Positions 1 through 64,000 of a DNA stretch of 64,000 nt are shown one piece after another. The notes under the pieces were generated by a model that had not been told where the DNA came from, did no database searches, and was given only the letters and a program-made list of their open reading frames with translations. Both the position numbers and the translations under genes were made by a program. Source of the stretch: an uncultured Methanosarcinales archaeon (GTDB lineage: Archaea > Nanobdellota > Nanobdellia > Woesearchaeales > CAYVYK01); the NCBI GenBank assembly GCA_964455675.1, contig CAYVYK010000001.1, positions 76,463 to 140,462 of the forward strand, given 5' to 3'. Every line of letters starts with the position of its first letter. The stretch's first letter is position 1.

Positions 1-207
1 AGCCCTCTTGATATTGGTGCACGGATCGATATTGAGGGCTTTGGAACCTATTGGTATCAGTATGATCGGTATAACGAACTAAAGCCGATCGCGGGTATTA
101 GTAGGTATGAGACGTATAGTCTTCATCAGAACGCGGTGTTCGAGAACGGGACGCGAACGCGCACCCATATCGAGCTTATTGCCGAGAGCAAGGTGCTTCC
201 ACGATGA
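1..207 (+). CDS. 3' end of a CDS running in from the window edge; hypothetical protein, probably part of the pilin-like operon
   Basis: Frame 1 is open from base 1 (SPLDIGARIDIEGFGTYWYQY...ESKVLPR) to TGA at 205-207, which overlaps the next ATG (ATGA coupling). Confidence 0.65.
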   Translation, partial: SPLDIGARIDIEGFGTYWYQYDRYNELKPIAGISRYETYSLHQNAVFENGTRTRTHIELIAESKVLPR

Positions 208-683
208 GACGGATTGGTAAGAGGGGGATTTTGTGGCCGATGGTGATGGCAGGTGCCTTGCTCGGCATCAGTCTTGTGCTCGTGATTAGCTATGCGTATT
301 TTGGTTTGATCGCAAAGCACGTTATCGAAAAGGCACAAAGTCCTGATATCGATGCGGAAAAGAGCTCGTTTCTTCCGCTACTCCTGCAGAAAAAAGTTGG
401 TAATGGTGTCCTTGCGGACGTTATTGCAGACGGGGAATTTGATGTGGTGAAGCGTGAGATAAATGAGTGGCTTTTCGTGAGGTTTGACAAGAATATTGAC
501 TGGAACTTATATGTTGGCGGAACAGAAGTTGCGGATAACCAGCTTGTCGGATTCATCAAGGGTAGAGAGTTTGTTGCGTATATTCCAAGCGATAAAGGTC
601 CGATAAAAGTTGAGCTTGAGGTGAGCATGGATGCGTGGGATGGTGAGGTAAAACGGCCTTTTTTTGATGGGGTGATACGGTGA
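204..683 (+). CDS. Prepilin-like protein with class III signal peptide, 159 aa
   Basis: N-terminus MRRIGKRG|ILWPMVMAGALLGISLVLVISYAYFG: basic leader, Gly, then a hydrophobic helix. Translationally coupled to both neighbours. Confidence 0.75.
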   Translation: MRRIGKRGILWPMVMAGALLGISLVLVISYAYFGLIAKHVIEKAQSPDIDAEKSSFLPLLLQKKVGNGVLADVIADGEFDVVKREINEWLFVRFDKNIDWNLYVGGTEVADNQLVGFIKGREFVAYIPSDKGPIKVELEVSMDAWDGEVKRPFFDGVIR

Positions 684-1795
684 ATCGTAAAGGCATTGTT
701 GGTTGGATGATCAGCGTGTTCTGGGTATTCCTCTTGCTCATTATCTTATACGGGGTATGGGCGATAGATCTTGCTCTCCTGAAGAAGACGAATTCAGTGA
801 CTGATGTTACAGGCACGAACGTGATTTCGTTGTACAGCGCAGATGAGGAGCGTGAGCGCGCGCTGCTGTATGTGGACCTTGCGGCAAGGAAGAGCATACC
901 GCTCGCGATTGAGGATCTTGCTTCGTCAGGCGGCCTATCACACCACCGTTGTGGCAAGATTCTGCTCAATGATAAGGAGTATGCGGTCTGGAAAAATGAT
1001 GAGAAGTCTTGTATTCCGGGAAACGGTGATCTTCGTGTTGCGTTCGGAAAATTTCTGAATGATCGTCTTAATCCTTTCCTTCAAGGGTATCCAGAGAATC
1101 CCTTGCCGACGAACAATTATGATGTCACGCTCGACGGAAGTCTATCCGTGCATGGTATTGCGCAAAAGATCGTGACGCGCAAACTGTATAATGATGCAAA
1201 AGAAGTTATCGGCCAGTATAGTTTCTATCCTTCGTTTACGATTGCGTATGAGTATGATTTGAGTGGAAAGTATGCTCTCTATAGGTCTCAGGTTGACGCG
1301 ACAGTAAAAATTTGGCGTGAGTGCATGGAGAGAGGTAGTTCCACGAGCGTTGACGCCGATGATGCAATCACGTGTCGAAACGAGGCTGGAAAAGTGCGCA
1401 AGGCTCTCGAGCAGTCATTCATGGACGCTCACCGTGACCAGTATGTGCTTGTGTTCGAGATCTCGGATGACGATTCGAAAAGTGTGACGCTGCGGTGCGC
1501 CGAGGCGCTGCGTGATGATATTCCTCCTCCCCTGGTGGAGGATATGAAGGTGGAGATGAGAGACGGCGCTCAAATCATTTCGTGGTCAAAGAATGCTGCA
1601 AGTGATGTGGATAAGTATGAAATATTCGCAAGTGAGAGCGATTTCACTACGACTGATCAAGCGTCAATTCATGGAGTGACCCGCGAGACGAGTTTGGAGC
1701 TTGGGTTAACTGGCGAATGGTATGTTGCGATCGTTGCCGTGGACGGTCATGGTAACAGAAGAAAAGATGTGAAGACAGTCCACATCGATGTCTAG
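680..1795 (+). CDS. Prepilin-like protein with C-terminal fibronectin type III-like domain, 371 aa
   Basis: MNRKG|IVGWMISVFWVFLLLIILYGVW leader. The C-terminus PPLVEDMKV...IISWSKN...DVDKYEIF...WYVAIVAVDGHGN fits the FN3 W/Y/AVD..GN pattern. Confidence 0.75.
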   Translation: MNRKGIVGWMISVFWVFLLLIILYGVWAIDLALLKKTNSVTDVTGTNVISLYSADEERERALLYVDLAARKSIPLAIEDLASSGGLSHHRCGKILLNDKEYAVWKNDEKSCIPGNGDLRVAFGKFLNDRLNPFLQGYPENPLPTNNYDVTLDGSLSVHGIAQKIVTRKLYNDAKEVIGQYSFYPSFTIAYEYDLSGKYALYRSQVDATVKIWRECMERGSSTSVDADDAITCRNEAGKVRKALEQSFMDAHRDQYVLVFEISDDDSKSVTLRCAEALRDDIPPPLVEDMKVEMRDGAQIISWSKNAASDVDKYEIFASESDFTTTDQASIHGVTRETSLELGLTGEWYVAIVAVDGHGNRRKDVKTVHIDV

Positions 1796-1822
1796 CAGGA
1801 ATTATTTTGGAATTTCTTAAGC

Positions 1823-2509
1823 CTAACCAAAGTGGATGACAAGTTTGTCCAGGAGAGCATTGCTAAACCATTCTGCCCGGGTGATATTTCCGACGAGTAC
1901 CCCTCCCTTCTGCTGCCATACTCCCCCGTCCGCTGGAGGTATAAATCTATCTGTTTGGTCTTCAATTTTGAAGTAGAAGATGCCGTCCTTGAGAGGAATG
2001 AATCGTGCGGTAAGTTCCTGCTCATAATTGGGTCCCCATACGATCTGGGTTTCTGGCATTGCGGTGACCCATTCCTGATCAACGAAGATGTAGATCCATG
2101 GTGTTTCTCCTTCGAATTTTTCCATGATGAATATTTCCATGATGCCGTTCGTTGGATCCATGTTGGGACCGATTTCAACGATTGCCACTCCTTCATCCAC
2201 AGCGTAGGTGCCAAAGAATATTCCTTTGTAAAGTCCGTAGCTCTGGAATGCGGTGAATACTCTTCCATCATGGTAACTGATGATGCCCCGTTCGTTATCA
2301 TACGTCGCGCGCTGGCCGCTTGCTGCAGGGACGTCCACTCGGGAGTATGTTGGTTCCTCAACAATCCAGTTCTTGGGGTTTGAAAAGTATGAGGGATCAT
2401 TGCGCTCGTGGGTAATGATCAGTCGTATTCCCCATCCTAGGAGGAAGATGATAATCCCTACGATGATGACATACTTAGCGATGTTGACAAGTTTTTGTTC
2501 AAGGTTCAT
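1823..2509 (-). CDS. Membrane-anchored hypothetical protein, 228 aa, last gene of the minus-strand pilin operon
   Basis: Single N-terminal hydrophobic helix (YVIIVGIIIFLLGWGIRLII) followed by a beta-rich domain; starts 4 nt after the stop of the 1000-aa gene. Confidence 0.75.
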   Translation of the reverse strand: MNLEQKLVNIAKYVIIVGIIIFLLGWGIRLIITHERNDPSYFSNPKNWIVEEPTYSRVDVPAASGQRATYDNERGIISYHDGRVFTAFQSYGLYKGIFFGTYAVDEGVAIVEIGPNMDPTNGIMEIFIMEKFEGETPWIYIFVDQEWVTAMPETQIVWGPNYEQELTARFIPLKDGIFYFKIEDQTDRFIPPADGGVWQQKGGVLVGNITRAEWFSNALLDKLVIHFG

Positions 2510-2513
2510 GGAA

Positions 2514-5500
2514 TCATCCGTTCAATTTGTTCGCATTTGAGATTTGTTCGACTGGATCCGAAACGTCGGTGTTTGGCCACTTCTGCCAGAATTCCGTGAT
2601 GGCCCCGCGGATCCCTGCATCCGCGGCAGCGACGGGTACAAGCGTGGGGAGAAGTGCCGCTCCGATCGGTGCTGTGATTGGTATGACTGTTAGGACAGGA
2701 ACCGTGATAGAATATGCGATCTGCAGTCCCGAGAGCGCGCTTTGCACATTTTCACTTGCGGGGAATCGGCCGTAGCAGTAGTTGATTTCTCCCTCAGCGA
2801 GTACGTACGGTTTTGGTTTGATGAGGAGGCATTCCGTGCTGTATTCTTCCCAGTCGCTTGGGCTTCCGGTCACAAGGCTGCTCCAGTAGTGCTGGACTCC
2901 TTCCCATGTGCTTCGATCAACACATTCTTTTACAGCCATGCTGTAATCCACGTTCTGTGCGATCAGTTGATCACTCTTCATGCTGTTCGTGAGCTTGTTT
3001 TCCGAGGGCCGTGAATGAAGCATTGCGCTGACCTTTCGCGCGTCTTCTTCGCTGATATCCGGATTCTTGAAGGCGAGCGTTGTGGGCATGACGTCAATGA
3101 AACCTCCACCAAAATTGAAGTGCAGATTTTCCTTTTGCGTGAAGCATTTGCACATCGCTTTTTCGACCTTAAGGTCGGTCCTGCAGGGGCTCACGAGATA
3201 GAACCGTTTTGTTGGAACGTCGTCGTCATTGTACCGCTCATGCAGCGCGATATAGAATTTTTCCGCGGCAGGTGAGAGCGGGTAGTCTCTGCTTGTGCCT
3301 AGGGCCATGGGTGTGCTCACGGAAAGGGTATTCATTCCTGATGGCGTGAAGTGGCTGTACATATCATCGAGTTTTTGGCTGACTACTCCGGCCATGAGGA
3401 GGAATGTCCATCGCTTTCCATACATCCACTGGAATGCGTGCGCTCCCTGCGCGAGAGGATTAAGAGTTGAAGGGGAGAGTTTGAGCATGATGGGCAGTAC
3501 CGGTCCATCGATCCATCCCCCGGTGGGAACAGGCATCCTGCTCACGGTATGCGCCCCCCATTCGGAGAAGAGCTTTGCCATGGACTCGTGCGGCACTCCG
3601 GAAAGCGCTGCTTCCGCAGCTGTTTCATCAATGACCCATGCGCGCTTGAATATTCCTTCCTTCGTAAAGAGGCTTGATGCGCGCTGTTCGTACGCTTTCA
3701 TCGCTGCGGTCTGATAACTTTTCGGGAGCTGTGAGAGTCCTTTCGTTGCCTGTTCGAACGCTTCTTTTGTCATCTCATCGACTGCTTCTTTGGAGAGTTT
3801 CTCTCCTGATTCATCAAGCATTCTGTTGAGGAGGTTGTAATAGGATAGTTCTACTGCCGCTTCCTTGAGGACCGCTCGAGATAGCGGTTTAGTCATTCCA
3901 TCCGCTGCTTCTTTGATGATTGTTTTAGAGAGCGCTTCGACCTCTTCTGCCGTCATTTTTTGCACTCCTTCCTCCCCATACTCTTTGAGGATGAGTGGCA
4001 CGACTGATTCGAAGTGTTGCGCCGCTGCTGTTTCGATTTCAGAGATCGTGACTTTCGTTGTTCCTCGTTGTGCGGCTCTGACGGCGTCCTCCATCGCCAT
4101 GACAAGCGCGGTGTCAAGCTCGCTTGCGGCTGCACTTCCAATTTTTCCGCCGTAGAGTGACGCAATCCGAGCTTGGGTTGCGGACAGTTTGATGAATGCT
4201 TCAGTTCCCTCTTTTGTGTATGTTGTGCTGAGTTCTTTGAAGACCGTTTCCGTGGCGCCCTCCATGAGGTTCTTGCTGATTTGCTTGCCTGCTCCTGGCG
4301 CGAACTTGAGGCCTATGAATTCTATGCTCGCCGCAACGACCATGTCTCGCCCGATATTCCAGAGTGAGTCGGTGACATCAAACGTCCAGTGGGCTTCAGG
4401 CCCTTTGGGAAACTGTTCGTAGTATACGAGATACTGGGGTTTCCCAAATGAGGTGATAAAGGCGCTGTCTGCCGTCTGTTGTGGCATCCCAAATCCGCAC
4501 ACCATGCATGAGTAGTCTGTTTTGTCGCACGCAACTTGGATTCCTTCGCGTATAGTGACGCCGCCCATGCATCCGCCTGCAGGTAACGTGTAATAGTCTC
4601 CCGCGAACGGATTGATGGTGTCAAGTGTGTCTCCTACGCCCGTCCAGAACCCGTCCCGATTCACACTTCCTTCTCCCGCCGCGTCCTTTGCTGTCGGCTG
4701 GAGGAGGAATCTCGCCCATGCTGTGCTGTGGCCGTCTTGGTAATAAATTGGAATTCCTCGCCCGCTTGCTTCTTCCGTAATGTGTCCTTGTTTTCCGCAA
4801 TAGTAGACTTTGAGGTATGGACATTCAAGAACTGATGGGCTGCTCTGGCATTTAAGGGGATTTGCGGGATCATACGTTGCAAGGTCGCTTCCGTCGAATT
4901 TGTCTCCATTTGTCGTCTGCTTGTCACATGCTGGTGTTCCGTCTGTATATTCGACATGGATGCCAAAATTGTACATCGTTTCAAATCCATCAACGCGTTT
5001 CTCTTCATAATACTGGGGATGCGACGTAAGGACATCTTTATCATAGATGTATATGTAGGGATTGAGGTTGGAAAACATATCCTCACCGGAGAACGTGCGC
5101 TGCACGTACATGTCCGTGTTGAAGAATTCACTGACGAAATCGATGTCCGCCCAGTATTCGACGCGGACCCATCCGATTTTTTTCTGAGTATCAGTGAATG
5201 GATTATCTTCTGGTGTTTGTGTTACAACAGATACGTCTTGCCCTGATGATACGCTGTTGATCGCCATGACAAGCGCCTTCATGGAATCATCAACGATTTT
5301 CTCTTCCAATGAGAGCTGGGTTTCATATGGCGTGAATCCGCTCCCATTTGTTATTCGCCCGATTTGTCTCCCGGGGCTTTCCTTGCCAAAGAATCCAGCA
5401 TAACCGACATCAGTGATGATGCGTACGCCCCAGTTGACAAGCACGATAATGACAAGGAGCCCGAGAAGTATCGTGAGTATTCCTGAAAATGTGAATCCGA

Positions 5501-5516
5501 TTTCTCCTCGTCGCAT
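2514..5516 (-). CDS. Giant prepilin-like protein, 1000 aa, with a central Ala/Glu/Lys-rich helical region and a hydrophobic C-terminal segment
   Basis: MRRG|EIGFTFSGILTILLGLLVIIVLVNWG leader; Cys-containing domains flank a Cys-free helical block of about 280 aa; C-terminal IAYSITVPVLTVIPITAPIGAALLPTLVPVAAA. Confidence 0.8.
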   Translation of the reverse strand: MRRGEIGFTFSGILTILLGLLVIIVLVNWGVRIITDVGYAGFFGKESPGRQIGRITNGSGFTPYETQLSLEEKIVDDSMKALVMAINSVSSGQDVSVVTQTPEDNPFTDTQKKIGWVRVEYWADIDFVSEFFNTDMYVQRTFSGEDMFSNLNPYIYIYDKDVLTSHPQYYEEKRVDGFETMYNFGIHVEYTDGTPACDKQTTNGDKFDGSDLATYDPANPLKCQSSPSVLECPYLKVYYCGKQGHITEEASGRGIPIYYQDGHSTAWARFLLQPTAKDAAGEGSVNRDGFWTGVGDTLDTINPFAGDYYTLPAGGCMGGVTIREGIQVACDKTDYSCMVCGFGMPQQTADSAFITSFGKPQYLVYYEQFPKGPEAHWTFDVTDSLWNIGRDMVVAASIEFIGLKFAPGAGKQISKNLMEGATETVFKELSTTYTKEGTEAFIKLSATQARIASLYGGKIGSAAASELDTALVMAMEDAVRAAQRGTTKVTISEIETAAAQHFESVVPLILKEYGEEGVQKMTAEEVEALSKTIIKEAADGMTKPLSRAVLKEAAVELSYYNLLNRMLDESGEKLSKEAVDEMTKEAFEQATKGLSQLPKSYQTAAMKAYEQRASSLFTKEGIFKRAWVIDETAAEAALSGVPHESMAKLFSEWGAHTVSRMPVPTGGWIDGPVLPIMLKLSPSTLNPLAQGAHAFQWMYGKRWTFLLMAGVVSQKLDDMYSHFTPSGMNTLSVSTPMALGTSRDYPLSPAAEKFYIALHERYNDDDVPTKRFYLVSPCRTDLKVEKAMCKCFTQKENLHFNFGGGFIDVMPTTLAFKNPDISEEDARKVSAMLHSRPSENKLTNSMKSDQLIAQNVDYSMAVKECVDRSTWEGVQHYWSSLVTGSPSDWEEYSTECLLIKPKPYVLAEGEINYCYGRFPASENVQSALSGLQIAYSITVPVLTVIPITAPIGAALLPTLVPVAAADAGIRGAITEFWQKWPNTDVSDPVEQISNANKLNG

Positions 5517-5678
5517 TTATCCACCAAATATCTGCCGTAAAAATCCGATTTTTTCAAGGAACACGACGCGTGTTTTTCCAATGACTAAAAGGATGACAAC
5601 GATGACGACAAGTACGAGGACGAGGGCTACGACATAGTTCCATCCAACCATTCCTTTTAGCTTATGACGAAGTTGCAT
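5517..5678 (-). CDS. Mini prepilin, 53 aa (absent from the ORF track)
   Basis: Manual translation: MQLRHKLKG|MVGWNYVVALVLVLVVIVVILLVIGKTRVVFLEKIGFLRQIFGG*. Its stop abuts the ATG of the 1000-aa gene (TAAATG). Confidence 0.75.
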   Translation of the reverse strand: MQLRHKLKGMVGWNYVVALVLVLVVIVVILLVIGKTRVVFLEKIGFLRQIFGG

Positions 5679-6682
5679 CGCGCACTCACCTCTCGATAGG
5701 GTATCACGTGGATTCTGTCGACTTTCTTGGGAAGTCCATCACGCGCTAGACTATATATTTGTATCCCGCTCCACACAACAAAGTCATCAATGATCTCTGT
5801 TGGCTGCTCGATGATGTTGAATACATTCACGTCCCAGAGTGGTATGCGTGTGTAGATGACTGCTTGCGGCTCCGACATCTGGTAGGAGTATTTTGGCTCG
5901 AAGAATCCTAGCTGTGGTGTGACATATTCGTAGTAGCTGGCGATGCGGTTGCTTCCGGCAAGGACGTCTTCTGGAAGTGGAGAATTTCGCATCCATTCGT
6001 CAAGTGAGATGATGTCTCTGCTCCCGAACATCTGCTGGAGATCATTGTCAAACTTGATCTGATCACAGATGATACAAAGGACTGGTGGTTTTTTGATGTT
6101 CATAAACCATGTTTCCCATGCTTCTTGTTCGTTGCCCCACACCGGTTTTGGTTTCGCGTCCTCGCCATAACCAAAGATGTGCCAGTCGATGACATCGTAC
6201 CAGTTATCGAAGAGCTGTACGTTTCCTTGATCGACCTTGTCCCAGCAGTATCGCATCCGCTCCGCAACAATTTTGTCTGCTGCCCATTCGTAGAGGATGG
6301 GCTCGTCAGGGAGATAGGTGTCTTTGTATGACCCTCGGAAGTATGGCGCACTTTCCCCGAACCGATTATCGTCCCACCAAAGCTTCATTCCGCGCTCTGC
6401 TTCCTGTACTGGTGTGTAGAGCTTGTCCGCTCTTCGTCGTGTGAGATTTTCCTTGGTGATTGTGTGAATTTGCATTCTGCAACTTTGAGGTATGCTACGT
6501 TCGCCCGTGATTCTCGAGAACGTGGTGAGGAATAGTTCCCACTTGCATGCTCCAGCGCCGGCAGTATCTTCAAAGAGCAGCTTGAGTGCAGGGAACATGA
6601 TCGCGATGAAGAATGCGAGGATGACAAGCGAGAGGATTGCCTTCCCTATCTCTGATGTAGTGATTTCACCTCTCTTCTTCAT
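5657..6682 (-). CDS. Prepilin-like protein, 341 aa
   Basis: MKKRG|EITTSEIGKAILSLVILAFFIAIMFPALK leader; Cys pairs including CIICDQIKFD. Confidence 0.8.
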   Translation of the reverse strand: MKKRGEITTSEIGKAILSLVILAFFIAIMFPALKLLFEDTAGAGACKWELFLTTFSRITGERSIPQSCRMQIHTITKENLTRRRADKLYTPVQEAERGMKLWWDDNRFGESAPYFRGSYKDTYLPDEPILYEWAADKIVAERMRYCWDKVDQGNVQLFDNWYDVIDWHIFGYGEDAKPKPVWGNEQEAWETWFMNIKKPPVLCIICDQIKFDNDLQQMFGSRDIISLDEWMRNSPLPEDVLAGSNRIASYYEYVTPQLGFFEPKYSYQMSEPQAVIYTRIPLWDVNVFNIIEQPTEIIDDFVVWSGIQIYSLARDGLPKKVDRIHVIPYREVSARCNFVIS

Positions 6683-6685
6683 GTG

Positions 6686-6808
6686 CTACCCCATGAATCC
6701 TATACGCTTTGCCGCCGTGTAAACGGCCCACAGGAGGAACGCAAAGAGGACGACGATGACAATGATTTTTACCACGGTTCCCCAGAGCATGCCGCGTTTC
6801 GTCTGCAT
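6686..6808 (-). CDS. Mini prepilin, 40 aa (true start inside ORF-track entry 6686..6907)
   Basis: MQTKRG|MLWGTVVKIIVIVVLFAFLLWAVYTAAKRIGFMG*, preceded by GAGG and a TTATATA box; first gene of the operon. Confidence 0.75.
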   Translation of the reverse strand: MQTKRGMLWGTVVKIIVIVVLFAFLLWAVYTAAKRIGFMG

Positions 6809-6828
6809 CTTCCTAACCTCGTTACTGG

Positions 6829-6843
6829 CGTATATAAGTTTTA
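6829..6843 (-). promoter_or_regulatory. Archaeal TATA box of the minus-strand pilin operon (6808 to 1823)
   Basis: The minus strand reads AAAACTTATATAC about 25 nt upstream of the ATG at 6808. Confidence 0.55.
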
Positions 6844-6903
6844 TTGTGGGAGTCATTGATATTTTCGGTAAAGAACCTAGTGGAGATGATGTTGTGGTAA
6901 TGA

Positions 6904-7818
6904 TCATCGTAACTTCTTTTTAGGTGTACTTTTCTTTTTGAGAAAAAGGAAAAGCAGGAATGGAATGTACACTCGTAGCTCGCTTGCCTGCGCCGTAAAG
7001 AAATAGACCAGAAGAAACCCGAGAAACGCAATATACGATGCTTGGACAAAACTACGCATGGGTGGGAATATGAGGGCATACGCGAGAATGAGCACTCCAA
7101 CCATAATAAGGAGCCATGCATTTCCTCCTAGCGACATATTGATTGGCCTTGTGAATGCGTCAGTGCTGAACCCATAGAGAAGGCGCAACGCAATAAAAAT
7201 GACTGCATAGATAATGCTCATCCATAACCATACTCTTTTCTTGGCTTCCTTCCACCAGATCATGACAGGAATAAAGAAGAGGAATGATTCTTTGCATAGA
7301 CAACAGATCCCATAGAGTGTGATTGCCCACCATGTCTCCCCTTTGAAAATCAAGTTCCAGAACGCAACGGACAGCAAGAGTACTACCGCATCGATCCATG
7401 TCCAGTACTGCCCGAATCTGGCGAAAAACAAGCTTGCAAATATGGCAAGGATGACACTCCACTCAGTGAACCATTCTCGAAAAGACAAGTAGAACCAGAC
7501 TAATGCGAAGATGCTTAGCACGAGTGTGCATACCGTGCTCAGATACCAAAAGGTAAGTGCACCTCCGGCAGGATCTACCCACCCTTGTACTGTTTGTGAA
7601 CTGAAGAACCAGAGATAGTACAATGGAACATAGGCAACATAGCGGTACTGGTAAGGTGGTGTTGATGCGTGATTGATGATCGCTTCGGTAGATTTCAGCT
7701 GTTCAAAGATGGATTCTGACTTCCACACATACCCCATTTTGTGAGTTGGGTAAAACGCTATTAATCCTACTCCGATGATTAAAAGGACGATTAAGAGCTG
7801 TCTTGATGGACCATCCAT
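6904..7818 (-). CDS. Polytopic membrane protein, probable GT-C fold glycosyltransferase, 304 aa
   Basis: About 9 hydrophobic segments, a long first loop, and a CKESFLFFIP K-E motif at a helix end as seen in GT-C (PMT/ArnT-like) enzymes. Confidence 0.5.
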   Translation of the reverse strand: MDGPSRQLLIVLLIIGVGLIAFYPTHKMGYVWKSESIFEQLKSTEAIINHASTPPYQYRYVAYVPLYYLWFFSSQTVQGWVDPAGGALTFWYLSTVCTLVLSIFALVWFYLSFREWFTEWSVILAIFASLFFARFGQYWTWIDAVVLLLSVAFWNLIFKGETWWAITLYGICCLCKESFLFFIPVMIWWKEAKKRVWLWMSIIYAVIFIALRLLYGFSTDAFTRPINMSLGGNAWLLIMVGVLILAYALIFPPMRSFVQASYIAFLGFLLVYFFTAQASELRVYIPFLLFLFLKKKSTPKKKLR

Positions 7819-8060
7819 ACAATCGATCTCATGTTGCTTACTGAAAGATGATAGGATTGCATAATATTAACTATAATAAAGTAATGGTTATAGTTGTCCG
7901 CGAGCCTCTCGAGCCAAATTCCCATCCAAAGAGTATTCACCTGATGCTCACAGTAATACCAGAATCTGTACCAGAACCCCGCCCCAACGCAACCTTTATA
8001 TATTAGAATACGGAATAATGTACCACTATACATTTAGGTATAAATCGGAGAGGTGTCGCA

Positions 8061-8309
8061 ATGAAGAAAGCGCAGGGTATCTCTATTAATGTGATTATCA
8101 TTGCTGCGATTGCAATTCTTGTACTCGTGATCTTGGCAGTGATTTTCCTAGGCTACGTAAAGAACTGGACTGGTGACGTAAGCGCTTGTGAGAACAAGGG
8201 CGGTCAATGCTTCAGTGAAGGAACATGCCCGGAAGGCTGGGCTCCATTGAGCAACAAGTGTGATACAGAAGGAGCGGTCTGCTGTTCTGACACGGGTCTA
8301 GGGCAGTAG
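8061..8309 (+). CDS. Small prepilin with a 6-Cys C-terminal head, 82 aa
   Basis: MKKA|QGISINVIIIAAIAILVLVILAVIF leader; head CENKGGQC...C...C...CC; RBS GAGGTG upstream. Confidence 0.85.
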   Translation: MKKAQGISINVIIIAAIAILVLVILAVIFLGYVKNWTGDVSACENKGGQCFSEGTCPEGWAPLSNKCDTEGAVCCSDTGLGQ

Positions 8310-8317
8310 GTGTGCGC

Positions 8318-8566
8318 ATGGCAAAGGGAGAGAATCTCTCTTTGAGTACGATCGTGATAGCAGCGATTGTCGTGATCGTCCTCATCGTATTGGTCATTAT
8401 TTTTTCAGCGCGCATTGGGTTATTTGGTAAAGGTATTGAGGACTGCAAATCAAAAGGTGGCGTCGTAAAGAGCCCAAATGATGATACTCCGGGTCTTGCA
8501 TGCTATCCTATTCAGTACGATAAAACCACAGGACAGCCGACGAACTACTGCTGTCTGACCCCGTGA
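8318..8566 (+). CDS. Small prepilin with a 4-Cys head, paralog of 8061..8309, 82 aa
   Basis: MAKG|ENLSLSTIVIAAIVVIVLIVLVIIFS leader; CKSKGG...C...CC head; AGGTG upstream of the ATG at 8318. Confidence 0.8.
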   Translation: MAKGENLSLSTIVIAAIVVIVLIVLVIIFSARIGLFGKGIEDCKSKGGVVKSPNDDTPGLACYPIQYDKTTGQPTNYCCLTP

Positions 8567-10380
8567 GCATGGAAAAATACTACCTTGTCGGACTGTGTCT
8601 GATATCCTTACTTGTGCTTCCTGCATGTGATCTTGAATCCACAGGAAGGGCGATTTTTCTGACATCTCCAGTGTCGACAACGAAAGGAACATCACTGGAA
8701 TCAAAGCCCGCAGCTGCGATAACTCCATCACCAGATATTCTTCTTGTCCCGCTGGAAATTGGAGGTGCTGGTACATCACTTATGGATAATGGAGTAGTTG
8801 ATGCCCCTACACTCACAGATATTGGGCTTAGTTTAGACAAGTCACCAAACCAGGACTATTCGGCTGATGATGATATGGAGCCCGTGTGCATTTCAGACAG
8901 TGTGTGTTATGATAGCAATCCGGCGACGCTTGATCGCTGCATTGGAGGCGAATGTGTGCATACGCTCCGCGCGTGTGAGCAGTTCGGGTTTGTCTGCGGT
9001 GAGCACCAGGTGTGCCCCGCGGGAATGGAGTACATCGCTGCCGATACCATGCACTGCTGCCTGCAGTGTGACACTCTGCCATACTGTGGAGATCTGGTGT
9101 GCCAGGAAACGGAATCATATAGTTCCTGCCCAGCGGACTGCGATCCTGAGGATGTTACCTGTCCGAATGGAGTTTGTGACGCTGGTGAGACAAGCACGTC
9201 ATGCCCAGCGGATTGCCCCATGACTGGATGCGTTGATTCTGATAATGGTGTATACCCTGACAATCCTGGTGGCGTTGACTACCTTGGTGATACATTCCCC
9301 GACATCTGCGCGATGTGCGAAGGTGAAGAATGCAGTTATTTGCAGCCCGGCCAGACGGGAAACACCCTGTCTGAGAAGTATTGCACTCCTCAAGGTTTTG
9401 ATCATCAGATTATTGACTGCCCGTGTTATTATGATCCAAGGTATGTGGAGTATGATGAGGAGGGTAGTCCTTTTGTTGGATATTTTGGGTACTGTATGGA
9501 CGACTCACCTCCTGATGAGCCGGATGATTCATGTGGTGATGGGATGTGTGTGTATCCAGAGACTCCGTTCTCATGCGCATCCGACTGTCAGCAGGCGACT
9601 GCTCACTGCCCGAACGGTATGTGTGAAGTGTCAGAGTCTCCATCATCCTGCCCAGAGGACTGTATTGTCCAGCAGGCGCCTCCCCCTCCAACAGACACTG
9701 TTGCCGATCAATCACCCCAAAATCAGCAGGTGCAAGATCAGCCGTGTGTGAATTGTATGCAGCGAATCCCTGAACAGTTGTTGTGTACGTCCTACACCTT
9801 ATCGCTCGAGAACTCCCTAAGCTATGAGGGATTGAGGATATACATTCTTGGAGCAACAGCAAGGTCCGCAACGCTCATGACAAGCAAGGAGCAGGTGCTG
9901 AATGTTGAAGAGTTCAATTGGTATAAAGTGAATGATGCGTTCAACTTCTATGTGAAGCAGATCACTGTGCAAGAGGTGCCTTACGTCAAGGTTGAGGTCG
10001 TCATCCAGATTTGTGGTTGTGGTGATGGACTTGATAATGATGAGGATGAATTGATCGATTACCCGGCTGATGCTGACTGTTCATCAGAGAGGGATCCTGA
10101 AGAGTCCGCAAAGTGCGTGGGTTCCGGGCTTCCAATTGATGGTAGACTGTCTCAGCTTGAGTGCTGTGAGACCCTGGAGATGCTCTCTCCGATGAGGAAG
10201 GACCTTCCGAGCCGAATGGGATATTGCTGGCCTAGCGGAATGTGCGGCGACCAGAAATGCGATACTCCTGAGGATTCCCGCAATTGCCCAAGTGACTGCC
10301 ATCCTCCTGAGGATCGTGGTACGTTCCTCGATAGGGTGTTAAAGCAGATATTTCACATCGACGGTCTTGTTGTGCACTAG
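8563..10380 (+). CDS. Secreted or lipid-anchored Cys-rich repeat protein, 605 aa
   Basis: Signal peptide ending LVLPA|C; five CG[DN]xxC...E...CPxDC repeats; a CGDGLDNDEDELIDYPADADC acidic motif. Confidence 0.8.
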   Translation: MSMEKYYLVGLCLISLLVLPACDLESTGRAIFLTSPVSTTKGTSLESKPAAAITPSPDILLVPLEIGGAGTSLMDNGVVDAPTLTDIGLSLDKSPNQDYSADDDMEPVCISDSVCYDSNPATLDRCIGGECVHTLRACEQFGFVCGEHQVCPAGMEYIAADTMHCCLQCDTLPYCGDLVCQETESYSSCPADCDPEDVTCPNGVCDAGETSTSCPADCPMTGCVDSDNGVYPDNPGGVDYLGDTFPDICAMCEGEECSYLQPGQTGNTLSEKYCTPQGFDHQIIDCPCYYDPRYVEYDEEGSPFVGYFGYCMDDSPPDEPDDSCGDGMCVYPETPFSCASDCQQATAHCPNGMCEVSESPSSCPEDCIVQQAPPPPTDTVADQSPQNQQVQDQPCVNCMQRIPEQLLCTSYTLSLENSLSYEGLRIYILGATARSATLMTSKEQVLNVEEFNWYKVNDAFNFYVKQITVQEVPYVKVEVVIQICGCGDGLDNDEDELIDYPADADCSSERDPEESAKCVGSGLPIDGRLSQLECCETLEMLSPMRKDLPSRMGYCWPSGMCGDQKCDTPEDSRNCPSDCHPPEDRGTFLDRVLKQIFHIDGLVVH

Positions 10381-10843
10381 GGTCCCAGATAAGGTCGAGG
10401 AGTTCCGGATCTGACAGGAATGCTTCTTTCTTGATTTCGTCAATGAGGTAGTGCACTTGTCTCTCTTTGATGTCGAATGATTCGTCGAGTCTTTCGAGGA
10501 ATTCCTCAAGTTCCTTGATGTTGCGGTAGACACACTCGCAGAGAAAGTCATAGCCGTTGTTTATCTTATAGAAGGTATTGACGTGCGGGTGCTTTGTCAT
10601 GTACTCCCTGAATCTGTCGCGGTCAGATTTGCTGATGCGAAATGCGACGTGCGCCATTGTAAGAAAACCAAGCGCGGAAAAATCTATGAGGAGTGTGGAC
10701 CGTCGAACAAGCCCGCCATACTGCATATGCAGTTTTTCAAAGATTGTGGATATGGGAACTTTTGTCTTTTTGCTGATATTGGTCAGGCTTTCCCTGCCGC
10801 TCTGTCGCAGGCAGCTGATGATGAGCAAATCCTTTTTTTTCAT
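10232..10843 (-). CDS. Lrp/AsnC family transcriptional regulator
   Basis: N-terminal HTH (DLLIISCLRQSGRESLTNISKKTKVPISTIFEKL), linker IDFSALGF, and RAM domain (HPHVNTFYKINNGYDFLCECVYRNIKELEEFL); RBS AGGTGA. Confidence 0.9.
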   Translation of the reverse strand: MKKKDLLIISCLRQSGRESLTNISKKTKVPISTIFEKLHMQYGGLVRRSTLLIDFSALGFLTMAHVAFRISKSDRDRFREYMTKHPHVNTFYKINNGYDFLCECVYRNIKELEEFLERLDESFDIKERQVHYLIDEIKKEAFLSDPELLDLIWDPSAQQDRRCEISALTPYRGTYHDPQEDGSHLGNCGNPQEYRISGRRTFR

Positions 10844-10912
10844 TCGGTATCACCTGTCGGATTGATGATATCCTCATGGTCCGGGCGGTATTTATCGTTT
10901 GGTCTTGTACTG

Positions 10913-10928
10913 TATAAGGCGCCTTATA
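10913..10928. promoter_or_regulatory. Perfect 16-bp palindrome TATAAGGCGCCTTATA upstream of the lrp gene
   Basis: Self-complementary 16-mer in the intergenic region, about 70 nt upstream of the lrp ATG. Confidence 0.45.
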
Positions 10929-10962
10929 ACGTATAAGAACGTGATGCTATCGACGGAGAATC

Positions 10963-11544
10963 CTAAGGTAGTGACTTTCGCTCACACAGCCATAGCGCGA
11001 GGCTTAGTACGCCCCGGTCCGTGGGGATTGGTTGCACTTTTAGAGTATACGTGGTGCATTGCTGCATACCAACGACATTGCTTTTGCGAAGGAGCAGCTC
11101 CCCATTGTTTGGTGAGCAAGTCTTCTGCGAAGTATCCCAGCCAGGGCACGCGCATCCTTGCTTGTTTGAGTCCCAGTCGCAGAATACGAGAAAGTAATCC
11201 CTGTCAGGATACTTCTTCTCGATGGATTCTTGGAGCATTGTCGTGACAGGGCTATCGTCAGCCGCAAGATACTGTAGTGAAGTATAGCCGCTCACATCGC
11301 AGATGATAGGCTGGTTGTACGAAGCGATATCTTTAAGGAGTGTCTCAACAGTAGCCCCATTGCATTCCGTCGTCGTGCGAAGCATAACGGTGATAAAATT
11401 TGTCGCGTATTCTGTGAGGTCAACGCGTTCCTTGAGGTCAGATGGTGGTTTCATGGAAAGGCTGAGGAAGATGAGAAGACCAATGCTGAAGAGTACCATG
11501 ATGATCGCAATGCCCATGATTTCCATTTGGCTACGCTTATTCAT
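10963..11544 (-). CDS. Prepilin-like (minor pilin) protein, 193 aa
   Basis: MNKRS|QMEIMGIAIIMVLFSIGLLIFLSL leader; Cys-containing globular domain. Confidence 0.8.
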   Translation of the reverse strand: MNKRSQMEIMGIAIIMVLFSIGLLIFLSLSMKPPSDLKERVDLTEYATNFITVMLRTTTECNGATVETLLKDIASYNQPIICDVSGYTSLQYLAADDSPVTTMLQESIEKKYPDRDYFLVFCDWDSNKQGCACPGWDTSQKTCSPNNGELLLRKSNVVGMQQCTTYTLKVQPIPTDRGVLSLALWLCERKSLP

Positions 11545-12019
11545 TTTGGTACACCGTGACGTTCAGGAGTCCAAATCCGCTCGTTTTCGTAGTGGGGTCA
11601 TACACAGTTACTGGAACTATGGTAGTGGACCTACCGATTTCCCGTCCTGGATTAAGCATAAGCGAGTATATCCGAAAGTTCCGGCCAGGCGGTGGATAGA
11701 TTTGCTGGAGCGTAATCTCGCTGTCTCCAAAGAGTTCCGCGTAGCTTTGCTGAAATGCCGAATGATCCGTAACAAGCTTGTTGAACTGCTCGATCTTGAG
11801 ACTGTCAAAGCAGAGGAGTTGTTCTTCCACGCACTTAAGTTCGGGAAGAAAGAGCGCTTTTTGTGCTGTCTGGATAGAGAGCAGTTTGTTTGCGCGTTCA
11901 AGATCTTGGAAATACTGGCGTTCTTGGTATCTGCTGTACATTGTTGTTCCAATCATGAGGAGAAAGAAGAAGACGACCATGACGGCGAAAGTTTCCATCA
12001 TCTTCATCTGTGCTTTCAT
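11537..12019 (-). CDS. Prepilin-like (minor pilin) protein, 160 aa
   Basis: Start at 12019 (TAATG overlap with the upstream stop): MKA|QMKMMETFAVMVVFFFLLMIGTTMY. Confidence 0.8.
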   Translation of the reverse strand: MKAQMKMMETFAVMVVFFFLLMIGTTMYSRYQERQYFQDLERANKLLSIQTAQKALFLPELKCVEEQLLCFDSLKIEQFNKLVTDHSAFQQSYAELFGDSEITLQQIYPPPGRNFRIYSLMLNPGREIGRSTTIVPVTVYDPTTKTSGFGLLNVTVYQNE

Positions 12020-13203
12020 TAGTAGACCTCGATACATGAGTTGAGATTGAGTTCGAAATTGAGTTGGCTGAATTCTCCAAGTTTTGGCACCCATGTGGCG
12101 TGCGCGGTGTTAAAGTCCTCGTAATATTGTGGTGTGATGATGGCGCCCGCTGGGAGCTGTGGAGGAAGGCTCTGGATGACTCCCGTGCCAACAGGAGTGC
12201 CTTGGAAGTTTACTCCCTTGATCGTCTGGTACATGAGCCTGTGGAGTGACTCGCATCGTGCGGCGCCGGTTCCTAGCCCTTCCCAGTAGTGGCTCAGCCG
12301 TTGGCTTCTGTTCGCGAGTACTTCAAGGCTCTGGTTCACGCGTGTGATTCCTTTGATGATGTTGCAGTAGTACATGTTTGGATTCTCAGTGAACACGGCA
12401 CCGAGGAGTCCTGCGGTTCCGACGTACTGCATGTCCTGTATTTGCATGTGTTCCTGTGGGTCAAGCCACTGGAATCGCACGAGTCCTTCGTCAAAGCTTG
12501 ATCCAAAGACGGTGAGTATGGAGATTTCCTCGTTCTCGAAGCTTTCATCAAAGAGTATGACAACATCTGTCGGAGCGTTTGGCATGAGGAGTACGACGCG
12601 TGTTTCATCATAGTGCTCGTTCTCGTATTCCGTGCTGCTTCCCTCAGGGTATAGCCGATAATTGCTGCCTCCGGCATTCTGTATTTCCACAGCCTTGTAG
12701 AGGATGAGATTGGGCCATAGCTGCTCGAGTTTTTGCATCATCTTTACGGAATCTTGGTTTGCTGGGTCATATCCGAAAACGTATCTTATGCTTGGGCTCG
12801 TGATGTACACAAAGTTTGCGACGGTGTACGGAATGCTCCATGGTTTGCTCCACACGACAAGATCTGGTCCTGGTACGATCTGGGGGCCGAAGATGTACTT
12901 GTCTTTGAATGGTTTTGTTACCGTGCTTCCCCTGATGCCGAATGTGCACTCGCATAGTCTTGTGCATCCGAGCAGTAGTGTTGTTTTTGGTACCCTGATC
13001 CTGATTGCGGTGTCTTGCGCGCTCTGTACTCCTGTTGCGATGCTTTCAAGTTCCGTGTTGATCGTAAGCGCGGTTTTTTCCATGGCGAGCGCTTGCTGTT
13101 TCATAAGGAAGTTGAAGAAAAAGAAGATGATAGTTGCTCCGGCCACAAGGACAAATATCCAGTTGAACTGCTCCTGGAACACACCTCTTTTTCCCGTCCG
13201 CAT
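12019..13203 (-). CDS. Prepilin-like protein, 394 aa
   Basis: Start at 13203: MRTGKRG|VFQEQFNWIFVLVAGATIIFFFFNFL; AAAGATATTTAA promoter-like box just upstream. Confidence 0.8.
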   Translation of the reverse strand: MRTGKRGVFQEQFNWIFVLVAGATIIFFFFNFLMKQQALAMEKTALTINTELESIATGVQSAQDTAIRIRVPKTTLLLGCTRLCECTFGIRGSTVTKPFKDKYIFGPQIVPGPDLVVWSKPWSIPYTVANFVYITSPSIRYVFGYDPANQDSVKMMQKLEQLWPNLILYKAVEIQNAGGSNYRLYPEGSSTEYENEHYDETRVVLLMPNAPTDVVILFDESFENEEISILTVFGSSFDEGLVRFQWLDPQEHMQIQDMQYVGTAGLLGAVFTENPNMYYCNIIKGITRVNQSLEVLANRSQRLSHYWEGLGTGAARCESLHRLMYQTIKGVNFQGTPVGTGVIQSLPPQLPAGAIITPQYYEDFNTAHATWVPKLGEFSQLNFELNLNSCIEVY

Positions 13204-13630
13204 ACATTCATCCGAGCAGAGGAAGGTTAAATATCTTTGGGATGGGTAATGAAAACATGAGAGAGTCAACCTCTTCTAAAAGACGATCCATAAAGGTAAG
13301 CAAAAAGGACTCGGCCAATCACGCCCAGCAGACAGCAAATGTACAACCATGCGTAGCAGAGCCATCATTCAAGTGCACGCTTGAACCGAAAATGTGAAGC
13401 AGTTTCTGGGATAAAAAATCTTAGATTTTTAATAGATGGCGTCCGCTGCCAGCCGACCGAAGGGAGGCTGACCGTCCTGCGATAGTATCATGAGAATCCC
13501 TCATTATTGTTCTGCCAACGGGAGGTGGACCGTCCTTCTCTCCTAGTATGCTCATGAAGTTCCTACAGTGCGTGCACCAATGCAAGTGAATGAATTATCT
13601 TGCAGAAGAAAAATGAGCACACAGAAACAG

Positions 13631-14260
13631 TTATGACTCGTGTGGATTCTCATACCGCCCAGGATAGTCTGAGATGATGACGGCTTCGCTCCCCTTTCCT
13701 TGGATACGCAGGTACACATTCCCGCGCGGCGCGTAGAAGCAGTTGAAGATGTACGGGCTCGGCACGGTTCCAGGTGTCATCTGCTCGCGGATGGATGTTC
13801 CAACCCGCGCCTTCCCGATATTGTATAATTGTACGTCGATGCTTCCGCTTCGATATACGGCCATGTTATTCTCGGTACATGACATTATTTGTCGTCTCAC
13901 CGTTTCCGGAGGCTTTGATCCTGAGTCAAGGAGTCCCGGCGCTTGAACCGTGTCAAAGTAAGGGGCAAGGACTGTTGCCCAGTCCATTGATGAGCATGCG
14001 GGTCCTGAAAGTTCATAGTTCCAAATGCATACCCTGTTCCACTCGCCGCAAGTCTTGAGCCTGTAGATGTTCACATCAAATGTCTGACCGATTTCTTCGA
14101 CCTTTGCCTTGAGGTCAAGCCCCATCTGGTCGATACAGAGCTGCTGCTGCCTGTCAAGGAGCTCGCTGATCTTTGCGTACCCGTAGATGACGATGACGAT
14201 GAAGATGATCGCCCCCATTAAGTACACGAATGTTTGGCCGATGATTTGTGACTTCCTCAT
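13631..14260 (-). CDS. Prepilin-like protein, 209 aa
   Basis: Start at 14260, 7 nt after the stop of the 1480-aa gene: MRKS|QIIGQTFVYLMGAIIFIVIVIYGYAKI. Confidence 0.8.
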   Translation of the reverse strand: MRKSQIIGQTFVYLMGAIIFIVIVIYGYAKISELLDRQQQLCIDQMGLDLKAKVEEIGQTFDVNIYRLKTCGEWNRVCIWNYELSGPACSSMDWATVLAPYFDTVQAPGLLDSGSKPPETVRRQIMSCTENNMAVYRSGSIDVQLYNIGKARVGTSIREQMTPGTVPSPYIFNCFYAPRGNVYLRIQGKGSEAVIISDYPGRYENPHES

Positions 14261-14267
14261 GAGAAAC

Positions 14268-17200
14268 CTACTTTTTGCGTCGTTTGGCTTTTGACATCTT
14301 GGCGAGCTTGCTGAACACTTCTTCGTGTGTTCCGCTTCGTCTGGCCATTTTCGCGAGCCTGTCGACGGCATCTTCTGTCCTGCCTTTGATGTTCTTTCGC
14401 TTGTCTTCGTTCGGGAGTATTGCCATCCTGACGTTTGTCGCTTTGCGTTCCTTTTCTCCCTTGTCAACAACGTACTCGTCCTTCACTTTAGGTGTTGAGA
14501 GGTTTTGTACGATAATCTTGATTTGTTCGGCATTCTTATTCGCAAGAATCGTTTGCAGCTGCCGTCGTGTCATTCCTTTGAATTTGTCTAGTTCTGCTGG
14601 AGCGAATTTGCTAAAGTCGCCATACTTGGAGAGCTCTGTTCGGAGTGTTGTCATCTCGTTGATTGGTGCCCCGTCGGCGACCGCTGTGTCGCCGAGTTTC
14701 GGTGTAAAGCCTGCTGATGGACTGCTTGTTTTTCCAGCTCCAAAGGCGTCCATCGCCGATTGTCTCATTTTTGATCGGAGCTCGTACTGGTGTTTTCTTC
14801 TATCAAGGCTCATGCCACTTGTGCCAGGTGTGAATGGCACCTGTGGATGCGGCCGCAATAGTCCGGGCCCTGGTCTTTTGGTGTCAAACTTGATGTCCAT
14901 GCCGAATTTTTTCTTTCCGGCTGGTCCGTACCGCTGGTACGTGAAGTACCCACCAACGCCGATAATCGCGACCGCAAGGAGTATGAGGAGCACAAGCCAT
15001 ATCCAGGATAGGCCAGATCCTGGATCGTCAGGGTCAGTTGGATCCCATCCGTTTGCGACTTCATCGCCGTCAAGGTATCCGTCGCCGTCAGTATCGGGAT
15101 TCTTTGGATCAGTCTGCCTTGTGTATTCATCCTTATTTGGAAGTCCGTCGCTGTCTGAGTCTCTGCTGGCGTCTGTTGGGTCGGTTGGATCAAATCCTTT
15201 TGTTTGTTCCCATGCGTCAGGCATGCCGTCTCCATCGCAGTCTCCTGAGCGTATGCATCCTGATCCCATGCAGTGCCCCGTCGTCTCATCGCACTGCTGT
15301 CCTTGCGCGCAATCAGCGTCAGATGTGCATCCTGGCCCTTCAACGATGGAGCACTCTCCATTGTCGCATTCAAGGCCGCTCTGGCAGTCGCTGTCGCTGT
15401 CGCAGTCATCCCCCGCTCCGCACAGGTCTGGGCACACTCCTCCGCAGTCCACGTCCGCCTCACCGATGTCAAGGCGACCGTTGCTACAGGAGTCTTCTTC
15501 GGCGCATTCCTCTTCTTCGGGATCACAAATGCCTGATTCACAGTCGCCATCATCGATGCAGTCATCTCCTTCCCCGCACGCATCGCAGTCATCGCCGCCG
15601 CAGTCAACATCGGTCTCGTCGCCATTCAGGAATCCGTCGTTGCACGTCGCTTCCTTACACTTGTGGAGTACGGGGTTGCAGAACGCGCTTCTGCAGTCCG
15701 GGTGGGCTCTGCATGTTTTGTTGATTTCGCATGATGAACAGGTCCTTCCTCCGCAGTCCACGTCTGATTCGTTTCCGTTCTTGACGAGGTCGCGGCAGTA
15801 GTCTGGCTCAAGGTCAATGTCAACGGTGATGCCGTCGCTTGTTTCGACGCCGCTCACAAGGCCTGCGAGATTGTATGCCTTTCCTTTGAAGAAGTATCGT
15901 TTTTGGTCTGCGAGATCTAGGTTAGTGATGAATTCTTTGTATTCGCAGATATAGTTGCCGTCATCTTCGTCGCAATCACCTGAGGAGATTGTCTTGTTCT
16001 GGTTGTAGATGCGTGTATCACTGCTCACTCCGTCCTCATAAATCTCCAGATTGAGTTTTGTGACTCTGGTTCCATTATCTTCTGCTATGACCCAGATGGG
16101 GAGTTTGTCATCATCAAAGGTGTACTGGGGATCAACTCCAGGATAGCTTGACGAATCGTTGAATTTGGTGATGTCGGGTGCCGATGAATCAACATAGATG
16201 GTTTTTTCTGCGCGTACATCCTCTTCCTCTCTAACACAGCGGAAGGGGAAGGTGTAATCACCGTCGGACGGCACAGGTATTGTGACAGTCTTTTGGAATA
16301 CATAATGTTGCTGAGAGTCTTGGAAGAGATTGACGGGTGTCGCGTTTCCTTCATAGCCCCAGAAGCAGAGCGCGAGCTTGTTCGTGAAGATCTTGAGTGG
16401 CACCTGCACGTTTCCTCCGGTTGTCTGTGAATAGTATGTTGGTGTTAGTGATGTGTCAATGGTAAGGGGGACTGTGAGGTCAACAGTGACTTGCGTATGC
16501 GCTACTCCTGTCTCAAGTCCTCCAAGGTCGACGCATTCTGCGTAGTAGTCAAATGTCCCAGAGACCGCGATCCTGCTCACTTCGACCTGGAACTTTTTCT
16601 TGAAGTTTGCAGGGACTTCTGGTCCATCGAATGGCAACCTGTCCTCGTATTCGTCTCCTTCAACTTCTGAATACCTGCAGTATGTGTTCTCATTCGTGGA
16701 TATGTTGAGGTCAAAGTACACCATCTGTCCTTCGTCTTCCACGATAAGTGACGGTATCGCGACGAATGAATTGATGACCGGTGGAACAGTGTCGTAGGTG
16801 AGGTCATAGGAGGCGTTTGGCATGTGCGCTCCGTCATTGCACTTGATGAAGAGCTTGTTCGTTACCCCTTGGATGAACGCGTCAGATCCGTTGAGATATG
16901 TTTCATGGATGAGGTGTGATGCGTCTCCCTTGTCTGACTCAAAGTATCTCATAGTGGCCCAGTCTTTGGGTCCTGGGATCACGGGCCTGTTGCTGAACTT
17001 ACACACGGATGTTTGCAGAGTCTCTATACGGACGGTGTAGTTGGTATCAGTGAATACTCCATTGATTGGACGCACGAGATGGATAAAGCCGCTCGTGACA
17101 TCAACAAGAACGCCGTCGCTCTGCATGGCCGCGCTTCGCTGTCCTGCTTGGTTCTCCGCCCATACTTCGAACAGGTACCATGTCTGGTCGTCCAAGTCAA

Positions 17201-18710
17201 GCCCAGTAACGTCGAACGTGTTTTTCCAGCATTCGATATGGTCTCCAACTGTTTGGCATCCGTCTGGAGTGTATGTTCTGGAAAGGACTGGTACGGATGT
17301 TCCGCTCTTATAGAGTGATACATTGAACTTCACGATGTTGGACTGGTCGTCACGCGCGCGCATTGATAAGGGCAGTCGATCAGTGAGGTATGTTCGGTCA
17401 TCGTCGATGTCTGGCAGATTTGTTGAATCGTTTACGATGAGCATGGTTGGTCCGGAAAGGATCATCATTACTGCATGATCTGCATGCGCTTTCTCGTCAT
17501 TTTTTGTGCAACGGAAGTGGAACGTGTGTGATCCTTCCTGTCCTGCAGGTATCATTGCAGTTGCCTCGTGGTCCGTGGCGTATCCAGTATCAAATGAGGT
17601 GTACGCAGTGGTGACTCCTCCGTGTGTTCTGTTGTAGCTGCAGAGCGCTTGCTTATTCGTGAGGATGTTGAGAAGAACGGGTACTTGCCCGCCTTGCTGT
17701 GGGCCCGTGATGTAGTAATCGGGCGAGAGCACTTCCAGTATTTCGAGCGGTGCATTGAGTGCAACAGTGACTTCCACATACTCTTGTCCTGTTAATTGCT
17801 GTGCTTGGTCCTCGCACTGTCCGTAGTAGCGGTATACTCCTTCCTGTAGTGGAACGGTAATCTGCTTCGTTGCTGTTGTCTGGTATTGTGTCTGTCCAAA
17901 TGATAGCATGCTCGTGTATGATGGCGGTGTGGAGCTTTGGAGATACTTGCACTTCGTGGGCTCGTTTGTATCGATGATGAGTGTTGTTGACGGTGACTCG
18001 GTGACGAGTGATGGTACTGCGCGGAAGTCCACGATTTGTGGTGGCTGCATGTCTATTGAGAAGATGTACGTGATCGTATGCTCGTGGTTATGGTCGATGA
18101 CGTCCTCGCACTGGATTTTGACCTTGTTGACTGCTGCAGGATCAGGATTGAATGGAGGAGTGAAGAATCGCTTTTCGTGCACGGTGATATAGCTGCTTCC
18201 ATAGCTCATGTAATATTCCATTTCTTCCCATTCTTCATCAGGGATTGTCTCCCCATCCGTGCTGAACTTGCATTGCGCTGGAATGCTTGTCTCAAATCTC
18301 ACGGTAAAATCTTGGTTTCCTGCAAAGACTCCATGTGTTTCATCGATGGGGTTTGGAACAAGGAGTGTGAAATCAATGCCGGTAATTACAACGGTAAATG
18401 TGGTGGAGAGCTCATCGCCCCATACTCCTCGGATGTCCCGCCCCTTGATAGTAAATCGATACTGTCCTGAGGGGAGATAGTCGTTTGGTGCTATATCAAA
18501 CCGAAAAGAGGTGGAATTGACGCGCGTCGTGACGAGCTTGCTCGTGTAATCTTGGTTAAGAGTATTGTTGAGCTTCATCTCGATGGGGTTGCTGCCTGTC
18601 CAGATTGGCTCATTAAAGGTAACGCGGATCACTGGTCGTGGGCCAACAGCCAGAGCACAAGGTAGGAGGAAAAGAGCAACAATCAGCATGACATACAGAT
18701 GTCGCTTCAT
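14268..18710 (-). CDS. Large single-pass membrane surface protein, 1480 aa: duplicated Ig-like block, Cys-rich repeats, TSP3-like Ca-binding repeats, TM helix, cytoplasmic tail
   Basis: Sec signal; two aligned blocks of about 430 aa (e.g. IDMQPPQIVDFRAVPSL vs YDTVPPVINSFVAIPSL; QSDGVLVD vs TSDGITVD); three NGxExDVDCGG-type repeats; DCDGDGMPD/DSDSDGLP/DTDGDGYLDGDE; TM WIWLVLLILLAVAIIGVGGYFTY; basic tail of about 215 aa. Confidence 0.85.
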   Translation of the reverse strand: MKRHLYVMLIVALFLLPCALAVGPRPVIRVTFNEPIWTGSNPIEMKLNNTLNQDYTSKLVTTRVNSTSFRFDIAPNDYLPSGQYRFTIKGRDIRGVWGDELSTTFTVVITGIDFTLLVPNPIDETHGVFAGNQDFTVRFETSIPAQCKFSTDGETIPDEEWEEMEYYMSYGSSYITVHEKRFFTPPFNPDPAAVNKVKIQCEDVIDHNHEHTITYIFSIDMQPPQIVDFRAVPSLVTESPSTTLIIDTNEPTKCKYLQSSTPPSYTSMLSFGQTQYQTTATKQITVPLQEGVYRYYGQCEDQAQQLTGQEYVEVTVALNAPLEILEVLSPDYYITGPQQGGQVPVLLNILTNKQALCSYNRTHGGVTTAYTSFDTGYATDHEATAMIPAGQEGSHTFHFRCTKNDEKAHADHAVMMILSGPTMLIVNDSTNLPDIDDDRTYLTDRLPLSMRARDDQSNIVKFNVSLYKSGTSVPVLSRTYTPDGCQTVGDHIECWKNTFDVTGLDLDDQTWYLFEVWAENQAGQRSAAMQSDGVLVDVTSGFIHLVRPINGVFTDTNYTVRIETLQTSVCKFSNRPVIPGPKDWATMRYFESDKGDASHLIHETYLNGSDAFIQGVTNKLFIKCNDGAHMPNASYDLTYDTVPPVINSFVAIPSLIVEDEGQMVYFDLNISTNENTYCRYSEVEGDEYEDRLPFDGPEVPANFKKKFQVEVSRIAVSGTFDYYAECVDLGGLETGVAHTQVTVDLTVPLTIDTSLTPTYYSQTTGGNVQVPLKIFTNKLALCFWGYEGNATPVNLFQDSQQHYVFQKTVTIPVPSDGDYTFPFRCVREEEDVRAEKTIYVDSSAPDITKFNDSSSYPGVDPQYTFDDDKLPIWVIAEDNGTRVTKLNLEIYEDGVSSDTRIYNQNKTISSGDCDEDDGNYICEYKEFITNLDLADQKRYFFKGKAYNLAGLVSGVETSDGITVDIDLEPDYCRDLVKNGNESDVDCGGRTCSSCEINKTCRAHPDCRSAFCNPVLHKCKEATCNDGFLNGDETDVDCGGDDCDACGEGDDCIDDGDCESGICDPEEEECAEEDSCSNGRLDIGEADVDCGGVCPDLCGAGDDCDSDSDCQSGLECDNGECSIVEGPGCTSDADCAQGQQCDETTGHCMGSGCIRSGDCDGDGMPDAWEQTKGFDPTDPTDASRDSDSDGLPNKDEYTRQTDPKNPDTDGDGYLDGDEVANGWDPTDPDDPGSGLSWIWLVLLILLAVAIIGVGGYFTYQRYGPAGKKKFGMDIKFDTKRPGPGLLRPHPQVPFTPGTSGMSLDRRKHQYELRSKMRQSAMDAFGAGKTSSPSAGFTPKLGDTAVADGAPINEMTTLRTELSKYGDFSKFAPAELDKFKGMTRRQLQTILANKNAEQIKIIVQNLSTPKVKDEYVVDKGEKERKATNVRMAILPNEDKRKNIKGRTEDAVDRLAKMARRSGTHEEVFSKLAKMSKAKRRKK

Positions 18711-21700
18711 GAGTCACCGACCTCGATCGTCCCAAGTCCTGGTCCTCTATTGTCGATCTGGACGTAATAAGTTGAGTAGTTGTCCCACCAGTTTCCTGCG
18801 ATATCTTTTGGTCTGACACGGAACTGGATGGTGCGTGCGTATGATACTGAGTTTGGTGCGTATTCGATGCTGGCATCCGCGCTCGTTCCCCAAAGTCCCG
18901 AGCTTGAGCTGTTGGTCTCATCCTGATCTGGGATGGCGCTTGACGCTCCGCTTGGTACGTCTCCTAGGTAGCTGTACCCATTCATGCCGTAGCGGTCATG
19001 CATCTGCCAGATGTAATGGACGGTGCTAGCTGAGTAGATCTCGCTTGGATCTGGATGGGTGTCTGATGATACCGATGGTGGGTATGCAGATACCTCAAAA
19101 GGATCAACAGCGCTCTTGCAGTCGCTATCCCCCATATCAGTAAGGCCGTCGACATCATTGTCAATTCCGTCGCTGCATTGTGGTGGTCGCATAATGCATG
19201 CTCCCGTATTGAGGAATCCGATTGCGCTACAACTGATTGTACCTCCTGGTTTGAAGTCAAAGAGCGTGCAAGGAACGACTGGCGCTGATCCTGCGGAACA
19301 TTCTTGGCCGGGTAGTGTTCCGTCGTACTGCCCTCCGCATGTGAACGTGTTGAACGTACATCCTGGACTGCATGATAGTGCGCCAGGTCCCGATATTCCA
19401 AGACTTGCGCATGTAACCCCTCGTAGATCAAAGGTGTCGCACTGCTCTCCGGGATCCGCGTTGCCGTTTCCGCAGGAGTACTGTCCGCCTTGGATGATGC
19501 ATTGTGATGTCTCAAGGTGGCATCCTGCGCACCCAAGCACGCCTTGACTGAATCCGTTGATGTCTGAGCATGATGTTATGCCTGGTGCGAATTGTGTTCC
19601 GTCGCATATTTCACCTGGTTGCTGCAGCGTTCCATCTCCGCACACTCCTTCAAGTACGCAGTATGAGGTATCAACGGTGCACTGTCCGGGCAGTCCTTCC
19701 TCAATACAGTGCATGCTTCCGCTCGAGAATCCATAATCACTGCATGTCTTTCCGCCAAATACGGCAACCGAGTTGTCCCATTCGCATGTTTCTCCTGGCT
19801 CAATGACTCCATTCCCGCAGACGGATGTTGCGCAGTCGCAGGCATTTGTATCTATGGTGCATGCCGCCGTGCAGGCTAGGACAGCTCCTCCTCCGAGGTT
19901 GAAATCCTCGCACGTGTTTGCATCATTTGCAAAGACTGGTGGTGGACCTTTGTCGCATTGCTCTCCTGGTTCGATGACGCCATTCCCGCAGGTTGATGTG
20001 AGGAGGCAGTTCTCTGTTCGTATGATTCCGAATTGGCAGAGCAGGCTTCCTCCACTGAATCCAAAGTCCTGGCAATTGACGCCCGGTTGGAATATGGGCG
20101 CACCTGTCGCGCCGTCGATGTCGCATACTTCTCCTGGGTCTATGGCACCATTCCCGAGGTGCGTGAAATCAGTCGTGCATGTGGATATATCCAGTTTTGC
20201 TTGCGCGTTGCAGGAAAGTGCTCCAGATCCTCCCTGGTAGACGTAGTCGCTGCAGATGCTAAATCCTGGCGGCATCACTGTGCCGTCGCAGTGTTCGCTT
20301 GGCTCGATGAGATCGTTTCCATGAGTCACGATGCGTAGACAGTCGGCAGTATCAGTGACGCCGTTGAGACAGTCAAGCGGGTAGATTCCGATGCCAAGGT
20401 CGTATGATTCGCAGTTCATTCCGGCAAAGTATGGTACTCCTTGATCATCATCGCATGTTTCTCCTGGCTGGATCATGCCGTCGTGCAATGATGTTGAGCA
20501 TTCACATGCTCCTGAGGTTACATCGCATCCATTGCAGGTAAGTGCTCCTCCCGCCCATCCAAAGTCCGCGCACTGATCAACGCTGCCAAATTGTGTGCCA
20601 TCGCAGCTCTCGCCGATATCGATTTGGCTGTCGCCGCAGTCTGTTGGGTCCGGTGAATAAGTACAAGATGAGATATCGATTGCGCCGATGGTTGAGCATG
20701 CGGGTGCTCCGGTGTAGCATGTAAGGTACCCGCCACTGTACCCAAAGTCATCGCACGTGAGCCCTCCAAAGTTCTCTCCGCCTCCAGGGAGGTCGTCGCA
20801 TTCCTCTCCTGGCTGCAGGATGCCATCGCATGCAAGTTCTCCAGCGTCGCATCCTCCGATGTCAATTTTGCACTGCTGATCGCACACCCATGTCCCTGCG
20901 GGGAATCCCATGTCTTGGCACGCGCCGGTTCGTCCTGGCGGCTCGCATTGCTCTCCTGGCTCAAGTATTCCGTTTCCGCACGTGCTGTCCTGTGTGCATG
21001 CGTTAGTATTGAAATGGCATTGGTTTGGCTGTCCTGCTGCGATGCAGCTGATTGATTGGCCAGTAGGTCCATCAAACCCAAGGTCAGTGCACACACGGAC
21101 AAGTCCAAGGTCTGCTGGTATTCCGCTTGCGCCGGGGTCGCATGTTTCTCCAAGGTCAATGACTCCGTTTCCGCACACAGCGCTTGGTGCTGGGCATCCT
21201 CCCGCTCCATAGGTATCCGTACAGTAGCGTTCGCTGTCCGAGTATTCGTCACGGCAGCCAACATCACATGGTCCTCCTATGATGTTGAGGCTTCCGCTCG
21301 TGCAGTAGTCTACTTTGCCGTCATGATCATTATCCCACCCATCCATGCATTCGGGGATGATGGTCTTGTCGATGATAACACTGTCTGCCTTGATCGTTTG
21401 GTGGCCGACGTAATCTCTGACGCGCACAGCGACGGTATAGTTACCGTCCCTGTCCGTGATATAATTAATGTTGATGTCACCGAGCGGCTGTGCTTTGAGT
21501 TCCGTTCCTTGAGTGTAGAGCACGCCATTTTGCGCTGTCATGACATCTCCGTAGAACGTGACGAACCCAAGGTCTTGAGCTTCCCAGATGCTTGCGTCGC
21601 TCACGGTTGCTTCAAGGGGAATGTCAAGGTGATCTCGTCGGAGTCTATCTGAGAGTGTAAGAGTAACCACGGGCGCTGAGAGATCAAGTCTGAAGTTTCG

Positions 21701-24700
21701 TGTCCATTCAACGGTTGGTCCCCATCCTGCGCCGATCATGCGGTGTGCTCGGAGAATGAATGTGTATTGTTGTTCAATGCTCATATCCGCTGGGAACTGG
21801 CAGTGATATATTCCCCCTCCGCGGTTTTCGCACGTGAGGTCTCGTGTCCAGCTTCCTCCGTCAGTGACTCGTGCGAGAACTATCTCTACAGTCTGAGCTG
21901 GATTGAACGCCACTCGGAAAAGGCCCGTTGTTGTTGGCACGTACCACCTGTTTGTTGATGCGCGGAAGCGTGATGGTGGCGTTGTGACGATGTTTGCTGA
22001 AACGAGTGTTGGCGCGTCGGTGTTGTATTCAAAGATCCAAGTCTTCGTTACTTGGTGTCCACCCTCGCTTGCGAAGCTGAGTTGTACGTTGTAGATATTG
22101 TTTTGCAGTGTGTCGATGGGACCTGTAAGATTCCATGTGAGGAATGGTATTGAGGTTTTTTTGGTGCATGTGAAGTCTGGATCGTCGCATGTGAATGTCT
22201 TGGAGTATCCTGGTCCGGTGATTGCTAGGTTCACGCTGTCCGTGTCGAGGTCAAACTCAGGCATGCTTGTTGCCATAGTGACATACGCTCCGACGTGTAC
22301 TGGTACTTCGGTGAGGATGTCCCCGGGCATGGGGTAGTACATGAGTACGTCAGGGATGAATGGAGCGTATAGGAGTTCGAATGAGATCTCATCACTTGGA
22401 TTTAGCACATCGTCGACTCCCCAGATAACATATGTGTTCTCCCCGATTTCGATTCCAGGGGAGGGGAAGTTGTAGGGATCGATCATGAACCATCCTGTGG
22501 GTACAGATTCGTAGTAGAGTGTTGCAGATCCTGATGGTGTTGTTTCAAAGTCAGGCGTGACCGTGACGGTAACGCTTCCTCCGGACGGTGTTGCGCTCGT
22601 GATTCGGTAGCGTTCTTTCGTACCGCGGAGTTGCGCTGGGAATTCTATATACCTTCCTATCTGGAACTCATTGATGGTACTTGAGGAGATACGTACCGTG
22701 TGTGTGTCCACCACTTGTGATACTGTTCCTGTCGCATGCTGGATCGATACTGGAGCGGTGAGTACATACTGTGTGAATCCTCCAGTAATGCTTTCGATGT
22801 ACACGCGTGAGCTTGCCGCTTGCGAGATTCCGTAGATCTTGTAGTTGATGATTGATAGTACAATATCTGACATGTCAGCTGCTAGCCCTTGCGGGTAATG
22901 GATTGTTGGAGGATTTGGCCCAAAGATATCTATCTCAAACAGTCGCCCCTCGTCCACTTGGTCATCGTCTGATATAATATAGTACGGGTCCTGCAGTGAG
23001 ATGTGGAACTGTCCTTGGATGTTGTTTGGCGGGGGAACCGTATCGTAAATGGCATGCTCGATGAGGTCAAGGTCATAGTAGAATTGTGTGCACGCTCCGG
23101 TTGGTTCGCATGTTCCAGTCACAGGTCCTAGGTATGTGAGGTAGTAGTGTTCTCCGTTCTCAAATTCTCCAGGATCGAATGCGTCAAGTTCGAAGCTAAA
23201 ATCCGTTTCTGGATCGACGAGGAATACTGGCTTGCTTGTGTTAATGATGATTCGATAGCGGTTGTTCTTTGCGATTTTTGTCTTTCCCGGATTGTAGACA
23301 ATTGGGCTGCCGTAGAATGGAAGGATGGAGATATTGATGTCAGCTGGCCTTGAGTCAAGGTGCACGGTGATACATTTTGTTGCTTCTATGTTTGGTGTGT
23401 ACTGCCCCTCTGCATCATCGGGTGTGGCATAGCAGATCTTGTAGTCGCCGGTAGTTCCTGGGTTTGCCAGGCTGATCACCGTTTCAGATGTATATGTAGT
23501 TGTAGGACTACAGGGAACAGTGCCTTGCACGGCGCAGTACTTGGTGACGCCACATCCCCACTGCTCATCGACGGTTGAAGGTGAATGCATGATGTCGGGG
23601 AGTGATGGATCAAGGCACGTGAACTTGTAGAAGAATAGTGTTTCGTAGAGTTCCGCTCCGCTTGGTACCGGTGTGGAAGTTGCTCCCCATACATTATAGA
23701 TGGTTGTTGTTGGCGCGCTTCGGTCATTTGCGAAAGTGTATGATGTGGTCTTGTCCCATCCTCCGCCCGCTGTTTCTCTGCACTGGATGTTGACGGTGTG
23801 GTATCCGTTCTCTGTTCCTGCCGCTGTTCCAGTAAGTTCGTGCCTCCAGAGCCAGTATCCGCTGCCTGTTTCTGGGCAGGGCGCTGCGCCGCAGCCGTAG
23901 TATCCGGCAAATGGTGCGTTATCGACGCTGAATTCGCAGCGGTTGTATTGGAATTCGGTCTTGATAGAGAGTTCTGGGCTTGAGTCGGTGATTGTTCCTG
24001 TTGGTTGCTCGTCATAAATCTCCGTGTTGAGCTTCACAAGCACAGGCTGCTGGATGACAATCACTTCATTGCCGTGCTCATCCTTGCACGTCAGTTCGAA
24101 ATAATAATTGCCATCCTGGAGATTTGTGTATGTGATGAGTTTTGGATCGGCGCTGCTCGTCTCGAGGAGTTCGAGGTAGCTGAGTTGTGCAGAATCATAC
24201 CCTCCAGGTCCTCTAAGCCTGTCCTGGCAGAACATGTCTTTTCCGGAGTTCTCAAAGAATGACGCCTGGATGCTCGATACTTGGATGCCGGGGTCGCTTG
24301 GGTACACGGGTGTTGGTCCGCTGATAGTCACTTGCGGAGGTATTGTATCGATGAAGATGCTATCCTCCTGGAGGATTCCTGAGTTGTTATGGATATCAAG
24401 TCCGAAGTATCGTATGACATACCACTTTTCCGTCGGCGTGGCAAGGAATCCGTAGGTGCTGATGATATCGACCTGATGGTTTTGTGCTGCGCTTGAAATG
24501 TATGTCGGTTTGCAGTCTGCATCCTCGATATCGTGCTCTCCTTGGGGGTCGTCCTCGATAATGCACCACTGCACGGCGAAGTTTGGTGCCAACTCTCCAG
24601 TGGAACTCTTGAATGGCACGAGCGGCCCGTCCTTGTTGAGGTATTTTGCCGCAGGGATAGTGGTGTAATCAATGATGATTGATGGTGGAGTGTTATCCTG

Positions 24701-27700
24701 CCTGCATGCGGGCACCGGACTGCTCATGCAGTCGTCGCGATTGTCATCATTTCCGTCCTTGATGCAGCTGCTTCCTGTCCACCTGCAAGTTTCTCGATGG
24801 CATGCATCGTTGCTCGGGATAATATTGTCGGGTGTTCCGCTTTGGAGCCACAGCCATCCTGTTTCTCCCCATGGAGGCGTGATGTCAAACTCTCTGCCTC
24901 CTTCGCATGCTGCTTCGGTAGTGTAATCATAACAGCTGACTGTTGGCGTGCACGCAATGCATTGGGTTTGCGCTGCGTTTGCGTAGCAGTCTCCGAGGAG
25001 GTCACATACGGTTTGGTTGCATCCAATGTTTTTGAAGAGCCCGGCGGAAGGTCCGCACATGCTGCACTTGTCATCATCGCTGTATCCTTCGGCGTAGCAT
25101 ATTCCTTTCCCGAATTCTGCAAATTCAGTTTCGTACCACATGCATGGGTGTTGTTCTCCAGGGACTGTCCGCCCTCCTGCACCGCAATGGTCTCCAGTTG
25201 TTGGATAGAGCGCAGCGTCGCACGCGCTGGGGCTATCATAATCATAGCAGCTCGTGACGCCCGTGCAGCTGTAGCACGCATCGACCGTCGTCGGGCTGTA
25301 ATCCATGTAGCAGTATCGGTTCGTCCATTGGCCTTGTCCTGCTGGTGATTTCTTGAGGCATGTGTAATCGAATCCTTGCGCCGTGTATACTTTGTCGTAA
25401 TAAAGTCCGAAGATATTGAATGCATTCCAGTCGCCCGGCACGGTTCCGGGTATTCCAAGGTTCTCGCATTGCTCAGGATCTGCGCAGTATGGCGCGCCGC
25501 TTGGTGGTTCTCCTGGCGGATCGACGCATACCCCGGTTCCTCCGGTGATTCTACAATCATCATACTTGAGTGCTTGATTATCTGCCGAGCAGTATGCGCG
25601 CACCGTCGGTAATGCATCTGGGGCTGGCTGGTCAGGTGTTGCATGCTGTCCTCCTCCGTCATAGAGGCAGAATCTGTTCATCGTGTCCTCGATGCCCATG
25701 CAGATGCAGTCACCGGGATAGTATGGCGGCGCAAATCCTTCTGATGCGGCAAGCCCGAGGGTTGGTTTTGGCACGGCTACAATCTTGTAGGTAAGGAGTT
25801 GATCGCATACGCCGTTCGGATCATCTCCGATAGGTGGGTAGTCGCCAAGTGGGTAATCAAGGGGAATGGTGTAGCTTGCTTGCGCGTCCGCTCCCATAAC
25901 TTCTTCCCGAGGCTGCCAGATTCCAGTTCCGAGTTGCTCATAGATGATGTAACGCTCAACTTTTTCAGGGCATTGCATGTGCCAGTGGAGAATACCGTCG
26001 GGCTCACCTTGCGTGGCTGTGTGTTGCACGTTCGCGCCGTCAGGCTCAGGCATGTATTCGGGATTTGCGCATACTTCCGCTCCTTCGGGGATGAGTTCCG
26101 CGTCCTGCCGTACCTCTTGGTTTGCAGTAATGACGATATCGTTGATCGTCTCGGTGATGAATCCTGATTTTGATACAGTCATTGTGTATGTTCCGACTGG
26201 AACGTCATTGCGAAGGTAGAGTCCGTCCGATGCAACGCCGTGGTATACTCCAAATGCAGTGGTTGTTGTAATTCCTGATCCTCCCGCTGTTGGTTGGAGG
26301 TTGATGGTTGCGCCAGTGATCGCCGTTCCGGAAACCTGGTTGGTGACGACTCCCCAAATGGTTCCAAATACGCATCCTCCGGATTGCACGTATCCGCCAC
26401 AGCAGTACAGGCTTGCTTGGGCTGTCGTGGAAAGGTATGTGGTGCCGCATCTGCAGTACCCATAGATATCTGGTGAAATGTCACCGACACGTTGCTCATT
26501 GAGGCATGCGGGGATGCTGTCGACGGGAACGGAGCAGCATACGCCACTGCTTCGTGGATAGGGAACTGCTTGGTTCAATTGCGGACAGCTTGTGTTGTAT
26601 ATTCCCCCAGGCCCTTTGTCGACACTTCCTCCTGGGACTGTGCATTGACTGACGAAGAATCCGCAAAACTGCTGACCAATGACAGGGTCGCTCTCTCCTT
26701 GCGCTTCCCAGCAATTATTCGGGCATGTGCAGTCTACCTGGCAGTCTCCCGGGCAGAGCGCGGATGATGTGCCGTCACATTCCTCTCCGGTGTCGACGAA
26801 GTCGTTCCCGCAGAGTGTTGAGGTTCCTTCCAAAAGCTCGAAGTAGAATGTGCGGTCGTCCTGGTCGGACGGAGCAAAGTATTCTTCAAAGTATGATTGG
26901 TATCCTGGTGCTGTCACATCAAAATTGATGGTGTCTCCCTTAGGGAGGCCGTCAAACACAACCGGGTGATCATGCGTCGGTGGTTGTCCGTACGTTTTTG
27001 TTTCCCCGGAGATTGTATTGGTACTCCAAGAGATCGTGACGGGTAAATCCTCGTCAGCGAGGTCGTTTGCTTCCGTATCAGTGACATAGACAGTTGCCGT
27101 CCAGTACTGTGCTCCTGGTATGGGCACAAGATCAAAATTGAGTGTTGTTGTTCCTTGGTCGGTGATTGTTGCGGATTGTACTCTGACTTGGTATCCGGTC
27201 AGGGATGCCTCAACGCTGACAACGCCTGCTGCGACGTTCGAGATTGTGTACGTTCCTCCTGATCCTGCAGTCGTGCTAAGGCCTTGGCTCGGTATGGTGA
27301 CGATTGCTCCAGGGAGTGGATCGTCGGTATCTTGGTCTCGAACAGTCCCGGTAATGGTGCCATAGCCTGGAGCTCCTCCGCAAAGAGCCTGGCATGATGT
27401 GCCAACAACTCCAGGTGAGAACGCTCCTCCTTCGTCGTCACAATACTCTTTGTAGACACCTTGACCCGCTGCTGGCCCATGCTGGGTTCCTCCATATTGG
27501 TTGTAGTCGCAGAAGAAGACTCCCCCGCTTTCCACCCTGCAGCATCCAGCAGGCTCACAATTGGGTACAACATCGTCACAAAAGGTATCTGTGTATTGGT
27601 CGTATTCAAAGTATCCAGAGAGGCACTCCGTGCTTGCTTCTCCTTCCGTTTGCTCTTGGCAGTATGCGTATACTGTTCCTTGGGCATTGATGGCGCGAAG

Positions 27701-27832
27701 GCAGCATCCAAGCGTGTCACTTGCAGCTTCTGCTGGGGTAATCGATGATCCAGGCGATAAGAAACAGAGCACCAGCAGGAATATAACCGTGATTATCTCT
27801 AAACGTGGAGTTTTTCCAAGTTTATACTTCAT
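18707..27832 (-). CDS. Giant secreted adhesin-like protein, 3041 aa
   Basis: Signal peptide; two carboxypeptidase-regulatory-like beta domains (GTITGTVRDQDTDDPLPGAIVTI; GTIWGVVTNQVSGTAITGATINL); Cys-rich segments; Ig-like DxxPP repeats; about 12 CG[ND]GxxxxGExCD myxococcal-type Cys repeats near the C-terminus. Confidence 0.85.
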   Translation of the reverse strand: MKYKLGKTPRLEIITVIFLLVLCFLSPGSSITPAEAASDTLGCCLRAINAQGTVYAYCQEQTEGEASTECLSGYFEYDQYTDTFCDDVVPNCEPAGCCRVESGGVFFCDYNQYGGTQHGPAAGQGVYKEYCDDEGGAFSPGVVGTSCQALCGGAPGYGTITGTVRDQDTDDPLPGAIVTIPSQGLSTTAGSGGTYTISNVAAGVVSVEASLTGYQVRVQSATITDQGTTTLNFDLVPIPGAQYWTATVYVTDTEANDLADEDLPVTISWSTNTISGETKTYGQPPTHDHPVVFDGLPKGDTINFDVTAPGYQSYFEEYFAPSDQDDRTFYFELLEGTSTLCGNDFVDTGEECDGTSSALCPGDCQVDCTCPNNCWEAQGESDPVIGQQFCGFFVSQCTVPGGSVDKGPGGIYNTSCPQLNQAVPYPRSSGVCCSVPVDSIPACLNEQRVGDISPDIYGYCRCGTTYLSTTAQASLYCCGGYVQSGGCVFGTIWGVVTNQVSGTAITGATINLQPTAGGSGITTTTAFGVYHGVASDGLYLRNDVPVGTYTMTVSKSGFITETINDIVITANQEVRQDAELIPEGAEVCANPEYMPEPDGANVQHTATQGEPDGILHWHMQCPEKVERYIIYEQLGTGIWQPREEVMGADAQASYTIPLDYPLGDYPPIGDDPNGVCDQLLTYKIVAVPKPTLGLAASEGFAPPYYPGDCICMGIEDTMNRFCLYDGGGQHATPDQPAPDALPTVRAYCSADNQALKYDDCRITGGTGVCVDPPGEPPSGAPYCADPEQCENLGIPGTVPGDWNAFNIFGLYYDKVYTAQGFDYTCLKKSPAGQGQWTNRYCYMDYSPTTVDACYSCTGVTSCYDYDSPSACDAALYPTTGDHCGAGGRTVPGEQHPCMWYETEFAEFGKGICYAEGYSDDDKCSMCGPSAGLFKNIGCNQTVCDLLGDCYANAAQTQCIACTPTVSCYDYTTEAACEGGREFDITPPWGETGWLWLQSGTPDNIIPSNDACHRETCRWTGSSCIKDGNDDNRDDCMSSPVPACRQDNTPPSIIIDYTTIPAAKYLNKDGPLVPFKSSTGELAPNFAVQWCIIEDDPQGEHDIEDADCKPTYISSAAQNHQVDIISTYGFLATPTEKWYVIRYFGLDIHNNSGILQEDSIFIDTIPPQVTISGPTPVYPSDPGIQVSSIQASFFENSGKDMFCQDRLRGPGGYDSAQLSYLELLETSSADPKLITYTNLQDGNYYFELTCKDEHGNEVIVIQQPVLVKLNTEIYDEQPTGTITDSSPELSIKTEFQYNRCEFSVDNAPFAGYYGCGAAPCPETGSGYWLWRHELTGTAAGTENGYHTVNIQCRETAGGGWDKTTSYTFANDRSAPTTTIYNVWGATSTPVPSGAELYETLFFYKFTCLDPSLPDIMHSPSTVDEQWGCGVTKYCAVQGTVPCSPTTTYTSETVISLANPGTTGDYKICYATPDDAEGQYTPNIEATKCITVHLDSRPADINISILPFYGSPIVYNPGKTKIAKNNRYRIIINTSKPVFLVDPETDFSFELDAFDPGEFENGEHYYLTYLGPVTGTCEPTGACTQFYYDLDLIEHAIYDTVPPPNNIQGQFHISLQDPYYIISDDDQVDEGRLFEIDIFGPNPPTIHYPQGLAADMSDIVLSIINYKIYGISQAASSRVYIESITGGFTQYVLTAPVSIQHATGTVSQVVDTHTVRISSSTINEFQIGRYIEFPAQLRGTKERYRITSATPSGGSVTVTVTPDFETTPSGSATLYYESVPTGWFMIDPYNFPSPGIEIGENTYVIWGVDDVLNPSDEISFELLYAPFIPDVLMYYPMPGDILTEVPVHVGAYVTMATSMPEFDLDTDSVNLAITGPGYSKTFTCDDPDFTCTKKTSIPFLTWNLTGPIDTLQNNIYNVQLSFASEGGHQVTKTWIFEYNTDAPTLVSANIVTTPPSRFRASTNRWYVPTTTGLFRVAFNPAQTVEIVLARVTDGGSWTRDLTCENRGGGIYHCQFPADMSIEQQYTFILRAHRMIGAGWGPTVEWTRNFRLDLSAPVVTLTLSDRLRRDHLDIPLEATVSDASIWEAQDLGFVTFYGDVMTAQNGVLYTQGTELKAQPLGDININYITDRDGNYTVAVRVRDYVGHQTIKADSVIIDKTIIPECMDGWDNDHDGKVDYCTSGSLNIIGGPCDVGCRDEYSDSERYCTDTYGAGGCPAPSAVCGNGVIDLGETCDPGASGIPADLGLVRVCTDLGFDGPTGQSISCIAAGQPNQCHFNTNACTQDSTCGNGILEPGEQCEPPGRTGACQDMGFPAGTWVCDQQCKIDIGGCDAGELACDGILQPGEECDDLPGGGENFGGLTCDDFGYSGGYLTCYTGAPACSTIGAIDISSCTYSPDPTDCGDSQIDIGESCDGTQFGSVDQCADFGWAGGALTCNGCDVTSGACECSTSLHDGMIQPGETCDDDQGVPYFAGMNCESYDLGIGIYPLDCLNGVTDTADCLRIVTHGNDLIEPSEHCDGTVMPPGFSICSDYVYQGGSGALSCNAQAKLDISTCTTDFTHLGNGAIDPGEVCDIDGATGAPIFQPGVNCQDFGFSGGSLLCQFGIIRTENCLLTSTCGNGVIEPGEQCDKGPPPVFANDANTCEDFNLGGGAVLACTAACTIDTNACDCATSVCGNGVIEPGETCEWDNSVAVFGGKTCSDYGFSSGSMHCIEEGLPGQCTVDTSYCVLEGVCGDGTLQQPGEICDGTQFAPGITSCSDINGFSQGVLGCAGCHLETSQCIIQGGQYSCGNGNADPGEQCDTFDLRGVTCASLGISGPGALSCSPGCTFNTFTCGGQYDGTLPGQECSAGSAPVVPCTLFDFKPGGTISCSAIGFLNTGACIMRPPQCSDGIDNDVDGLTDMGDSDCKSAVDPFEVSAYPPSVSSDTHPDPSEIYSASTVHYIWQMHDRYGMNGYSYLGDVPSGASSAIPDQDETNSSSSGLWGTSADASIEYAPNSVSYARTIQFRVRPKDIAGNWWDNYSTYYVQIDNRGPGLGTIEVGDS

Positions 27833-27877
27833 GCAATGCCTCGCGTAAACCCCGATATCCTCTATCCCAGAGGGTTT

Positions 27878-27894
27878 TATTTAAAAATGTTTTG
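27878..27894 (-). promoter_or_regulatory. BRE/TATA promoter of the 3041-aa gene
   Basis: The minus strand reads CAAAACATTTTTAAATA about 45 nt upstream of the ATG at 27832. Confidence 0.5.
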
Positions 27895-27932
27895 GTCCCT
27901 GTTTGTGCCGTTTAAGGCAGGGGTTTCGATGG

Positions 27933-30644
27933 CTATGGGCAATAATCGTTCTGAGAATCAGAAGCATAATGATAGCAGCTTCCTGGGCATGGCGTGCAGT
28001 CTGTCGCGTACGTGCATACGCTTTGCTGGGTCGTGGTAAAGGATCCTCCGGATGCTCCTGAGCACGCAGCTTTGCAGACATAGAGCGTGCCTCCTGGTGG
28101 TGGTGGAATAGCTCCTGTAGGACTGCCCGGGGCGTAGAAGTTGTACGACCCTGCTTGTTCGGTAAAGCTTGTGCATTTGAGTACCTCGTTGCAGTACACT
28201 CCTGGTCCCCCGCTATCTGACGGAGTATCGGGATTCCATGCCTCCCCAGCTCGTTCGTTGTAGAGTCCCTCTGCTGGATCCTGTCCAAAATAGCAGTGCC
28301 AGCATCGCTGGTCGTTTGGATCTGTTGGTCCTGGTACTTCTTCTACAAGATTATTTGCGCCAAAACCTCCATTGCAGATGTTGCCTCGGCCTCCTGAGCA
28401 CTTGCGTTCGAACTCGCGATAGACAAGGTCTGCTTTGTCTACATAGGCTGGTGGTAATGGGAATAGTGACGCTGGAAATCGTGCAGTATCCCGGAAATCA
28501 CTTGGGCATCCGACGATCTTGTTTGTTGCGTCAAGCCTGTAGCATATGGTTCCTGATCCCGCGTGCGTGTAACCGCTCGTGCAGCACGTATGGTCTGATT
28601 GGTAGGGATCATTGTCTTTCGGTGGAGGATAGAAGTCATCATCGTGCGTGAAGTCATGGTAGGGGTACTGTGCCGCATTGCGGAGGGGATCATTGTGAGG
28701 CAGGCATTCTTTGACGTCGATTTCAAAATCTTGCGCGGCGTAGTTCAGGGCGTTCGCATCATCTTCTACTTCGACATGGATGACATGGAGTCCAGTATTC
28801 GTTGGATACGCGCTAGTAATACCATTCAAAATGTCTGGTTTAGGGTCCCATGGCTGAGTACTGAGTATTCCATCCGGCCCTTCATAGAAGAACGCCGGAT
28901 CTTGGAGATCCCTGATGATATAGTTGAGTGTGCCCATGACGACAACATCAATTGTTGCTGTCGCATTGATGAGGAAAGGGTCCTCGACGGATGCAAAGTA
29001 ATCATTCACATACCCAGGTTCTCCTGGGCTGATCGGGGGATTTGCCTCTTCGCTTCCATGATCGATGGATCCGTACGTGTTGTTTGTCCAGAGCCGAATG
29101 AAGGGTTTATCATCCACAAGAATCCTGATAAGTTGATAGTCGAGAGCGCCTCCAGGGTCGATGGTAGTGAGTGTGATATTGTGGATACCAACATCGTTGC
29201 ACGCAAGTGTTGGTGAGAGAGCGCACCGGTAGCGTGCGAAATCTCCATCAAAGTCACATCCATCCTGGTAGGGTTCTGAATCCTCCCATATATTTGTCCC
29301 TCGGGGAGTACCGTACGTCCATTCGATGTCTGCGAGAGGATCGTCTCCACACGTTGGTCCAGAGAATGCATCATCCCACGTTGCCTTCCATCCTTCATAA
29401 GTATATGTAATGTTATCATAATCAAAATCATGCGCGGTTGGTGTGAAGTTAAGCTTGCTTCCTTCAAGGATATAGACATCGATCTTTTGGTCGTTATACT
29501 CAAGTGGCCGGAATGTGTAGTAATCGAGGGCAGGGTTTCTGTTTTCAATGATGAACTGGAAATAGTAAGGCTGTCCACCGACGGCATTGCGCTGCGAGAT
29601 GTCTGTGATTCTTACGATATGCTTGTCCTTGATTGATGATGGAGCCTGTTCTACCCGGAACGTGCCGCCGTAATATTCCTCCGAGATGCGTTCTCCTTCG
29701 CTGACGAGATTAAATGTGATATTTGTGATGTCTGCATCGATGAGGTCTCGCGCGAGTGCATACATAGGTAGGAGACGTGCGGGAACCGTAGACGTGTAGT
29801 TGTAGAACTTCACGGTTGTCGCAAGCGATCCGTTTTGCGAAAGCGTCACGGGGTATGTCATTTCGATTTGTGTGTCGTCCCAGGAGAACATTACATTTGC
29901 CGTCGATGCATTATGGAGTGCATTGACACCAAACGCAGTGTAGAAGCTGAAGTTCATGCAAGTTTGGACGTACTCAATGGTATAATTCTGGAGTTGCTCT
30001 TGAATGCTATAGGATAGGTTTCCGTACGTTGGGCAATTGATGCCGGTGTATGCTGATGATACTGCTGCGCTGCACATGCTCGGATAGAATATTTTTGCAT
30101 CGCTGTGCGCACGCAGTCCCGAGTGGACATACCTGAGTGCCTGGCTCCCCCATCGACGGTAAAATTTTGACCAATCATGAGTATAGTTATAGTAACAGTC
30201 TGCTCCGTAGAATGAGCTCGGCTGGTCTCCGGCAAGGCATGGATAGAATGGCGGCTGCTCGATTTCTCCATAGTTGGGAATGACATCCTCTGAGAGAGGA
30301 TTATAGATTTGGTACGCGGTATAGCTCGCATTTCCGCGAAGCATCGTTTTCACTCGGGGAATTGGAAAATCAATCATGTATGGCTCTCCGGTATCATTGA
30401 ATAGTATGCCCCCTCCATGTCCTACGAGGATTATTCCCTGCATAAAGCCCTCATCAAGGCAGGTTTGGAATTGTTTCCTATACTGGACGACGAGCTGCTG
30501 CTGATCTGAGAATACGGGGCGCTGTCTCTCGAATGCTTCTTTTGAGGCAGAACTCGCAAGATGCATAATGAACACAAAGCTTCCAGCTAGGACTGCCATG
30601 AGAAGGAAAAATATTGCGATCTGTGATGTTCTCACGAGTTGCAC
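27933..30644 (-). CDS. Large prepilin-like protein with Ig/PKD-like and Cys-rich C-terminal domains, about 903 aa
   Basis: Likely GTG start at 30644 or 30635, just after the upstream stop: (VQL)VRTS|QIAIFFLLMAVLAGSFVFIMHL; Ig-like NRNPAL...FTPTAHDFDYDNITYTY...HNITLTTID; Cys-rich tail. Confidence 0.75.
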   Translation of the reverse strand: MQLVRTSQIAIFFLLMAVLAGSFVFIMHLASSASKEAFERQRPVFSDQQQLVVQYRKQFQTCLDEGFMQGIILVGHGGGILFNDTGEPYMIDFPIPRVKTMLRGNASYTAYQIYNPLSEDVIPNYGEIEQPPFYPCLAGDQPSSFYGADCYYNYTHDWSKFYRRWGSQALRYVHSGLRAHSDAKIFYPSMCSAAVSSAYTGINCPTYGNLSYSIQEQLQNYTIEYVQTCMNFSFYTAFGVNALHNASTANVMFSWDDTQIEMTYPVTLSQNGSLATTVKFYNYTSTVPARLLPMYALARDLIDADITNITFNLVSEGERISEEYYGGTFRVEQAPSSIKDKHIVRITDISQRNAVGGQPYYFQFIIENRNPALDYYTFRPLEYNDQKIDVYILEGSKLNFTPTAHDFDYDNITYTYEGWKATWDDAFSGPTCGDDPLADIEWTYGTPRGTNIWEDSEPYQDGCDFDGDFARYRCALSPTLACNDVGIHNITLTTIDPGGALDYQLIRILVDDKPFIRLWTNNTYGSIDHGSEEANPPISPGEPGYVNDYFASVEDPFLINATATIDVVVMGTLNYIIRDLQDPAFFYEGPDGILSTQPWDPKPDILNGITSAYPTNTGLHVIHVEVEDDANALNYAAQDFEIDVKECLPHNDPLRNAAQYPYHDFTHDDDFYPPPKDNDPYQSDHTCCTSGYTHAGSGTICYRLDATNKIVGCPSDFRDTARFPASLFPLPPAYVDKADLVYREFERKCSGGRGNICNGGFGANNLVEEVPGPTDPNDQRCWHCYFGQDPAEGLYNERAGEAWNPDTPSDSGGPGVYCNEVLKCTSFTEQAGSYNFYAPGSPTGAIPPPPGGTLYVCKAACSGASGGSFTTTQQSVCTYATDCTPCPGSCYHYASDSQNDYCP

Positions 30645-30645
30645 C

Positions 30646-33600
30646 TTAGCGTAGTCCTGCCGTGAATTGTCTCCAGTATGGGAGGAAACCTCCGCCCTCC
30701 GACTCCGCATCCTGGATGGAGATGATATGGGTGCTCGGTGCGCCTCCGGTGCTGGATTGTTCGCAGACCGATGTGGTGTCCGTTCCTCGTATGATTTCCA
30801 GTGACGGACAGGGGTCTGCGTAAAAGTTAACATAATTAACGAAGAGGTAGCTCACGGGTAGTCCTCCCTCATTCATTGGCGCGCTCCAGAGATTATCTTC
30901 ATGTATTCCATATACGCGCCGGGTATCATGCGATGCGATGTAGAGCCTGCTGAAATCCTGTGTGTTCTCCACAAACGCGCTGTCGAGTCCTTCGAACTGC
31001 ATGAAATTGAGGTCAATGAATGTCATGACGATGGTGAGGAAGTCCTGGAGCGTCTGCTGGAGTGTAGAGATAGTATCTCCGGAATATCCGACATGGACCC
31101 TTTCGCGTGATGCGATGATCATCTGCTTCTCGGGATGTACCCACACGGTTCCATCGGAGCCGCATGGCAAGAATGCGTCGACATCATCGCTTATCGCAGC
31201 CTCGCACTGGTATCTGTTCTTTCCGACGAGCTTGAGCGGATTAAGTCCAACGGAGTTGAATGCTGCATTTGTCGATATTCCGACAACAACTTTTGTTCCA
31301 GTGGTGAGAACACACACTTTGTTTGCGCACGGTGCCTGGTTGCCAAGATTATCGCTGCAGATGGGATCATCATCAGTATCATCTATCCCGCCGAGCGGAG
31401 CGTATGTGATTGATTCTTCTCCTGCAAAGTAATCCGCGACCGTTCCTCCTTGCACAACGTACTCAACGAAGTTGAACGCGTTTTCATACGTGTCGCAGTA
31501 GAGTACATAGTCGTTGAGTCGTGACATGCTGCTGAGGAGTGCTCCGGCAACCTGCTTGGTTCGCGTGGTCCATTTTCCTTCATCGCAGTAATGATCCATG
31601 GTGTAGAATCCTGATTCCACGCAATTCGGGTCCTCGGTGGTTCCTTCTCCCTCAGGGTTAAGGAGGCAGTCTGTTTCTCTCTTGCAGAATCCGCTGAATT
31701 GTCCATTGTGTGTGTATTTTCTCTTTGAAAGCACCCATTCTCCATCGTAGCATCGGTAGTTCTCTTCTGGTGTTCCGCCATATCCTACGGCAGTGGGTGT
31801 TGAGGAAAAGTCTTCAAGGCAAGCAGTGCCATTCCAGCATTGAAGTTCTTGGCAGCATTCTGCGCGTTTGGTTTCCTCTTCCCCAGGTTCCCACGCAATA
31901 TAGCTGAGGTGGGTTCTTCCTTCTTCTGACTCATCAAACACCCATGTTTCGTTATAGCTGCAGAAAAGTTTGTGGTCATCGTCGGGGCCAAGACGGTCGC
32001 AGTAGGGATGGTCATGAATGACAAACGGATACATTGGAGCTCCGTTTGGCGCGTCAGGGTGCAGCATGAGCCAATCGTTTGACGCGCGAAGCCCTTCATC
32101 GTATGGCTTGTTGTGTTGCTCCTCCGGCTGGTATCGGGGATTGTCGCCCATATTGACGCCGTCGTTGTATGCGTCCTGATCATCCACTGCACACCCATGA
32201 ATACTACCATTGTATATAACTGATCCGGGGTGTGTCCGTGCCCGCCCAGTATAGTATTCGACAAGGTACTGGTTGTTTGGCTGGAAGACTCCTCGGAAAC
32301 ACGCGCCAATTGACTCTTCCTGGCCGATGTTTGCAGGGATTTGCCCCATATTGACGGCACCTGTTGTAGTAACGAGAGGTCCCTGTCCTGAGAATACATC
32401 ATACGGGGATTGCGCACCTCCAGTCGTGGTTGTTACGCCTCCTGTGGTTGTCACAGTAGTAACCATGTCTGGTGGATCGTTGTAACTTTCAAGATAATCG
32501 TCTGGTTCGCCGCAGCAGTAACTGCCTGTCCAAGTGAATCCGGCTGTAGTACCATCAGCGTTCTTTGCTGCTTCGCAGGTCTCTTCTCCAAAGGATTCGT
32601 CATCGAGGTCGCGCGTGAAATTATTGTTGGATGTGCAGTAGAATGTGTAATCATTTCCATCGATTGTTTGGACAACTGCATCGCCCGTTCGGTAGTGCTC
32701 TCCTCCTTTGCTGACAGAAGGGCATGTTCCAACACTGCAGCACGCTCCAATGATAAAGTTCCCGCCTGCTTCGTGGCAGAGGTATTGCATCTTGTTGAAT
32801 TCAAAGGGATTGTCTTTGTCTTTTCCCATGATCTTGCCTGTAAATGTTTTGACGGGTTTGCCGCTTGGTAAAGTTTTCTTCTCGGTTGAGCTTACTCTGA
32901 TGCGTGATTCAGAATTGCATCCAAGGACATATTCTCCTGCAAGCAGCACAGGATATCCAAGACAGCTCACGTTGAGGATGGCGCCATTATCCGCATATTC
33001 TGGTTCGTCTCCGAACTCCTCGATGTTTTCCCAGTTCTCGATGCCTCCTTCCCAGGAGAATTGTACTTTTCGTGCTCTTCCTCCTCCTTGTGCGACAACT
33101 TCTCTGCTTGCGCAGATTTTCCCTTCGCTCTCGATCACAAGTCCGCAGTCAGAGGTGTCATCACCGCAGCATTGGTTGGGCTGGTCATCCTCAGTAAGGA
33201 CGTCTTCATCACTCCAATCTCGTCGTGATTCTGTTCGAGGTTTAATGCGGTCGTTGTCATCGTCCCACTCGGGCGAGAACTTTCCGTTTGGACATCCAAG
33301 GCATGCGTTTTTTCCCATGTCAGGATCATCGTCCTCATCATCCCCGCAACAATCTCCGCCCATGGCATTGTCGCCGTCCTCATCCCATGTTGATGGAATC
33401 CCTTCATCCTCATCCGGGCTTCCGCATCCTTGCATCGTGCAATAGTATTCGCTGGTATCATATTCCACATCGAAGCTGAATGTTGTCTGGTCATCCTCAC
33501 GTGGTATGTCGCTGATCTGTAACGCCGTATCCACCCATGATGAGACACTGTGTTCTCCTTCGCACTTACAGAAATCTTGCTCGAGAAGATTGTATGTTGC

Positions 33601-34299
33601 TGAGTTGATGCCTTGGCTTGCTTCGATATCTGCTTCTTTTTCAATGACTTCGCGAACGGGAATATCGGTTGTTCCTCGTGTACTCTCGTCGTCAGATGCG
33701 CATCCGTAGCTGATATGGATCGTGTTCGGTCGTACATAATCGTTGTCAAGCCCCTCATTGCACATGGGTTCGAGTCCTTCTCCCATGAGTCCAATCATTT
33801 GTCCCTGCTGCATGGCCCCCTGCTGAAGGATGGGAAGAACCATTTGTGCGATTTGCGCGTATTTACCCCCTCCTCCGCCTCCCATTCCCCCGAGCATGCC
33901 AGTGAGCTGACTTGCTCCTTGCTGCATGCATGATGAGAGCATAGAGGCCATTGTCCCGATGAATTGGCAGGTTCTTCGCGTTGATGTCGCGTGTTCATCG
34001 TCGTATGGTACAAAGAGTGCTTGTATTCCTGCAGGTTCAGCATCGTCAGGCATGTCTTCCTGGTCTGCAGTGTCAGGGTCAGAGAGATCGACAAGTGTTG
34101 CGCCTGACGCGTCAGTGATGAGCAGTGTGAATCCGAGATTTGCCTGCGTCTCGAGCGCGGTTGACGTACCGTCCGAGGATGCGAGTGTGATGGGGAGTGG
34201 TGTGCTCGTAACCGCAAATGCACTGAAACTGGAGAGTAAGATAATGAGTGCCCAAAGAGAGATGCACACGTCCAGTTTTTTTATTGCGATTGATCTCAT
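30646..34299 (-). CDS. Large secreted Cys-patterned protein, paralog 1 of 3, 1217 aa
   Basis: Sec signal ending SAFA; motifs GGDCCG..DDPDMGxxAC, CCGDD, YCCGE, FCSYNETW, AECC, WTTRTK shared with 35751..39704 and 39751..43968. Confidence 0.85.
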   Translation of the reverse strand: MRSIAIKKLDVCISLWALIILLSSFSAFAVTSTPLPITLASSDGTSTALETQANLGFTLLITDASGATLVDLSDPDTADQEDMPDDAEPAGIQALFVPYDDEHATSTRRTCQFIGTMASMLSSCMQQGASQLTGMLGGMGGGGGGKYAQIAQMVLPILQQGAMQQGQMIGLMGEGLEPMCNEGLDNDYVRPNTIHISYGCASDDESTRGTTDIPVREVIEKEADIEASQGINSATYNLLEQDFCKCEGEHSVSSWVDTALQISDIPREDDQTTFSFDVEYDTSEYYCTMQGCGSPDEDEGIPSTWDEDGDNAMGGDCCGDDEDDDPDMGKNACLGCPNGKFSPEWDDDNDRIKPRTESRRDWSDEDVLTEDDQPNQCCGDDTSDCGLVIESEGKICASREVVAQGGGRARKVQFSWEGGIENWENIEEFGDEPEYADNGAILNVSCLGYPVLLAGEYVLGCNSESRIRVSSTEKKTLPSGKPVKTFTGKIMGKDKDNPFEFNKMQYLCHEAGGNFIIGACCSVGTCPSVSKGGEHYRTGDAVVQTIDGNDYTFYCTSNNNFTRDLDDESFGEETCEAAKNADGTTAGFTWTGSYCCGEPDDYLESYNDPPDMVTTVTTTGGVTTTTGGAQSPYDVFSGQGPLVTTTGAVNMGQIPANIGQEESIGACFRGVFQPNNQYLVEYYTGRARTHPGSVIYNGSIHGCAVDDQDAYNDGVNMGDNPRYQPEEQHNKPYDEGLRASNDWLMLHPDAPNGAPMYPFVIHDHPYCDRLGPDDDHKLFCSYNETWVFDESEEGRTHLSYIAWEPGEEETKRAECCQELQCWNGTACLEDFSSTPTAVGYGGTPEENYRCYDGEWVLSKRKYTHNGQFSGFCKRETDCLLNPEGEGTTEDPNCVESGFYTMDHYCDEGKWTTRTKQVAGALLSSMSRLNDYVLYCDTYENAFNFVEYVVQGGTVADYFAGEESITYAPLGGIDDTDDDPICSDNLGNQAPCANKVCVLTTGTKVVVGISTNAAFNSVGLNPLKLVGKNRYQCEAAISDDVDAFLPCGSDGTVWVHPEKQMIIASRERVHVGYSGDTISTLQQTLQDFLTIVMTFIDLNFMQFEGLDSAFVENTQDFSRLYIASHDTRRVYGIHEDNLWSAPMNEGGLPVSYLFVNYVNFYADPCPSLEIIRGTDTTSVCEQSSTGGAPSTHIISIQDAESEGGGFLPYWRQFTAGLR

Positions 34300-35748
34300 T
34301 TAGGAATTCTCCTCCGCGGATACTTCTGCGCCGTTCCATGCGACATCAGCGCGCATCGCTTTGACTTCCCATGTGAATCTCTGAGTGCTTCGAGGATTAT
34401 CAGAGTATACAATGAAGCTTCCGTCCTTGACTTGGATTCCAGTTTGACTTTGGATAGCGAGCCGGTCAAATCCGTCAATATTTGTGAGGATGACAGTTCT
34501 TCCTTCTTTCTGGGTAAGTGCTTCAAAATAATCTGGTAGTTTAATTTCTGTTCGACCGTTCAGGAGTTGTCCTTCACCGCGATAGTACACGCCAGCTTCA
34601 GGTCCTTCGAGCGATGAGTGTAAAAGCCTCATGTTCGGATCAAGCGGATGTGGTATGTCAAAGTTCTTTACAGTTGCAGAGAGTGTTCCTCGGATGATTG
34701 CATTACCGTGGATGTCAACCTTCTCTGTAGGGGCGTTTGTGCCTATACCCACGTTTCCATTATCAAGTAGATGGACACCCTCGCTAACACCAGCATCAAC
34801 ATCGCCATAAAGCGAGAGCCTTCCAAGGCTTTGTGGACCCATCAGGTACCCTTGCAATTCAACGTTGTGAGCGTAGATATCTTCGACTCGTATATTGCCG
34901 GCGACGTCAAGCGGAGCTGCTGGATCTAATCTACCAATGCCGATTCGGCCATTTTTGATGACAAGTCTATGCGCGTTCCCGTCGTATACACTAAACACGC
35001 CGGCTCCAAGTGGATCGCCTGACCCTGTTGAGTAAAGGGAATACTCTTTTCCACCGGTTCCCTGCTGCCATAAGTGTATCATGGCATTCCCAGTTCCTGG
35101 TGCTGTTGCTCGTATTCGCCCGGCAACATCAAGATTGACCGAAGGAGTTGATGTTCCAATTCCTACCATACCTGTAGGAGTTATCGTAAGGTATTCATCC
35201 CCCGACCCAAAGTAGGAACCCTTTCCTATCTTGAACGCGTCGCCAGCAGCATCCATACCAATGAACCATCGTACAGCCCCATCTGAAAATCGCAAAACGG
35301 TGCTCTGCCCCACGCTGTTATCGATATCAACAAGAGTGCCGGGCGCTCCGCTTGAGCTCTTGAATCGTCCAGTGGACGATGCAGTGGTAAGTACATCCAT
35401 GCGATAGTCCGGGCTTGCTGTCCCAATACCAACATCACCGGTGTCTTCAACGGAAAGTCGCGCATTCACCCCGCCCTGTTTGACGGCGAGCACTCCAGCA
35501 TCATCGGCAGTAATATCCCAAGTCATTGGTTTAGCGGGATTCTCAAGCCGAACGGTCGGGTTACCGAATGCCCCGCTGCTTCGTACATGGACGTGCTGCA
35601 ATGGATCATTTGTTCCAATGCCAACTTTTCCCTCGGGAGAAACCCAGTAGTTGTTCACATTCAGTTTGATGCCAAATACGAGTGGTACGTATACAAGCAT
35701 CACCAAAATCACCAATATGCTAAGGATATTATGTTTCATTATGGTCAC
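34300..35748 (-). CDS. Secreted fibre-like protein with G[NKD]VGIGT repeats and a KNFDIPHP...EGPEAGVYYRG C-terminal domain, 482 aa
   Basis: Signal peptide; five VGIGTxxP/IGIG repeats typical of trimeric tail-fibre-like shafts; C-terminal domain of the type that caps such fibres. Confidence 0.75.
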   Translation of the reverse strand: MTIMKHNILSILVILVMLVYVPLVFGIKLNVNNYWVSPEGKVGIGTNDPLQHVHVRSSGAFGNPTVRLENPAKPMTWDITADDAGVLAVKQGGVNARLSVEDTGDVGIGTASPDYRMDVLTTASSTGRFKSSSGAPGTLVDIDNSVGQSTVLRFSDGAVRWFIGMDAAGDAFKIGKGSYFGSGDEYLTITPTGMVGIGTSTPSVNLDVAGRIRATAPGTGNAMIHLWQQGTGGKEYSLYSTGSGDPLGAGVFSVYDGNAHRLVIKNGRIGIGRLDPAAPLDVAGNIRVEDIYAHNVELQGYLMGPQSLGRLSLYGDVDAGVSEGVHLLDNGNVGIGTNAPTEKVDIHGNAIIRGTLSATVKNFDIPHPLDPNMRLLHSSLEGPEAGVYYRGEGQLLNGRTEIKLPDYFEALTQKEGRTVILTNIDGFDRLAIQSQTGIQVKDGSFIVYSDNPRSTQRFTWEVKAMRADVAWNGAEVSAEENS

Positions 35749-35750
35749 CT

Positions 35751-38700
35751 CTAGGGGTTGATCTCTCCGATGAAGCAGAGTACGCCATCATTATTTATCG
35801 AGATGGCTGCATCAGTATCACTATAAACAATCAGGGCGGAATCAGCAGTGTCACACGTCGTTTCATGCCCTTCACATGATCCTTCTTCTGCACAGATGCT
35901 GCCGTCCGGTGCGATGTATGCGATAACTCGTGTTCCTGCATCATTGTATATCGTTAGTGAGTTGGCTGGAGCACTAGAGCAGCCTCCAATTCCTTCGATC
36001 ATGCATGCGGACGTGATAACGTTTCCGCTGTCGTAAAGCGCCACAATGTTGGTGTCAGCGTCGTCTTTGATGAGAACTGCTGTTTCATCAGGTGGCGCGT
36101 CAGGCCTCGGAACCGTGCTATCATCAAGTCGCAGCGAGCCTGTGAGCTGTTGCCAGAGCCCCGCAAGTCCATGGATGCTTCCGGATATTTCATTTCGGGA
36201 GACAATGTGATAATTTCCAGTGACGACATCGCGTGCGCAGTACGCTCCTCCTTGCATAGTCCCGAGTGTTTCATAGATGGTGTCGCAGATAGTGCTTCCT
36301 TCTTCTGGAAATCCAGAGAGTTCCATCATGGTGAATTCTAGGTCTGTTCCTCCTTCAATTTTTGTGGGCTCGTACCGTCGTTCCAGGCTTGCGTACATAT
36401 GGAGTGGTCCTTTGCTTGCCATGTAGTACATATCTCCTCCACGGCTTTGCTCGATGAATGCAATATCTTGCTCCCATGATGAGGGAAGCTCGCTCTCAAT
36501 GATGGATATGATCTTTTCAACAATTTGGTAGATGAAGTTAATAAGCCATTCTATCATGAGGCTGATGAGGTTTTGGTCCGTGACTTCTGGTATTGGCTCG
36601 TCATTTTCCCATGCAAAAATGATCGTATTCATGCGTGGATTGAGCCATACGCCTCGTTCGCTCTGCTCAGGCCAGGAGCATTCATGATAGCCCTCCTCAT
36701 TTTGCTCGATAACATCCTTGCATGCCATGAGGCTTTTGTAGTGGTTGACAGGATCAAGGAAGAGTCCGAGCGATCGTAGTATTCCAACATCGTCGCTTTC
36801 AGGGACGGTTTGGTTTCCCAGATTGGGACGGCTATTGAGAGCGATACCCACGTAGACCTCTTTTGGATTTGATCCTCGCCGAATAACGCATACTTTCTCG
36901 ACAGCTCGTAAGCCAGCGATGTGGGTATCATCTTCCAGATCATGCGCAGGTCTTAGGTATGAGTCTACCGTCGTGGACCACATGGGTAGTCCTCCGACGA
37001 CATAGTTGTACATGTTAACGGCATCTGAAAGATCGCTGCAGTACAGTGTATAATCGTGCGAGAAGAGTCCTCCTGCTTCTGTTTCTCCGATCACGCGCAG
37101 CATTGCCATGCCGAGGTCTCTGTTTCGACTTGCCCAGTCGCCGACACCGCTCGCGTTTACGCTGCAGATATAGTCCCCCCAAAAGAATCCGGGTTCCACA
37201 CACGTGAGCGGCGGTGATGGAAGCAGTGGATTTCCAAACAGGCACTGATCTTTCTGGGGGCAATACCCCCATGCGATATGGCGCGGAGCGTATTTTGGTT
37301 CTGCCTGCACCCATTCTGCGACTCCACCGCTCCCGATTCTGCATCGATATCCTGGTGCGGATCCTCGTGATGGTTCATTGGGATCATCAAAGTCTGAGGC
37401 AGGCACACATTCCCCGCTGCTGCCGGCCCCTCCGTCCCAGCACGCCTCAGCTGGGCAGCATTCTGCCTGAAGTCTTCCAGGTGGCATATCCCATTCTGTG
37501 TAACCAAGATGAAGTTGGTCTGTTGCATCTGCTCCAACGTCAGCAAGCGGTCTCCATACTTCAGCGTAGGAGCAGAACCGGTCCGTATGTTTTTCGCAGT
37601 ATGCGTTGTCATCGATGACCCAGGATGAGAGGAAGGACATGGTGTTTTTTCCGCCATGGGCGTCGGGATTGTCAGGGAATCCATAAGGGAATAACGGTGA
37701 TGGAGCGAGGAGGAAGTCGTTTGATGCTGGATGGTTGGGATCGACAGTCATGATCGATGATGGTGGGTTGCCGTTGTATGGTTTTCCTCGAAGTTCCGAG
37801 CTCCTCCATCCTGGTGTATATTCGACGCCGCTATTGTCAGGAACGAGAGTTCCGGTGGTGTCGATGGCGCATCCTTCAAACGTTCCTGTGGGCGAGATGA
37901 TTACTTCATAAAACAATGTCTGGATGCCGCTTCCGTCGTGATCAAACCGAAGGAACTGTGGTGTTCCCGTGCTTCGTTGCTGGTACGTACTCTTGAAGCA
38001 CGCTCCTGATGTATCGCCGTTGTAGCTCTCGTATCCTATGTTGCGTGAATCTTCTTGTTCGCCGCAGCACTGCCCGCCTGCGTAATGGAGTCCTGCGAGT
38101 TGACAGTCTGATTGGCTAGTGTCAAGATCCGTGCTGAATTGGTGGTTGCCCTTGCAGTAGTACCAGAGTGGCTCTGCCGCGCCATCATTTGCTATCGCGT
38201 GCCCTCCCGAAGTAAGATGATCTGCATGTGCGCCAGGAGTTTTGCAGAACGCAGGGGAGTCGCCGCAGCATTCTGCGATATGAGTTTTATCGCTGGCCGC
38301 GCGATTGGTATCATACGAGCAGAGCATACCATTGCCGCCGACGATGTTAGGATTCGGTGTGTCAACACCATACTTCTTGAACGCTCTGGTTTCAGCGCCG
38401 CTGTTGATCGTAAATAGCGGAATCGGGGGCGCTGGAGTAAATAAGGATCCTGTTCCGCAATAGACCGCTTGAGGATAGCTGTCCGCGACGGTGATGCTCG
38501 TTCCGGCATTCGCGAGGCAGTTTGGCTTCCATACGTCGCCAATGCCGGTGGTGGTTTTCCATCCCCATGCTGGCGTGTCTGCACAAATTTTTGTCCCGTC
38601 TTGAAATACGTTGCCGCAGTCAAGGAATGCGCTGTCAATGGGTGTGGTGACATCGTCGCCGCAGCACGCTCCGCCCGCGGAGTCCATGACAGGGGAGTAT

Positions 38701-39704
38701 GACCAATATCTTTTTTGGACAAGGTTTGGTGGCGCTCCTGTTGGTTGATTGTCTTCTTTGAAGCAGTACGCGCATGCGTTCTCTCCCATGTCAGGATCAT
38801 CGTTGGCGTCCGGGCCGCAGCAGTTTCCTCCTCGGGATGCGACTCCCCAGTTGTCCCAGGTGTTGGGTTTTGATGGATCAATGCCTGAACAACCGAGTGC
38901 GTTGCAGATGAGTTTGCTGTGATCCCAGTTCATGTCAAGGACAAAGTGGATGGACCTTGGTTCTCCTGCTGGATAGATTCCTGGAGCGCCGGCAACAGTG
39001 ACCGTGATGTCATGGACGCCTTTATTTTGGCAGATCGCGCTCGGGATGAGTCGGTAGAGCATCGTGCTTTCTGCTCGTGAATGAGTGTCTTCTCCAGGTG
39101 GAGGACTTGCTTGCGAGAGATATCGTTCAGTTCCAAAGCATGCGGGATTTGTGGGAGGCATTGTGGATACCCTGCTGAAGAGATTGCTTCTGACGTGGTC
39201 ACGGTTCGCGCATATGACGCCGAGGGCAAGATTGCAGTTGTCATAGAAGAGTGTTGGGTTGCCCGCATGAAAATAGGAACACATGTCCGTCCATCCTGCA
39301 GGGGTACTTGCGGGTAGTGAGTCAATTGTTCCCGAGAAGAGGTTTGGAACAATGCTACCATCCGGAAGCGTTGTTTGGGATGTAATCGTAAGTGTGTGGT
39401 CTTGGGGCGCCGGGTCCTGTCCGCTGACGAGATCTTCAGACCTGAAATAAATGTAGAGGTATGGTGAAACGCCTGATGATGAGTCTCCAAACTCAGTGTA
39501 CACCCCAGCCCATCCCGCTGCGTCTGCTGCACCGCCAATATCTGCGTATGTGTTCCCAGCGGATGGATTTAGGCCGTATTGGTAATTGACAACTTTTACT
39601 TCATACTGTGAACCAGGAGCGCATCCTTGGAGAAACATGAGAAAGAAGACTAGTAGTACACCTATGAGACTTACAAGTACCCTAATCCCTCTTCTATTTC
39701 GCAT
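35751..39704 (-). CDS. Large lipoprotein, Cys-patterned protein, paralog 2 of 3, 1317 aa, with an extra C-terminal domain
   Basis: Lipobox-like MFLQG|C; GGNCCGPDANDDPDMGENAC, CCGDD, CCGE, FCSYAEVW, AECC; extra tail of about 110 aa with repeated (I/V)xND.G..(V/I)A.I..DG..C units. Confidence 0.85.
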   Translation of the reverse strand: MRNRRGIRVLVSLIGVLLVFFLMFLQGCAPGSQYEVKVVNYQYGLNPSAGNTYADIGGAADAAGWAGVYTEFGDSSSGVSPYLYIYFRSEDLVSGQDPAPQDHTLTITSQTTLPDGSIVPNLFSGTIDSLPASTPAGWTDMCSYFHAGNPTLFYDNCNLALGVICANRDHVRSNLFSRVSTMPPTNPACFGTERYLSQASPPPGEDTHSRAESTMLYRLIPSAICQNKGVHDITVTVAGAPGIYPAGEPRSIHFVLDMNWDHSKLICNALGCSGIDPSKPNTWDNWGVASRGGNCCGPDANDDPDMGENACAYCFKEDNQPTGAPPNLVQKRYWSYSPVMDSAGGACCGDDVTTPIDSAFLDCGNVFQDGTKICADTPAWGWKTTTGIGDVWKPNCLANAGTSITVADSYPQAVYCGTGSLFTPAPPIPLFTINSGAETRAFKKYGVDTPNPNIVGGNGMLCSYDTNRAASDKTHIAECCGDSPAFCKTPGAHADHLTSGGHAIANDGAAEPLWYYCKGNHQFSTDLDTSQSDCQLAGLHYAGGQCCGEQEDSRNIGYESYNGDTSGACFKSTYQQRSTGTPQFLRFDHDGSGIQTLFYEVIISPTGTFEGCAIDTTGTLVPDNSGVEYTPGWRSSELRGKPYNGNPPSSIMTVDPNHPASNDFLLAPSPLFPYGFPDNPDAHGGKNTMSFLSSWVIDDNAYCEKHTDRFCSYAEVWRPLADVGADATDQLHLGYTEWDMPPGRLQAECCPAEACWDGGAGSSGECVPASDFDDPNEPSRGSAPGYRCRIGSGGVAEWVQAEPKYAPRHIAWGYCPQKDQCLFGNPLLPSPPLTCVEPGFFWGDYICSVNASGVGDWASRNRDLGMAMLRVIGETEAGGLFSHDYTLYCSDLSDAVNMYNYVVGGLPMWSTTVDSYLRPAHDLEDDTHIAGLRAVEKVCVIRRGSNPKEVYVGIALNSRPNLGNQTVPESDDVGILRSLGLFLDPVNHYKSLMACKDVIEQNEEGYHECSWPEQSERGVWLNPRMNTIIFAWENDEPIPEVTDQNLISLMIEWLINFIYQIVEKIISIIESELPSSWEQDIAFIEQSRGGDMYYMASKGPLHMYASLERRYEPTKIEGGTDLEFTMMELSGFPEEGSTICDTIYETLGTMQGGAYCARDVVTGNYHIVSRNEISGSIHGLAGLWQQLTGSLRLDDSTVPRPDAPPDETAVLIKDDADTNIVALYDSGNVITSACMIEGIGGCSSAPANSLTIYNDAGTRVIAYIAPDGSICAEEGSCEGHETTCDTADSALIVYSDTDAAISINNDGVLCFIGEINP

Positions 39705-39730
39705 GTATGCATAAACCCCAGGTTTCGAGG

Positions 39731-39745
39731 TTTATAAAGGTTTTG
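39731..39745 (-). promoter_or_regulatory. BRE/TATA promoter of the 1317-aa gene
   Basis: The minus strand reads CAAAACCTTTATAAA, ending 27 nt upstream of the ATG at 39704. Confidence 0.6.
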
Positions 39746-39750
39746 AGAAT

Positions 39751-42700
39751 TTACTGTACGCGTAGCTCCTGAGTGAGTTGCTTCCAGTCCGAGAAGATTC
39801 CTACATCCGGATTTGTCTCGGCTCCACTATTTTCTTCTGAGTAAATGAGATAGTAATCGCCAAATGATGTGCAATCGTAGTTTGCACCGCTGCTGGCTAG
39901 CCACTTGTCTGTTGTTCCGCACACATCACTCACGCGAGAATCTGCTTTGTTTGAGTAGTTGAGGTAGAGGTAGTGTTTGCGCTGCCCTGGTGCTCCTTCG
40001 CCGAGATGTTGTGCAGGCTCGGGGTAATAGGTTTGTATCATTCCTTCGATAGTGCGCATATCCTCTCGGATGAGATACACCGTATCGAACACTTTGTTCT
40101 GTTCGATCATTTGGAGGGAGTCCGCGATAAATGGTGTTGATGTTCCCATCACGAGCTGGAATATTCTTGCGAAGAACTTGAGGATATGGCTGATGACGGT
40201 TTGGTACCATGATCCTTGGAATGAGAATGAGCCTGTACTGTAGACGATCGCCCGCTGGTCAACATTGAGTGAAAGATATGCCTGATTGTTGCTTCTGCAG
40301 TCGAGGAATTGCTGATCTCCTGGTGCTTCTCCTGCTGCGACTTGGTTCTGGCAGTCGGTACTGCGTCCATTAAAGAGACCGAGCATCTTGAGTGATCCTG
40401 GTGTTCCGCTTTCAAAATTCTTGTTGATTGTTGTTCCAATGATTGGCGCGTGGTTTCCGTATTCAAGCACGCAGAACTTGTTCGTGCATGGCACTTTTGG
40501 CGTCGGTGTTCCTGCTCCGTCCACGAACCGATAGCTTCCGCTCGTTTCTTTGTATCCAAACTGGAGTGGACAGATTGTGCTTGTATATCCAGGAACAAGT
40601 CCATCGCCTCCAACGGGGATACTGAGGATTTCGTAATCATAATAGGTCATGATGTCGCTGTAGGAATCACAGATCAAGCTAAATTCAGTCTGCGCGGTGC
40701 TGTGATCATTCACATACGTAAGCATGGAATCCGCAAGGACTTTGGTTCGTGTTGTCCAGTTTGCAAATGGCGCTCCTGTTTTGTACTGGCAGTAATAGTC
40801 TCCGACATATGTGCCAGCTGGCACGCAAATAGGATTGGCTTCATTTCCTGCTTCGCCGCTCGGATTCCAAAGGCACATCGTGTTGTCATGGCAGTATCCT
40901 GTTTTTCTCCTGTCAGGAGTGTATCGCACCTTAGCTTGGAGCCACTGTCCGTCGTAACAGCGCCATCCATCATCATCGCCTCCGGCTGCAGAATCCGTCT
41001 CAAGGTTATAGAAGAATTGGTTTTCACAGATGGTTCCATTCCAGCATTGTGTAGGCTTGCAGCATTCCGCACGCTGCACCCATGATCCTGTTGGTTGTGG
41101 TGTCCATCGAATATAGCTTAAGTGGCTTCGCTCATCAGAGTGTGGATCAACTGCCCACGTTTCGTTGTAGCTGCAAAAGACGTCTCTGTCAGGAAGTTCG
41201 AGGTACCTGCAGTACACAGAATCGTTAATCGCAACGGTATCGAGCACAACTTTGTTTGGCGCATCCGGATATCCCATGAGCCAATCGTTTGAGTAGCTTG
41301 GGATTGTCTTTCGCATTCCTTCCTCATACGGCCTGTGTGGATCTGCATAGGTTGGCTCAAATTCTGGATTGTCAGCCATATCAACGCCATCGTTAACATC
41401 ATCATCTTGATCTACTGCACATCCTTGCATTACTCCGTTGTGAACGACGACTCCTTTGTGGTAAACCCATGATCCTGAGGTGGATTCAACGAGAAGCCTT
41501 CCGTTCAACTGCCGGTATCCTCCAAAGCACGCGCCAAGTGTTGGTGTAGTACTTCCGCCTCCGCCAGGTGGCGTGCCTCCGCCGCTTCCACCACCCTCAG
41601 GTGGTTCGCCGTCACCCGGTGAATAGTCGGGTGGTGGGCCGCTAGGTCCTCCGCCTGATGGAGGCTCTCCTGGAGTCTGGCCTCCGCTTGCCTGTGGAGG
41701 ATCATTGTATACTTCAAATGGATCGTCATGTTCTCCGCAGCAATAGTTGCCTGTCCACACAATCCAGTCGCCATTCCATGATCCTGCGACGAGTTTCTGC
41801 GCCGCGTCACAGTCTGTTTGGAGTTTGTTATCAAGGTCCATGCTGAATTCTGTTTCTGCTCCTTCCCCTGTGCAGTAGAAGTAGTGGCCGTCTGTTCCAG
41901 TCTTTCCCATTTGCACAGCCACTTGCCCTTGGGATAACCGTTCGCCTGCGGCGTCATCTCCATCATCGGATCGTGGAGTTCCGGTTCCCGTGCATTCTGA
42001 GATAATCATCCGTTCGGGTGACTCCTCTTCTCCATCATCTCCGATCACAGCGGCTCGTCGATAGCAGAGGTATCCATGATAAGGTGTGTTGTAGGTGATC
42101 TGGAATGGATTTGGAACTGGATCATCATAGAGTGATATTCCGCTTCCTGGTGGCCATACGGGATTTCCAATGTCAGCCACGACGTTTGTTCCGAAGAACG
42201 ATCCGCGGAATGTGTGCGACCTATTGCCTCCTCTCTTGTACCAGAGCGGATCATTTGAGCTTGCTGGTGGCTTGCCGAGTGTGTCTATCTGGAAGTTGCT
42301 GCCCATGTAGCAGCCTATGACACGATCTCCCGCAAGCAGGACTTCGTTGTCCTGGCATCCGAGATTCTTTATTGCGCCGACAAGCATGGGCTCATCATTT
42401 TCATCATCATAACCTACCCAGGCGTAGTTTGTCGCTGTTGTCTTCATGCACACGCTGCTGTTGTCAGTGCTCACTGCTCCGCAGTCGTACGAGTCGTCTC
42501 CGCAGCACCGGTTCGACGTTCGAATCATGAGCGGTGTGTCGGCTGGTGTTTCTCTGCAGAGGAATTTCCACTGATCTCCGAACCTGCTGATATAGGCGGC
42601 ATCGTTGCAGATTGTGTACATAGGATTGTCAAAGACGTGCTCAACGCCGGTGTCACTCCACATGCGTTTGGTGCCTTCAAATTGATATCCATCATATGTA

Positions 42701-43968
42701 GGTTGGTGTTCTCCTGATAGGCAGTGCGTGCACGCGAGTGGTCCCATGTCTGGATCGTCCCAGAAGTTATTGATCGTGCTGACGATTTGCGCGTTGTCAT
42801 CGTTCGTCTGAAGCTCATTGATGAATTGGATGAAGGACTCCGCAATTTCTGATTTATCGACGGTGATATATTCCTCATACTGATCCATGCTTTCGTCAAT
42901 CTGGTCGAGGAGTTCTTGAAGCCCTGATCCGCCGATGCCTCCCTTTATTCTGTCGACACCGCAGCATTTTCCTCCTAGAGCATAGTCTGCGTTCTCGTCC
43001 CACACAGGGATTATTGTTCCAATGTCCTCTGCAGCATCCTCGCCGATTTGCTGGGCGATGACGTCCGTTCTTCCCGCTCTGCAGAAATACTCGTTGTGGT
43101 CCCGGTTGATGTAGAGTTCTCGAGTAATGGCGCTCTCCTGGCTAGTGTGTTGATCGCCCGTTTCCGTGTCACCATCATAGTTGACCGCTGTCTTGATCCC
43201 AGAATCCCATGTGCTCATGATGTGTTTGCCTTTCGTCCCAAGCACGGCTGGGTGGAGGAGGTTCAGAAGGTACATGTTTGTGTTGTACTTTCCTGGCGCC
43301 CCGCTCTGCAGTATTGCGATGATGCTGCACATCAGATTTGCGGAGAACTCATTCTGGATTGGTCCTTCCCTTGAGAGCATTGTGGTCCCGCCCTCAGAGA
43401 AATCGCTTCCTTCATAGGCGAACCCACAGTTATTCTTGAATGCAAAATTCCCGTCGGTAATTTCAAGGATGTTGTGGTCAAAATTAAGTTCCGCCGGGAG
43501 CTGTATCTCTCCTGTGGGCATGTAGGAGATAGAAGCATAAAACACAGGGTATGCGATGTCAAGGTAATAGCGGAATGGGTAATTGGTCAGGTTTGGCTCA
43601 TAATGGCTTCCGATGTAGAGGAGATTGACGTCTGATTCGGCTCCCTCGTTTGCGGGGATGTACCATGATCGGTAGAACAGACGGTAGCTTTCGGGATTAT
43701 CCGGATCGGCCACTGCCCAATCCCGAAAGTCAGTTCCTTCGCTGAATGTGCTTCCGGTTCGGAAGTCTTCAACAGGATTCATCTGGTTGTCAATGATATC
43801 AACGACAAATCCTCCGTTGTCGATATACCCAGGGAGCTCAGTGACTGTGAGGAGTGATTCCCATTCTTCTCCGCATCCACTCGCGAATAGGACCAAGAGA
43901 ATAAGTGCACAAGAGATCTCTTTGTGCTGATTGATGCGTCTTACTACTTCACCTATCCTGTTGTACAT
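39751..43968 (-). CDS. Large lipoprotein, Cys-patterned protein, paralog 3 of 3, 1405 aa
   Basis: Lipobox-like LFASG|C; GGKCCG...DDPDMGPLAC, CCGDD, YCCGE, FCSYNETW, AECC, WTTRTK; Pro/Gly low-complexity insert. Confidence 0.85.
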   Translation of the reverse strand: MYNRIGEVVRRINQHKEISCALILLVLFASGCGEEWESLLTVTELPGYIDNGGFVVDIIDNQMNPVEDFRTGSTFSEGTDFRDWAVADPDNPESYRLFYRSWYIPANEGAESDVNLLYIGSHYEPNLTNYPFRYYLDIAYPVFYASISYMPTGEIQLPAELNFDHNILEITDGNFAFKNNCGFAYEGSDFSEGGTTMLSREGPIQNEFSANLMCSIIAILQSGAPGKYNTNMYLLNLLHPAVLGTKGKHIMSTWDSGIKTAVNYDGDTETGDQHTSQESAITRELYINRDHNEYFCRAGRTDVIAQQIGEDAAEDIGTIIPVWDENADYALGGKCCGVDRIKGGIGGSGLQELLDQIDESMDQYEEYITVDKSEIAESFIQFINELQTNDDNAQIVSTINNFWDDPDMGPLACTHCLSGEHQPTYDGYQFEGTKRMWSDTGVEHVFDNPMYTICNDAAYISRFGDQWKFLCRETPADTPLMIRTSNRCCGDDSYDCGAVSTDNSSVCMKTTATNYAWVGYDDENDEPMLVGAIKNLGCQDNEVLLAGDRVIGCYMGSNFQIDTLGKPPASSNDPLWYKRGGNRSHTFRGSFFGTNVVADIGNPVWPPGSGISLYDDPVPNPFQITYNTPYHGYLCYRRAAVIGDDGEEESPERMIISECTGTGTPRSDDGDDAAGERLSQGQVAVQMGKTGTDGHYFYCTGEGAETEFSMDLDNKLQTDCDAAQKLVAGSWNGDWIVWTGNYCCGEHDDPFEVYNDPPQASGGQTPGEPPSGGGPSGPPPDYSPGDGEPPEGGGSGGGTPPGGGGSTTPTLGACFGGYRQLNGRLLVESTSGSWVYHKGVVVHNGVMQGCAVDQDDDVNDGVDMADNPEFEPTYADPHRPYEEGMRKTIPSYSNDWLMGYPDAPNKVVLDTVAINDSVYCRYLELPDRDVFCSYNETWAVDPHSDERSHLSYIRWTPQPTGSWVQRAECCKPTQCWNGTICENQFFYNLETDSAAGGDDDGWRCYDGQWLQAKVRYTPDRRKTGYCHDNTMCLWNPSGEAGNEANPICVPAGTYVGDYYCQYKTGAPFANWTTRTKVLADSMLTYVNDHSTAQTEFSLICDSYSDIMTYYDYEILSIPVGGDGLVPGYTSTICPLQFGYKETSGSYRFVDGAGTPTPKVPCTNKFCVLEYGNHAPIIGTTINKNFESGTPGSLKMLGLFNGRSTDCQNQVAAGEAPGDQQFLDCRSNNQAYLSLNVDQRAIVYSTGSFSFQGSWYQTVISHILKFFARIFQLVMGTSTPFIADSLQMIEQNKVFDTVYLIREDMRTIEGMIQTYYPEPAQHLGEGAPGQRKHYLYLNYSNKADSRVSDVCGTTDKWLASSGANYDCTSFGDYYLIYSEENSGAETNPDVGIFSDWKQLTQELRVQ

Positions 43969-44020
43969 TACGCTTCCTCGATAAGTCTTCCTAACAGGTC
44001 ACGCTCTTTTTTGGAAACCG

Positions 44021-44032
44021 GATTTATAAATC
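44021..44032 (-). promoter_or_regulatory. TATA box (palindromic GATTTATAAATC) upstream of the 1405-aa gene
   Basis: TTTATAAA at 44023-44030, about 55 nt upstream of the ATG. Confidence 0.5.
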
Positions 44033-44051
44033 TTGCTAAATACTTTCGTCG

Positions 44052-44273
44052 CTACGAGAAACGAGGAGTGGGGGTATATGTCTTCGCGTCAATCGTGATA
44101 GTACTGTCAGGTGGCGGCGTCGGTGTTGCCTCGCATCCGCATTCGGCTGGTGGTTCTCCTCCAAAAGACATGGTGAACGTTGCGGCTAGGAGTATCATCC
44201 CAAGAACTGCAACCGCGATGATGACTGCTATGATCCACGACGCGATAGCTCGCTTGCCAAGATGCATATGCAC
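44052..44273 (-). CDS. Small prepilin-like protein with a Pro/Thr-rich tail, about 71-73 aa
   Basis: MHLGKRA|IASWIIAVIIAVAVLGMILLAATF followed by CGC and PTPPP. Confidence 0.6.
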   Translation of the reverse strand: MHMHLGKRAIASWIIAVIIAVAVLGMILLAATFTMSFGGEPPAECGCEATPTPPPDSTITIDAKTYTPTPRFS

Positions 44274-44292
44274 CCTCCAAGCCTTCTAGTAT

Positions 44293-44859
44293 TTATCGTT
44301 TGTGCAGAAATGTACTGAATGACGCGATGTCGTGTGGGCTTCGCATTCCATACGGCGTCTGCGCGAATGTCACAACAGAATAGTCCACTCTGAAGCGTCT
44401 GCAGAGAAGGAGGTTTTGTTTCATGCGGCCAAGGATGAGCGCTCGGTGCTGCTCCTTGGCTTCGATAATGTGCGAGAGATTTAGTAGGTAAGAGTGATGG
44501 TGCTGCTGCATGAGGGCGCAGAGGACGGGGTCAAGCCCGCTGTATCGATGATGAAATCCGTCTTTGGGAAAGATTTTTTCGGCGCCGTAGAAATGGACAT
44601 GCTCATGCTGCTCGAGCATCGTTCGTAAGTTCTGGTCCGCTTGGGTGATGCGAACTGCTCCGGGTGGTAGTTGTTTTCCTAGGTCAACTGCCTTGCAGAG
44701 GAATCCGAGCGTGAGCTTGAGCGTACCTGTGGGCAGGATATGCTCTCGTGCTTCTTTCGCTCCCTGGTAGGGATACACGAGGGTAAGTTCGTGCAATCCA
44801 AGGTGTTCTGCCATATGGATGAATTGTTGCTCATTCTTGTTCGGAAATACGTAATCCAT
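44293..44859 (-). CDS. rnp3: Ribonuclease P protein component 3 (Rpp30-like)
   Basis: FIHMAEHLG...SGLDPVLCALM...LILGRMKQNLLLCRRFRVDYSVVTFAQTPYGMRSPHDI matches the Rpp30 C-terminal pattern. Confidence 0.75.
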   Translation of the reverse strand: MDYVFPNKNEQQFIHMAEHLGLHELTLVYPYQGAKEAREHILPTGTLKLTLGFLCKAVDLGKQLPPGAVRITQADQNLRTMLEQHEHVHFYGAEKIFPKDGFHHRYSGLDPVLCALMQQHHHSYLLNLSHIIEAKEQHRALILGRMKQNLLLCRRFRVDYSVVTFAQTPYGMRSPHDIASFSTFLHKR

Positions 44860-45146
44860 AGTCGCTGTGGGATATTTTCGTGTTTAATAATGTATGCATC
44901 ACTCAATGGAAAAGATGGTGGTACTGATTTCGTACAGAAATAATAATTTATATAGAAACGTATTTAAGTATGATCGACGTAATAGTGAGTAGGATGAAAT
45001 TAGCATTGCAAAGTCGGCATGTGAACCTTAAGCGTATGCTAATTGATCATCCAATTCGCATCTGAGGCCTTTTCGGGCTTGAGTGTGCGGATAAGGATTC
45101 TTTCGCAAATTCAAGCCTGGAAGTTCTCAGAAAGGAGGTGATAAAT

Positions 45147-45485
45147 ATGCACACGTGTGGAGTATGCGGTGAGGCAATCACGAATCCCATGTGTTGTGGC
45201 TGCCTCAAGGAGGAGGTCAAAGCGTGGGCAATGGAGAGGGCGCCTAAGCTCGTTCGTGAGCTTGATGATTTTGATAGTATCTTCTCTGCTATGGCTGTTG
45301 ATGGGAGTTGGTGCATCCGCTGCAGGTCCCCGCTGCAGGTGTGCGCGCATTGTTTTATCACCGAGATCAAGGCATGGCTGGACGATCGCCACCCGCTCCT
45401 AGGGGAAGAGCTTGTTGAGAGATTCAATTACGAGATTCGTAGTCCATATAACGAACTCCGAATAATGAGAGATGGAAAAGTGTAG
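45147..45485 (+). CDS. Small Cys-rich (double Zn-finger-like) protein, 112 aa
   Basis: Strong RBS AGGAGGTGA then ATG at 45147; CxxC-x7-CCxC and CxxC-x6-CxxC motifs. Confidence 0.75.
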   Translation: MHTCGVCGEAITNPMCCGCLKEEVKAWAMERAPKLVRELDDFDSIFSAMAVDGSWCIRCRSPLQVCAHCFITEIKAWLDDRHPLLGEELVERFNYEIRSPYNELRIMRDGKV

Positions 45486-45493
45486 AAAAAAAG

Positions 45494-45604
45494 AGCGGGG
45501 AGAGGGACTCGAACCCCCGAATAAACGCTCTCAGCTAGTCATCGCTTGGTAGCTCCTCAGAGCCGTTCTGCAGGCGCTCGCCTTAGCCGCTTGGCTATCC
45601 CCGC
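45494..45604 (-). tRNA. tRNA-Cys(GCA) with a 38-nt intron at about 37/38 (45530..45567)
   Basis: Acceptor stem GCGGGGA/TCCCCGC, discriminator U73, anticodon stem AGCGC/GCGTT, loop CT-GCA-G..A, T-loop TTCGAGT; 73 nt after intron removal. Confidence 0.85.
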
Positions 45605-45703
45605 ATGGCGTGAATGAATCCACGTTGGTTTAAAAACGTTGTGGGATCGGATATTATTTTTGCCGCAGTAACCTATTTATTGTGGTCCTTACTCACGTAT
45701 GGG

Positions 45704-46693
45704 ATGTTTGGCATTCCATATGAGGACTTGATCGCAAAGATCGAGGAGGGGGCGGGGATTTCTCGTGAGGAGATTGAGCAAAAGATCGCGGAGAAGCTGA
45801 ATCAGTTCTCTGGATTAATTTCCAAGGAGGGCGCAGCTCATATCATCGCAAATGAGCTTGGTGTTCGCCTTGCAGCTCCGTCGCAAGGCCGCCTGATCAT
45901 CAAGAACATTGTGTCAGGAATGCGAAGTGTCGACGTTCTAGGTAAGGTTATGCGTCTTGACCCTGTGAGGACGTTTCAGAAGGCTGAACGTTCAGGTTCG
46001 CTCGCATCTATGATGATTGCTGACGAATCCGGATCGATAAGGGTTGTTGCGTGGGGTGACCAGACGCAGATTTGGAGTAACCTCAAGGAAGGTGACATCG
46101 TAAAAATCTCCGGTGCGTACGTGAAGGATAACAATGAACAAAAGGAGTTGCATGTGGGGGAACGTTCGCGTATTATTATTAATCCTCCAGGAGAAACCAT
46201 CAAGGACGTGCAGGTTCCATCGCACAACACGGCGAGAAAGTCCATTGCAGAGCTGAAGGATGATGATGGTAATGTGGAGATTCATGGTGTTGTTGTGCAG
46301 GCGTTTGAACCTAGGTTCTTTGAGGTCTGCGGATCGTGTGGGAAGAGATCGCGTGCTGAGAGTGGGTCGTTTATCTGCCCGACGCACGGCCCAATCGTTC
46401 CTGAGTTCTCATACGTGGCTAGCCTTGTTCTTGATGATGGTACGGAAACCATTAGGATTAGCTGTTTCCGGCAGCAGGTAGAGCAGCTTTTTGGGAAAAC
46501 TCCTATGGAGATGCTCGCGTACAAGGACACACCAGAAGCAGCGATCGAGCTGCGTCAGAGCGTCATTGGGAAAATCATGACGTTTGTCGGACGTGTGAAG
46601 AAGAATGAGATGTTTGACCGCCGCGAAGTTGTTGCTCAGACGGTGAATCCTTCTCCAAATCCTGGGGATGAGCTACGTAGGCTCATGAACTGA
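45704..46693 (+). CDS. rpa: Replication protein A-like ssDNA-binding protein (N-terminal helical domain, two OB folds, Zn finger), 329 aa
   Basis: YEDLIAKIEE...GLISKEGAAHIIANELGV; OB fold IADESGSIRVVAWG...GDIVKISGAYVK; CGSCGKR...CPTHG; LDDGTETIR. Confidence 0.85.
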   Translation: MFGIPYEDLIAKIEEGAGISREEIEQKIAEKLNQFSGLISKEGAAHIIANELGVRLAAPSQGRLIIKNIVSGMRSVDVLGKVMRLDPVRTFQKAERSGSLASMMIADESGSIRVVAWGDQTQIWSNLKEGDIVKISGAYVKDNNEQKELHVGERSRIIINPPGETIKDVQVPSHNTARKSIAELKDDDGNVEIHGVVVQAFEPRFFEVCGSCGKRSRAESGSFICPTHGPIVPEFSYVASLVLDDGTETIRISCFRQQVEQLFGKTPMEMLAYKDTPEAAIELRQSVIGKIMTFVGRVKKNEMFDRREVVAQTVNPSPNPGDELRRLMN

Positions 46694-46760
46694 AAATCTT
46701 CCGATTTTTTTATGCATACGAATTTTAATGATGCTGGTGAGAGCTCGTTAAGGTGATAGT

Positions 46761-46928
46761 ATGGTATTGACGCCAAAACGAGAGGATATGGTTAAAAGGA
46801 TGCCGCACATCGAGACTCGACTGGAATTAAGCGAGGACGAGCGGTTTGTCATCCATCGGACCATTATTACTGACATCAAGCCAGTGAATTATTACAGGAA
46901 GGCTTTGATGCTCGAGCAGGAATTGTAG
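46761..46928 (+). CDS. Small hypothetical protein, 55 aa (absent from the ORF track)
   Basis: RBS AAGGTGA then ATG at 46761: MVLTPKREDMVKRMPHIETRLELSEDERFVIHRTIITDIKPVNYYRKALMLEQEL*. Confidence 0.6.
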   Translation: MVLTPKREDMVKRMPHIETRLELSEDERFVIHRTIITDIKPVNYYRKALMLEQEL

Positions 46929-46962
46929 TCCTGCTCGTATTTTTTCTTATTGAAAAAGAAGG

Positions 46963-47076
46963 TGGACAGCTTTCTCGGGTTCCCGTTCACAAGAACAGTA
47001 CCACCGAGAACGTAGACCTGCTTGACTTCCGTGTTCGAAATGGGAACGGGTATGACCAGGCCGCTATGACCGTCCA
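46963..47076 (-). rRNA. rrf: 5S rRNA (stand-alone, not linked to 16S/23S)
   Basis: Minus strand TGGACGGTCATAGCGG...ACCCGTTCCCATTTCGAACACGGAAGTCAAGC...GCTGTCCA with paired ends and the loop C signature, followed by a T-rich tract. Confidence 0.92.
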
Positions 47077-47097
47077 GGACGAAGGAGTTATACTCCA

Positions 47098-47112
47098 TTT
47101 ATAAAGCTTTCG
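47098..47112 (-). promoter_or_regulatory. BRE/TATA promoter of the 5S rRNA
   Basis: The minus strand reads CGAAAGCTTTATAAA about 22 nt upstream of the 5S start. Confidence 0.7.
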
Positions 47113-47159
47113 TCTCACCAGCGAGGATAAGACAGAGGGGCTTCACCAAGAATAAGGTC

Positions 47160-48107
47160 TTAAAGGGCAGTATCATGCACGAGATGCTTCTTTCGCAGCC
47201 ACAGGAATGCGGGCACGGCCATGACGACTGTCGTAATAATGATGATTGCACGGTCAATGAGCGCAACGATGAGACCTTGGCTGAGTTCCGTGCCTCCTAG
47301 CGTGGAAAGGACTGTGATGACAGTTTCTCGTATTCCGATCCCTGCGGGGAGGATATTGATGAGACTCGCAAGGCCCACGAATGACCCGATTACCATCGAG
47401 TTCAGGAGGGTTATTGGTGCTCCGAGCATACGGAACTCAATGTAGTACCTGATCACGAACTGCGCCCATATCAGGAATTCGATAAAGATGAGTCGGGCTA
47501 GCAGCCAGTAATTCTTCCGAAGATGATACCACTCATTCGCGACTTCGACGATATAGTTGTAGATTCGTGACGTTCGTGGAGTGAGTGTTGGAGTCAGGAA
47601 AGCAGCTGCGATGATAAGAATTGCTGCTGCGCTGACGATAATGAGATGCCAAATTCCAAAGAGGTTGTGCTTTAGCCCGATGATGAGCGCAAAGAGGAGC
47701 GTTAGTGCCCCATAGAGGAGCAATGATATGACGCCCGAGGATACATGGATGGTTAGTGATGACGCAATCTTGAGCTGCTTGAATTTTTTCATGTACGCAG
47801 CCCGTAGTGCGGCTCCCCCTCTGATGGGTATCACGAGGTTATACAGCCTAGTAAGTGATGTGATGTGGAGCCACTCATCCCACGTGAGGTGGAGGTTGTA
47901 GTGCTTTGTATAGATCTTGAGTTTATATCCGATGAGTACGACGGCAAAGATCGTAATGATGAAGAGTAATGCGACGCCCCAAGGATTTACTTCAAGGAGC
48001 GGTCTGATTTCTTCTGGTTTCCTCACTACAAGAGCGATGCTGATGATGATAACCGCAAGAAAGACTATTGTTCCGATAATGTTCTTGACGGATTCCTTCA
48101 TATGCAA
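47160..48107 (-). CDS. Lysylphosphatidylglycerol synthase TM-domain / UPF0104 flippase-like membrane protein
   Basis: Eight or nine TM helices with LYNLVIPIRGGAALRAAYMK and ILPAGIGIRE...ALIDR motifs. Confidence 0.8.
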   Translation of the reverse strand: MHMKESVKNIIGTIVFLAVIIISIALVVRKPEEIRPLLEVNPWGVALLFIITIFAVVLIGYKLKIYTKHYNLHLTWDEWLHITSLTRLYNLVIPIRGGAALRAAYMKKFKQLKIASSLTIHVSSGVISLLLYGALTLLFALIIGLKHNLFGIWHLIIVSAAAILIIAAAFLTPTLTPRTSRIYNYIVEVANEWYHLRKNYWLLARLIFIEFLIWAQFVIRYYIEFRMLGAPITLLNSMVIGSFVGLASLINILPAGIGIRETVITVLSTLGGTELSQGLIVALIDRAIIIITTVVMAVPAFLWLRKKHLVHDTAL

Positions 48108-48168
48108 GAAAGGGACAGACGGTGTTTTAAATGTTATGATTGTTTGTATCAGAAGTTAGGCATAGGTT

Positions 48169-48960
48169 CTACTCGATATCGCGTACGTCTTTCATGCTGT
48201 GAATGTGCGCTTCGCGCTCGCTGCTGACATGTCCAAACAGCACTCCCGCTTTGGCAAGTTGCGGAAACACGTCTTGCTCAATGCTTTTTCCTGAGTATTC
48301 AAGGACCTCGGGCTCCGCAACGAATATGCTCGAGAATCCGAGGTATTCCTGTGATTTTTCTGTGTGCTGAATGAACTCAAGTATCTTGCTTCCCTCCATT
48401 TTGACGGTTCCTTTTTTTGCTGGTGACGTCGTAAGGAGGAGCGTTGCTGCACCATTATGCACAAGGTGATCATTCCAGAGTGCATTGACATTAACCTTCG
48501 CAAAGTAAATGTCCCCATAGACGATGAGGCAGCGGGTCGTGATTTTTCCTCGAACTGCTTTAAGTGATTCCATTGAGCCCTTGGCTTGTCGATCTTCCAC
48601 ATAAGTGAGATGGACTCCAAACTTTGTCCCCTCTTGCACGAGTGTAAAGACCGCTGTGAGAATCTGCTGCTCACCGATGAGGTAGACGTTCGTGAATCCT
48701 GCTTCCTTGAGTTTTCGCAGGTTTCTGCTGATGAGTGGAACCCCCTTGATGGGTATGGTTGTGCGGTAATAACCTCCCTCGATGGATTGTCCCCTCGCAG
48801 GCCCTCCCGCAAGGATGACCGCTGTCTTTTGCTGCCCAAGCGCCTTTCCAACAAGGTGCTCGACTGCTTGGCTTCGGTTCCTGATGTAGAGGCCATCAAC
48901 GATAGAGTCAACTGCCGTGAGCGTCTTTGCATTCAGTGTGATACTGACCTTGTTTTTCAT
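48169..48960 (-). CDS. Ribbon-helix-helix (CopG-like) domain fused to a degenerate sugar-phosphate nucleotidyltransferase domain, 263 aa
   Basis: N-terminal KVSITLNAKTLTAVDSIV...RNRSQAVEHLV (RHH); then AVILAGG lacking the GTR and PK residues, plus YGDIYF. Confidence 0.75.
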   Translation of the reverse strand: MKNKVSITLNAKTLTAVDSIVDGLYIRNRSQAVEHLVGKALGQQKTAVILAGGPARGQSIEGGYYRTTIPIKGVPLISRNLRKLKEAGFTNVYLIGEQQILTAVFTLVQEGTKFGVHLTYVEDRQAKGSMESLKAVRGKITTRCLIVYGDIYFAKVNVNALWNDHLVHNGAATLLLTTSPAKKGTVKMEGSKILEFIQHTEKSQEYLGFSSIFVAEPEVLEYSGKSIEQDVFPQLAKAGVLFGHVSSEREAHIHSMKDVRDIE

Positions 48961-48998
48961 TGGTGCGAAATAGTCGAGTATTACGAGGTATATAAATA

Positions 48999-49018
48999 TG
49001 TCGGATTTTTATCCGACA
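48999..49018. promoter_or_regulatory. Perfect 8-4-8 inverted repeat TGTCGGAT-TTTT-ATCCGACA between divergent promoters; candidate operator
   Basis: Lies between a minus-strand ATATTTATATA box (about 48987-48998) and a plus-strand AAGATATTTATA box (about 49034-49045). Confidence 0.55.
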
Positions 49019-49068
49019 AAGTAGGATATCGGTAAGATATTTATAGGACCAGATGCCTCCGAATTGAT

Positions 49069-51753
49069 ATGAAAATCACAATGATAGGCACAGGCTACGT
49101 TGGGCTTGTCACAGGAACATGCCTTGCAAACTTGGGCAACAACGTTATCTGTTTGGACATAGACGAGCACAAGATTGAGCAGCTCAAGCGAGGCATTATG
49201 CCTATCTATGAGCCAGGCTTGGGCGATCTGGTTATTCGTAATATGAAGGAAGGAAGGTTATCTTTCACAACGGATAAGCAGCGCGCTATCCAGGAAAGTG
49301 ATATTATTTTCATCGCAGTGGGAACGCCTCCGCGCGACGACGGTTACCCGGACGTTACGTTTGTCGATCAAGCTGCCGCTGATATTCTGAAGTTCATGAA
49401 CGCTGAAAAGATTGTTGTCGTGAAAAGTACTGTTCCTGTGGGTACGAATAGTCGTGTCAAAGAGTTCCTTTCTTCAAGGCAGGATTTTCCGATTCATGTA
49501 GTCTCAAATCCTGAGTTCTTGAGGGAGGGAAAGGCAGTGCGTGATTTTAACATCCCTGATAGAATCGTGATCGGTACAGATTCCACGTATGCAAAGAAGG
49601 TTATGGTTGATCTCTACAAACCGCTTGAGCGTGCGGATAAGCCGATCATTGTGACGGATGTTGCTTCGGCAGAGATTATCAAGTATGGCTCGAATGCGAT
49701 GCTTGCGGCAAGGATCAGTTTCATCAATCTTCTCTCAGAGCTCTGTGAGAAGGTTGGCGCTGATATTAGGGCAGTGGCGAAAGGTATAGGTCTTGATAGC
49801 AGGATTGGTCCGAGGTTTCTTCAGGCGGGCGCAGGCTATGGTGGGAGCTGTTTTCCAAAGGATGTGAAAGCATTGATATCTACTCTTGAGCATAATGCGA
49901 TTCCCTCTGATTTTTTCCAAAGTGTTGAGAACGTGAACGCCCGGCAGAAGGAAAAGGCCGTGGAAAAGCTTCAGTTACTCCTCGGTAATCTGCGAGGTAA
50001 GAAGGTTGGTCTGCTTGGCCTTAGCTTTAAGCCCGAGACTGATGACATGCGTGATGCCCCGTCAGTTGTAGCGGTTCGTCAACTGCAGAGCTACGGAGTG
50101 CATGTTGTAGTATTTGATCCTGTTGCAATGGATAATGCAAAAAGGATTCTACCGCAAGTCCATTTTGCGAATAGTCCCTATGAGGTCTGTGACGGTGCTG
50201 ACGGAGTGATTCTCATGACCGAGTGGGATGAGTTCCGGTCGCTCGATAAATCTCGTATGTTACAGTTGATGAGATCGCCAAATTTTGTTGATGCAAGGAA
50301 CCTGTATGATCCAGCAGAGATGGTACGGCTGGGCTTTAGGTATGATTCGATCGGCAGATTGACGCCAGAAAAGGCAGCAGAGGGAACAGAGGGGATCCTG
50401 CGTCTTCTGCAAAAGTACGGCCAAGAGCATTTGCTCTCATATTGGGACGCGATATCTCCAGAGGAGCGGCAGATACTCATTCAGCAGATATCGTCAGTTG
50501 ATCTCGAGCGTCTGAGAGAGCTTCATATAAATGGTGATGTTGCGGTTCCATCTCAAATCGATCCGTGGGAGGATATTGTTGTTCCAGAAAGCGATCCTGA
50601 ATTGTCTCTGCAGGCAAAGAAGCTTGGAATTCAAGCGATCAAGCAGGGAGAGGTTGGGCTCTTTGTGGTGGCAGGTGGCCAAGGAACAAGGCTTGGTTTC
50701 AAGGGACCGAAGGGGGCGTTTGTCATTTCCCCGATTTTGCAGAAGAGCATCTTTCAGCTTCATGCGGAGAAGATTCGTGCTCTCGAGAAGAGGTATGGTG
50801 TAAGTCTTCCTTGGTTTATCATGACTTCGCCCGACAATCATAAGGAGACATGTGAATTCTTCGCGCTCCATGGTAATTTTGGTCTTTCCGATGTCTTCAT
50901 CTTTCCGCAGGAGATGCTTCCCTCATTGGATATGGATGGCAGGATGGTGCTGAAGTCACCCTACGAGATCATGATGAATCCCGACGGCCATGGGGGCTCT
51001 GTCCGTGCGCTTGCAAAGACCGGGGCTCTTGACACGATGAAACGGCTGGGCATCAAGTACTTGTTCTATTTCCAAGTGGATAACATCCTCATCAACATCG
51101 CAGACCCACTATTTATTGGGTATCACATCCAAAAGAATGCTGAGATGTCCGCAAAGTGCGTCGAGAAAACTGGTCCAGAAGAGAAGCTTGGTGTGTTTGG
51201 AAAGGTGAACGGTAGGCCAGGAGTGATTGAGTATCATGAGCTCTCCGACGAATTGAGGCACGCAAAGGACGCCCACCAAAACGCATTGTTTGGTAAGGGA
51301 AGTATCGCAATCCATGTGCTGAGTACAGATTTTCTTGAGAGGCTGAGCACTCATCCGTCGGATTTGCCATTCCATCGCGCAGTTAAGAAGGCACACACCG
51401 TGCATGGGGAAATTGAGGTAGTAAAATTTGAGAAATTCATTTTTGATGCGCTACCGCATGCAAAGACGATTATGATAATGTGCGTTGACCGCAGCACGGA
51501 GTTTGCTCCGGTAAAGAACGTGACGGGTGTGGATAGCGCCGAATCTGCAATTGAGATGCAGACTGCTCTCTTTGCTGGATGGCTAAAGGATCTTGGTGTC
51601 GTGATCCCTCGTGATAAAAGTGGGAATTTGGAGGGTCACATAGAGATCAGTCCGCTATTCGCTCTTGATAGGGAGGAACTTGCAGAAAAACTTGATCCCG
51701 CAAAGGTTAGGTTTAAACCAGGGATTGGTCTTGCGCTTGATGCCCAAGGGTAG
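49069..51753 (+). CDS. ugd: Fusion of UDP-glucose/GDP-mannose dehydrogenase family domain (about aa 1-432) and UDPGP-family (UAP1-like) UDP-sugar pyrophosphorylase (about aa 440-894)
   Basis: GTGYVGL, SNPEFLREG, catalytic GGSCFPKD, FKPETDDMR; then AGGQGTRLG, PKG, PDGHGG, VDN, KFEKFIFD, FAPVKN. No stop at the junction. Confidence 0.9.
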   Translation: MKITMIGTGYVGLVTGTCLANLGNNVICLDIDEHKIEQLKRGIMPIYEPGLGDLVIRNMKEGRLSFTTDKQRAIQESDIIFIAVGTPPRDDGYPDVTFVDQAAADILKFMNAEKIVVVKSTVPVGTNSRVKEFLSSRQDFPIHVVSNPEFLREGKAVRDFNIPDRIVIGTDSTYAKKVMVDLYKPLERADKPIIVTDVASAEIIKYGSNAMLAARISFINLLSELCEKVGADIRAVAKGIGLDSRIGPRFLQAGAGYGGSCFPKDVKALISTLEHNAIPSDFFQSVENVNARQKEKAVEKLQLLLGNLRGKKVGLLGLSFKPETDDMRDAPSVVAVRQLQSYGVHVVVFDPVAMDNAKRILPQVHFANSPYEVCDGADGVILMTEWDEFRSLDKSRMLQLMRSPNFVDARNLYDPAEMVRLGFRYDSIGRLTPEKAAEGTEGILRLLQKYGQEHLLSYWDAISPEERQILIQQISSVDLERLRELHINGDVAVPSQIDPWEDIVVPESDPELSLQAKKLGIQAIKQGEVGLFVVAGGQGTRLGFKGPKGAFVISPILQKSIFQLHAEKIRALEKRYGVSLPWFIMTSPDNHKETCEFFALHGNFGLSDVFIFPQEMLPSLDMDGRMVLKSPYEIMMNPDGHGGSVRALAKTGALDTMKRLGIKYLFYFQVDNILINIADPLFIGYHIQKNAEMSAKCVEKTGPEEKLGVFGKVNGRPGVIEYHELSDELRHAKDAHQNALFGKGSIAIHVLSTDFLERLSTHPSDLPFHRAVKKAHTVHGEIEVVKFEKFIFDALPHAKTIMIMCVDRSTEFAPVKNVTGVDSAESAIEMQTALFAGWLKDLGVVIPRDKSGNLEGHIEISPLFALDREELAEKLDPAKVRFKPGIGLALDAQG

Positions 51754-51755
51754 TG

Positions 51756-52838
51756 CTACAGATTCGCTGTTTCCACGACAATTGTTTTTTTGCTTGGGTG
51801 GATTTCTTGGATAACAGACTTTTTTGTTATCTTTTCTTGTAGTTTCGAGAGGGGAATCTCTTTTCGTATGCGTAAAAATTCGGCGAGGACATGTTGTATC
51901 TCTTGGTACCGTTCATAGATGAGATTTCCCTTTGCCTGGTTTTGAGCTATCTCTTCGTTCCACGTTGTGATATTGTCCTCCTGTTTCTCGATGATCTTGA
52001 GGAACCGTTGAGTTTCTTTTTCTTTTCGCGTTGGGGGTAATATCACTTTTTCGTGGAGATGATACTGTTCCAGCGCTTCGCTAAAGCTAGCGTGTTCCGT
52101 TGCAGTATAGGATTCATATTTGTGTAAAGGTAGACACGTTGCATCGATAATGTCCGAAGGGTTTGAATAGGTGTAACCTCTCTTGGGCGAATGGAGGAGG
52201 GTTTGATGCGTCGTAATGATGACGTTCAATTGCTCCGAGGTAATGTTCTTGGTATGCTTGTCAATTCCGCTGATGAGGCAAAGTTCTTCGGCGTAGTTTC
52301 CTCCAAGGCCTGCATGCCGCGCAAGATATGCAACAAGACCAAGTGCTGAGAGTGATTCGTTGATTGCTGCCAGGTTCTTTTGTTCAAGCGGTTCTCCGCT
52401 CGTCGGCAAGTGGTATGTTTCTTTTGGCTGGCGTTCCAGCGCGTTCTGGACCATACGCTGCTGGTCGATGACAAGAAGGTTTCCCTTGCGGAAGAACTCA
52501 AGGATGATTGACTTGGTCTCTTCCCCGCATGCTGTGGTAATTTCGATAATGCGCTCTCCTGGTGCTTGGCTTACCTTCATGATTCGTGCATTTTCAAAGT
52601 GTTTCCGAAGGTACTGGCAGAAACCGTAGGGCGTTTGTGGCGCGGGCGGCCGTTCCTGTGCGATATAGATGAGCCGCGGAAGTACAATGCGCAACGTGGT
52701 CTTTCCTTTTCCCGAAGTGAAGAATTGGAAGAGGAAGTCTCGCTCTGCGAGCTGGTAGATGTTGTCAATTCTTGCTCCAACAAGGGTTTGGAGTTCCTCT
52801 ACGACATAATGGATTTCGATGCCTGAGAGCGCTTTCAT
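51756..52838 (-). CDS. NFACT/Rqc2 family protein, N-terminal part only (NFACT-N, HhH, first coil), 360 aa
   Basis: GARIDNIYQ, FCQYLRKHFENARI..VSQ..GERI, IILEFFRKGNLLV, GLGGNYAEELCLISGIDK; ends without an NFACT-R domain. Confidence 0.8.
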   Translation of the reverse strand: MKALSGIEIHYVVEELQTLVGARIDNIYQLAERDFLFQFFTSGKGKTTLRIVLPRLIYIAQERPPAPQTPYGFCQYLRKHFENARIMKVSQAPGERIIEITTACGEETKSIILEFFRKGNLLVIDQQRMVQNALERQPKETYHLPTSGEPLEQKNLAAINESLSALGLVAYLARHAGLGGNYAEELCLISGIDKHTKNITSEQLNVIITTHQTLLHSPKRGYTYSNPSDIIDATCLPLHKYESYTATEHASFSEALEQYHLHEKVILPPTRKEKETQRFLKIIEKQEDNITTWNEEIAQNQAKGNLIYERYQEIQHVLAEFLRIRKEIPLSKLQEKITKKSVIQEIHPSKKTIVVETANL

Positions 52839-52863
52839 AATGAGAATGATGCGTTGCGGATTA

Positions 52864-53562
52864 TTAAACTTGATGGAAATGGTGCTCGGCGCGGGCGATA
52901 TCAGCAGGGCATCCGAGATCGATCCATGAGTCCTGAAGGATCATCACGTGTACGTTCTGTTCTTTGGCGAGGATGTTGATGGCATCTGTGATATAATATT
53001 CTCCGCTGATGCTTGGTTTAATGTGTTTGAGCGCAGGAAAGATGAGCGATGTGAACTTGTAGAGTCCTGCGTTGATAATGTTTGATGGGGGATGAACTGG
53101 CTTTTCGATGATGCGTCGTAGCTTCGTTCCTTGATACTCGAGAACGCCATATTTTTCCGGGCATTCACTGCGCGTTCCGCACACAGTGCAGTCTTCCTTT
53201 GCCTGGATGAGTTGTTGTATGTCTCGTAGAGAGTAGTAGTTGTCGCCGCTGATGACGATGAACGGACTTCCGTCGGTAAACGATTCGGCTGCTGCGATGG
53301 CGTCTCCCGTGCCGAGCATGGATCGCTGCTCGATGTATGTTACATCAAATGCTCCTTTGTAGGTTGTATCAACATAGGTGATGATCTGGTCTTTGAGATA
53401 GTGAACGATAATTCCAATTTCTCGTATGTGTGCTTCTTTGAGTGCGTCAAGGATGTATCCGAGGAATGGTTTGCCGTGGATCGGGATGAGTGGCTTTGGT
53501 CGGTTGTTGGTAAGTTCTCCCATCCGCATTCCTTTTCCTGCCGCAAGGATGACTGCTTTCAT
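52864..53562 (-). CDS. Sugar-phosphate nucleotidyltransferase (GlmU-N/RmlA-like), 232 aa
   Basis: MKAVILAAGKGMRM..LT..RPKPLIPI, LGTGDA, GDN, IIEKP, INAGLY, WIDLG.P.DI. Confidence 0.9.
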   Translation of the reverse strand: MKAVILAAGKGMRMGELTNNRPKPLIPIHGKPFLGYILDALKEAHIREIGIIVHYLKDQIITYVDTTYKGAFDVTYIEQRSMLGTGDAIAAAESFTDGSPFIVISGDNYYSLRDIQQLIQAKEDCTVCGTRSECPEKYGVLEYQGTKLRRIIEKPVHPPSNIINAGLYKFTSLIFPALKHIKPSISGEYYITDAINILAKEQNVHVMILQDSWIDLGCPADIARAEHHFHQV

Positions 53563-55283
53563 TCGTGTTTCTCCACATTTCCATTATTGATAAAGGTTGT
53601 GTCCACAAGACTGATGATCTGTCCTGCGAGCTTTTGTGGATCGTGGCGCAGCAGGTCGCGCTTGTGCCAGAATCGTGTGACCGCTGTTCCTGTCGGGATA
53701 TCGCCAAGAAGGTCCGCAAGTATTGGCGATGTGCCAAGCCGTTCTATCTCCTCAAGGTCAACTTTAACGAGGAAGGATTTTTGCTGTTCGTACTGGTGGA
53801 GAACGTGCAAATCTGGGCTTCGAACGTTGAGCAGGCAGTAATCAATCTTTGCTCCGCATGCACTCTGTACTGATTTGAGATGGTCTGATGCGGTGAAGAT
53901 GTCCGTTTGATATGGTTGTGTCACAATGTTGCAGACATACAGTTTCACGGCTTTGGTTGTTCGAAGCGCTTCTGCAATTCCTGGGATGAGAAGGTTCGTG
54001 ATGATACTGGTATAGAGGCTTCCGGGACCGATGATGATGAAGTCTGCGTCAAGAATCGCTTGTACTGCAGGAGCGTACGCTTCTGGGTGTGTTGGTTGCA
54101 GGTACGCATCAGTGATTCTTGATGGTTTCTTGTCGTGTTCAAACCTCTGCACGACCTGGTCCTCAGATTCGCTCACGGTTCCATCTTCACGCCGAACGCA
54201 GATGTTGATGTCATCAAGGGTTGCGGGGTACACTTTTCCCGAGACATTCAGGATCTTGCTCGCTTCGATAATGGCTTGCTCAAAGCTTCCGGTCATTTTG
54301 GTAAGTCCGGCAATGAGGAGGTTCCCGAGGCTCTGTCCTTCCAGGTTTCCTTCGGTAAATCGATAGTTAAAGAGCTTAAGGAGCAGGTCTTCCGCATCCG
54401 ATAGGGCCACAAGATTGTTTCTGATGTCTCCCGGAGGAAGCATGCCAAGCTCTTTGCGGAGTGTCCCGCTGCTTCGTCCGCTGTCCGTCATCGTCACGAT
54501 TGCAGTGATGTTCTTGCTGTAGTGCTTGATGCCTTGGAGGAGCATGGGCATTCCTGTTCCTCCTCCGATGGCGACGATTTTTGGTCCTTTCTTCAGGTAG
54601 ATTTCTCTATCCGTATGCTCGAGGAGTGTTGCGACGTCACCTAGCGTTTTAATTTCGTAGTCTGGAATCTCGAGTTGGTTTTTCGGGGTGAGAACAGAGT
54701 ATTTTCCATGGAGTAGCCTTGCGGTAATCATGCCAAGCTTGTTCGCTGACTTTATTTCGTTGTCGATTCTGTCCCCGACGCATAAGACCTGTCGTGGTTT
54801 GAGATTGAGCGATCGTAGTATCTTGAGGAATTTTTCTTCTTTTGAAGGATTGGTATCAATGATGATGATGTCAAAGTAGTCGGCAAGGCCGAGGAGCTCG
54901 ACTTTTTTTCCTTGGAACGAGGGATCTCCCGTAGTGACAAGGCAGAGCTTGACATGGTTCTTGAGCTCAGCAAGGAGGTCTGCTGTTTCGGGGAATGGAA
55001 CAATGCCGTGGAGGTGTTCTTCTTGGAGGTATGCTCCTCGTCCAATGGTTCGTAATTCTGCTTTTTTTATTGCAGCAAGCTCGTAGGATTCAAGAAGCTC
55101 ATCGAGGAGCACCGCAAAGTGTGGAGTAGTTATTGCTCGCATCTTTTCGCGAAGATTGTTCGGAGTATCTAGTCTCTGCCTGCCAAGCGCTTCCGCGACC
55201 GCTGCAAGGGCCGCAGGAGTTACCTGTGTAGTTTGGTCAAAAAGCGTGTCGTCAAGGTCAAAGATCACGGCTTGGATTTTCAT
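53559..55283 (-). CDS. Fusion of a HAD-superfamily hydrolase and a YvcK/GlmR (UPF0052/CofD-like) domain, 574 aa
   Basis: HAD motifs FDLDDTL, LVTTG, K, VGDRIDNEI; then KIVAIGGGTG, DSGRSSGTLR...PPGDIRN, GPGSLYTSII.NL, RHDPQKLA. Confidence 0.88.
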   Translation of the reverse strand: MKIQAVIFDLDDTLFDQTTQVTPAALAAVAEALGRQRLDTPNNLREKMRAITTPHFAVLLDELLESYELAAIKKAELRTIGRGAYLQEEHLHGIVPFPETADLLAELKNHVKLCLVTTGDPSFQGKKVELLGLADYFDIIIIDTNPSKEEKFLKILRSLNLKPRQVLCVGDRIDNEIKSANKLGMITARLLHGKYSVLTPKNQLEIPDYEIKTLGDVATLLEHTDREIYLKKGPKIVAIGGGTGMPMLLQGIKHYSKNITAIVTMTDSGRSSGTLRKELGMLPPGDIRNNLVALSDAEDLLLKLFNYRFTEGNLEGQSLGNLLIAGLTKMTGSFEQAIIEASKILNVSGKVYPATLDDINICVRREDGTVSESEDQVVQRFEHDKKPSRITDAYLQPTHPEAYAPAVQAILDADFIIIGPGSLYTSIITNLLIPGIAEALRTTKAVKLYVCNIVTQPYQTDIFTASDHLKSVQSACGAKIDYCLLNVRSPDLHVLHQYEQQKSFLVKVDLEEIERLGTSPILADLLGDIPTGTAVTRFWHKRDLLRHDPQKLAGQIISLVDTTFINNGNVEKHE

Positions 55284-55407
55284 AGGGTTCTGTGATTGCT
55301 TTCAGCTTTTTAAGGGTTGTGAAAAAGAAAAAAGGTTATATCCGCATGGCATCTTCCGTAGTATTTCCGGTTTTTTGGTGATGACACTTATATTGAGGGT
55401 GTGTGTA

Positions 55408-56115
55408 ATGGATGACATGGCTCGCAATCGTATTGCATCGGGTTCTGAGATACTTGACCGCCTGCTGGAAGGTGGGTATGAGCGTGATGTCATCACAACG
55501 ATTTACGGGCCCGCGGGCTCAGGAAAGACGCTCCTCTGTATGCTTGCTGCTCTAAATGAGATTAAGCAAGGGAGAAAGGTGGTGTATGTTGATACCGAAG
55601 GTGGTTTTTCCGTTGAGCGTTTAAAGCAGCTGACGCCTAATGCGGCGCAGGTGCTTGACAAGATGGTGTTCTTGAAGCCGACGACGTTTGAGGATCAGCG
55701 TAAAGCTTTTGAGCGCTTGAAGTCCGCGATTACGGATCGTACAGGTCTTGTTGTTGTTGACACTATCGCGATGCTCTACCGTATTGAGATTGGCAAGCGT
55801 GACGATGTGTACGAAACAAATAAGGATCTTGGCATTCAGCTTTCGTACCTCAACGAAATCGTCCGCAAGAAGAAGATTCCCGTGCTCATCACGAATCAGG
55901 TTTATGCTGATTTTGAGAATCCGCAGAGCGTAAAGATGGTCGGCGGTGATATTCTCAAGTACACAAGTAAGTGCCTTCTTGAGCTTCTCAAGCTTCATGG
56001 CTCAAGGAGAAAGGTTGTTATGAGAAAGCACCGCTCGATTCCTGACGGGAAGTTCGAACTCTTTGATATCGTCGAGAAAGGAATCCAAGAACCGGAGAAA
56101 GGTGCGGTGCTGTAA
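55408..56115 (+). CDS. radB: DNA repair and recombination protein RadB
   Basis: SGSEILDRLLEGG, Walker A GPAGSGKT, DTEGGFSVERL, Walker B VVVDT, ITNQVY, RKHRS basic motif; start 55408 or 55417. Confidence 0.92.
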   Translation: MDDMARNRIASGSEILDRLLEGGYERDVITTIYGPAGSGKTLLCMLAALNEIKQGRKVVYVDTEGGFSVERLKQLTPNAAQVLDKMVFLKPTTFEDQRKAFERLKSAITDRTGLVVVDTIAMLYRIEIGKRDDVYETNKDLGIQLSYLNEIVRKKKIPVLITNQVYADFENPQSVKMVGGDILKYTSKCLLELLKLHGSRRKVVMRKHRSIPDGKFELFDIVEKGIQEPEKGAVL

Positions 56116-56117
56116 TC

Positions 56118-56690
56118 TCAGACGCGAAAGATACTACCATGCCCAGGAATAATGTAGTCCGCTTTGCTGAGAATAAGTTTTCTACTTTTGAGAAGGATGG
56201 CACGATCGGTTGCCAGCGGATCTGCAAGGCTCATGAGTGACTTCTGATCAGTTTTCTGCTCTCCTTCCCACCACCAGAGATCTCCCGCGATGGCAATGAT
56301 TCCTTGTTCTGTTCGTACAAGTGGTGTTGCATGATCTGCCGTATGGCCCGGTGTTGGGATTATATGTATTGTCGTTCCAGGTAGAATTCCGCGGTAAGCA
56401 ACCTCCTTACCTCCTCGGTAAATTGTGGTTCCATCCGCAACATCCACGTGAGGAAAAAGTCGAACGTTGAGAATGTGATCAAGGTGGGTATGCGTGACAA
56501 AGATCAGATCAATGCTTTTGAGTGATATCCCGCGCTTGCGAAGTGCTTGAATGAGTATCCCTTCATTGCATCCGGGGTCGACGAGGATTCTCTTTCCTGA
56601 ATCTTCAAGGAGAATCGTACTGCACGTTGCCTCATAGTATTTGCCATTCTTTCGCGCGTACCCTTCAATTAATACCGTGACCTTTGTCGT
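56118..56690 (-). CDS. Metallo-beta-lactamase fold hydrolase, about 190 aa; start codon atypical (ACG after GGAGG)
   Basis: LVDPG, THTHLDH, PTPGHT, AIAGDL, IIPGHG motifs. The ORF-track ATG (56747) lies inside tRNA-Leu. Confidence 0.8.
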   Translation of the reverse strand, partial: TTKVTVLIEGYARKNGKYYEATCSTILLEDSGKRILVDPGCNEGILIQALRKRGISLKSIDLIFVTHTHLDHILNVRLFPHVDVADGTTIYRGGKEVAYRGILPGTTIHIIPTPGHTADHATPLVRTEQGIIAIAGDLWWWEGEQKTDQKSLMSLADPLATDRAILLKSRKLILSKADYIIPGHGSIFRV

Positions 56691-56714
56691 GAGAATGCCT
56701 CCAAGGTTGATAAA

Positions 56715-56836
56715 TGCGGAGAGGAGGATTCGAACCCCCGTAGGCACTAAGCCACTTGGCGTTTCCGACAGGAAACCTCAGAAACGAGGTTCTCGTCACC
56801 TGAACCAAGCCCGTTTGGCCGCTCCGGCATCTCCGC
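56715..56836 (-). tRNA. tRNA-Leu(CAG) with a 38-nt intron at about 37/38 (56761..56798)
   Basis: Acceptor stem GCGGAGA/TCTCCGC plus A73, anticodon stem CTTGG/CCAAG, loop TT-CAG-G, long variable arm GGC-TTAGT-GCC; 84 nt after intron removal. Confidence 0.85.
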
Positions 56837-56928
56837 GCAGTGAGCGATAGCGAACGTAGCGGAGTACGGACCTAAAAATCTGCTGATTTTTATGTGCCGG
56901 CATCTCCGCGAGGTGAGCGTTAGCGAAC
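56824..56928. repeat. 32-bp direct repeat (29/32 identical) duplicating the first 13 nt of tRNA-Leu plus upstream leader
   Basis: 56824-56855 CCGGCATCTCCGCGCAGTGAGCGATAGCGAAC vs 56897-56928 CCGGCATCTCCGCGAGGTGAGCGTTAGCGAAC. Confidence 0.8.
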
Positions 56929-56946
56929 CGAGAGGCACCAAAAACA

Positions 56947-56997
56947 AAGAAATTCCCCTTGGGAATTTCTTGTTCAAGAAATGCATACGCATTTCTT
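56947..56997. repeat. Two adjacent perfect inverted repeats (11-bp and 9-bp stems), possible terminator
   Basis: AAGAAATTCCC-CTT-GGGAATTTCTT and AAGAAATGC-ATAC-GCATTTCTT, downstream of the Nudix gene. Confidence 0.6.
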
Positions 56998-57062
56998 TGA
57001 ATCCGATGGGATTTTTGTGTGCCGCAATGATCGCTGCACTGCTGGGAAAGCTCTCTCTCGTA

Positions 57063-57485
57063 TTAAAAACCTTTCCCTACCTTAAACGGATTAAATCCCT
57101 GATCGACCATGTGCTGCATGCAGAGAAAGAGCGGCTTAGGCAACTTGTCCCATGCAAACCATTCCCATCGCTCGCACTTGTCAGGCTCCATGAGTGTTAA
57201 AGTACCGCTTGCATAGTCCGCAACCATATAGATCGTGATGTAATGCTTACCTTCTTTCTCGAAGATATCGTTGGTGAGTGTCCCAAATCGAACGTTCTTG
57301 ATCTGGACTCCGGTTTCCTCTTCTGTTTCACGCTTTGCACAATCCTCAAAGCTTTCTCCATACTCAAGATGTCCGCCGGGAAAGCTCCACGATCCTGGGC
57401 CGTGGCTTCCCTTCCTAAGTCCAAGCAGTACTTTTCCGTCATTAATGACAGCGACTCCCATTCCAACTTTTGGTCGTTCATGCAT
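57063..57485 (-). CDS. Nudix hydrolase (NUDT15/MutT-like)
   Basis: RPKVGMGV, WSFPGGHLEYGESFEDCAKRETEEETG Nudix box, EPDKCERWEWF; start 57485 or 57527. Confidence 0.9.
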   Translation of the reverse strand: MHERPKVGMGVAVINDGKVLLGLRKGSHGPGSWSFPGGHLEYGESFEDCAKRETEEETGVQIKNVRFGTLTNDIFEKEGKHYITIYMVADYASGTLTLMEPDKCERWEWFAWDKLPKPLFLCMQHMVDQGFNPFKVGKGF

Positions 57486-57556
57486 GGAAAGAAAGAGTTG
57501 CTGTCGATTAATAAAATCTCCGTTCATGATAAATCCTACACATAATTTTTATACTA

Positions 57557-59476
57557 ATGAAAGAGTGGCAGTGTATGCGTATCGGAATAATTCTCCTCGT
57601 GTTCCTCGCCCTGATTGCAGTCATGCTTACTCCTCAGTTTACAGGGATGTTCTTCAAAAAGCTCCCATCTCCAGTGCCTGTTGGAAATCCATCTTTTGAC
57701 TCGCCTATCAAGGTTGCGGGTTTTATCAATCGTATGAATCCTGTTGGGACCATAACTGATCAGGAGATGTTGGTGCTCGCCACAAAGTACGATATTGTGA
57801 CAGGGCTTGACGGTCATGGATATGACTTTCCCGGCGCGATATCTGAGCTGCGCAGCGTAAATCCTGCGAGTGTGGTGTATTGTTTTGCTTCTTCCATGGA
57901 TATTATCCCCTCAAACGATGACTCTCGTACGATGGCGATTAACCTTCATGAGGAAGCATTTTTCCATTCTGCAGACCCAGCTTCCCTACGCGTGATTCGG
58001 CATGATGGATTGACACAGCTCTGGTTCCGTCAGGATGCTCGGGCTAGGCAAGCGATGCCTCACTACACTCCGCCAGGTGTGGAGTATTATGCGATCGAGT
58101 ACAATGACGGAAGTGGGTGGAGCACGCTCGCATCGATCGATGAGGATGGCGTGGGTAATATCCCCTACATTGGCTTGCCTCATTATACCTATACTGATAC
58201 GTCATGGGTTTCTGGTCGTGCGTACCGCGTGAAAAGCAAGATCGGTGCGGAGCTTGTTGAATACTCTTGGGAAGAAGAAGTAGAGTTTGCTGAGGAGAGC
58301 ATCCCAGTTTCGCTCTTGCGCCATGATGGATACTTTTTTGTTTTCTATCTCGGCGATAATCCTCCATCGCTCGAAAATGTCTGGTTGCTGCGTGATTCCG
58401 ACCACGACCGCATGTTTGAGTTGTCTGAAGGTGCGCATCCCCAAGCACAGACAGCTAGTGGGGATTATGTAGTGTACTATGGGTATGTTGCGCCGCAGGA
58501 TCGAACAAGCTATGTAGTGCAGCTGACAAGCGGAGTGCGCAGTCCCGAGGGTAGCGACTCGTACATTGTTCAGAACACGTACAACAACCGTCTCCAAAAC
58601 AGTTTTGGATCGCACCTCATTAAGCCCGACAATCCTTTATGGATCGCGGCGATGACACAAAGGATGCAGGATTGTGCAGCGCAGGGATATGATGGTATCC
58701 GATTGGACTTTGTATACGATGATCTTGAGCTGCAATGGATCTCTGGTGCGCCGGTCTCGGAAAGGGATCAAGCCTATCATGAGAGTCTTCCAGCTCATGC
58801 AAGTGCGTACCTTGCGGCATTGCGTGAAGCTATGCCATCCATGAAAATCCTTATCAACGGGTATTTCGTTCTCGCGAGTTATCCGCATTTTGGTGAATAC
58901 CTCGCCCATGTGGACGGTGGTGACTTTGAGTTCTTCGCGTACATGGATCCATATGCGACCATACCAAGGGAAGAGACTGATGACGCAATGCTTGGTATCC
59001 TCGCGACCCAGCAGATGGGAAAATTCTCAAACGCGGTAGTGAACACGCATCCAAGTAATGTTGAGGCGCGGCTGACAGGTCTTGTGTTGTATCTTATCGT
59101 GATGAATTCCGAGACGTATTTTGTGTCCGAGGCAGGGGACGGTGTCTGTAGCGAAATCCCGTACTTTCCCGAGTGGGACGTGCCGCTCGGTAGCCCGATC
59201 ATCCCTGAAATAACAAGTCTTGCGCAGATAGCGCAGGGAAACGGGCTTATCTATCGAGCATTCGCGAACGGACTCGTCTACTATAATCCGACAGAGAGTG
59301 ATATCACAGTTCCGCTGAGCGGAACGTATTATAAGCTCCAAGTGAGCCCGGGGTATTCGCCAATTCTTGGTGGGAGCAGCACGGCAACCTACATTCCTCT
59401 GTCAACTCTGACCTTGCAGCCCAAGAAAAGTGCCATTCTCATTCGCAAAGTATACTCTGACGCCATCGCCCGATAG
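57557..59476 (+). CDS. Membrane-anchored or secreted putative glycoside hydrolase (GHL15-like TIM barrel with inserted domain), 639 aa
   Basis: N-terminal TM; NPLWIAAM...AQGYDGIRLD, ILING, E.F motif, and C-terminal W...LG.P...IYRAFANGLVYYNP. Confidence 0.55.
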   Translation: MKEWQCMRIGIILLVFLALIAVMLTPQFTGMFFKKLPSPVPVGNPSFDSPIKVAGFINRMNPVGTITDQEMLVLATKYDIVTGLDGHGYDFPGAISELRSVNPASVVYCFASSMDIIPSNDDSRTMAINLHEEAFFHSADPASLRVIRHDGLTQLWFRQDARARQAMPHYTPPGVEYYAIEYNDGSGWSTLASIDEDGVGNIPYIGLPHYTYTDTSWVSGRAYRVKSKIGAELVEYSWEEEVEFAEESIPVSLLRHDGYFFVFYLGDNPPSLENVWLLRDSDHDRMFELSEGAHPQAQTASGDYVVYYGYVAPQDRTSYVVQLTSGVRSPEGSDSYIVQNTYNNRLQNSFGSHLIKPDNPLWIAAMTQRMQDCAAQGYDGIRLDFVYDDLELQWISGAPVSERDQAYHESLPAHASAYLAALREAMPSMKILINGYFVLASYPHFGEYLAHVDGGDFEFFAYMDPYATIPREETDDAMLGILATQQMGKFSNAVVNTHPSNVEARLTGLVLYLIVMNSETYFVSEAGDGVCSEIPYFPEWDVPLGSPIIPEITSLAQIAQGNGLIYRAFANGLVYYNPTESDITVPLSGTYYKLQVSPGYSPILGGSSTATYIPLSTLTLQPKKSAILIRKVYSDAIAR

Positions 59477-59510
59477 CTTTTAATAGCCTCGGAGAAATCT
59501 GCCATGCATC

Positions 59511-59585
<75 letters not shown>

Positions 59586-59586
59586 G

Positions 59587-60297
59587 ATGTTAATCTTAGC
59601 GCAGCGTGCTGTTAAAGAGATTCTTAAAGTCTCCCGAACGGGAATCTTATCGATATATCTCGCAGGACACCCACATCCAAAAGATGTCACGAATAGAAGC
59701 GATGTGGATTTGTTCATTATTGTTGACAAATCTTTTCCGCTTTCAGGTGAGAAGAGTATCAAGACCCATCTTGCGAGTTTGGGATTCCCGAAAAGGATTG
59801 GTGTGAGGATATTCAACATTTCTGACTTCCAGTGTAGGGTACAAGGGAAAATCGTTTTTGACGACGTCCGACTCTATATCAAGCTTTTCAGATTGAATAA
59901 GTTCAAGCTACTGTATGGAACACGATTTGATTTTTCCAGGTTTCCTCTCCAGAGTATATCAAATATTGACGAGCTGCGCATGGATATCGGAGTACTGAAG
60001 GAAAGTGTAACACATTATCTTCAGAGTGATTATAAGGAGATGGACCCATATCCAAATATGTATAACACTGCAAAATGGGTCTTGCATGTCGCGCAGTTGG
60101 AAAGAGTTTTCGAGGGAAAGATGTACATCTATGAGTACTACTTGTTACCCGATGCATTTCCAAAGGAGCATATTGTACAAATCGCTCATAAGATCCGTCA
60201 TTCGAAAACAAAGATGAGCTTGGCCGAAAAAAAGATGTTCGTTGAGCAAGTACAGCGGTATATCAAATTCATCGAGAATTCCTACCTACAGAAGTGA
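59587..60297 (+). CDS. Pol-beta superfamily nucleotidyltransferase domain plus C-terminal helical domain, about 236 aa
   Basis: SIYLAGH-x8-RSDVDLFIIV resembles the MNT hG[GS]...DxD motif; starts immediately after tRNA-Ala. Confidence 0.6.
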   Translation: MLILAQRAVKEILKVSRTGILSIYLAGHPHPKDVTNRSDVDLFIIVDKSFPLSGEKSIKTHLASLGFPKRIGVRIFNISDFQCRVQGKIVFDDVRLYIKLFRLNKFKLLYGTRFDFSRFPLQSISNIDELRMDIGVLKESVTHYLQSDYKEMDPYPNMYNTAKWVLHVAQLERVFEGKMYIYEYYLLPDAFPKEHIVQIAHKIRHSKTKMSLAEKKMFVEQVQRYIKFIENSYLQK

Positions 60298-60352
60298 GTT
60301 TTCCGGCAAGTATATTCTTCAAATTTAAAATGCGTATGAATCTGTAGAATAG

Positions 60353-61075
60353 TTACTCATTCCTTCCTAAGCAGGAATTTCTGAGCACATCGTACGTAAT
60401 CTCTTTGCAGATGTTTCTATTATTCAGTTTTTGTGCTAAGTAATCCAGACAGTAATCTCTGCTTTCAATAGTTGATCGTTCGCATAATGCGGGATCCCTC
60501 ATAACGAAGGCTACATCCTTGACACACGAGTTTTTCTCTGCGACAACTTTCAATCCGTCACACAACAGAATATTCTTCTGAGCGATAGCGAGCACAATTC
60601 GGCAGTACCCATCACCAGGAAGAGGCTCACAATATTTTGGATCGCCAGTTTCTTGCACTAGCCCGATATAACAATCTCGCTGGGACAATCCTTTTTGGAT
60701 TTCACACATGAATGCGGGCCTCATTGTATAGCCAAAATTGACACCAAGAAGGATTGCCAAGAGGAGTATATGGAATATTACCTCACCGTATCGGAATGTG
60801 ATTCTCAGGGATAGTCGTGCCCATATGAGATCACCCACTTTCTTCAAGGCGAAGAGAAGGATAAGGACCCATAGAATACCAAAAAAGTAGATAAAAATGC
60901 CTAGGCCCCATGCCTCAGGTGACAGATGTAACAGCCACCAGGGCCAGGCAACACCTGACCTTAATGGTCTCAGCGGGCTCCATTCGGAAAACCACACTAA
61001 ACACATTGCTAAGAAGATGAGTATATAGGGTATAAGAACACCCCGATTCTTATCAGTTTCCTGCATACCGATCAA
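60353..61075 (-). CDS. Membrane protein with C-terminal Cys-containing helical repeats, 240 aa
   Basis: Three TM helices then repeats of D..[YL]C..[LI]......C...[LV]A. Confidence 0.7.
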   Translation of the reverse strand: MIGMQETDKNRGVLIPYILIFLAMCLVWFSEWSPLRPLRSGVAWPWWLLHLSPEAWGLGIFIYFFGILWVLILLFALKKVGDLIWARLSLRITFRYGEVIFHILLLAILLGVNFGYTMRPAFMCEIQKGLSQRDCYIGLVQETGDPKYCEPLPGDGYCRIVLAIAQKNILLCDGLKVVAEKNSCVKDVAFVMRDPALCERSTIESRDYCLDYLAQKLNNRNICKEITYDVLRNSCLGRNE

Positions 61076-61267
61076 ATCAAATATAAATCAACTTTAACTT
61101 AAATAGATTTCTGCAATAATGGGAGAGAGGAATAAACACAAATCCCGGCATGTCCATGATGCTAGCATAGTAATTCTTTTGTGAGTCTATTCACGCTGTT
61201 TGGAGTGGGCACAAAAAACAAATTTTTTAATATCCAGGTAAACTTATGGTAATTGCAGAGTGCAATA

Positions 61268-61498
61268 ATGAAAAAATCACGTGACGTTCGCATATGCCCA
61301 AAATGCGGCAGCATAAAAGCCATTCCCGCAGAGCTTGATTTCAGCGGACTTGCCGTAGGTCTTGCGGGGGGCGTATCGCCAAAAGGTATTTTCCAGTGCG
61401 GTGATTGTGGCAACAAAGGGATATTCCCTGTTGTTGACGAGAATGAGGTGGCTTCAATTCAGAAGGAGTTTAAAAAGCAGAAGCCCAAAAGGGATTAA
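61268..61498 (+). CDS. Small Zn-ribbon protein, 76 aa
   Basis: RICPKCGS...FQCGDCGNKGIFP. Confidence 0.7.
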   Translation: MKKSRDVRICPKCGSIKAIPAELDFSGLAVGLAGGVSPKGIFQCGDCGNKGIFPVVDENEVASIQKEFKKQKPKRD

Positions 61499-61512
61499 GT
61501 GAGCAGGAAAAC

Positions 61513-62586
61513 CTACGAATTGCACCGCATCCTTTTTCTCGTCTGTGTTCTGCAGATGTCCATGCCAGCATATTCTAGTTCTGTTTCTCCTCGAAGTTTT
61601 GCAAAAGTGTACGCGAACGCCCTGCATCCGCCGTAGCATACTCCTTGGTATTCACATGCGTCCTTCGCGCAGATTCCGCGAAGTTTTTCTGCAAGAGTTG
61701 CGCGGCTGAAATCTGGTTGCCTTGTAACCTGGATTTTTCCATTCCCCGCGAGAGTTCCGATCGCCGCTTCTGGTTCTGACTGTAGCATGAAGCACCAGTA
61801 TGCTCGATGAGTATTGAGTGATACACCTTGATACTGATTGTCTACCGTCGGGCAGAGAGTGTCTGTTACGGCCCAGCTTTTTCCTTCTCCTCGCAAGTAC
61901 TCCCAAGCTTTCCTTCCGGTAAAGTCTGGTCCAAAGCGCATGCTCATGGAAATGTATGGCTTGCCAGGTTGCTTGAGTGCGTCAGTCATGGTAAGCAGTT
62001 CCTCAAGTTCCGTTTCTCCGATGTAGTGCTTGCGATCAACTGTTTTTCCGTTTCCGACGGGTAGGAGTCGCAGAAGCCCCATTCGCGCGACGCCAAGCGC
62101 GTTCGCTTGTTCGTAGAATGCGGGGAAAAGCATCATGTTCTGCGGCGTGATCATCGTATAGGTTTGTACTCGCATGCCAACATCCCTATAGAGCGTGATG
62201 TTCTTTTTGATGCGTTCGTATTCCTCTTCCGTGTTTTTGTTCCAGTAATGCTGCTCTTCTGCTGTTGGAAAGAGTGTCACGCGTACTTCTTCTATGCCAG
62301 CGTTTCGGAGCTGGTCGACGGTACCAGGATCATACGTTGTCCCGGTGCTGAGAACAAATGTCTGTCCCGCTCGCTGCATGAGTCCAATGCTTTCTGGCGC
62401 GGTCATGGCTTCTTGCGGATAGACAAAGAACGCGCTTTCTGGATTGACATCCATGACGCGCTGTGCAAGTGCGGCAGTCTCTTCGCTCGTTCGTTCAGTT
62501 CGTCCGTGTTCTTTCGCAAAGCACTGCCTGCAGTTTTGCGCGCAGGGTTTTCCGACGTTCAGGAGATCGATGTTTTGGCAGCTCAT
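61513..62586 (-). CDS. Radical SAM protein with SPASM-like C-terminal Cys cluster, 357 aa
   Basis: CAQNCRQC (CxxxCxxC); C-terminal C..C..Cx3Cx5Cx3CRAFA..C. Confidence 0.85.
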   Translation of the reverse strand: MSCQNIDLLNVGKPCAQNCRQCFAKEHGRTERTSEETAALAQRVMDVNPESAFFVYPQEAMTAPESIGLMQRAGQTFVLSTGTTYDPGTVDQLRNAGIEEVRVTLFPTAEEQHYWNKNTEEEYERIKKNITLYRDVGMRVQTYTMITPQNMMLFPAFYEQANALGVARMGLLRLLPVGNGKTVDRKHYIGETELEELLTMTDALKQPGKPYISMSMRFGPDFTGRKAWEYLRGEGKSWAVTDTLCPTVDNQYQGVSLNTHRAYWCFMLQSEPEAAIGTLAGNGKIQVTRQPDFSRATLAEKLRGICAKDACEYQGVCYGGCRAFAYTFAKLRGETELEYAGMDICRTQTRKRMRCNS

Positions 62587-62752
62587 GACAACCCTCGGGA
62601 TTGAGAAGTATGTGAAGCGTAATCAAAAGATCCTGGGATGAAGATAACCAGCTCGTTGCATGAGTGATGCGAATGCTTCGGTGAATTTAAACATATCTGC
62701 GGTAGGACGCATCACCCCCAATCCTTAAAAACACCTGTGTGTTTTCAGTGGT

Positions 62753-63157
62753 ATGAGAGTCGTTCACGGCGTTGGCGCGTTGATCGAGTGCAACGGAAAA
62801 ATCCTGATTCTCCGCCGCGCGCTTCATGATACGCAAGGCAACTTGTGGGGTCTTCCCGCTGGCGGCAAGGAGCAAAATGAATTGAGCGATCATGCAATTA
62901 TCCGGGAGGTTTTTGAGGAGACGGGTCTACGATTGCGAAAAGGTCAGTTCGTTCCTCTCGGAAATCATGATTGGAAGGATGATACTGTGCATATTGTGTT
63001 TGAGGTCTTTCGCGTTTCATTAAAGGCGCCATTTCAGATTAGGCTCGACCCTAAGGAGCATTCAGAGTTCGCTTGGGTTTCCCCGGCTGAATGTTTTAAG
63101 AAGAAGGACCTTGTCCTTGGTTTTCACGGTTTGCTGAAGAAGGTGTATGCGCTCTGA
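62753..63157 (+). CDS. Nudix hydrolase, 134 aa
   Basis: KILILRR, WGLPAGGKEQNELSDHAIIREVFEETG, EHSEFAWV. Confidence 0.88.
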   Translation: MRVVHGVGALIECNGKILILRRALHDTQGNLWGLPAGGKEQNELSDHAIIREVFEETGLRLRKGQFVPLGNHDWKDDTVHIVFEVFRVSLKAPFQIRLDPKEHSEFAWVSPAECFKKKDLVLGFHGLLKKVYAL

Positions 63158-63620
63158 TCCACCCAAGTTCTTGATACATCTGCTTTGATGGCGGTGTGAG
63201 CGAAAGTTTTCCAAGTTTTGATCTCTCCACCCATTCCACGTGCGCGATATCGTCTCCGGGTGTAATCGCAGGTGTTACAGCGTCGCATAAGTACTCAAGA
63301 AAGATGTAATGAGTGAGCACTCCATGTTTGTTCTTCGCGATGTCCTCTCTTGGCATCGGCCGGAAAGCCGGGCAGATGTTCCGTATTCTGATGATGTCAA
63401 TCCCTGCTTCCTCTTTGATCTCCCGCCTGAGTTCTTGGTGAAAGTAGTCGTCGTCAAACTTTTTCTGCCGGAGAAGTGCTGCTCCCTTCGCTTGGTCAGT
63501 GACTCCGCCTCCAGGAGTGTTCCACAAATCAGGATATGGTGGTCTTCCGGCTGCCTTCCTCCCAAGGAGAACATGCCCGTTCATGCATACAATGCCGCAA
63601 ACGATGATGCGAGTCTCCAT
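63096..63620 (-). CDS. Nudix hydrolase with an insertion in the Nudix box, 174 aa
   Basis: WNTPGGGV-(about 17-aa insert)-ELRREIKEEAG, PGDDIAHVEWV. Confidence 0.8.
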   Translation of the reverse strand: METRIIVCGIVCMNGHVLLGRKAAGRPPYPDLWNTPGGGVTDQAKGAALLRQKKFDDDYFHQELRREIKEEAGIDIIRIRNICPAFRPMPREDIAKNKHGVLTHYIFLEYLCDAVTPAITPGDDIAHVEWVERSKLGKLSLTPPSKQMYQELGWIRAHTPSSANRENQGQGPSS

Positions 63621-63674
63621 AGCTTATGGAAAACGGAGAAGAGTATAAAAAAATAAAGGAAAAAAGAACAGCGA

Positions 63675-64000
63675 CTAACAGCCTACGCCTTCACGGCACT
63701 GTGCTCGTGCTTCTTCTGTTGGCGCGTTGTCGCAGAGGTCGCACATGTTCTGTCTTGCAGCCTGCGCATCTTCTGCGGTGTATGCTGGCATATCTGCTAT
63801 ATCATCTGTTAAATCCCCAAAGGATATGTCCGTCGGTGGCTCGAAGAGTGATCGGTCGACTGCCCAGGGAACGCACGTGTACTGGTAGTTTGGATCCATT
63901 CCTTGGACATTGGTATCGGGTTTTTGCATGTCTTCTGGTGTGAGCTTGAATTTCCTGCCTCCCGGGACCCGATCGTTCCAGGTATACACCCATTCTCCGT
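63675..64000 (-). CDS. C-terminal part of a secreted-type protein with a CxxC...C...C tail; start lies outside the window
   Basis: Frame open to the window edge (GEWVYTW...); CVPWAVDRSLFEPPTDISFGD...MCDLCDNAP...QCREGVGC. Confidence 0.65.
   Translation of the reverse strand, partial: GEWVYTWNDRVPGGRKFKLTPEDMQKPDTNVQGMDPNYQYTCVPWAVDRSLFEPPTDISFGDLTDDIADMPAYTAEDAQAARQNMCDLCDNAPTEEARAQCREGVGC

Follow-up and report, generated by a model that had tools for sequence, protein, structure and literature searches.

A candidate type IV filament supercluster of pilin-like and giant surface-protein genes in a Woesearchaeota-related DPANN archaeon

The Epd pili of Methanococcus maripaludis are built from subunits with class III signals and Gln at +1, a residue that is essential there for EppA processing (PMC4390842). 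A multi-gene cluster encodes them, several minor pilins included, and standalone pilins lie at a separate locus (bioRxiv 10.64898/2026.04.22.720090). Members of DPANN have such system 1 (Epd-like) filaments, and archaeal loci that combine type IV filament genes with genes for large adhesin-like proteins are also known (bioRxiv 10.64898/2026.04.22.720090). Bacteria offer further points of comparison in the minor-pilin sets FimU-PilVWX-PilY1 (type IVa pili) and GspHIJK, and in the modular type IV pilins PilB and PilC of Streptococcus sanguinis, where a class III pilin module carries a grafted functional module (PMC8179133). Here we describe a locus that, with moderate confidence, we regard as a supercluster of structural genes (pilins, modular pilins and surface giants) for a type IV filament of a Woesearchaeota-related DPANN archaeon. 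In our preferred reading it supplies the subunits and adhesins of an EppA/Epd-type filament that is assembled by unlinked machinery and serves to contact and breach hosts, and it is probably the host-contact apparatus of the cell.

The window, that is, the whole stretch of 64,000 nucleotides that was analysed, had been described in an earlier note as holding a surface-apparatus locus at 1-44273. This locus is real, but its left end extends further: about 2.5 kb lie beyond the left edge of the window, with four further pilin-like genes and an Lrp/AsnC regulator to the left of position 1. As the note had supposed, the organism is archaeal and the locus is of DPANN type, Woesearchaeota-like. The co-oriented minus-strand series that it reported from 43968 to 13631 is present with the sizes given (1405, 1317, 482, 1217, 903, 3041, 1480 and 209 aa), followed by three more pilin-like genes of 394, 160 and 193 aa. 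Neighbours in this series overlap or are 0-100 bp apart, with the exception of the 427 bp between g16 and g15.

Using g15 as the search handle, a collinear cluster was found beside its homologue in 55 other loci, in the order G20, g19, G17, g16, g15, g14, g13, small Cys-rich pilins, g6, u4, u5, g2 and RPA. Counted over 56 loci, in neighbourhoods of +/-10 kb of the g15 homologue, the conserved families stand in canonical order in 54/56, and 54 of the loci come from Woesearchaeota/Nanoarchaeia genomes; the gene order on which the earlier proposal had been staked is thus conserved, more than 50 species-level genomes sharing both the set and its order. On sequence grounds, the stretch of about 47 kb in our organism is a rearranged and expanded copy of this cluster. 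It differs from the collinear arrangement in having two inverted blocks, each with an Lrp/AsnC regulator at its head, three G20 paralogues (g20, g22 and g23) and the extra giants g18, g4, g11 and g21. The families are large (217 g15-family proteins; 1147 representatives for g16, g14 and g13 combined), they are not covered by any Pfam or NCBIfam model, and their members go by the name 'hypothetical protein' throughout. The suggestion of an undescribed system therefore holds for the families, which are unannotated, but not for the kind of system, which is already known (bioRxiv 10.64898/2026.04.22.720090).

The likeness to Epd pili begins at the N-termini. All 14 starts at which class III-type leaders had been noted open reading frames, and in 14/14 products a short basic leader, with [KR][GAS] as its last residues (RTSQ at 30644), precedes a hydrophobic stretch of about 20 residues. 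A crude rule finds 22 class III-like N-termini in the window, 18 of these in 1-44300, so that about 18 locus products have one; applied to ten Markov-shuffled windows, it finds 1-5 in each. Nine of the 14 leaders belong to families whose conservation spans Woesearchaeota and which bear the class III (prepilin) hallmark of K/R at -2, G/A/S at -1 and a near-invariant Gln at +1, namely those starting at 680 (g2), 6682 (g6), 8061 and 8318 (small pilins), 11544 (g13), 12019 (g14), 13203 (g15), 14260 (g16) and 30644 (g19). Position counts were tabulated for five families: G/A/S occupies -1 in 47/47 members of g13, 48/48 of g14, 49/49 of g16, 21/21 of g19 and 68/73 small pilins, and Gln occupies +1 in 47/47, 48/48, 48/49, 21/21 and 55/73, respectively. 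The leaders of g2 and g6 were judged by eye, that of g15 is conserved in the alignment with a motif of its own, and these three are without Gln at +1. For the leaders at 204, 5516, 5678, 6808 and 44273 the motif is present but no orthologue could be detected, and each consequently rests on a single sequence. At the level of sequence, the conserved families carry the exact signature of EppA-type substrates (-2 K/R, -1 G/A/S, +1 Gln).

As in M. maripaludis, part of the subunit set would lie away from the machinery. Here, contrary to the Epd pili, the locus has no ATPase, platform genes or EppA. Pfam searches for a T2SSE/FlaI-type ATPase, TadC/FlaJ and peptidase A24 agreed with the earlier note in finding none in the window, nor were any found in the 10 kb to its left, and the 56 neighbourhoods, each reaching 10 kb to either side of the g15 homologue, were likewise devoid of genes for an ATPase, a platform protein or a prepilin peptidase. 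Other differences are the lack of sequence or profile similarity to Epd proteins (EpdA-E) or to any Pfam/NCBIfam pilin model, the larger number of pilin-like families (ten to fourteen, against about five), the six-cysteine heads of the small pilins, the giants of 1000-3000 aa and the hydrolase-bearing members in relatives.

The core of the cluster is a quartet of pilin-like genes on the minus strand: g16 (209 aa, 13631..14260, MRKS/QIIGQTFVY, the slash separating -1 from +1), the large g15 (394 aa, 12019..13203, MRTGKRG/VFQEQFNWIFVLVAGA), g14 (160 aa, 11537..12019, MKA/QMKMMETF) and g13 (193 aa, 10963..11544, MNKRS/QMEIMG). Their families occur in 50/56, 56/56 (g15 being the search handle), 49/56 and 48/56 loci, respectively, and the four genes are contiguous in 41 of 56. 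Glu is found at +6 in 47/48 g14 proteins, and g13 has Glu at +3 and Gly at +6, both in 47/47. AF2 models predict for g14 (pLDDT 95.8) a helix at 2-56 and four antiparallel strands (100-159), and for g15 (pLDDT 88.4) a helix at 7-61 and a large beta/alpha head. By secondary-structure topology, both modelled proteins are pilin-like 'lollipops', with an N-terminal helix of 55 residues and a beta-sheet head. Foldseek returned no pilin for either model (best E-values of 1.5e-3 and 0.055, to unrelated proteins), so that the case for a pilin fold is one of topology. No PDB match was obtained for the g15 head, the PDB profile search gave no matches, and no Pfam, NCBIfam or PDB sequence match ties any member of the locus to a known pilin family.

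These null results, together with the absence of a peptidase or ATPase from the window and the 56 neighbourhoods, would be expected if the proteins were ordinary signal-anchored (type II) membrane proteins, that is, lineage-specific surface proteins with uncleaved anchors, unrelated to type IV machinery. Proteins with a single N-terminal helix are abundant in DPANN proteomes. We nevertheless consider this explanation improbable. Type II anchors give no reason for G/A/S at -1 and Gln at +1 in 47/47, 48/48, 48/49 and 21/21 orthologues, nor for a conserved Glu at +3 or +6, and the modelled helices, at 55 residues and continuous with the beta-sheet head, are longer than a membrane span. Ordinary Sec signals or membrane anchors, which the earlier note had named as fatal to its proposal, are not what the N-termini look like, as the class III signature extends across about 50 orthologues per family.

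The quartet resembles the bacterial minor-pilin sets in its four pilin-like genes in fixed order, in having, like GspHIJK, one member that is much larger and has an extra domain (g15, compared with GspK; PMC8179133), and in having, like FimU-PilVWX-PilY1, a large exported adhesin-like protein as its immediate neighbour (here G17, there PilY1). Its role is likely to be the same, priming and tip formation. Contrary to those sets, it has no detectable homology to them, no secretin or outer membrane is involved, and its leaders are of archaeal type (Gln at +1, without the Phe+1/Glu+5 pattern). In type II secretion, the major subunit GspG is accompanied by the minor subunits GspHIJK, and the one small major-type and four minor subunits of our locus recall this pattern. 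The quartet and small pilins could then form a pseudopilus, a short piston that serves not for adhesion but for pushing Sec-exported giants and hydrolases through the S-layer; exoproteins with Sec signals or lipoboxes do crowd the cluster, and the GspK-like size and extra domain of g15 would also fit. This is quite improbable, given that G17 is membrane-anchored and not released, that the hydrolases are fused to pilins instead of being separate cargo, and that the proteins show no homology to Gsp proteins; to our knowledge, no such system exists in archaea.

The candidate major subunits are the small Cys-rich pilins g9 (82 aa, 8061..8309, plus strand, MKKA/QGISINVIIIAAIAILVLV, 6 Cys) and g10 (82 aa, 8318..8566, plus strand, MAKG/ENLSLSTIVIAAI). 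Their family has 73 members in 33/56 loci, in 1-5 tandem copies, with 6 Cys in 59/73, a mature length of about 60-70 residues and an invariant hydrophobic helix. They bear on the question of whether the locus encodes a filament at all. Large non-filament proteins with class III signals are found at the archaeal surface as substrates of the Sulfolobus bindosome (Bas), and the bindosome study reportedly set the precedent for such signals on non-pilin proteins. A bindosome-like surface layer, a host-facing 'toolbox' without a long pilus, would suit the large size of many members (341-1000 aa), the enzymes they bear in relatives and the lack of a linked assembly ATPase in all 56 loci, although this last point does not discriminate between the two explanations, because a bindosome needs an ATPase and platform too. 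We judge it unlikely. The tandem small pilins fit a polymerising major subunit, g14, by its model, is pilin-shaped and minimal, without any added module, and the fixed quartet has the pattern of filament-priming minor pilins. Bas substrates, moreover, are sugar-binding and linked to ABC transporters, whereas our locus has no transporters and combines tandem small pilins with a minor-pilin-like quartet.

A third component of the proposed filament consists of larger pilin-like proteins. The 371-aa product of g2 (680..1795, plus strand, MNRKG/IVGWMI; family in 21/56 loci) keeps a conserved N-terminal module of about 200 aa, common to the 10 relatives whose C-termini were scanned; these ended in VanY/Peptidase_M15 (5), SLT (1) or fn3 (1). 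The family of u4 (343 aa), found in 23/56 loci, has long forms in relatives with an Amidase_3 module. No hydrolase module was detectable in the window's own g2 or in u4, and the C-terminal module of g2 had no enzyme match. From their sequences, the g2 and u4 families are modular pilins, with a pilin-type N-terminus and a functional domain that varies between orthologues. They resemble the S. sanguinis modular pilins in that the carrier is kept and the module swapped between lineages (in g2, VanY/M15, SLT, fn3 or unassigned), and differ in that the carriers are archaeal and without the IPR012902 motif and that the grafts are peptidoglycan hydrolases, in an organism making no peptidoglycan. We found no report of archaeal pilins with grafted peptidoglycan hydrolases in the literature searched.

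Outside the window, upstream of u5, are u4, u3 (155 aa), the small Cys-rich pilin u2 (94 aa) and the left-hand Lrp/AsnC regulator; u5 itself (153 aa, pilin-like, plus strand, family in 22/56 loci) starts 254 bp left of the window and ends in it (1..207). Among the other larger pilin-like proteins, g6 (341 aa, 5657..6682, minus strand, MKKRG/EITTSE) has a family in 30/56 loci, mostly as 1-2 copies after the small pilins, and g19 (903 aa, 27933..30644, minus strand, VRTS/QIAIFF) one in 24/56, with orthologues typically of about 400 aa. Two lineage-specific genes have class III-like N-termini: g4 (1000 aa, 2514..5516, minus strand, MRRG/EIGFTF), with no Pfam or PDB match, and g1 (159 aa, 204..683, plus strand, MRRIGKRG/ILWPMV), with no family match and no orthologue cluster in the 56 loci.

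The giants have Sec or lipoprotein signals. The one always immediately upstream of g16, in 46/56 loci, is G17, represented here by g17 (1480 aa, 14268..18710, minus strand), with a Sec signal, a Cys-rich ectodomain with TSP3 repeats, a transmembrane segment at 1234-1252 and then a basic cytoplasmic tail of 228 aa. G17, g16 and g15 are contiguous in 44 of 56 loci. Nearly every complete orthologue has a C-terminal membrane anchor and a basic cytoplasmic tail of 130-310 aa, and adhesin-type modules in the family include TSP3_bac, Big_13, Big_3_3, SdrD_B and CarboxypepD_reg. PilY1 has no such anchor and tail, and searches for its C-terminal beta-propeller domain came up empty for g17, g18, g20-23 and 20 orthologues, so the giants were rejected as PilY1/PilC tip adhesins. 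The lineage-specific g18 (3041 aa, 18707..27832, minus strand) has a Sec signal, 159 Cys, a very acidic composition, two CarboxypepD_reg domains (5e-23) and Y_Y_Y, with no PDB sequence match and no orthologue cluster in the 56 loci. The G20 paralogues, whose family heads the cluster in 19/56 loci, are g20 (1217 aa, 30646..34299; Sec signal, Cys-rich, no anchor), g22 (1317 aa, 35751..39704; lipobox LQGC) and g23 (1405 aa, 39751..43968; lipobox ASGC), all on the minus strand.

Domain support for the term 'giant adhesins' used in the earlier note is confined to g17, g18 and g21. Its host-attachment machine of pili and adhesins is upheld as far as class III signals, pilin-like models and conserved order go, but the adaptor role that it gave to large pilins, as carriers of non-pilin giants, is unsupported, because the giant always adjoining the quartet anchors itself in the membrane and because the large pilin-like proteins look like modular pilins with functional heads of their own, which in relatives (g2 and u4 families) are peptidoglycan hydrolases.

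Fibres of Bdellovibrio serve prey recognition. The secreted g21 (482 aa, 34300..35748, minus strand) has GIGT repeats matching PDB sequences of Photorhabdus PLL lectins (1e-16) and Bdellovibrio bacteriovorus fibre proteins (8oml, 8ond, 8ol4 and 8ojn). The likeness is limited to g21, a gene that the canonical cluster of relatives lacks, and the match spans the repeats, not the whole protein. Fibre and lectin repeats, and giant, variable, Cys-rich proteins, also recall the tail-fibre-like, receptor-binding proteins of an integrated virus or mobile element. Such an origin is highly unlikely: GC content is uniform over the window, the cluster adjoins RPA at the same place in many species, the g15 profile had no match in 2.9 million viral contigs and its model none in BFVD, and searches of the window turned up neither capsid nor terminase nor integrase.

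In the filament that we propose, a prepilin peptidase encoded elsewhere would cleave the leaders, and a FlaI/PilB-type ATPase and platform proteins, also encoded elsewhere, would polymerise the subunits; Woesearchaeota MAGs are described as having 'archaeal flagella genes' in their core (PMC9723730). The shaft would consist of the small six-cysteine pilins g9, g10 and u2, the invariant quartet g16-g15-g14-g13 would make up the priming or tip complex, a role that falls to minor pilins in type II secretion and in the type IV pili of bacteria, and g2, u4, g6, g19 and g4 could act as modular pilins presenting functional heads on the filament. The apparatus, with the anchored and secreted giants, would bind the host cell and, in lineages with hydrolase heads, might open a bacterial wall locally. 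In groundwater samples from which many of these MAGs were obtained, ultrasmall cells are joined to hosts by pili (PMC7906910), and Woesearchaeota MAGs are reported to encode murein transglycosylases (PMC9723730). A more ambitious and tentative reading takes all this together: a Woesearchaeota-wide filament, some of whose pilins are fused to peptidoglycan hydrolases (lytic transglycosylases, amidases and carboxypeptidases), would seize a bacterial host and bore through its wall, with the membrane-spanning G17 linking the parts outside the cell to the cytoplasm. If true, archaea would have an organelle for both attacking and attaching to other cells such as has not been described in them, and much of the clade would have bacterial, not archaeal, hosts.

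The remaining genes include g8 (304 aa, 6904..7818, minus strand), a 7-TM membrane protein with no family match, rejected as peptidase A24 for want of a GxGD motif and a Pfam match, and g3 (228 aa, 1823..2509, minus strand), with an N-terminal membrane helix, no clear [KR][GAS] site and no family match. Leader and helix only are encoded by g5 (53 aa, 5517..5678, LKG/MVGW) and g7 (40 aa, 6686..6808, MQTKRG/MLWG), both on the minus strand. The exported g11 (605 aa, 8563..10380, plus strand; lipobox LPAC, 50 Cys) has five CxxGxC-x(3-10)-E-x(2-8)-CxxDC repeats. At the boundary of an inverted block lies the Lrp/AsnC-type regulator g12 (10232..10843, minus strand; PF01037, E = 2.5e-8), whose paralogue heads the left-hand block. 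The right-hand end of the locus is g24 (about 68 aa, 44066..44273, minus strand, HLGKRA/IASWII), a leader and helix with a short Pro/Thr-rich tail, beyond which lie an RNase P p30-like gene, a tRNA and RPA.

The locus is best read as the subunit and adhesin supercluster of a type IV filament of the EppA/Epd kind, the M. maripaludis type of archaeal filament, whose assembly machinery would be encoded elsewhere. Inside the window it comprises 24 genes, g1 to g24, between positions 1 and 44273, and the same DNA carries the archaeal markers RadA, RPA, an RNase P p30-like protein and NFACT. A Logan contig (run SRR12133404) overlaps the left end of the window and extends the locus leftwards to a full span of about 46.8 kb. 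The window itself contains one Lrp/AsnC regulator; the extension adds another, a little outside the left edge, followed by four pilin-like genes running directly into g1 and g2: u2 (94 aa, starting MKKG/VELSLQTIVVAAL, a paralogue of g9), u3 (155 aa), u4 (343 aa) and, at the edge itself, u5 (153 aa). Ribosomal protein S2, GatB and GyrA are encoded farther left.

The 14 class III (prepilin-type) N-termini proposed in the earlier note are all present where it had placed them. Their leaders are short and basic, end in [KR][GAS] and lead into a hydrophobic segment some 20 residues long; the leader at 30644 reads R-T-S-Q instead of this ending. A crude class III N-terminus rule gave 22 matches in the window, 18 of them inside the locus, and 1-5 matches on ten Markov-shuffled windows. 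In alignments of orthologue N-termini, g13 has Gly, Ala or Ser at -1, Gln at +1, Glu at +3 and Gly at +6 in 47/47 sequences. The same -1 and +1 residues are found in 48/48 and 48/48 sequences of g14 (with Glu at +6 in 47/48), 49/49 and 48/49 of g16, 21/21 and 21/21 of g19, and 68/73 and 55/73 of the small pilins, the six-cysteine family of g9, g10 and u2. In g15 the motif is KK[GA]-x-x-E-I-Q-F-N-W, with QFNW in 54-55 of 55 sequences. Plain signal-anchored proteins, second in likelihood among the alternatives to a filament, would not be expected to show such constraint at -1 and +1. Gln at +1 is essential to the cleavage of pilins by EppA in M. maripaludis (PMC4390842), and the Epd-type 'system 1' filament is reported from methanogens and DPANN (bioRxiv 10.64898/2026.04.22.720090). 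In an EppA/Epd-type filament, the leaders would be cleaved and the subunits polymerised; class III processing with Gln at +1 is a directly testable prediction.

The predicted folds of two members are also pilin-like. The AlphaFold2 model of g14 (mean pLDDT 95.8, pTM 0.82, from a 101-sequence alignment) consists of a helix over residues 2-56, two short helices and four antiparallel strands, a predicted topology that is that of a textbook type IV pilin. The model of g15 (pLDDT 88.4, pTM 0.84, 81 sequences) has a helix at 7-61, then a beta-rich domain and, at the C-terminus, a helical bundle. The small pilins share a nearly invariant helix, QG[LI]S[IL]N[TV]IIIAA[IL]ALxVLVVL, and their head contains six cysteines in 59/73 members; they would form the filament shaft, whereas the quartet of pilin-like genes g16-g15-g14-g13 may form a priming or tip complex. 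Foldseek searches of both models against the PDB returned no significant match, and a quartet profile found nothing among PDB sequences. An archaellum was rejected, with no match to any Pfam/NCBIfam flagellin or pilin model. As far as signals and modelled architecture indicate, the locus proteins are therefore pilin-like, with no detected tie to any described pilin family. A provirus or mobile element, the last of the alternatives, is essentially excluded: GC is even over the whole window (about 0.49), a g15 profile found no relative in 2.9 million viral contigs, and the g15 model had no significant Foldseek match among viral structures (BFVD).

With g15 alone as query, a word-indexed search retrieved only three proteins, and the order giant-g16-g15-g14-g13 is kept in both foreign contigs; a scan with the g15 alignment over one genome per GTDB species yielded 54 loci, nearly all titled Woesearchaeota, Nanoarchaeia or Nanoarchaeota. 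Families were counted by calling ORFs in the loci, clustering them by all-against-all BLAST and scoring those within 10 kb of a g15 homologue, with 56 loci, the window included, as denominator. The g15 family is present in 56/56, g16 in 50/56, g14 in 49/56, g13 in 48/56 and G17, the giant family of g17, in 46/56; then follow the small Cys-rich pilins (33/56), g6 (30/56), g19 (24/56), u4 (23/56), u5 (22/56), g2 (21/56) and G20, the giant family of g20/g22/g23 (19/56). Six more pilin-like families occur in relatives and are missing from the window. The canonical order, on a single strand, is G20, g19, G17, g16, g15, g14, g13, small pilins (1-5 copies), g6 (1-2 copies), a few variable pilin-like genes, u4, u5, g2 (1-2 copies) and RPA. 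Of the 56 loci, 54 keep the conserved families in this order, 41 have an uninterrupted quartet and 44 have G17-g16-g15 contiguous. More broadly, a 5.8-billion-protein collection contains at least 217 g15-family proteins at E <= 1e-3; those named are all 'hypothetical protein' of Woesearchaeota or Nanoarchaeota, and no Pfam domain was found in any of the 217. An exhaustive search of representative clusters with the fused window sequences of g16, g14 and g13 gave 1147 clusters at E <= 1e-3 and 302 at E <= 1e-10. An exact-protein look-up found no record of the window's g15 or of a 371-aa reading of g2.

The window copy is made of these canonical parts, but arranged in two inverted blocks, each starting with an Lrp/AsnC regulator, and is expanded by three G20 paralogues, g18, g4, g11 and g21. 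The minus-strand series of 1405-1317-482-1217-903-3041-1480-209 aa described in the earlier note is real and is followed by products of 394-160-193 aa. Its genes are closely packed; the exception is a gap of 427 bp separating g16 from g15 (13204-13630), which contains no convincing ORF and no Rfam family at gathering score; in relatives the two genes are adjacent or close. At 10232-10380, g11 (plus strand) and the Lrp/AsnC gene g12 (minus strand) converge with a 149-bp overlap, and the C-terminal 50-70 residues of g12, beyond its AsnC domain, have the appearance of read-through; a rearrangement breakpoint bordering the inverted block would fit this.

Some relatives differ in other ways. In locus L010, inserted genes (4834-9886) split the quartet between the g16 and g15 homologues. 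Pfam matches to chorismate synthase, DHquinase, shikimate kinase and shikimate dehydrogenase, from a locus scan that does not assign them to proteins, probably belong to these inserted genes; such an interruption would show that insertions are tolerated in the cluster. L042 and L055 lack the small-pilin part; instead they share a conserved group of five small proteins with 4-5 TM segments (clusters 80-82), encoded past the quartet at 3-5 kb downstream of the g13 homologue. Many public MAGs with the Woesearchaeota-type cluster (L010, L012, L014, L017, L020 and others) are titled 'uncultured Methanosarcinales archaeon' and one 'Candidatus Aminicenantes bacterium', likely through taxonomic mislabelling or mis-binning.

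Across all locus proteins, Pfam and NCBIfam recognise TSP3, CarboxypepD_reg and AsnC only. G17 orthologues contain TSP3, Big_13, Big_3_3, SdrD_B and CarboxypepD_reg modules. Nearly every complete G17 copy beside g16 has a Sec signal, a single transmembrane helix near the C-terminus and a tail of 130-310 aa with 20-37% Lys/Arg, which makes G17 a type I membrane protein and not a free tip adhesin. The G20 proteins carry a Sec signal or a lipobox and lack an anchor. Some repeats of g21 recur in Photorhabdus lectins and Bdellovibrio fibre proteins, and g11 has five Cys-rich CxxGxC...CxxDC repeats. No internal repeats were detected in the giants at BLAST level, and a PDB sequence search with g4, g17, g18, g19 and g20 gave nothing useful.

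The large class III members may be modular pilins presented on the filament, an arrangement well documented in bacteria (PMC8179133). Pfam scans of orthologues show g2 to be modular: a class III-like leader precedes a module of about 200 aa that the orthologues have in common, and the C-terminal module behind it varies. Of the ten orthologues scanned, five end in VanY/Peptidase_M15, one in an SLT lytic transglycosylase (E = 5e-16) and one in fn3. In three lineages u4 has long forms with an Amidase_3 module (best E = 1.4e-16); jackhmmer resolved this membership, and a motif regex gave no match. In the window, g2 and u4 retain the carrier part, and their heads match no family. Wall hydrolases on pilin carriers point to bacterial hosts, and the apparatus would hold the host and open its wall. 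Earlier papers mention genes for murein degradation in Woesearchaeota (PMC9723730; PMC12352652), and hydrolase-bearing pilins would tie these scattered reports to one specific machine.

As the earlier note had stated, the window encodes no secretion ATPase, TadC/FlaJ-type platform or peptidase A24. The 46.8-kb locus, left extension included, also lacks assembly machinery, and the 56 neighbourhoods contain no T2SSE-type Walker A ATPase and no recurrent polytopic protein. That peptidase, ATPase and platform were not seen in the regions searched is the main weakness of the filament reading. 'Archaeal flagella genes' are reported within the core of Woesearchaeota MAGs (PMC9723730). Among the rival readings, a bindosome-like surface assembly is the likeliest, and a secretion-type pseudopilus comes third, after plain signal-anchored proteins. 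Two membrane proteins, the 7-TM g8 (6904-7818, minus strand) and a 240-aa protein (60353-61075), were rejected as prepilin peptidases, with no GxGD motif and no A24 match; g8 falls into no Pfam or NCBIfam family, and none of the 55 related loci carries an orthologue of it.

For Woesearchaeota, which rank with the most abundant uncultured DPANN archaea, the cluster offers a concrete, conserved set of about a dozen families, every one now 'hypothetical', as candidates for a contact apparatus. In practice these families could provide markers for metagenome mining, targets for antibody or cryo-ET labelling of enrichments, and new peptidoglycan hydrolases. Large adhesin-like proteins are already described from archaeal filament loci (among them systems 2, 4A and 4G, 4A having a PilY-like protein; bioRxiv 10.64898/2026.04.22.720090). 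In the literature compared, four features appear to be without prior description: a dozen unannotated families conserved as this one cluster, the location of the cluster apart from the filament machinery, the membrane-spanning giant beside the quartet, and archaeal class III carriers bearing peptidoglycan hydrolases. Large subunit loci placed elsewhere in the genome will escape any census of archaeal type IV filaments that starts from the ATPase and platform genes.

To the right of the locus, a 111-nt tRNA match (45494-45604, minus strand, Rfam 46.7 bits, unreported by ARAGORN) lies at the locus edge just upstream of RPA and is probably an intron-containing archaeal tRNA. A 5S rRNA gene (46961-47077, minus strand, Rfam 71 bits) is located between RPA and an LPG-synthase-like gene, with no 16S or 23S rRNA beside it in the window. 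An 894-aa fusion (49069-51753, plus strand) of a complete UDP-glucose/GDP-mannose dehydrogenase (N, central and C domains) with a UTP-glucose-1-phosphate uridylyltransferase (UDPGP) sits among nucleotide-sugar genes, a block that possibly serves surface-protein glycosylation. A 574-aa fusion (53559-55283, minus strand) joins a HAD-type hydrolase to CofD (2-phospho-L-lactate transferase family, E = 1e-97), a surprise in a DPANN genome, where cofactor metabolism is reduced.

Follow-up and report, generated by a model that had tools for sequence, protein, structure and literature searches.

The locus described here raises the question of whether a pilin-like protein of 1000 residues inserts into the membrane of a host cell. 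A preliminary description of the window, i.e., the whole 64-kb stretch of archaeal DNA that was analyzed, had proposed such a protein to be borne on a pilus and to form a pore or contact channel by means of an amphipathic helical block and a long hydrophobic C-terminal segment. Membrane insertion or pore formation by the protein is possible, and the protein may be a surface protein that helps a DPANN cell to contact its host.

The ORF is a real gene rather than a chance reading frame, since it has a homologue with 46% identity and a conserved gene order, as well as 201 representative relatives at E<1e-3. A word-indexed homologue search, even with a profile, found one relative, and it was the exhaustive search of representatives that revealed the family, whose size of ~200 refers to clusters at 50% identity. 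The closest homologue, P0001, lies in a syntenic five-gene neighborhood. All 28 genome loci retrieved are from DPANN MAGs or show the same gene order, and, within the sample taken, the family is apparently confined to DPANN. A comparable DPANN family or mechanism was sought in the literature, which gave only general statements. The gene and the parts of its product are the following:

2514..5516, minus strand: whole gene, 1000 codons plus the stop codon (2514-2516); the window's founding representative of an unnamed family of DPANN proteins
5388..5516, minus strand: residues 1-43, class III (prepilin-type) signal MRRG/EI and predicted sole true membrane helix (Kyte-Doolittle, dG(19) and [KR][GA] site)
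4377..5387, minus strand: residues 44-380, D1, beta-rich domain with 8 Cys (alignments, AF2)
4218..4376, minus strand: residues 381-433, HS1, a Gly/Ala-rich hydrophobic segment (SLWNIGRDMVVAASIEFIGLKFAPGAG), and then a cationic amphipathic helix (Kyte-Doolittle, dG, charge)
3459..4217, minus strand: residues 434-686, helical arm of about ten helices of 20-27 residues, rich in A/E/K/L and without Cys or sequons (composition, AF2)
3348..3458, minus strand: residues 687-723, HS2 (GKRWTFLLMAGVVSQKLDD), a long return helix into D2 (AF2, pLDDT up to 92)
2763..3347, minus strand: residues 724-918, D2, beta-rich domain with 6 conserved Cys (alignments, AF2)
2589..2762, minus strand: residues 919-976, helical hairpin rich in Ala/Gly/Val/Thr, slightly acidic and nearly without K/R (composition, AF2)
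2574..2600, minus strand: residues 973-981, ITEFWQKWP, with W980 and P981 invariant or nearly so in the family (alignments)

Thus, the order of the parts is the class III signal with one membrane helix, D1, HS1, the cationic amphipathic helix, the helical arm, D2, an NYCY motif, the hairpin and a WP motif. Two AF2 models were made, of which the one based on a 72-sequence alignment was the better (pLDDT 71.8, pTM 0.71). In this model, D1 and D2 are confidently predicted, while the pLDDT of HS1 and of the hairpin tip is <50.

The N-terminus, MRRG/EIGFTFSGILTILLGLLVIIVLV, matches the pattern of archaeal class III (prepilin) signals, and the prepilin-type start claimed earlier is supported in the family. 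Of 117 complete N-termini, 93 have a [KR][GA] site at most 16 residues upstream of a hydrophobic helix, and the residues at +1/+2 also fitted a FlaFind-like pattern in 76 of them. The helix reaches a Kyte-Doolittle peak of 2.8, and its dG(19) is -3.6 kcal/mol (family median -2.1); all dG(19) values given here are approximate, as the scale was applied without position terms. Judged from these values, the protein is a single-span protein, with the N-terminal helix as its one genuine transmembrane segment. Like other class III proteins, such as type IV pilins and the sugar-binding proteins of the Sulfolobus bindosome, it combines a basic N-terminus, a [KR][GA] site and a helix, and its gene is clustered with those for several other class III-type proteins. 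Unlike type IV pilins, which measure ~100-200 residues, it is 1000 residues long, with extra hydrophobic segments, a C-terminal hairpin and a depletion of sequons, and is not linked to an ATPase, platform protein or peptidase. Pfam and NCBIfam yielded no pilin family even at E<=5, and a phmmer search of residues 1-384 against PDB sequences gave no match at E<=10. AF2 predicted a helix at residues 10-43 followed by a beta-rich domain, for which Foldseek found no pilin at E<0.2. This lack of any match to a pilin profile, a solved pilin or a pilin fold is an observation that speaks against considering the protein a contact subunit of a pilin-like structure.

The gene is located at the center of a conserved, pilin-like cluster of ~15 genes, nearly all of which encode proteins with class III-type N-termini, and this cluster recurs in the majority of related loci for which enough flanking sequence is available. 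Its members in the window are:

204..1795, plus strand: two conserved cluster genes, for 159 and 371 residues, with class III-type N-termini (comparison of loci)
1823..2509, minus strand: downstream partner of 228 residues, with an N-terminal anchor and without Cys; next to the family gene in 23 loci, one of them L001
5657..6682, minus strand: upstream partner of 341 residues with the class III signal MKKRG/EI; upstream neighbor in 17 loci including L001
6686..6808, minus strand: mini pilin-like ORF of 40 residues (MQTKRG/MLWG...), with a counterpart in L001
8061..8566, plus strand: two small Cys-rich pilin-like genes, for 82 and 84 residues; 2-4 copies in related loci
10232-10843, minus strand: Lrp/AsnC regulator, first of the remaining part of the conserved cluster (10232..14260)
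10963-11544, 11537-12094, 12019-13203 and 13631-14260, minus strand: four cluster genes with class III-type N-termini

By eye, the C-terminal domain of the 371-residue protein looks like a putative fibronectin-III-type domain. No Walker A motif of a secretion ATPase was found in the 64-kb window or in 29 related loci (28 plus L001), up to 10 kb from the gene, and Pfam recognized neither a prepilin peptidase nor a platform protein among the scanned ORFs of the window and of locus L007. The assembly genes may be located elsewhere in the genome. Therefore, a location on a pilus can be inferred from the N-terminal signal only, and the incorporation of the protein into a fiber is conjectural. Islands of 'dark-matter' pilins in DPANN have already been noted (Makarova et al. 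2019, PMC6393860).

The two globular domains are rich in Cys, with eight residues in D1 (positions 197, 223, 232, 240, 316, 330, 337, and 340) and six in D2 (778, 789, 791, 865, 896, and 914). The N-terminal half of D1 is variable across the family. This domain further contains the single sequon, N57-G-S, a conserved helix, DDSMKALVMAIN, and a C-terminal core (residues 311-380, nt 4377-4586) with the pattern C..C.VC.F.LPQ...GxPxYLxYYExFPxG...W. D2, which carries the motifs P.G.N, YYIxL, RFYLxSPC, C.C, AVK.C, and NYCY, is the best conserved and best modeled part of the protein. Identity to P0001 amounts to 38% in the helical arm, the least conserved region, vs. 58-64% in other parts. The preliminary description had overlooked D2, with its six Cys, between the helical block and the hydrophobic tail. 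Since D2 intervenes, the tail lies outside the helical bundle.

As Cys positions jump from 340 to 778, residues 341-777 are free of Cys. The earlier claim of a Cys-free helical block rich in Ala, Glu, Lys, and Gly thus held for its composition (A 14.9, E 11.6, K 8.3, L 8.3, and G 6.5% in residues 380-655) and its lack of Cys; its end, however, has to be moved from residue 655 to ~723, since continuous helices are predicted by AF2 from residue 381 to 723. The peptides on which the claim was based are in place, with DMVVAASIEF starting at residue 391 (nt 4317-4346) and GGKIGSAAA, inside the block, at residue 456. At the start of the region, HS1 has a Kyte-Doolittle hydropathy of 1.4-2.1 in most relatives. 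Over the 30 residues that follow G402, the net charge averages +4.0, vs. +0.1 for the remaining arm, and the hydrophobic moment (muH) is 0.53.

The most telling property of this region is the sequence that it avoids. In residues 381-720 of 72 relatives, no N-X-S/T sequon was observed where 107±8 were expected, although these relatives share just 20-30% identity, while control motifs occurred near expectation (reverse motif, 137 vs. 107; Q-x-S/T, 90 vs. 92; N-x-x-S/T, 101 vs. 108). The purge is complete family-wide in the helical region and stronger there than in the globular domains. In the family, the hydrophobic segments likewise lack sequons and contain hardly any Cys. The other ORFs of the loci show no such depletion (219 observed vs. 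240 expected); several cluster proteins do, e.g., the 341-residue (w341, 5 vs. 28) and 371-residue (w371, 14 vs. 40) proteins, and two giant surface proteins of the window are enriched in sequons. Cys is likewise scarce, constituting 0.06% of the residues of the arm in the family, vs. 2.3-2.9% in D1 and D2; the cytoplasmic proteins encoded in the window have 0.9-3.4%. Glycosylation is usual for archaeal pilins and archaellins, and archaeal surface stalks are generally regarded as glycosylated as well. The complete lack of sequons combined with 0.06% Cys argues that the helical region is very probably extracellular and obliged to remain unglycosylated, under strong selection against glycans and Cys. 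It appears to mark a helical surface of ~340 residues that is kept bare for tight assembly, passage through a lattice or membrane contact.

These data also bear on the topology. If HS1 and HS2 were transmembrane helices, the protein would be polytopic, with a cytoplasmic helical block and with D1 and D2 as extracellular loops. The flanks of the two segments fit the positive-inside rule, as the sequence after HS1 is Lys-rich (+4.0) and HS2 has K/R on its N-terminal and D/E on its C-terminal side. However, a cytoplasmic domain would keep N-X-S/T sequences and Cys, whereas the block has 0 of 107 expected sequons and 0.06% Cys, vs. ~1-2.5% Cys in cytoplasmic proteins encoded in the window. Moreover, the approximate dG(19) has a family median of +5.2 kcal/mol for HS1, which is therefore not translocon-competent, and of +9.2 for HS2, with a hydrophobic core of just 11-13 residues, which is therefore no transmembrane segment. 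Because of the sequon, Cys and dG evidence, we reject the polytopic topology as very improbable. For the C-terminal segment, the value is +4.6 in the window protein (family median +4.0). On such approximate values, all hydrophobic segments beyond the N-terminal helix, whether internal or C-terminal, are too weakly hydrophobic for ordinary membrane anchors.

The C-terminal hairpin has a mean charge of -1.8, and K/R constitute 0.9% of its residues in the family. It includes the tail peptide LQIAY...AGIRG (residues 931-971, nt 2604-2726), correctly located before. A Pro-kinked hydrophobic tail is indeed present at this position, with five prolines (940, 946, 950, 957, and 961), but this richness in Pro is particular to the window protein, as the tail of the relatives contains on average 3% Pro, chiefly at a conserved central turn of the TGG..P type. 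In some relatives, the hairpin is charged and amphipathic. The WP motif and the base of the hairpin were modeled with moderate confidence beside D2, while the hydrophobic segments showed no confident packing in the AF2 models, in agreement with the preliminary description. Glycine zippers are not enriched above compositional expectation in HS1 or the hairpin. An archaeosortase-type sorting signal or another general anchor at the C-terminus was considered and dismissed, as no other surface protein of the window ends in this way. In PGF-CTERM-type signals, the order is reversed relative to that found here, i.e., a hydrophobic segment followed by WP.

Several of these features could belong to a passive structural protein, with the arm as a spacer or stalk and with its hydrophobic segments hidden inside a homo- or hetero-oligomer. 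Such a protein would form a pseudopilus- or bindosome-like scaffold on the cell's own surface and would not engage any foreign membrane. Arm length varies about four-fold across the family (from ~110 to 470 residues), with internal duplications in some members, and conservation is lowest in the arm, whose composition is like that of generic designed helical bundles. The charged, amphipathic hairpin of some relatives would suit two helices that pack against protein, and the modeled position of the WP motif and hairpin base beside D2 would fit as well. Also, tight oligomeric packing would equally explain the avoidance of sequons. In contrast, the family-wide purge exceeding that in the globular domains, the conservation of the hydrophobic segment with its +4 amphipathic helix, the hairpin with so few K/R, and the unpacked state of HS1 and the hairpin tip in AF2 exceed the needs of a simple spacer. 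We consider a passive scaffold possible but doubtful. The variable, poorly conserved arm with its designed-bundle-like composition is also an observation against a contact subunit, as it may be a mere spacer.

No informative domain was found with Pfam, NCBIfam, and PHROG in the protein, its neighbors or 25 relatives, and Foldseek gave nothing at E<0.04, whether the PDB was searched with both AF2 models or BFVD with the better one. The suggested likeness to colicins and translocators thus received no support from Pfam, PDB profiles or Foldseek, and modeling with AlphaFold followed by Foldseek, the check then proposed, revealed no pore-former or translocator fold in the PDB or BFVD. Among weaker candidates, 3eua (phmmer, PDB sequences, 17.7 bits) was a chance match, and the de novo designed helical proteins DP221/DP622/PP507 and 6xh5, retrieved in a PDB profile search, reflect composition and not homology, as a literature check indicated. 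Talin, HIP1R, and Bcl-2-like bundles appeared at chance level with the poorer model alone (Bcl-2-like folds at E 0.5-0.9). Searches with tblastn found nothing for residues 376-700 at E<=10 among 72,556 plasmids and no match in phages. The SseC-type translocon family NF011889 of NCBIfam matched residues 515-592 with 19 bits (E 4.6e-4), where the cut-off is 540; this weak match, the sole translocon signal, was seen in 3 of the 25 members (E<=0.01) and concerns a biased stretch rich in A/E/K.

In its strong form, the initial proposal held that a pilus-like fiber delivers the protein and that its segments enter a host membrane as a pore, translocon or fusion bridge. The pilin-type N-terminus and cluster are consistent with it, as is an extracellular helical region without glycans or Cys. 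Furthermore, marginal, Gly/Ala-rich segments would pass the translocon of the producer yet could enter a target membrane, and the cationic amphipathic helix adjoins HS1. Type III secretion translocators (SctE: SipB/IpaB/YopB/SseC) are helical proteins with hydrophobic segments at the tip of a filament, and the weak but recurrent SseC-type match is to such proteins. Colicin pore domains, with a logic shared by Bcl-2 and the diphtheria T-domain, similarly combine amphipathic helices with an Ala/Gly-rich hairpin of ~40 residues without basic residues. The order of parts in class I viral fusion glycoproteins is also alike, i.e., a variable binding domain, a Gly/Ala-rich segment, long glycan-poor helices and a C-terminal hydrophobic element. 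Finally, the lifestyle of DPANN depends on host contact, and nanotubes or bridges, the protein composition of which is unknown, have been imaged (PMC11329633).

Against this proposal, no significant similarity in sequence or fold to pore formers, translocators or fusion proteins was found. The translocon match is far below its cut-off and involves an A/E/K-rich stretch outside of which the hydrophobic segments are located; there are no type III secretion genes and no PDB, Foldseek or plasmid matches. Whereas the colicin pore domain is a 10-helix bundle of ~200 residues with the hairpin buried inside, the helical region here comprises 340 residues and is variable in length, and the hairpin (residues 919-976) is separated from the helices (residues 381-723) by the 200-residue beta domain D2. 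As compared to class I fusion proteins, there is no BFVD or PDB match, no evident cleavage site before HS1 and no competent transmembrane anchor at the C-terminus, the anchor being N-terminal. Together with the charged hairpin of some relatives, an arm length that is not conserved and the lack of a pilus motor nearby, these differences make delivery of a pore or bridge by a pilus-like fiber improbable.

The interpretation that we favor, albeit tentatively, is that of a large subunit that mediates contact within a pilin-like assembly at the cell surface, equipped with a glycan-free, packed or shielded module for assembly and close docking. Everything beyond the first helix would be outside the cell, with the disulfide-type domains D1 and D2 as a head, and the variable N-terminal half of D1 might recognize a partner cell or surface. 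The assembly itself, to which the neighboring small pilin-like proteins would contribute the other subunits, may be a short fiber or resemble a bindosome. The glycan-free arm, beginning with HS1 and the cationic helix, and the acidic, Ala/Gly-rich hairpin would constitute the tightly packed or shielded module, which may serve in assembly with partner subunits and in close docking on the envelope or membrane of the partner. In bacteria, proteins of the PilY1/PilC, GspK, and TcpB/CofB type are bulky contact subunits that have a pilin-type anchor or partners and are found beside small minor pilins. The concept of these components of type IV pili and type II secretion systems is alike, but there is no similarity in sequence or structure, and the protein described here is archaeal, with its machinery unlinked.

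As tiny symbionts, DPANN archaea need physical contact with a host, and few of the proteins that establish it are known. A family of ~200 clusters without known domains, encoded in a pilin-like cluster, provides a concrete and testable candidate for this host-contact machinery. There is a slim chance that it is the envelope-breaching part of the apparatus, in which the glycan-free arm would thread the surface layer of the host and HS1, the cationic helix, and the acidic hairpin would enter the membrane. If true, these parts would constitute the pore or cytoplasmic bridge seen by cryo-tomography. The purge of sequons is an unusually clean signal of selection, and glycan-free zones in surface proteins offer a simple computational marker for constrained regions in other uncultured archaea.

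The open reading frame at window positions 2514-5516 (minus strand) encodes a protein of exactly 1000 amino acids, and the peptides quoted from it in the preliminary description were found in their places. A word-indexed search returned P0001 as sole homologue, a protein of 1008 amino acids with 46% identity, encoded on a 6.7-kb contig of assembly GCA_964592665.1 among the same neighbours as in the window. An exhaustive search of 1.84 billion representatives yielded 201 relatives at E<1e-3, of which 76 pass E<1e-10, mostly of about 600-1700 amino acids, and a pattern scan of species-representative genomes located the family gene in 28 loci. The metagenome-assembled genomes (MAGs) concerned are titled Woesearchaeota, Nanoarchaeota/Nanoarchaeia or Aenigmatarchaeota, or generically as "uncultured archaeon" or "uncultured Methanosarcinales"; in several loci with such generic titles, the gene order is as in the Woesearchaeota loci. 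The "uncultured Methanosarcinales archaeon" MAGs carry the gene at loci L003, L004, L006, L008, L009, L017-L019, L024 and L029. Those that were mapped (L003, L004, L006, L018, L019) show the gene order of Woesearchaeota MAGs, and L006 matches locus L002 nearly gene for gene. Their title is probably a placeholder or a wrong taxonomy. The window itself is archaeal, with an RNase P p30-like gene (a weak Pfam match), genes for an RPA-type OB-fold protein and RadA, a 5S rRNA gene and a tRNA gene with an intron-sized insert. The latter (45494-45604, minus strand) was matched by Rfam, not by ARAGORN, and its size of 111 nt suggests an intron. Pfam, NCBIfam and PHROG hold no family describing the 1000-aa protein or 25 relatives, and a literature search found no description of this specific family. 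The gene is real, conserved and of DPANN archaeal origin, and no relationship of its product with a characterised domain or fold could be detected.

Across the related loci, the family gene is part of a conserved cluster, which has the following order:

Window 13631-14260, 12019-13203, 11537-12094 and 10963-11544: four genes, first in the cluster, with homologues in the related loci
Window 10232-10843: Lrp/AsnC regulator; other loci also have an AbrB/MazE-like protein
Window 8061-8566: small Cys-rich pilin-like genes, two to four per locus
Window 5657-6682: 341-aa gene, between the small pilin-like genes and the family gene
Window 2514-5516 (minus strand): family gene, between the 341-aa and 228-aa genes
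Window 1823-2509: 228-aa gene, after the family gene
Cluster end: several more genes, the last being homologues of window 204-683 and 680-1795

Nearly all cluster proteins open with the pattern M-x-K-[KR]-[GA], after which comes a hydrophobic helix. The proposal that the 1000-aa protein is borne on a pilus agrees with its prepilin-type N-terminus and the conserved cluster of similar genes, both of which are present; however, a secretion-ATPase Walker A motif was found neither in the window nor in any related locus, and Pfam scans detected neither a platform protein nor a prepilin peptidase among the neighbours. Islands of unrecognisable putative pilins in DPANN genomes have been remarked upon before (Makarova et al., PMC6393860).

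Several other genes deserve mention. A conserved pilin-like cluster protein of about 367 amino acids at L007:15166-16269 (plus strand; N-terminus MISKKG...) has a weak Amidase_3 (N-acetylmuramoyl-L-alanine amidase) match (E 5.8e-5; 23.6 bits, cut-off 27) and could be a wall hydrolase with a pilin-type anchor. It has equivalents in L012, L002, L006 and L018, and a window counterpart would fall left of position 1. Two further cluster members, a membrane protein of about 600 amino acids with a weak APH (phosphotransferase/kinase-like) match (L007:4140-5996, plus strand) and a 300-aa protein whose N-terminal domain is of the AbrB/MazE type (L007:5970-6884, minus strand), have equivalents in L012, L002 and L006 and no counterpart in the window. 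Inside the window's pilin-like cluster, positions 8563-10380 (plus strand) encode a 605-aa secreted protein with 8.3% Cys, no family match and no homologue found in the related loci. An uninterrupted run of seven genes at 14268-43968 (minus strand) encodes large secreted proteins (1480, 3041, 966, 1217, 482, 1317 and 1405 aa); six of them contain 3-5% Cys, the sole Pfam matches are to TSP3 repeats and CarboxypepD_reg domains, and in two of the proteins N-X-S/T sequons exceed the expectation (15 vs. 6.6 and 16 vs. 9.2). Two fusions were also noted: UDP-glucose dehydrogenase with a UTP-glucose-1-phosphate uridylyltransferase domain (49069-51753, plus strand) and a HAD hydrolase with a CofD-like 2-phospho-L-lactate transferase (53559-55283, minus strand).

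The anatomy of the 1000-aa protein was derived from alignments A1, A2 and A4 and two AlphaFold2 models, the better of which was built from 72 sequences (pLDDT 71.8, pTM 0.71):

Aa 1-43: class III (archaeal prepilin-type) signal MRRG|EI and membrane helix
Aa 44-380: D1, a conserved helix, DDSMKALVMAIN, then a beta-rich Cys-containing domain
Aa 381-433: HS1, a Gly/Ala-rich hydrophobic segment with P.GGK at its end, and next to it a cationic amphipathic helix (both models give pLDDT <50)
Aa 434-686: arm, about ten helices of 20-27 residues each (pLDDT 70-87 in the first two thirds)
Aa 687-723: HS2, a long return helix
Aa 724-918: D2, beta-rich, with six conserved Cys (pLDDT up to 95)
Aa 919-976: hairpin, two helices with a connecting turn
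Aa 973-981: ITEFWQKWP, with an invariant Trp-Pro motif after the tail

The N-terminal half of D1 varies greatly in length across the family, and no motif is better conserved than the one within the last 70 residues of this domain, C..C.VC.F.LPQ...GDPxYLxYYExFPxG...W. The D1 core, HS2 and D2 are 58-64% identical to P0001, the arm 38%. Between the D1 and D2 motifs lie 229 to 591 residues, depending on the family member, with an apparently bimodal distribution, so that the length of the arm varies from about 110 to 470 residues. The Ala/Glu/Lys-rich helical block of the preliminary description is indeed present at aa 380-655 (nt 3552-4379), although its helices continue to about residue 723, and it is Cys-free as described: eight Cys lie at 197-340 and six at 778-914, with none at 341-777. 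The hydrophobic, Pro-rich tail was likewise recovered (aa 931-971; nt 2604-2726), but its five prolines are particular to the window protein, the relatives having about 3% Pro there. Two features were missing from the preliminary description: the six-Cys beta-rich domain at 724-918, which lies between the helical block and the tail, and the invariant Trp-Pro, which follows the tail. This C-terminal hairpin-WP module is conserved, and N[YF]C-hairpin-WP is retained at the extreme C-terminus even in the longest members.

The flanks of HS1 and HS2 obey the positive-inside rule and, therefore, a polytopic topology with a cytoplasmic arm was worth considering. Among 72 relatives, however, not a single N-X-S/T sequon was observed in aa 381-720, whereas shuffling predicts 107±8. 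Control motifs were normal in the same region (observed vs. expected: S/T-x-N, 137 vs. 107; Q-x-S/T, 90 vs. 92; D-x-S/T, 134 vs. 141; N-x-x-S/T, 101 vs. 108). Sequons are partly depleted in D1 and D2 (72 vs. 164 and 31 vs. 141 expected), and the window protein and P0001 each have one, at the same position directly after the first helix. Depletion is absent from unrelated ORFs of these loci (219 vs. 240) and present in several other cluster proteins, and two giant surface proteins encoded in the window are sequon-enriched. Since selection against sequons makes sense only for a protein facing the external oligosaccharyltransferase, the arm is very probably located outside the cell. The Cys content is 0.06% in the arm vs. 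2.3-2.9% in D1 and D2, and the window's cytoplasmic proteins have about 0.9-3.4%. Approximate median dG values for the best 19-residue window (Hessa biological hydrophobicity scale, without position terms) were -2.1 kcal/mol in the N-terminal helix, +5.2 in HS1, +9.2 in HS2 and +4.0 in the C-terminal segment. On the sequon, Cys and hydrophobicity results we reject the polytopic candidate, to which we assign a very small residual probability; the protein has a single true membrane helix, with about 960 residues as its ectodomain. The tail, whose second helix is frankly charged and amphipathic in some relatives, is not a plain membrane anchor. No similar ending was found among the other surface proteins of the window.

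Sequon counts for cluster proteins, covering the window and loci L001-L029, showed depletion in the 341-aa (5 vs. 28 expected), 371-aa (14 vs. 40) and 416-aa (15 vs. 32) families and in the small pilins (4-6 vs. 12). The 228-aa family adjoining the family gene is Cys-free and not depleted (33 vs. 29).

The preliminary description likened the helical block to colicin-type pore formers and secretion translocators and proposed that the protein inserts into a host membrane. None of the tests run supported membership of any such family. Colicin, translocator and toxin domains gave no Pfam match in the window protein or 25 relatives. An NCBIfam match to an SseC-type T3SS translocon model at aa 515-592 scored 19 bits vs. 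a cut-off of 540; such matches occur in three of the 25 members, within A/E/K-rich sequence. When the family profile was compared with all PDB sequences, de novo designed helical proteins ranked first and no T3SS translocator or colicin was named among the matches listed, which marks the signal as compositional. Foldseek, run with both models against PDB and with the better one against BFVD, gave nothing below E=0.04. Searches by tblastn of 72,556 plasmids with the arm and of 50,697 phage records with the whole protein were without a match. Unlike in a colicin-type bundle, the hydrophobic hairpin is separated from the helices by 200 residues and one beta domain. On the other side, the helix after HS1 has a mean net charge of +4.0, vs. 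+0.1 in the remaining arm, and a hydrophobic moment of 0.53, the Ala/Gly-rich hairpin contains 0.9% K/R and 5.1% D/E, and both the HS1 region and the hairpin are unpacked in AlphaFold2. A conserved HS1 with its cationic helix, a K/R-poor hairpin, unpacked elements and the total exclusion of glycans are as one would expect of a latent membrane-active module. True pore, translocon or fusion activity is improbable. Mutual shielding, or packing against partner subunits, would likewise agree with the opposite charges of the cationic helix and the hairpin.

The arm is strictly free of glycan sites and Cys, variable in length and flanked on either side by a Cys-rich domain. A purely structural role, as stalk or scaffold, is conceivable but rather unlikely. 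At slightly less than even chance, we tentatively propose that everything after the first helix is extracellular and that a pilin-like surface assembly has this protein for its large contact subunit. Recognition might then be the task of the variable part of D1, whilst the bare arm and the hydrophobic elements might serve assembly and close docking on the partner's envelope. We rate the 1000-aa protein as belonging with the surface proteins that carry class III signals and with the previously noted, uncharacterised pilin islands of DPANN archaea.

Follow-up and report, generated by a model that had tools for sequence, protein, structure and literature searches.

Three neighbouring genes in the window (the whole stretch of DNA that was analysed, 64 kb, from an uncultivated DPANN archaeon of the Woesearchaeota type) encode exported, cysteine-rich paralogs of a large protein family that is specific to Woesearchaeota and Nanoarchaeota (Table 1). 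Because the genes of this family always share a conserved operon with those of pilin-like proteins, we give about even chances to its members being adhesin-like surface proteins of a pilin-like attachment apparatus, which would work in a PilY1-like manner but are unrelated to PilY1. Of all clues to function, the conserved operon is the strongest; a preliminary description of the region had missed this context.

The preliminary description had recognised three long minus-strand ORFs as paralogs, and the ORF limits were confirmed. The paralogy held in BLASTP comparisons, with E-values from 1e-97 to 1e-23 (p1217 versus p1405, 30% identity over 977 aa, E = 1.6e-97; p1217 versus p1317, 25% over 1122 aa, E = 2.6e-50; p1317 versus p1405, 23% over 646 aa, E = 2.1e-23). 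All 18 motifs that it had listed occur in identical order in p1217, p1317, and p1405 according to a regular-expression walk and an alignment. Homology among the three proteins begins at about aa 210-230, their cores contain three or four W..CCG[DE]D-type motifs, and cysteine accounts for 3.9% (p1217), 3.9% (p1317), and 3.1% (p1405) of the residues. The described range, 30646-43968, does hold the three paralogs but also an unrelated fourth gene at 34300-35748 that had been overlooked. The window contains no further family homologue (BLASTP, E <= 1e-3; family HMM, E <= 10). The best match to the family profile is p1405, whose C-terminal module terminates with ..WKQLTQELRVQ.

Table 1. Features of the operon and its surroundings in the window.
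Feature	Positions	Strand	Details and basis
p1405, family member 1	39751..43968	minus	1405 aa; ORF, paralogy, motifs, inserts
p1405 acidic insert	42760..42951	minus	64 aa, between GGKCCG and DDPDMG; alignment, motif walk
p1405 interdomain linker	41536..41700	minus	Pro/Gly-rich, 55 aa (aa 757-811); site matches p1217 linker
p1317, family member 2	35751..39704	minus	1317 aa; ORF, paralogy, motifs
p1317 C-terminal extension	35754..36125	minus	124 aa; alignment, motif walk
p1217, family member 3	30646..34299	minus	1217 aa; conserved core aa 275-1217
p1217 interdomain linker	32308..32475	minus	Thr/Gly-rich, 56 aa (aa 609-664); predicted disordered
p482, phage-tail-fibre-like	34300..35748	minus	482 aa, Cys-free, Gly-rich; PHROG tail-fibre families, tblastn
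p966	27933..30644	minus	true length ~900 aa; synteny, start-site reading
p3041, giant	18707..27832	minus	Cys-rich (5.2%), CarboxypepD_reg domains; counterparts in L006, L015
p1480, giant	14268..18710	minus	bacterial TSP3 repeats; domain match, synteny
p279, p416, p185, p193	10963..14263	minus	four consecutive class-III-signal-like genes; N-terminal pattern, synteny
Putative small pilin-like ORF	44052..44267	minus	71 aa, MHLGKRA/IASWIIAVIIAVAVLGMILLA..; directly upstream of p1405, read from sequence
RNase P p30-like gene	44293..44859	minus	34% identical to PF01876 protein of L001

The family profile retrieved at least 826 representatives (counted as clusters at 50% identity) at E <= 1e-3 and 426 at E <= 1e-30. 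All named members are annotated as "hypothetical protein" and stem from MAGs of Woesearchaeota or Nanoarchaeota. Profile coverage lies mainly in the C-terminal two thirds; the proteins combine a variable N-terminal half with a conserved C-terminal module of ~650 aa that ends with W..LT.KLR. Of 60 columns conserved to at least 85%, 24 are Cys and the remainder mostly Trp, Gly, Asn, and Asp; they include one invariant Arg and the terminal ..T.K.R, and no catalytic-type His/Ser signature is found among them. Some relatives carry accessory domains (Laminin_G_3, CBM_4_9, and PPC), with Laminin_G_3 located N-terminally in one protein and inserted within the core in another; p1217, p1317, and p1405 contain no recognisable binding domain. 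The earlier statement that the paralogs belong to no named family was borne out: they match no family in Pfam-A 2025 (E <= 0.1) or PHROGs v4 (E <= 0.01) and none in NCBIfam 20.0 beyond a 16-bit chance match. Their relatives P0002 and P0007 also have no match in NCBIfam, and searches of PDB sequences with profiles A1 and A6 gave none. Thus, the match to a characterised family that the preliminary description had named as evidence against its view was not found in these collections.

AlphaFold models were obtained for p1217 (aa 30-1217; pLDDT 66 overall, 70-93 in the core) and p1317 (aa 500-1193; pLDDT 72.5, pTM 0.67). The N-terminal 245 modelled residues of p1217 (aa 30-275) are Gly/Gln/Met-rich and predicted to be disordered. 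Foldseek searches with both models found no match in PDB or BFVD; within the scope of these two databases, and at moderate model confidence (pLDDT 66-72), the core appears to have no recognisable known fold. The C-terminal module is modelled as a Cys-rich beta/alpha-beta assembly, and the family proteins presumably contain disulfides. The module includes a conserved amphipathic helix with low-confidence loops on either side. In 63% of members, compared with 6% for random segments, the hydrophobic moment of this helix ranks in the top 1%.

The inserts reported earlier were all recovered: a Thr/Gly-rich stretch in p1217, a Pro/Gly-rich one in p1405, almost nothing at this place in p1317 (3 aa between CCGE/YND and GACF), an acidic insert in p1405, and an additional C-terminal part in p1317. 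The latter is an orphan sequence with no BLAST relatives and contains three short internal repeats (xLxIYxDxxxxxIAxI). Their interpretation as cassettes swapped at matched sites did not hold, because the linkers of p1217 and p1405 are near-equal in length, both begin with PP, and have a central P.Y[DS] in common, and because the site is variable throughout the family (median 14 aa; at least 30 aa in 35 of 150 representatives). At the DNA level, neither linker consists of tandem repeats. The two appear to be homologous, a single linker that has drifted in composition, and the site is better explained as a family-wide insertion hot spot that accommodates a variable linker or loop.

Sequence patterns agree with the earlier reading of one Sec and two lipobox N-termini. 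The N-terminus of p1217 is of the Sec type (..SAFA/VT) and has no lipobox; p1317 and p1405 carry the lipobox-like patterns FLQGC and FASGC (LFASGC), respectively, the criterion being [LVI][ASTG][GA]C where the hydrophobic region of the signal peptide ends. The nearest relative of p1317, its orthologue P0006 from another metagenome (36% identity), likewise has a lipobox (WTTGC) and adjoins a gene for Lgt (PF01790). Hence p1317 and p1405 are probably lipid-anchored, and p1217 is probably released or held by a partner after Sec cleavage. Nearly all full-length family representatives combine a Sec or lipobox N-terminus with 3-7% Cys, and about seven clear lipobox cases (...LGCGGGG) occur among 120 representatives with an N-terminal hydrophobic signal region. 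These data support the earlier view of extracellular proteins with variable parts on a conserved Cys-rich scaffold. An identity of the family proteins as archaeal type IV pilins was considered and rejected, as strict and relaxed class III signal patterns both failed in p1217, p1317, and p1405, which have Sec or lipobox N-termini instead.

In all eight loci with downstream flank, the gene following the family gene encodes a protein with a class-III-signal-like N-terminus. A giant TSP3/CarboxypepD_reg protein comes next at every locus whose contig extends that far, and several pilin-like genes lie still further on where the flank is long enough. Upstream, the gene for RNase P p30 borders the operon in six of the seven loci with upstream flank (the window, L001, L005, L006, L009, and L011). 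A 4-nt overlap links the stop of the family gene to the start of the next gene in L001, L005, and L010, and loci retrieved independently via a p416-like gene agree with the others in the 3' half and contain as many as ~10 class-III-like genes. In the window, the next gene is p966, whose translation probably starts at a GTG at 30635 or 30644, 2-11 nt after the stop of p1217; this gives the class-III-signal-like N-terminus M(QLV)RTS/QIAIFFLLMAVLAG. In all other loci, the orthologue of p966 (~410-780 aa where complete) comes directly after the family gene. Position-conserved orthologues of p1480 are present in L001, L005, L008, L009, and L011. Both giants, p1480 and p3041, are likewise Cys-rich and exported but not homologous to the family (BLASTP, E <= 1e-3; family HMM, E <= 10). 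The four genes beyond them, each with a conserved orthologue in other loci, have the N-termini MRKS/QIIGQTFVYL (p279), KRG/VFQEQFNWIFVLV (p416), KA/QMKMMETFAVMVV (p185), and KRS/QMEIMGIAII (p193). "Pilin-like" denotes here the [KR][GAS]/Q-hydrophobic pattern, which is found among the neighbours in all loci; 7 of 26 proteins pass the strict FlaFind pattern, and none of the neighbouring class-III-like proteins matches a curated pilin model.

PilY1/PilC is the tip adhesin of bacterial type IV pili, a large non-pilin protein (~1,000-1,500 aa) that is exported by an ordinary signal peptide, varies in its N-terminal half, has a conserved domain at the C-terminus, and is encoded in an operon with minor pilins (fimU-pilVWXY1E). 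The present family, too, is large, exported, N-terminally variable, C-terminally conserved, and located beside several pilin-like genes, a context from which a filament association is proposed. However, it is archaeal, and its Cys-rich C-terminal module is no beta-propeller. Homology to PilY1/PilC was rejected: Pfam includes this family, and there was no Pfam match (E <= 0.1), no PDB sequence match, and no Foldseek match (E <= 1e-3, both models). In the proposed mechanism, the conserved C-terminal module would dock the family protein onto a surface apparatus of co-transcribed class-III-signal (pilin-like) proteins and giant TSP3/CarboxypepD_reg proteins, and the variable N-terminal half, in which relatives have lectin or CBM inserts, would contact a host cell or substrate. 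In the layout of a family member, an N-terminal part that varies and is partly disordered precedes the core, and a mucin-like, flexible linker, which differs in length among members, lies between the core and the C-terminal module. The tandem copies, which are old duplicates, may diversify the binding component. More tentatively, and with less than even confidence, the family could be the host-recognition head of an undescribed attachment organelle of Woesearchaeota and Nanoarchaeota: a disulfide-rich new fold docked C-terminally on ~5-10 pilin-like and giant Ca-binding proteins, with copy number and N-terminal variation setting the host range.

The SPEARE proteins of Nanohaloarchaeum antarcticus, a host-dependent DPANN archaeon, are giant lineage-specific surface proteins with a proposed role in host contact. 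They share with the family that both are large, lineage-specific DPANN surface proteins; however, SPEARE are much larger and contain protease, adhesion, and restriction-endonuclease domains, whereas no enzyme domains were detected in the family. Few uncultivated DPANN archaea are as widespread as Woesearchaeota, for which a host-attached life is assumed, and we know of no attachment protein for them. The family is a concrete candidate for such a protein and for a new Pfam domain, metaproteomics, cryo-ET labelling, and structure determination could be directed at it, and its variable parts are a possible host-range marker. Large adhesin-like proteins, some of them PilY-like, occur in archaeal type IV filament (TFF) loci (bioRxiv 10.64898/2026.04.22.720090). 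These proteins are also large, secreted, and encoded beside class III signal proteins, and a role in adhesion or recognition has been proposed for them, but they are Ig-fold-rich, beta-helical, or remote PilY homologues (bioRxiv 10.64898/2026.04.22.720090), and the present family has no such domains. The defining ATPase and platform genes of a TFF cluster are also missing from its loci: neither the 64-kb window nor any 20-kb locus contains a gene for a PilB-type ATPase or a PilC-type platform protein, and no T2SSE/T2SSF domains were found in window ORFs of at least 180 aa or in the called genes of L001, L006, L008, L015, and L016. The sole related signal is an A24-like peptidase (Arc_PepC, faint match) that adjoins the operon in L006; none of these loci combines ATPase, platform, and prepilin peptidase.

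The preliminary description had proposed either a hetero-oligomeric surface complex or a diversified set of host-recognition proteins. In an obligatory form of the first reading, the three paralogs would join one another in one surface complex. Their tight packing within one operon would fit this reading, as would the retention of tandem copies. Family genes occur in one to three copies per locus, and the co-occurrence of paralogs elsewhere, on which that description had made its reading depend, is seen in L001 (Woesearchaeota) and L005 (Nanoarchaeota SAG), which have two position-conserved tandem copies. Gene 1 of L001 pairs with gene 1 of L005 at 974 bits, and the second genes of these two loci pair with each other at 686 bits; each paralog, as p1317 with P0006, is closer to a relative in another genome than to the paralog in its own. 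The tandem copies therefore are old, maintained duplicates. However, five of the eight syntenic loci (L006, L008, L009, L010, and L011) contain a single family gene at the identical operon position. Thus, a complex of paralogs is no general requirement, and an obligate heterotrimer is unlikely. Similarly improbable, in our judgement, is that the proteins are structural components of the cell envelope or an S-layer and the operon an envelope operon. The family is lineage-wide, exported, and encoded at a fixed chromosomal position beside RNase P p30, RPA, 5S rRNA, and tRNA, its amphipathic helix could lie on the membrane, and some type IV filament locus proteins resemble S-layer proteins (bioRxiv 10.64898/2026.04.22.720090). 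Yet hypervariable N-terminal halves, variable copy number, inserted lectin or CBM domains, and a high Cys content suit adhesins better than a lattice protein, and Foldseek detected no similarity to solved S-layer structures.

The amphipathic helix between low-confidence loops might instead insert into a host membrane, which would make the C-terminal module a lytic or pore-forming effector and the family a secreted enzyme or toxin. The host dependence of DPANN archaea and a VanY/M15 peptidase near one locus (L016) would agree with such a role. We consider it very unlikely, however, as the conserved residues, apart from structural Cys, Trp, and Gly, show no catalytic pattern of His, Ser, Glu, or Cys, no enzyme or toxin family or fold was matched, and the polarity is opposite to that of polymorphic toxins: the N-terminus varies and the C-terminal ~650 aa are conserved. 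Hardly any credence can be given to the cluster being a provirus or integrated element that encodes receptor-binding proteins. This idea draws on p482, which has an N-terminal signal or anchor, matches phage tail-fibre genes, and sits between p1317 and p1217, but p482 is missing from all other syntenic loci. Moreover, the operon occupies one chromosomal site beside RNase P p30 in six genomes, the G+C content is flat throughout the region, and neither family relatives on IMG/VR viral contigs nor a matching fold in BFVD were found.

Between p1405 and the small pilin-like ORF upstream of it, a putative archaeal TATA-like element, TTTATAAAT, can be read at 44022-44030.

The three Cys-rich proteins p1217, p1317 and p1405 (named for their lengths in aa) are, by their sequences, clearly paralogs: p1217 aligns with p1405 over 977 aa (30% identity, E = 1.6e-97) and with p1317 over 1122 aa (25%, E = 2.6e-50), and p1317 aligns with p1405 over 646 aa (23%, E = 2.1e-23). 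Because identity is only 23-30%, synonymous sites are saturated between them. A MAFFT alignment and a regex walk recovered, in one order common to all three, 18 of the 18 motifs listed in the preliminary description, and its insert positions were reproduced as well. In the linker from CCGE/YND to GACF, p1217 has 56 aa rich in Thr and Gly, p1405 has 55 aa rich in Pro and Gly, and p1317 has 3 aa; p1405 also carries a 64-aa acidic insert, and p1317 a C-terminal extension of 124 aa for which a search found no relatives. In keeping with the N-termini having been described as unrelated, alignable homology begins at about aa 210-230 and the preceding segments are unalignable. The proposed swapping of cassettes did not hold up. 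The long linkers of p1217 and p1405, which are mutually closest within the window, have near-equal lengths, an initial PP and a P.Y[DS] near the centre in common, and the simplest reading would be one inherited linker whose composition has drifted. A contingency locus with slippage-prone linker repeats was ruled out because a search for tandem repeats in the paralogs' linker DNA found none. Closer relatives exist in other genomes and metagenomes. As had been anticipated, paralogs co-occur elsewhere, with two family genes each in the loci L001 and L005, whose first genes are mutual best matches (974-997 bits), as are their second genes (about 686 bits). Furthermore, the closest relative of p1317 is P0006, a family representative from a different metagenome (36% identity, 353 bits, against 149-185 bits for the window neighbours of p1317), and p1405 has a nearer, partial relative in P0020. 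The duplicates are therefore old and have been maintained.

None of the three proteins matched Pfam-A, PHROGs or NCBIfam, and no PDB chain was matched at E <= 1 by a profile of 3 or of 43 sequences, in agreement with the earlier remark that no named family could be recognised. When homologues were sought through a word index, the paralog alignment retrieved only the paralogs themselves and the representative P0002, and an 11-sequence alignment of the C-terminal module retrieved nothing. Such pre-selection evidently misses this divergent family, to which low-complexity words may contribute, and an exhaustive profile search was therefore needed. HMMER comparison of the core profile with 1.84 billion cluster representatives returned 826 family representatives at E <= 1e-3, 710 at E <= 1e-10 and 426 at E <= 1e-30. 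Among 20 representatives looked up, all named ones are "hypothetical protein" entries from MAGs or SAGs of Candidatus Woesearchaeota or (GTDB-style) Nanoarchaeota, and the taxonomic range of the family rests on these few named genomes. A locus search yielded six metagenome loci and, among the GTDB species genomes, two loci, one in a groundwater MAG of Woesearchaeota and one in a SAG of Nanoarchaeota.

Almost every full-length representative begins with a signal of Sec type, clear lipoboxes (..LGCGGGG) occur in a minority, and Cys content is 3-7%. P0006 has a lipobox (WTTGC) and is encoded on its contig (JGI 3300075153) beside a gene with an Lgt domain (PF01790), which hints that these DPANN archaea may make bacterial-type lipoproteins. 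The profile is best covered between the [FY]YC..DLD..CCGE segment and the C-terminus (about aa 520-1217 of p1217), and the upstream CCGDD region is common to about one third of the top 150 representatives. The W-x(n)-CCG[DE]D motif occurs in three or four copies in the window proteins and in seven in P0002; motif number in the N-terminal core therefore varies. Among 60 columns conserved at >= 85% in 150 representatives, 24 are Cys, which may form disulfides or bind metal; the others include Trp, Gly, Asn, the acidic cluster CCGExDDxxExYND, the invariant Arg of W[TA][TS]R and the terminal W..LT.KLR. The latter (aa 1209-1217 of p1217) is near-invariant, its final Arg being kept in 100% of 121 members, and some relatives have extra domains C-terminal to KLR. 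The C-terminal module also contains a conserved amphipathic helix, flanked by low-confidence loops; in 63% of 146 members its best 18-aa window reaches the top 1% of that protein's hydrophobic moments, versus 6% for length-matched random segments. Throughout the family, insertions have a hot spot between CCGE/YND and GACF (median 14 aa; >= 30 aa in 35 and >= 50 aa in 20 of 150 representatives), with linkers ranging from Thr/Ser/Gly/Pro-rich to acidic, and there are more hot spots elsewhere. Accessory modules in relatives comprise Laminin_G_3 (N-terminal in P0017, within the core in P0085), CBM_4_9, PPC or Hint.

AlphaFold models of moderate confidence were obtained for p1317 aa 500-1193 (MSA of 44 sequences, pLDDT 72.5, pTM 0.67, 432 residues with pLDDT >= 70) and p1217 aa 30-1217 (43 sequences, pLDDT 66.1, pTM 0.56). 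In the latter, aa 30-275 and the Thr/Gly linker are predicted to be disordered because their pLDDT is below 50, and the core from aa 275 mostly scores 70-93. In both models, small beta-rich, Cys-knit subdomains come first and two alpha/beta domains after them. Foldseek matched neither model at E <= 1e-3 among 350,542 PDB chains, nor in BFVD, and with respect to these two databases the predicted structures would represent no known fold. The best hits of the last alpha/beta domain of both models, T3SS-chaperone/YbjN-like folds (E 0.02-0.2), were not significant.

On the minus strand of the window the genes read as a single compact operon, in which most intergenic distances are -8 to 46 nt, in the order RNase P p30, a 71-aa pilin-like ORF, a TATA-like element, p1405, p1317, p482, p1217, p966, p3041 (CarboxypepD_reg), p1480 (TSP3 repeats), p279, p416, p185 and p193. 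Comparison with homologous MKKSQVTMFIIM-type orthologues places the probable start of p966 at a GTG, at 30635 or 30644, 2-11 nt past the p1217 stop. The C-terminal half of p966 is an additional Cys-rich extension, and orthologues of about 470 aa lack it. Seven further loci, drawn from different samples, keep this gene order, and every neighbour there is matched by a reciprocal BLAST orthologue of the window. Two more loci, reached independently via a p416-like protein, share the same 3' half and add up to about ten further genes with similar N-termini. The unrelated p482 is Cys-free, contains VGIGT..P...LDV.G repeats and has a signal or anchor at its N-terminus. Its matches are tail-fibre families of PHROG and distal tail-fibre/endosialidase-chaperone genes of phages, and it is missing from every syntenic locus.

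Coordinates of features in the window and, in the last row, in locus L006
Feature	Position	Strand	Remarks
371-aa protein	680-1795	+	class-III-like N-terminus RKG/IVGWMISVFWVF
1000-aa protein (p1000)	2514-5516	-	class-III-like N-terminus MRRG/EIGFTFSGILTILLG
341-aa protein	5657-6682	-	class-III-like N-terminus MKKRG/EITTSEIGKAILSLVIL
605-aa Cys-rich protein	8563-10380	+	repeated CGDGxC...E....C..DC units; lipobox-like N-terminus (LVLPAC); no Pfam match
p966	27933-30833	-	ORF as listed, overlapping p1217 end by 188 nt
p1217	30646-34299	-	long ORF
Amphipathic helix of p1217	about 31018-31074		about aa 1076-1094
p482	34300-35748	-	ORF between p1317 and p1217
p1317	35751-39704	-	long ORF
p1405	39751-43968	-	long ORF
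TATA-like element	44022-44030		TTTATAAAT, about 55 nt upstream of p1405 ATG
71-aa ORF, unlisted	44052-44267	-	MHLGKRA/IASWIIAVIIAVAVLGMILLA..., pilin-like N-terminus; between RNase P p30 and p1405
tRNA	45494-45604	-	111 nt
894-aa fusion protein	49069-51753	+	UDP-glucose/GDP-mannose dehydrogenase and UTP-glucose-1-phosphate uridylyltransferase (UDPGP) domain
L006 insertion (also in L007)	3346-9942		between RNase P p30 and family gene: A24-like peptidase (faint Arc_PepC match) and His-Xaa-Ser-type cluster of HxsD, three radical-SAM genes and Hint/intein-like protein

Gene content of the seven syntenic loci (p30, RNase P p30 gene)
Locus	Upstream	Family genes	Downstream (aa)
L001/L004 (Woesearchaeota MAG)	p30	2	471, 1545 (TSP3), 169, 355, 168, 190, 91, 249
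L005 (Nanoarchaeota SAG)	p30	2	473, 1579, 178, 368
L006/L007	p30	1	782, giant CarboxypepD_reg protein
L008	radical-SAM genes, no p30	1	688, 1870, 179, 356, 166
L009	p30	1	412, 1568
L010	flank too short	1	class-III protein, cut by contig end
L011	p30	1, split in two	449, 1696, 166, 430, 297, 163

Proteins encoded directly after the family gene, and those of the smaller genes farther downstream, have a short basic start, [KR][GAS], usually Gln, and about 20 hydrophobic residues (for example MKKS/QVTMFIIM, KKGQ/ISGQVFIYIL, MKKKG/FLASELFIYIL and KKG/DVTIQFNWILVL), which in sequence is the archaeal class III (prepilin-like) signal pattern. The strict FlaFind regex accepts 7 of 26 such proteins and a relaxed one 22; of 11 further window proteins serving as controls, the three paralogs among them, 10 fail both, and the remaining one, p1000, is accepted by the relaxed pattern and is itself class-III-like in appearance. 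From the pattern and the logic of the operon we infer that the neighbours are pilins, going no further because Pfam and NCBIfam pilin/class-III models gave no meaningful match to their N-termini or full proteins and because no locus contains an ATPase or platform gene. The pilin-like gene island reaches well past the operon, as follows from the class-III-like 371-, 1000- and 341-aa proteins. A weak homologue of the 371-aa protein is found in L015 (E = 5.6e-7, 24% over 134 aa).

Taken at the level of sequence, the evidence points to an exported scaffold stabilised by disulfides or metal, and we see an even chance that the family is an adhesin-like surface component of a pilin-like apparatus. 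The conserved C-terminal two thirds would reflect structural constraint, the N-terminal half, linkers and inserted lectin-type domains vary, and the family gene would be co-transcribed, with probable translational coupling, with genes for pilin-like and giant repeat proteins. The closest analogue in logic is the PilY1/PilC adhesin, whose gene accompanies those for the minor pilins of bacterial type IV pili; the family does not belong to PilY1/PilC, whose defining domain was tested for and is absent. Among the other readings an envelope or S-layer role carries most weight. Next comes an obligate hetero-oligomer of the paralogs, but five of the eight loci contain a single family gene, and a complex of different paralogs is therefore no general requirement of the system. 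Of what the preliminary description proposed, surface proteins with variable parts on a conserved Cys-rich scaffold are supported, and a hetero-oligomer, as an obligate complex, is unlikely. A lytic or toxin role ranks third; the 60 conserved columns contain no His/Ser-type catalytic pattern. A viral origin was rejected and is essentially excluded, with no family member on IMG/VR viral contigs and no fold match in BFVD.

The window derives from an archaeon, most likely a DPANN member. Counts from a bacterial sigma-70 and terminator scan equalled shuffle expectation, and the scan is irrelevant for an archaeon. The cluster is flanked by the RNase P p30 homologue, replication factor A and sugar-nucleotide enzymes, and G+C is about 0.50 and flat over the whole region. 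Rfam called a 5S rRNA and the 111-nt tRNA, which ARAGORN missed and which is consistent with an intron-containing archaeal tRNA.
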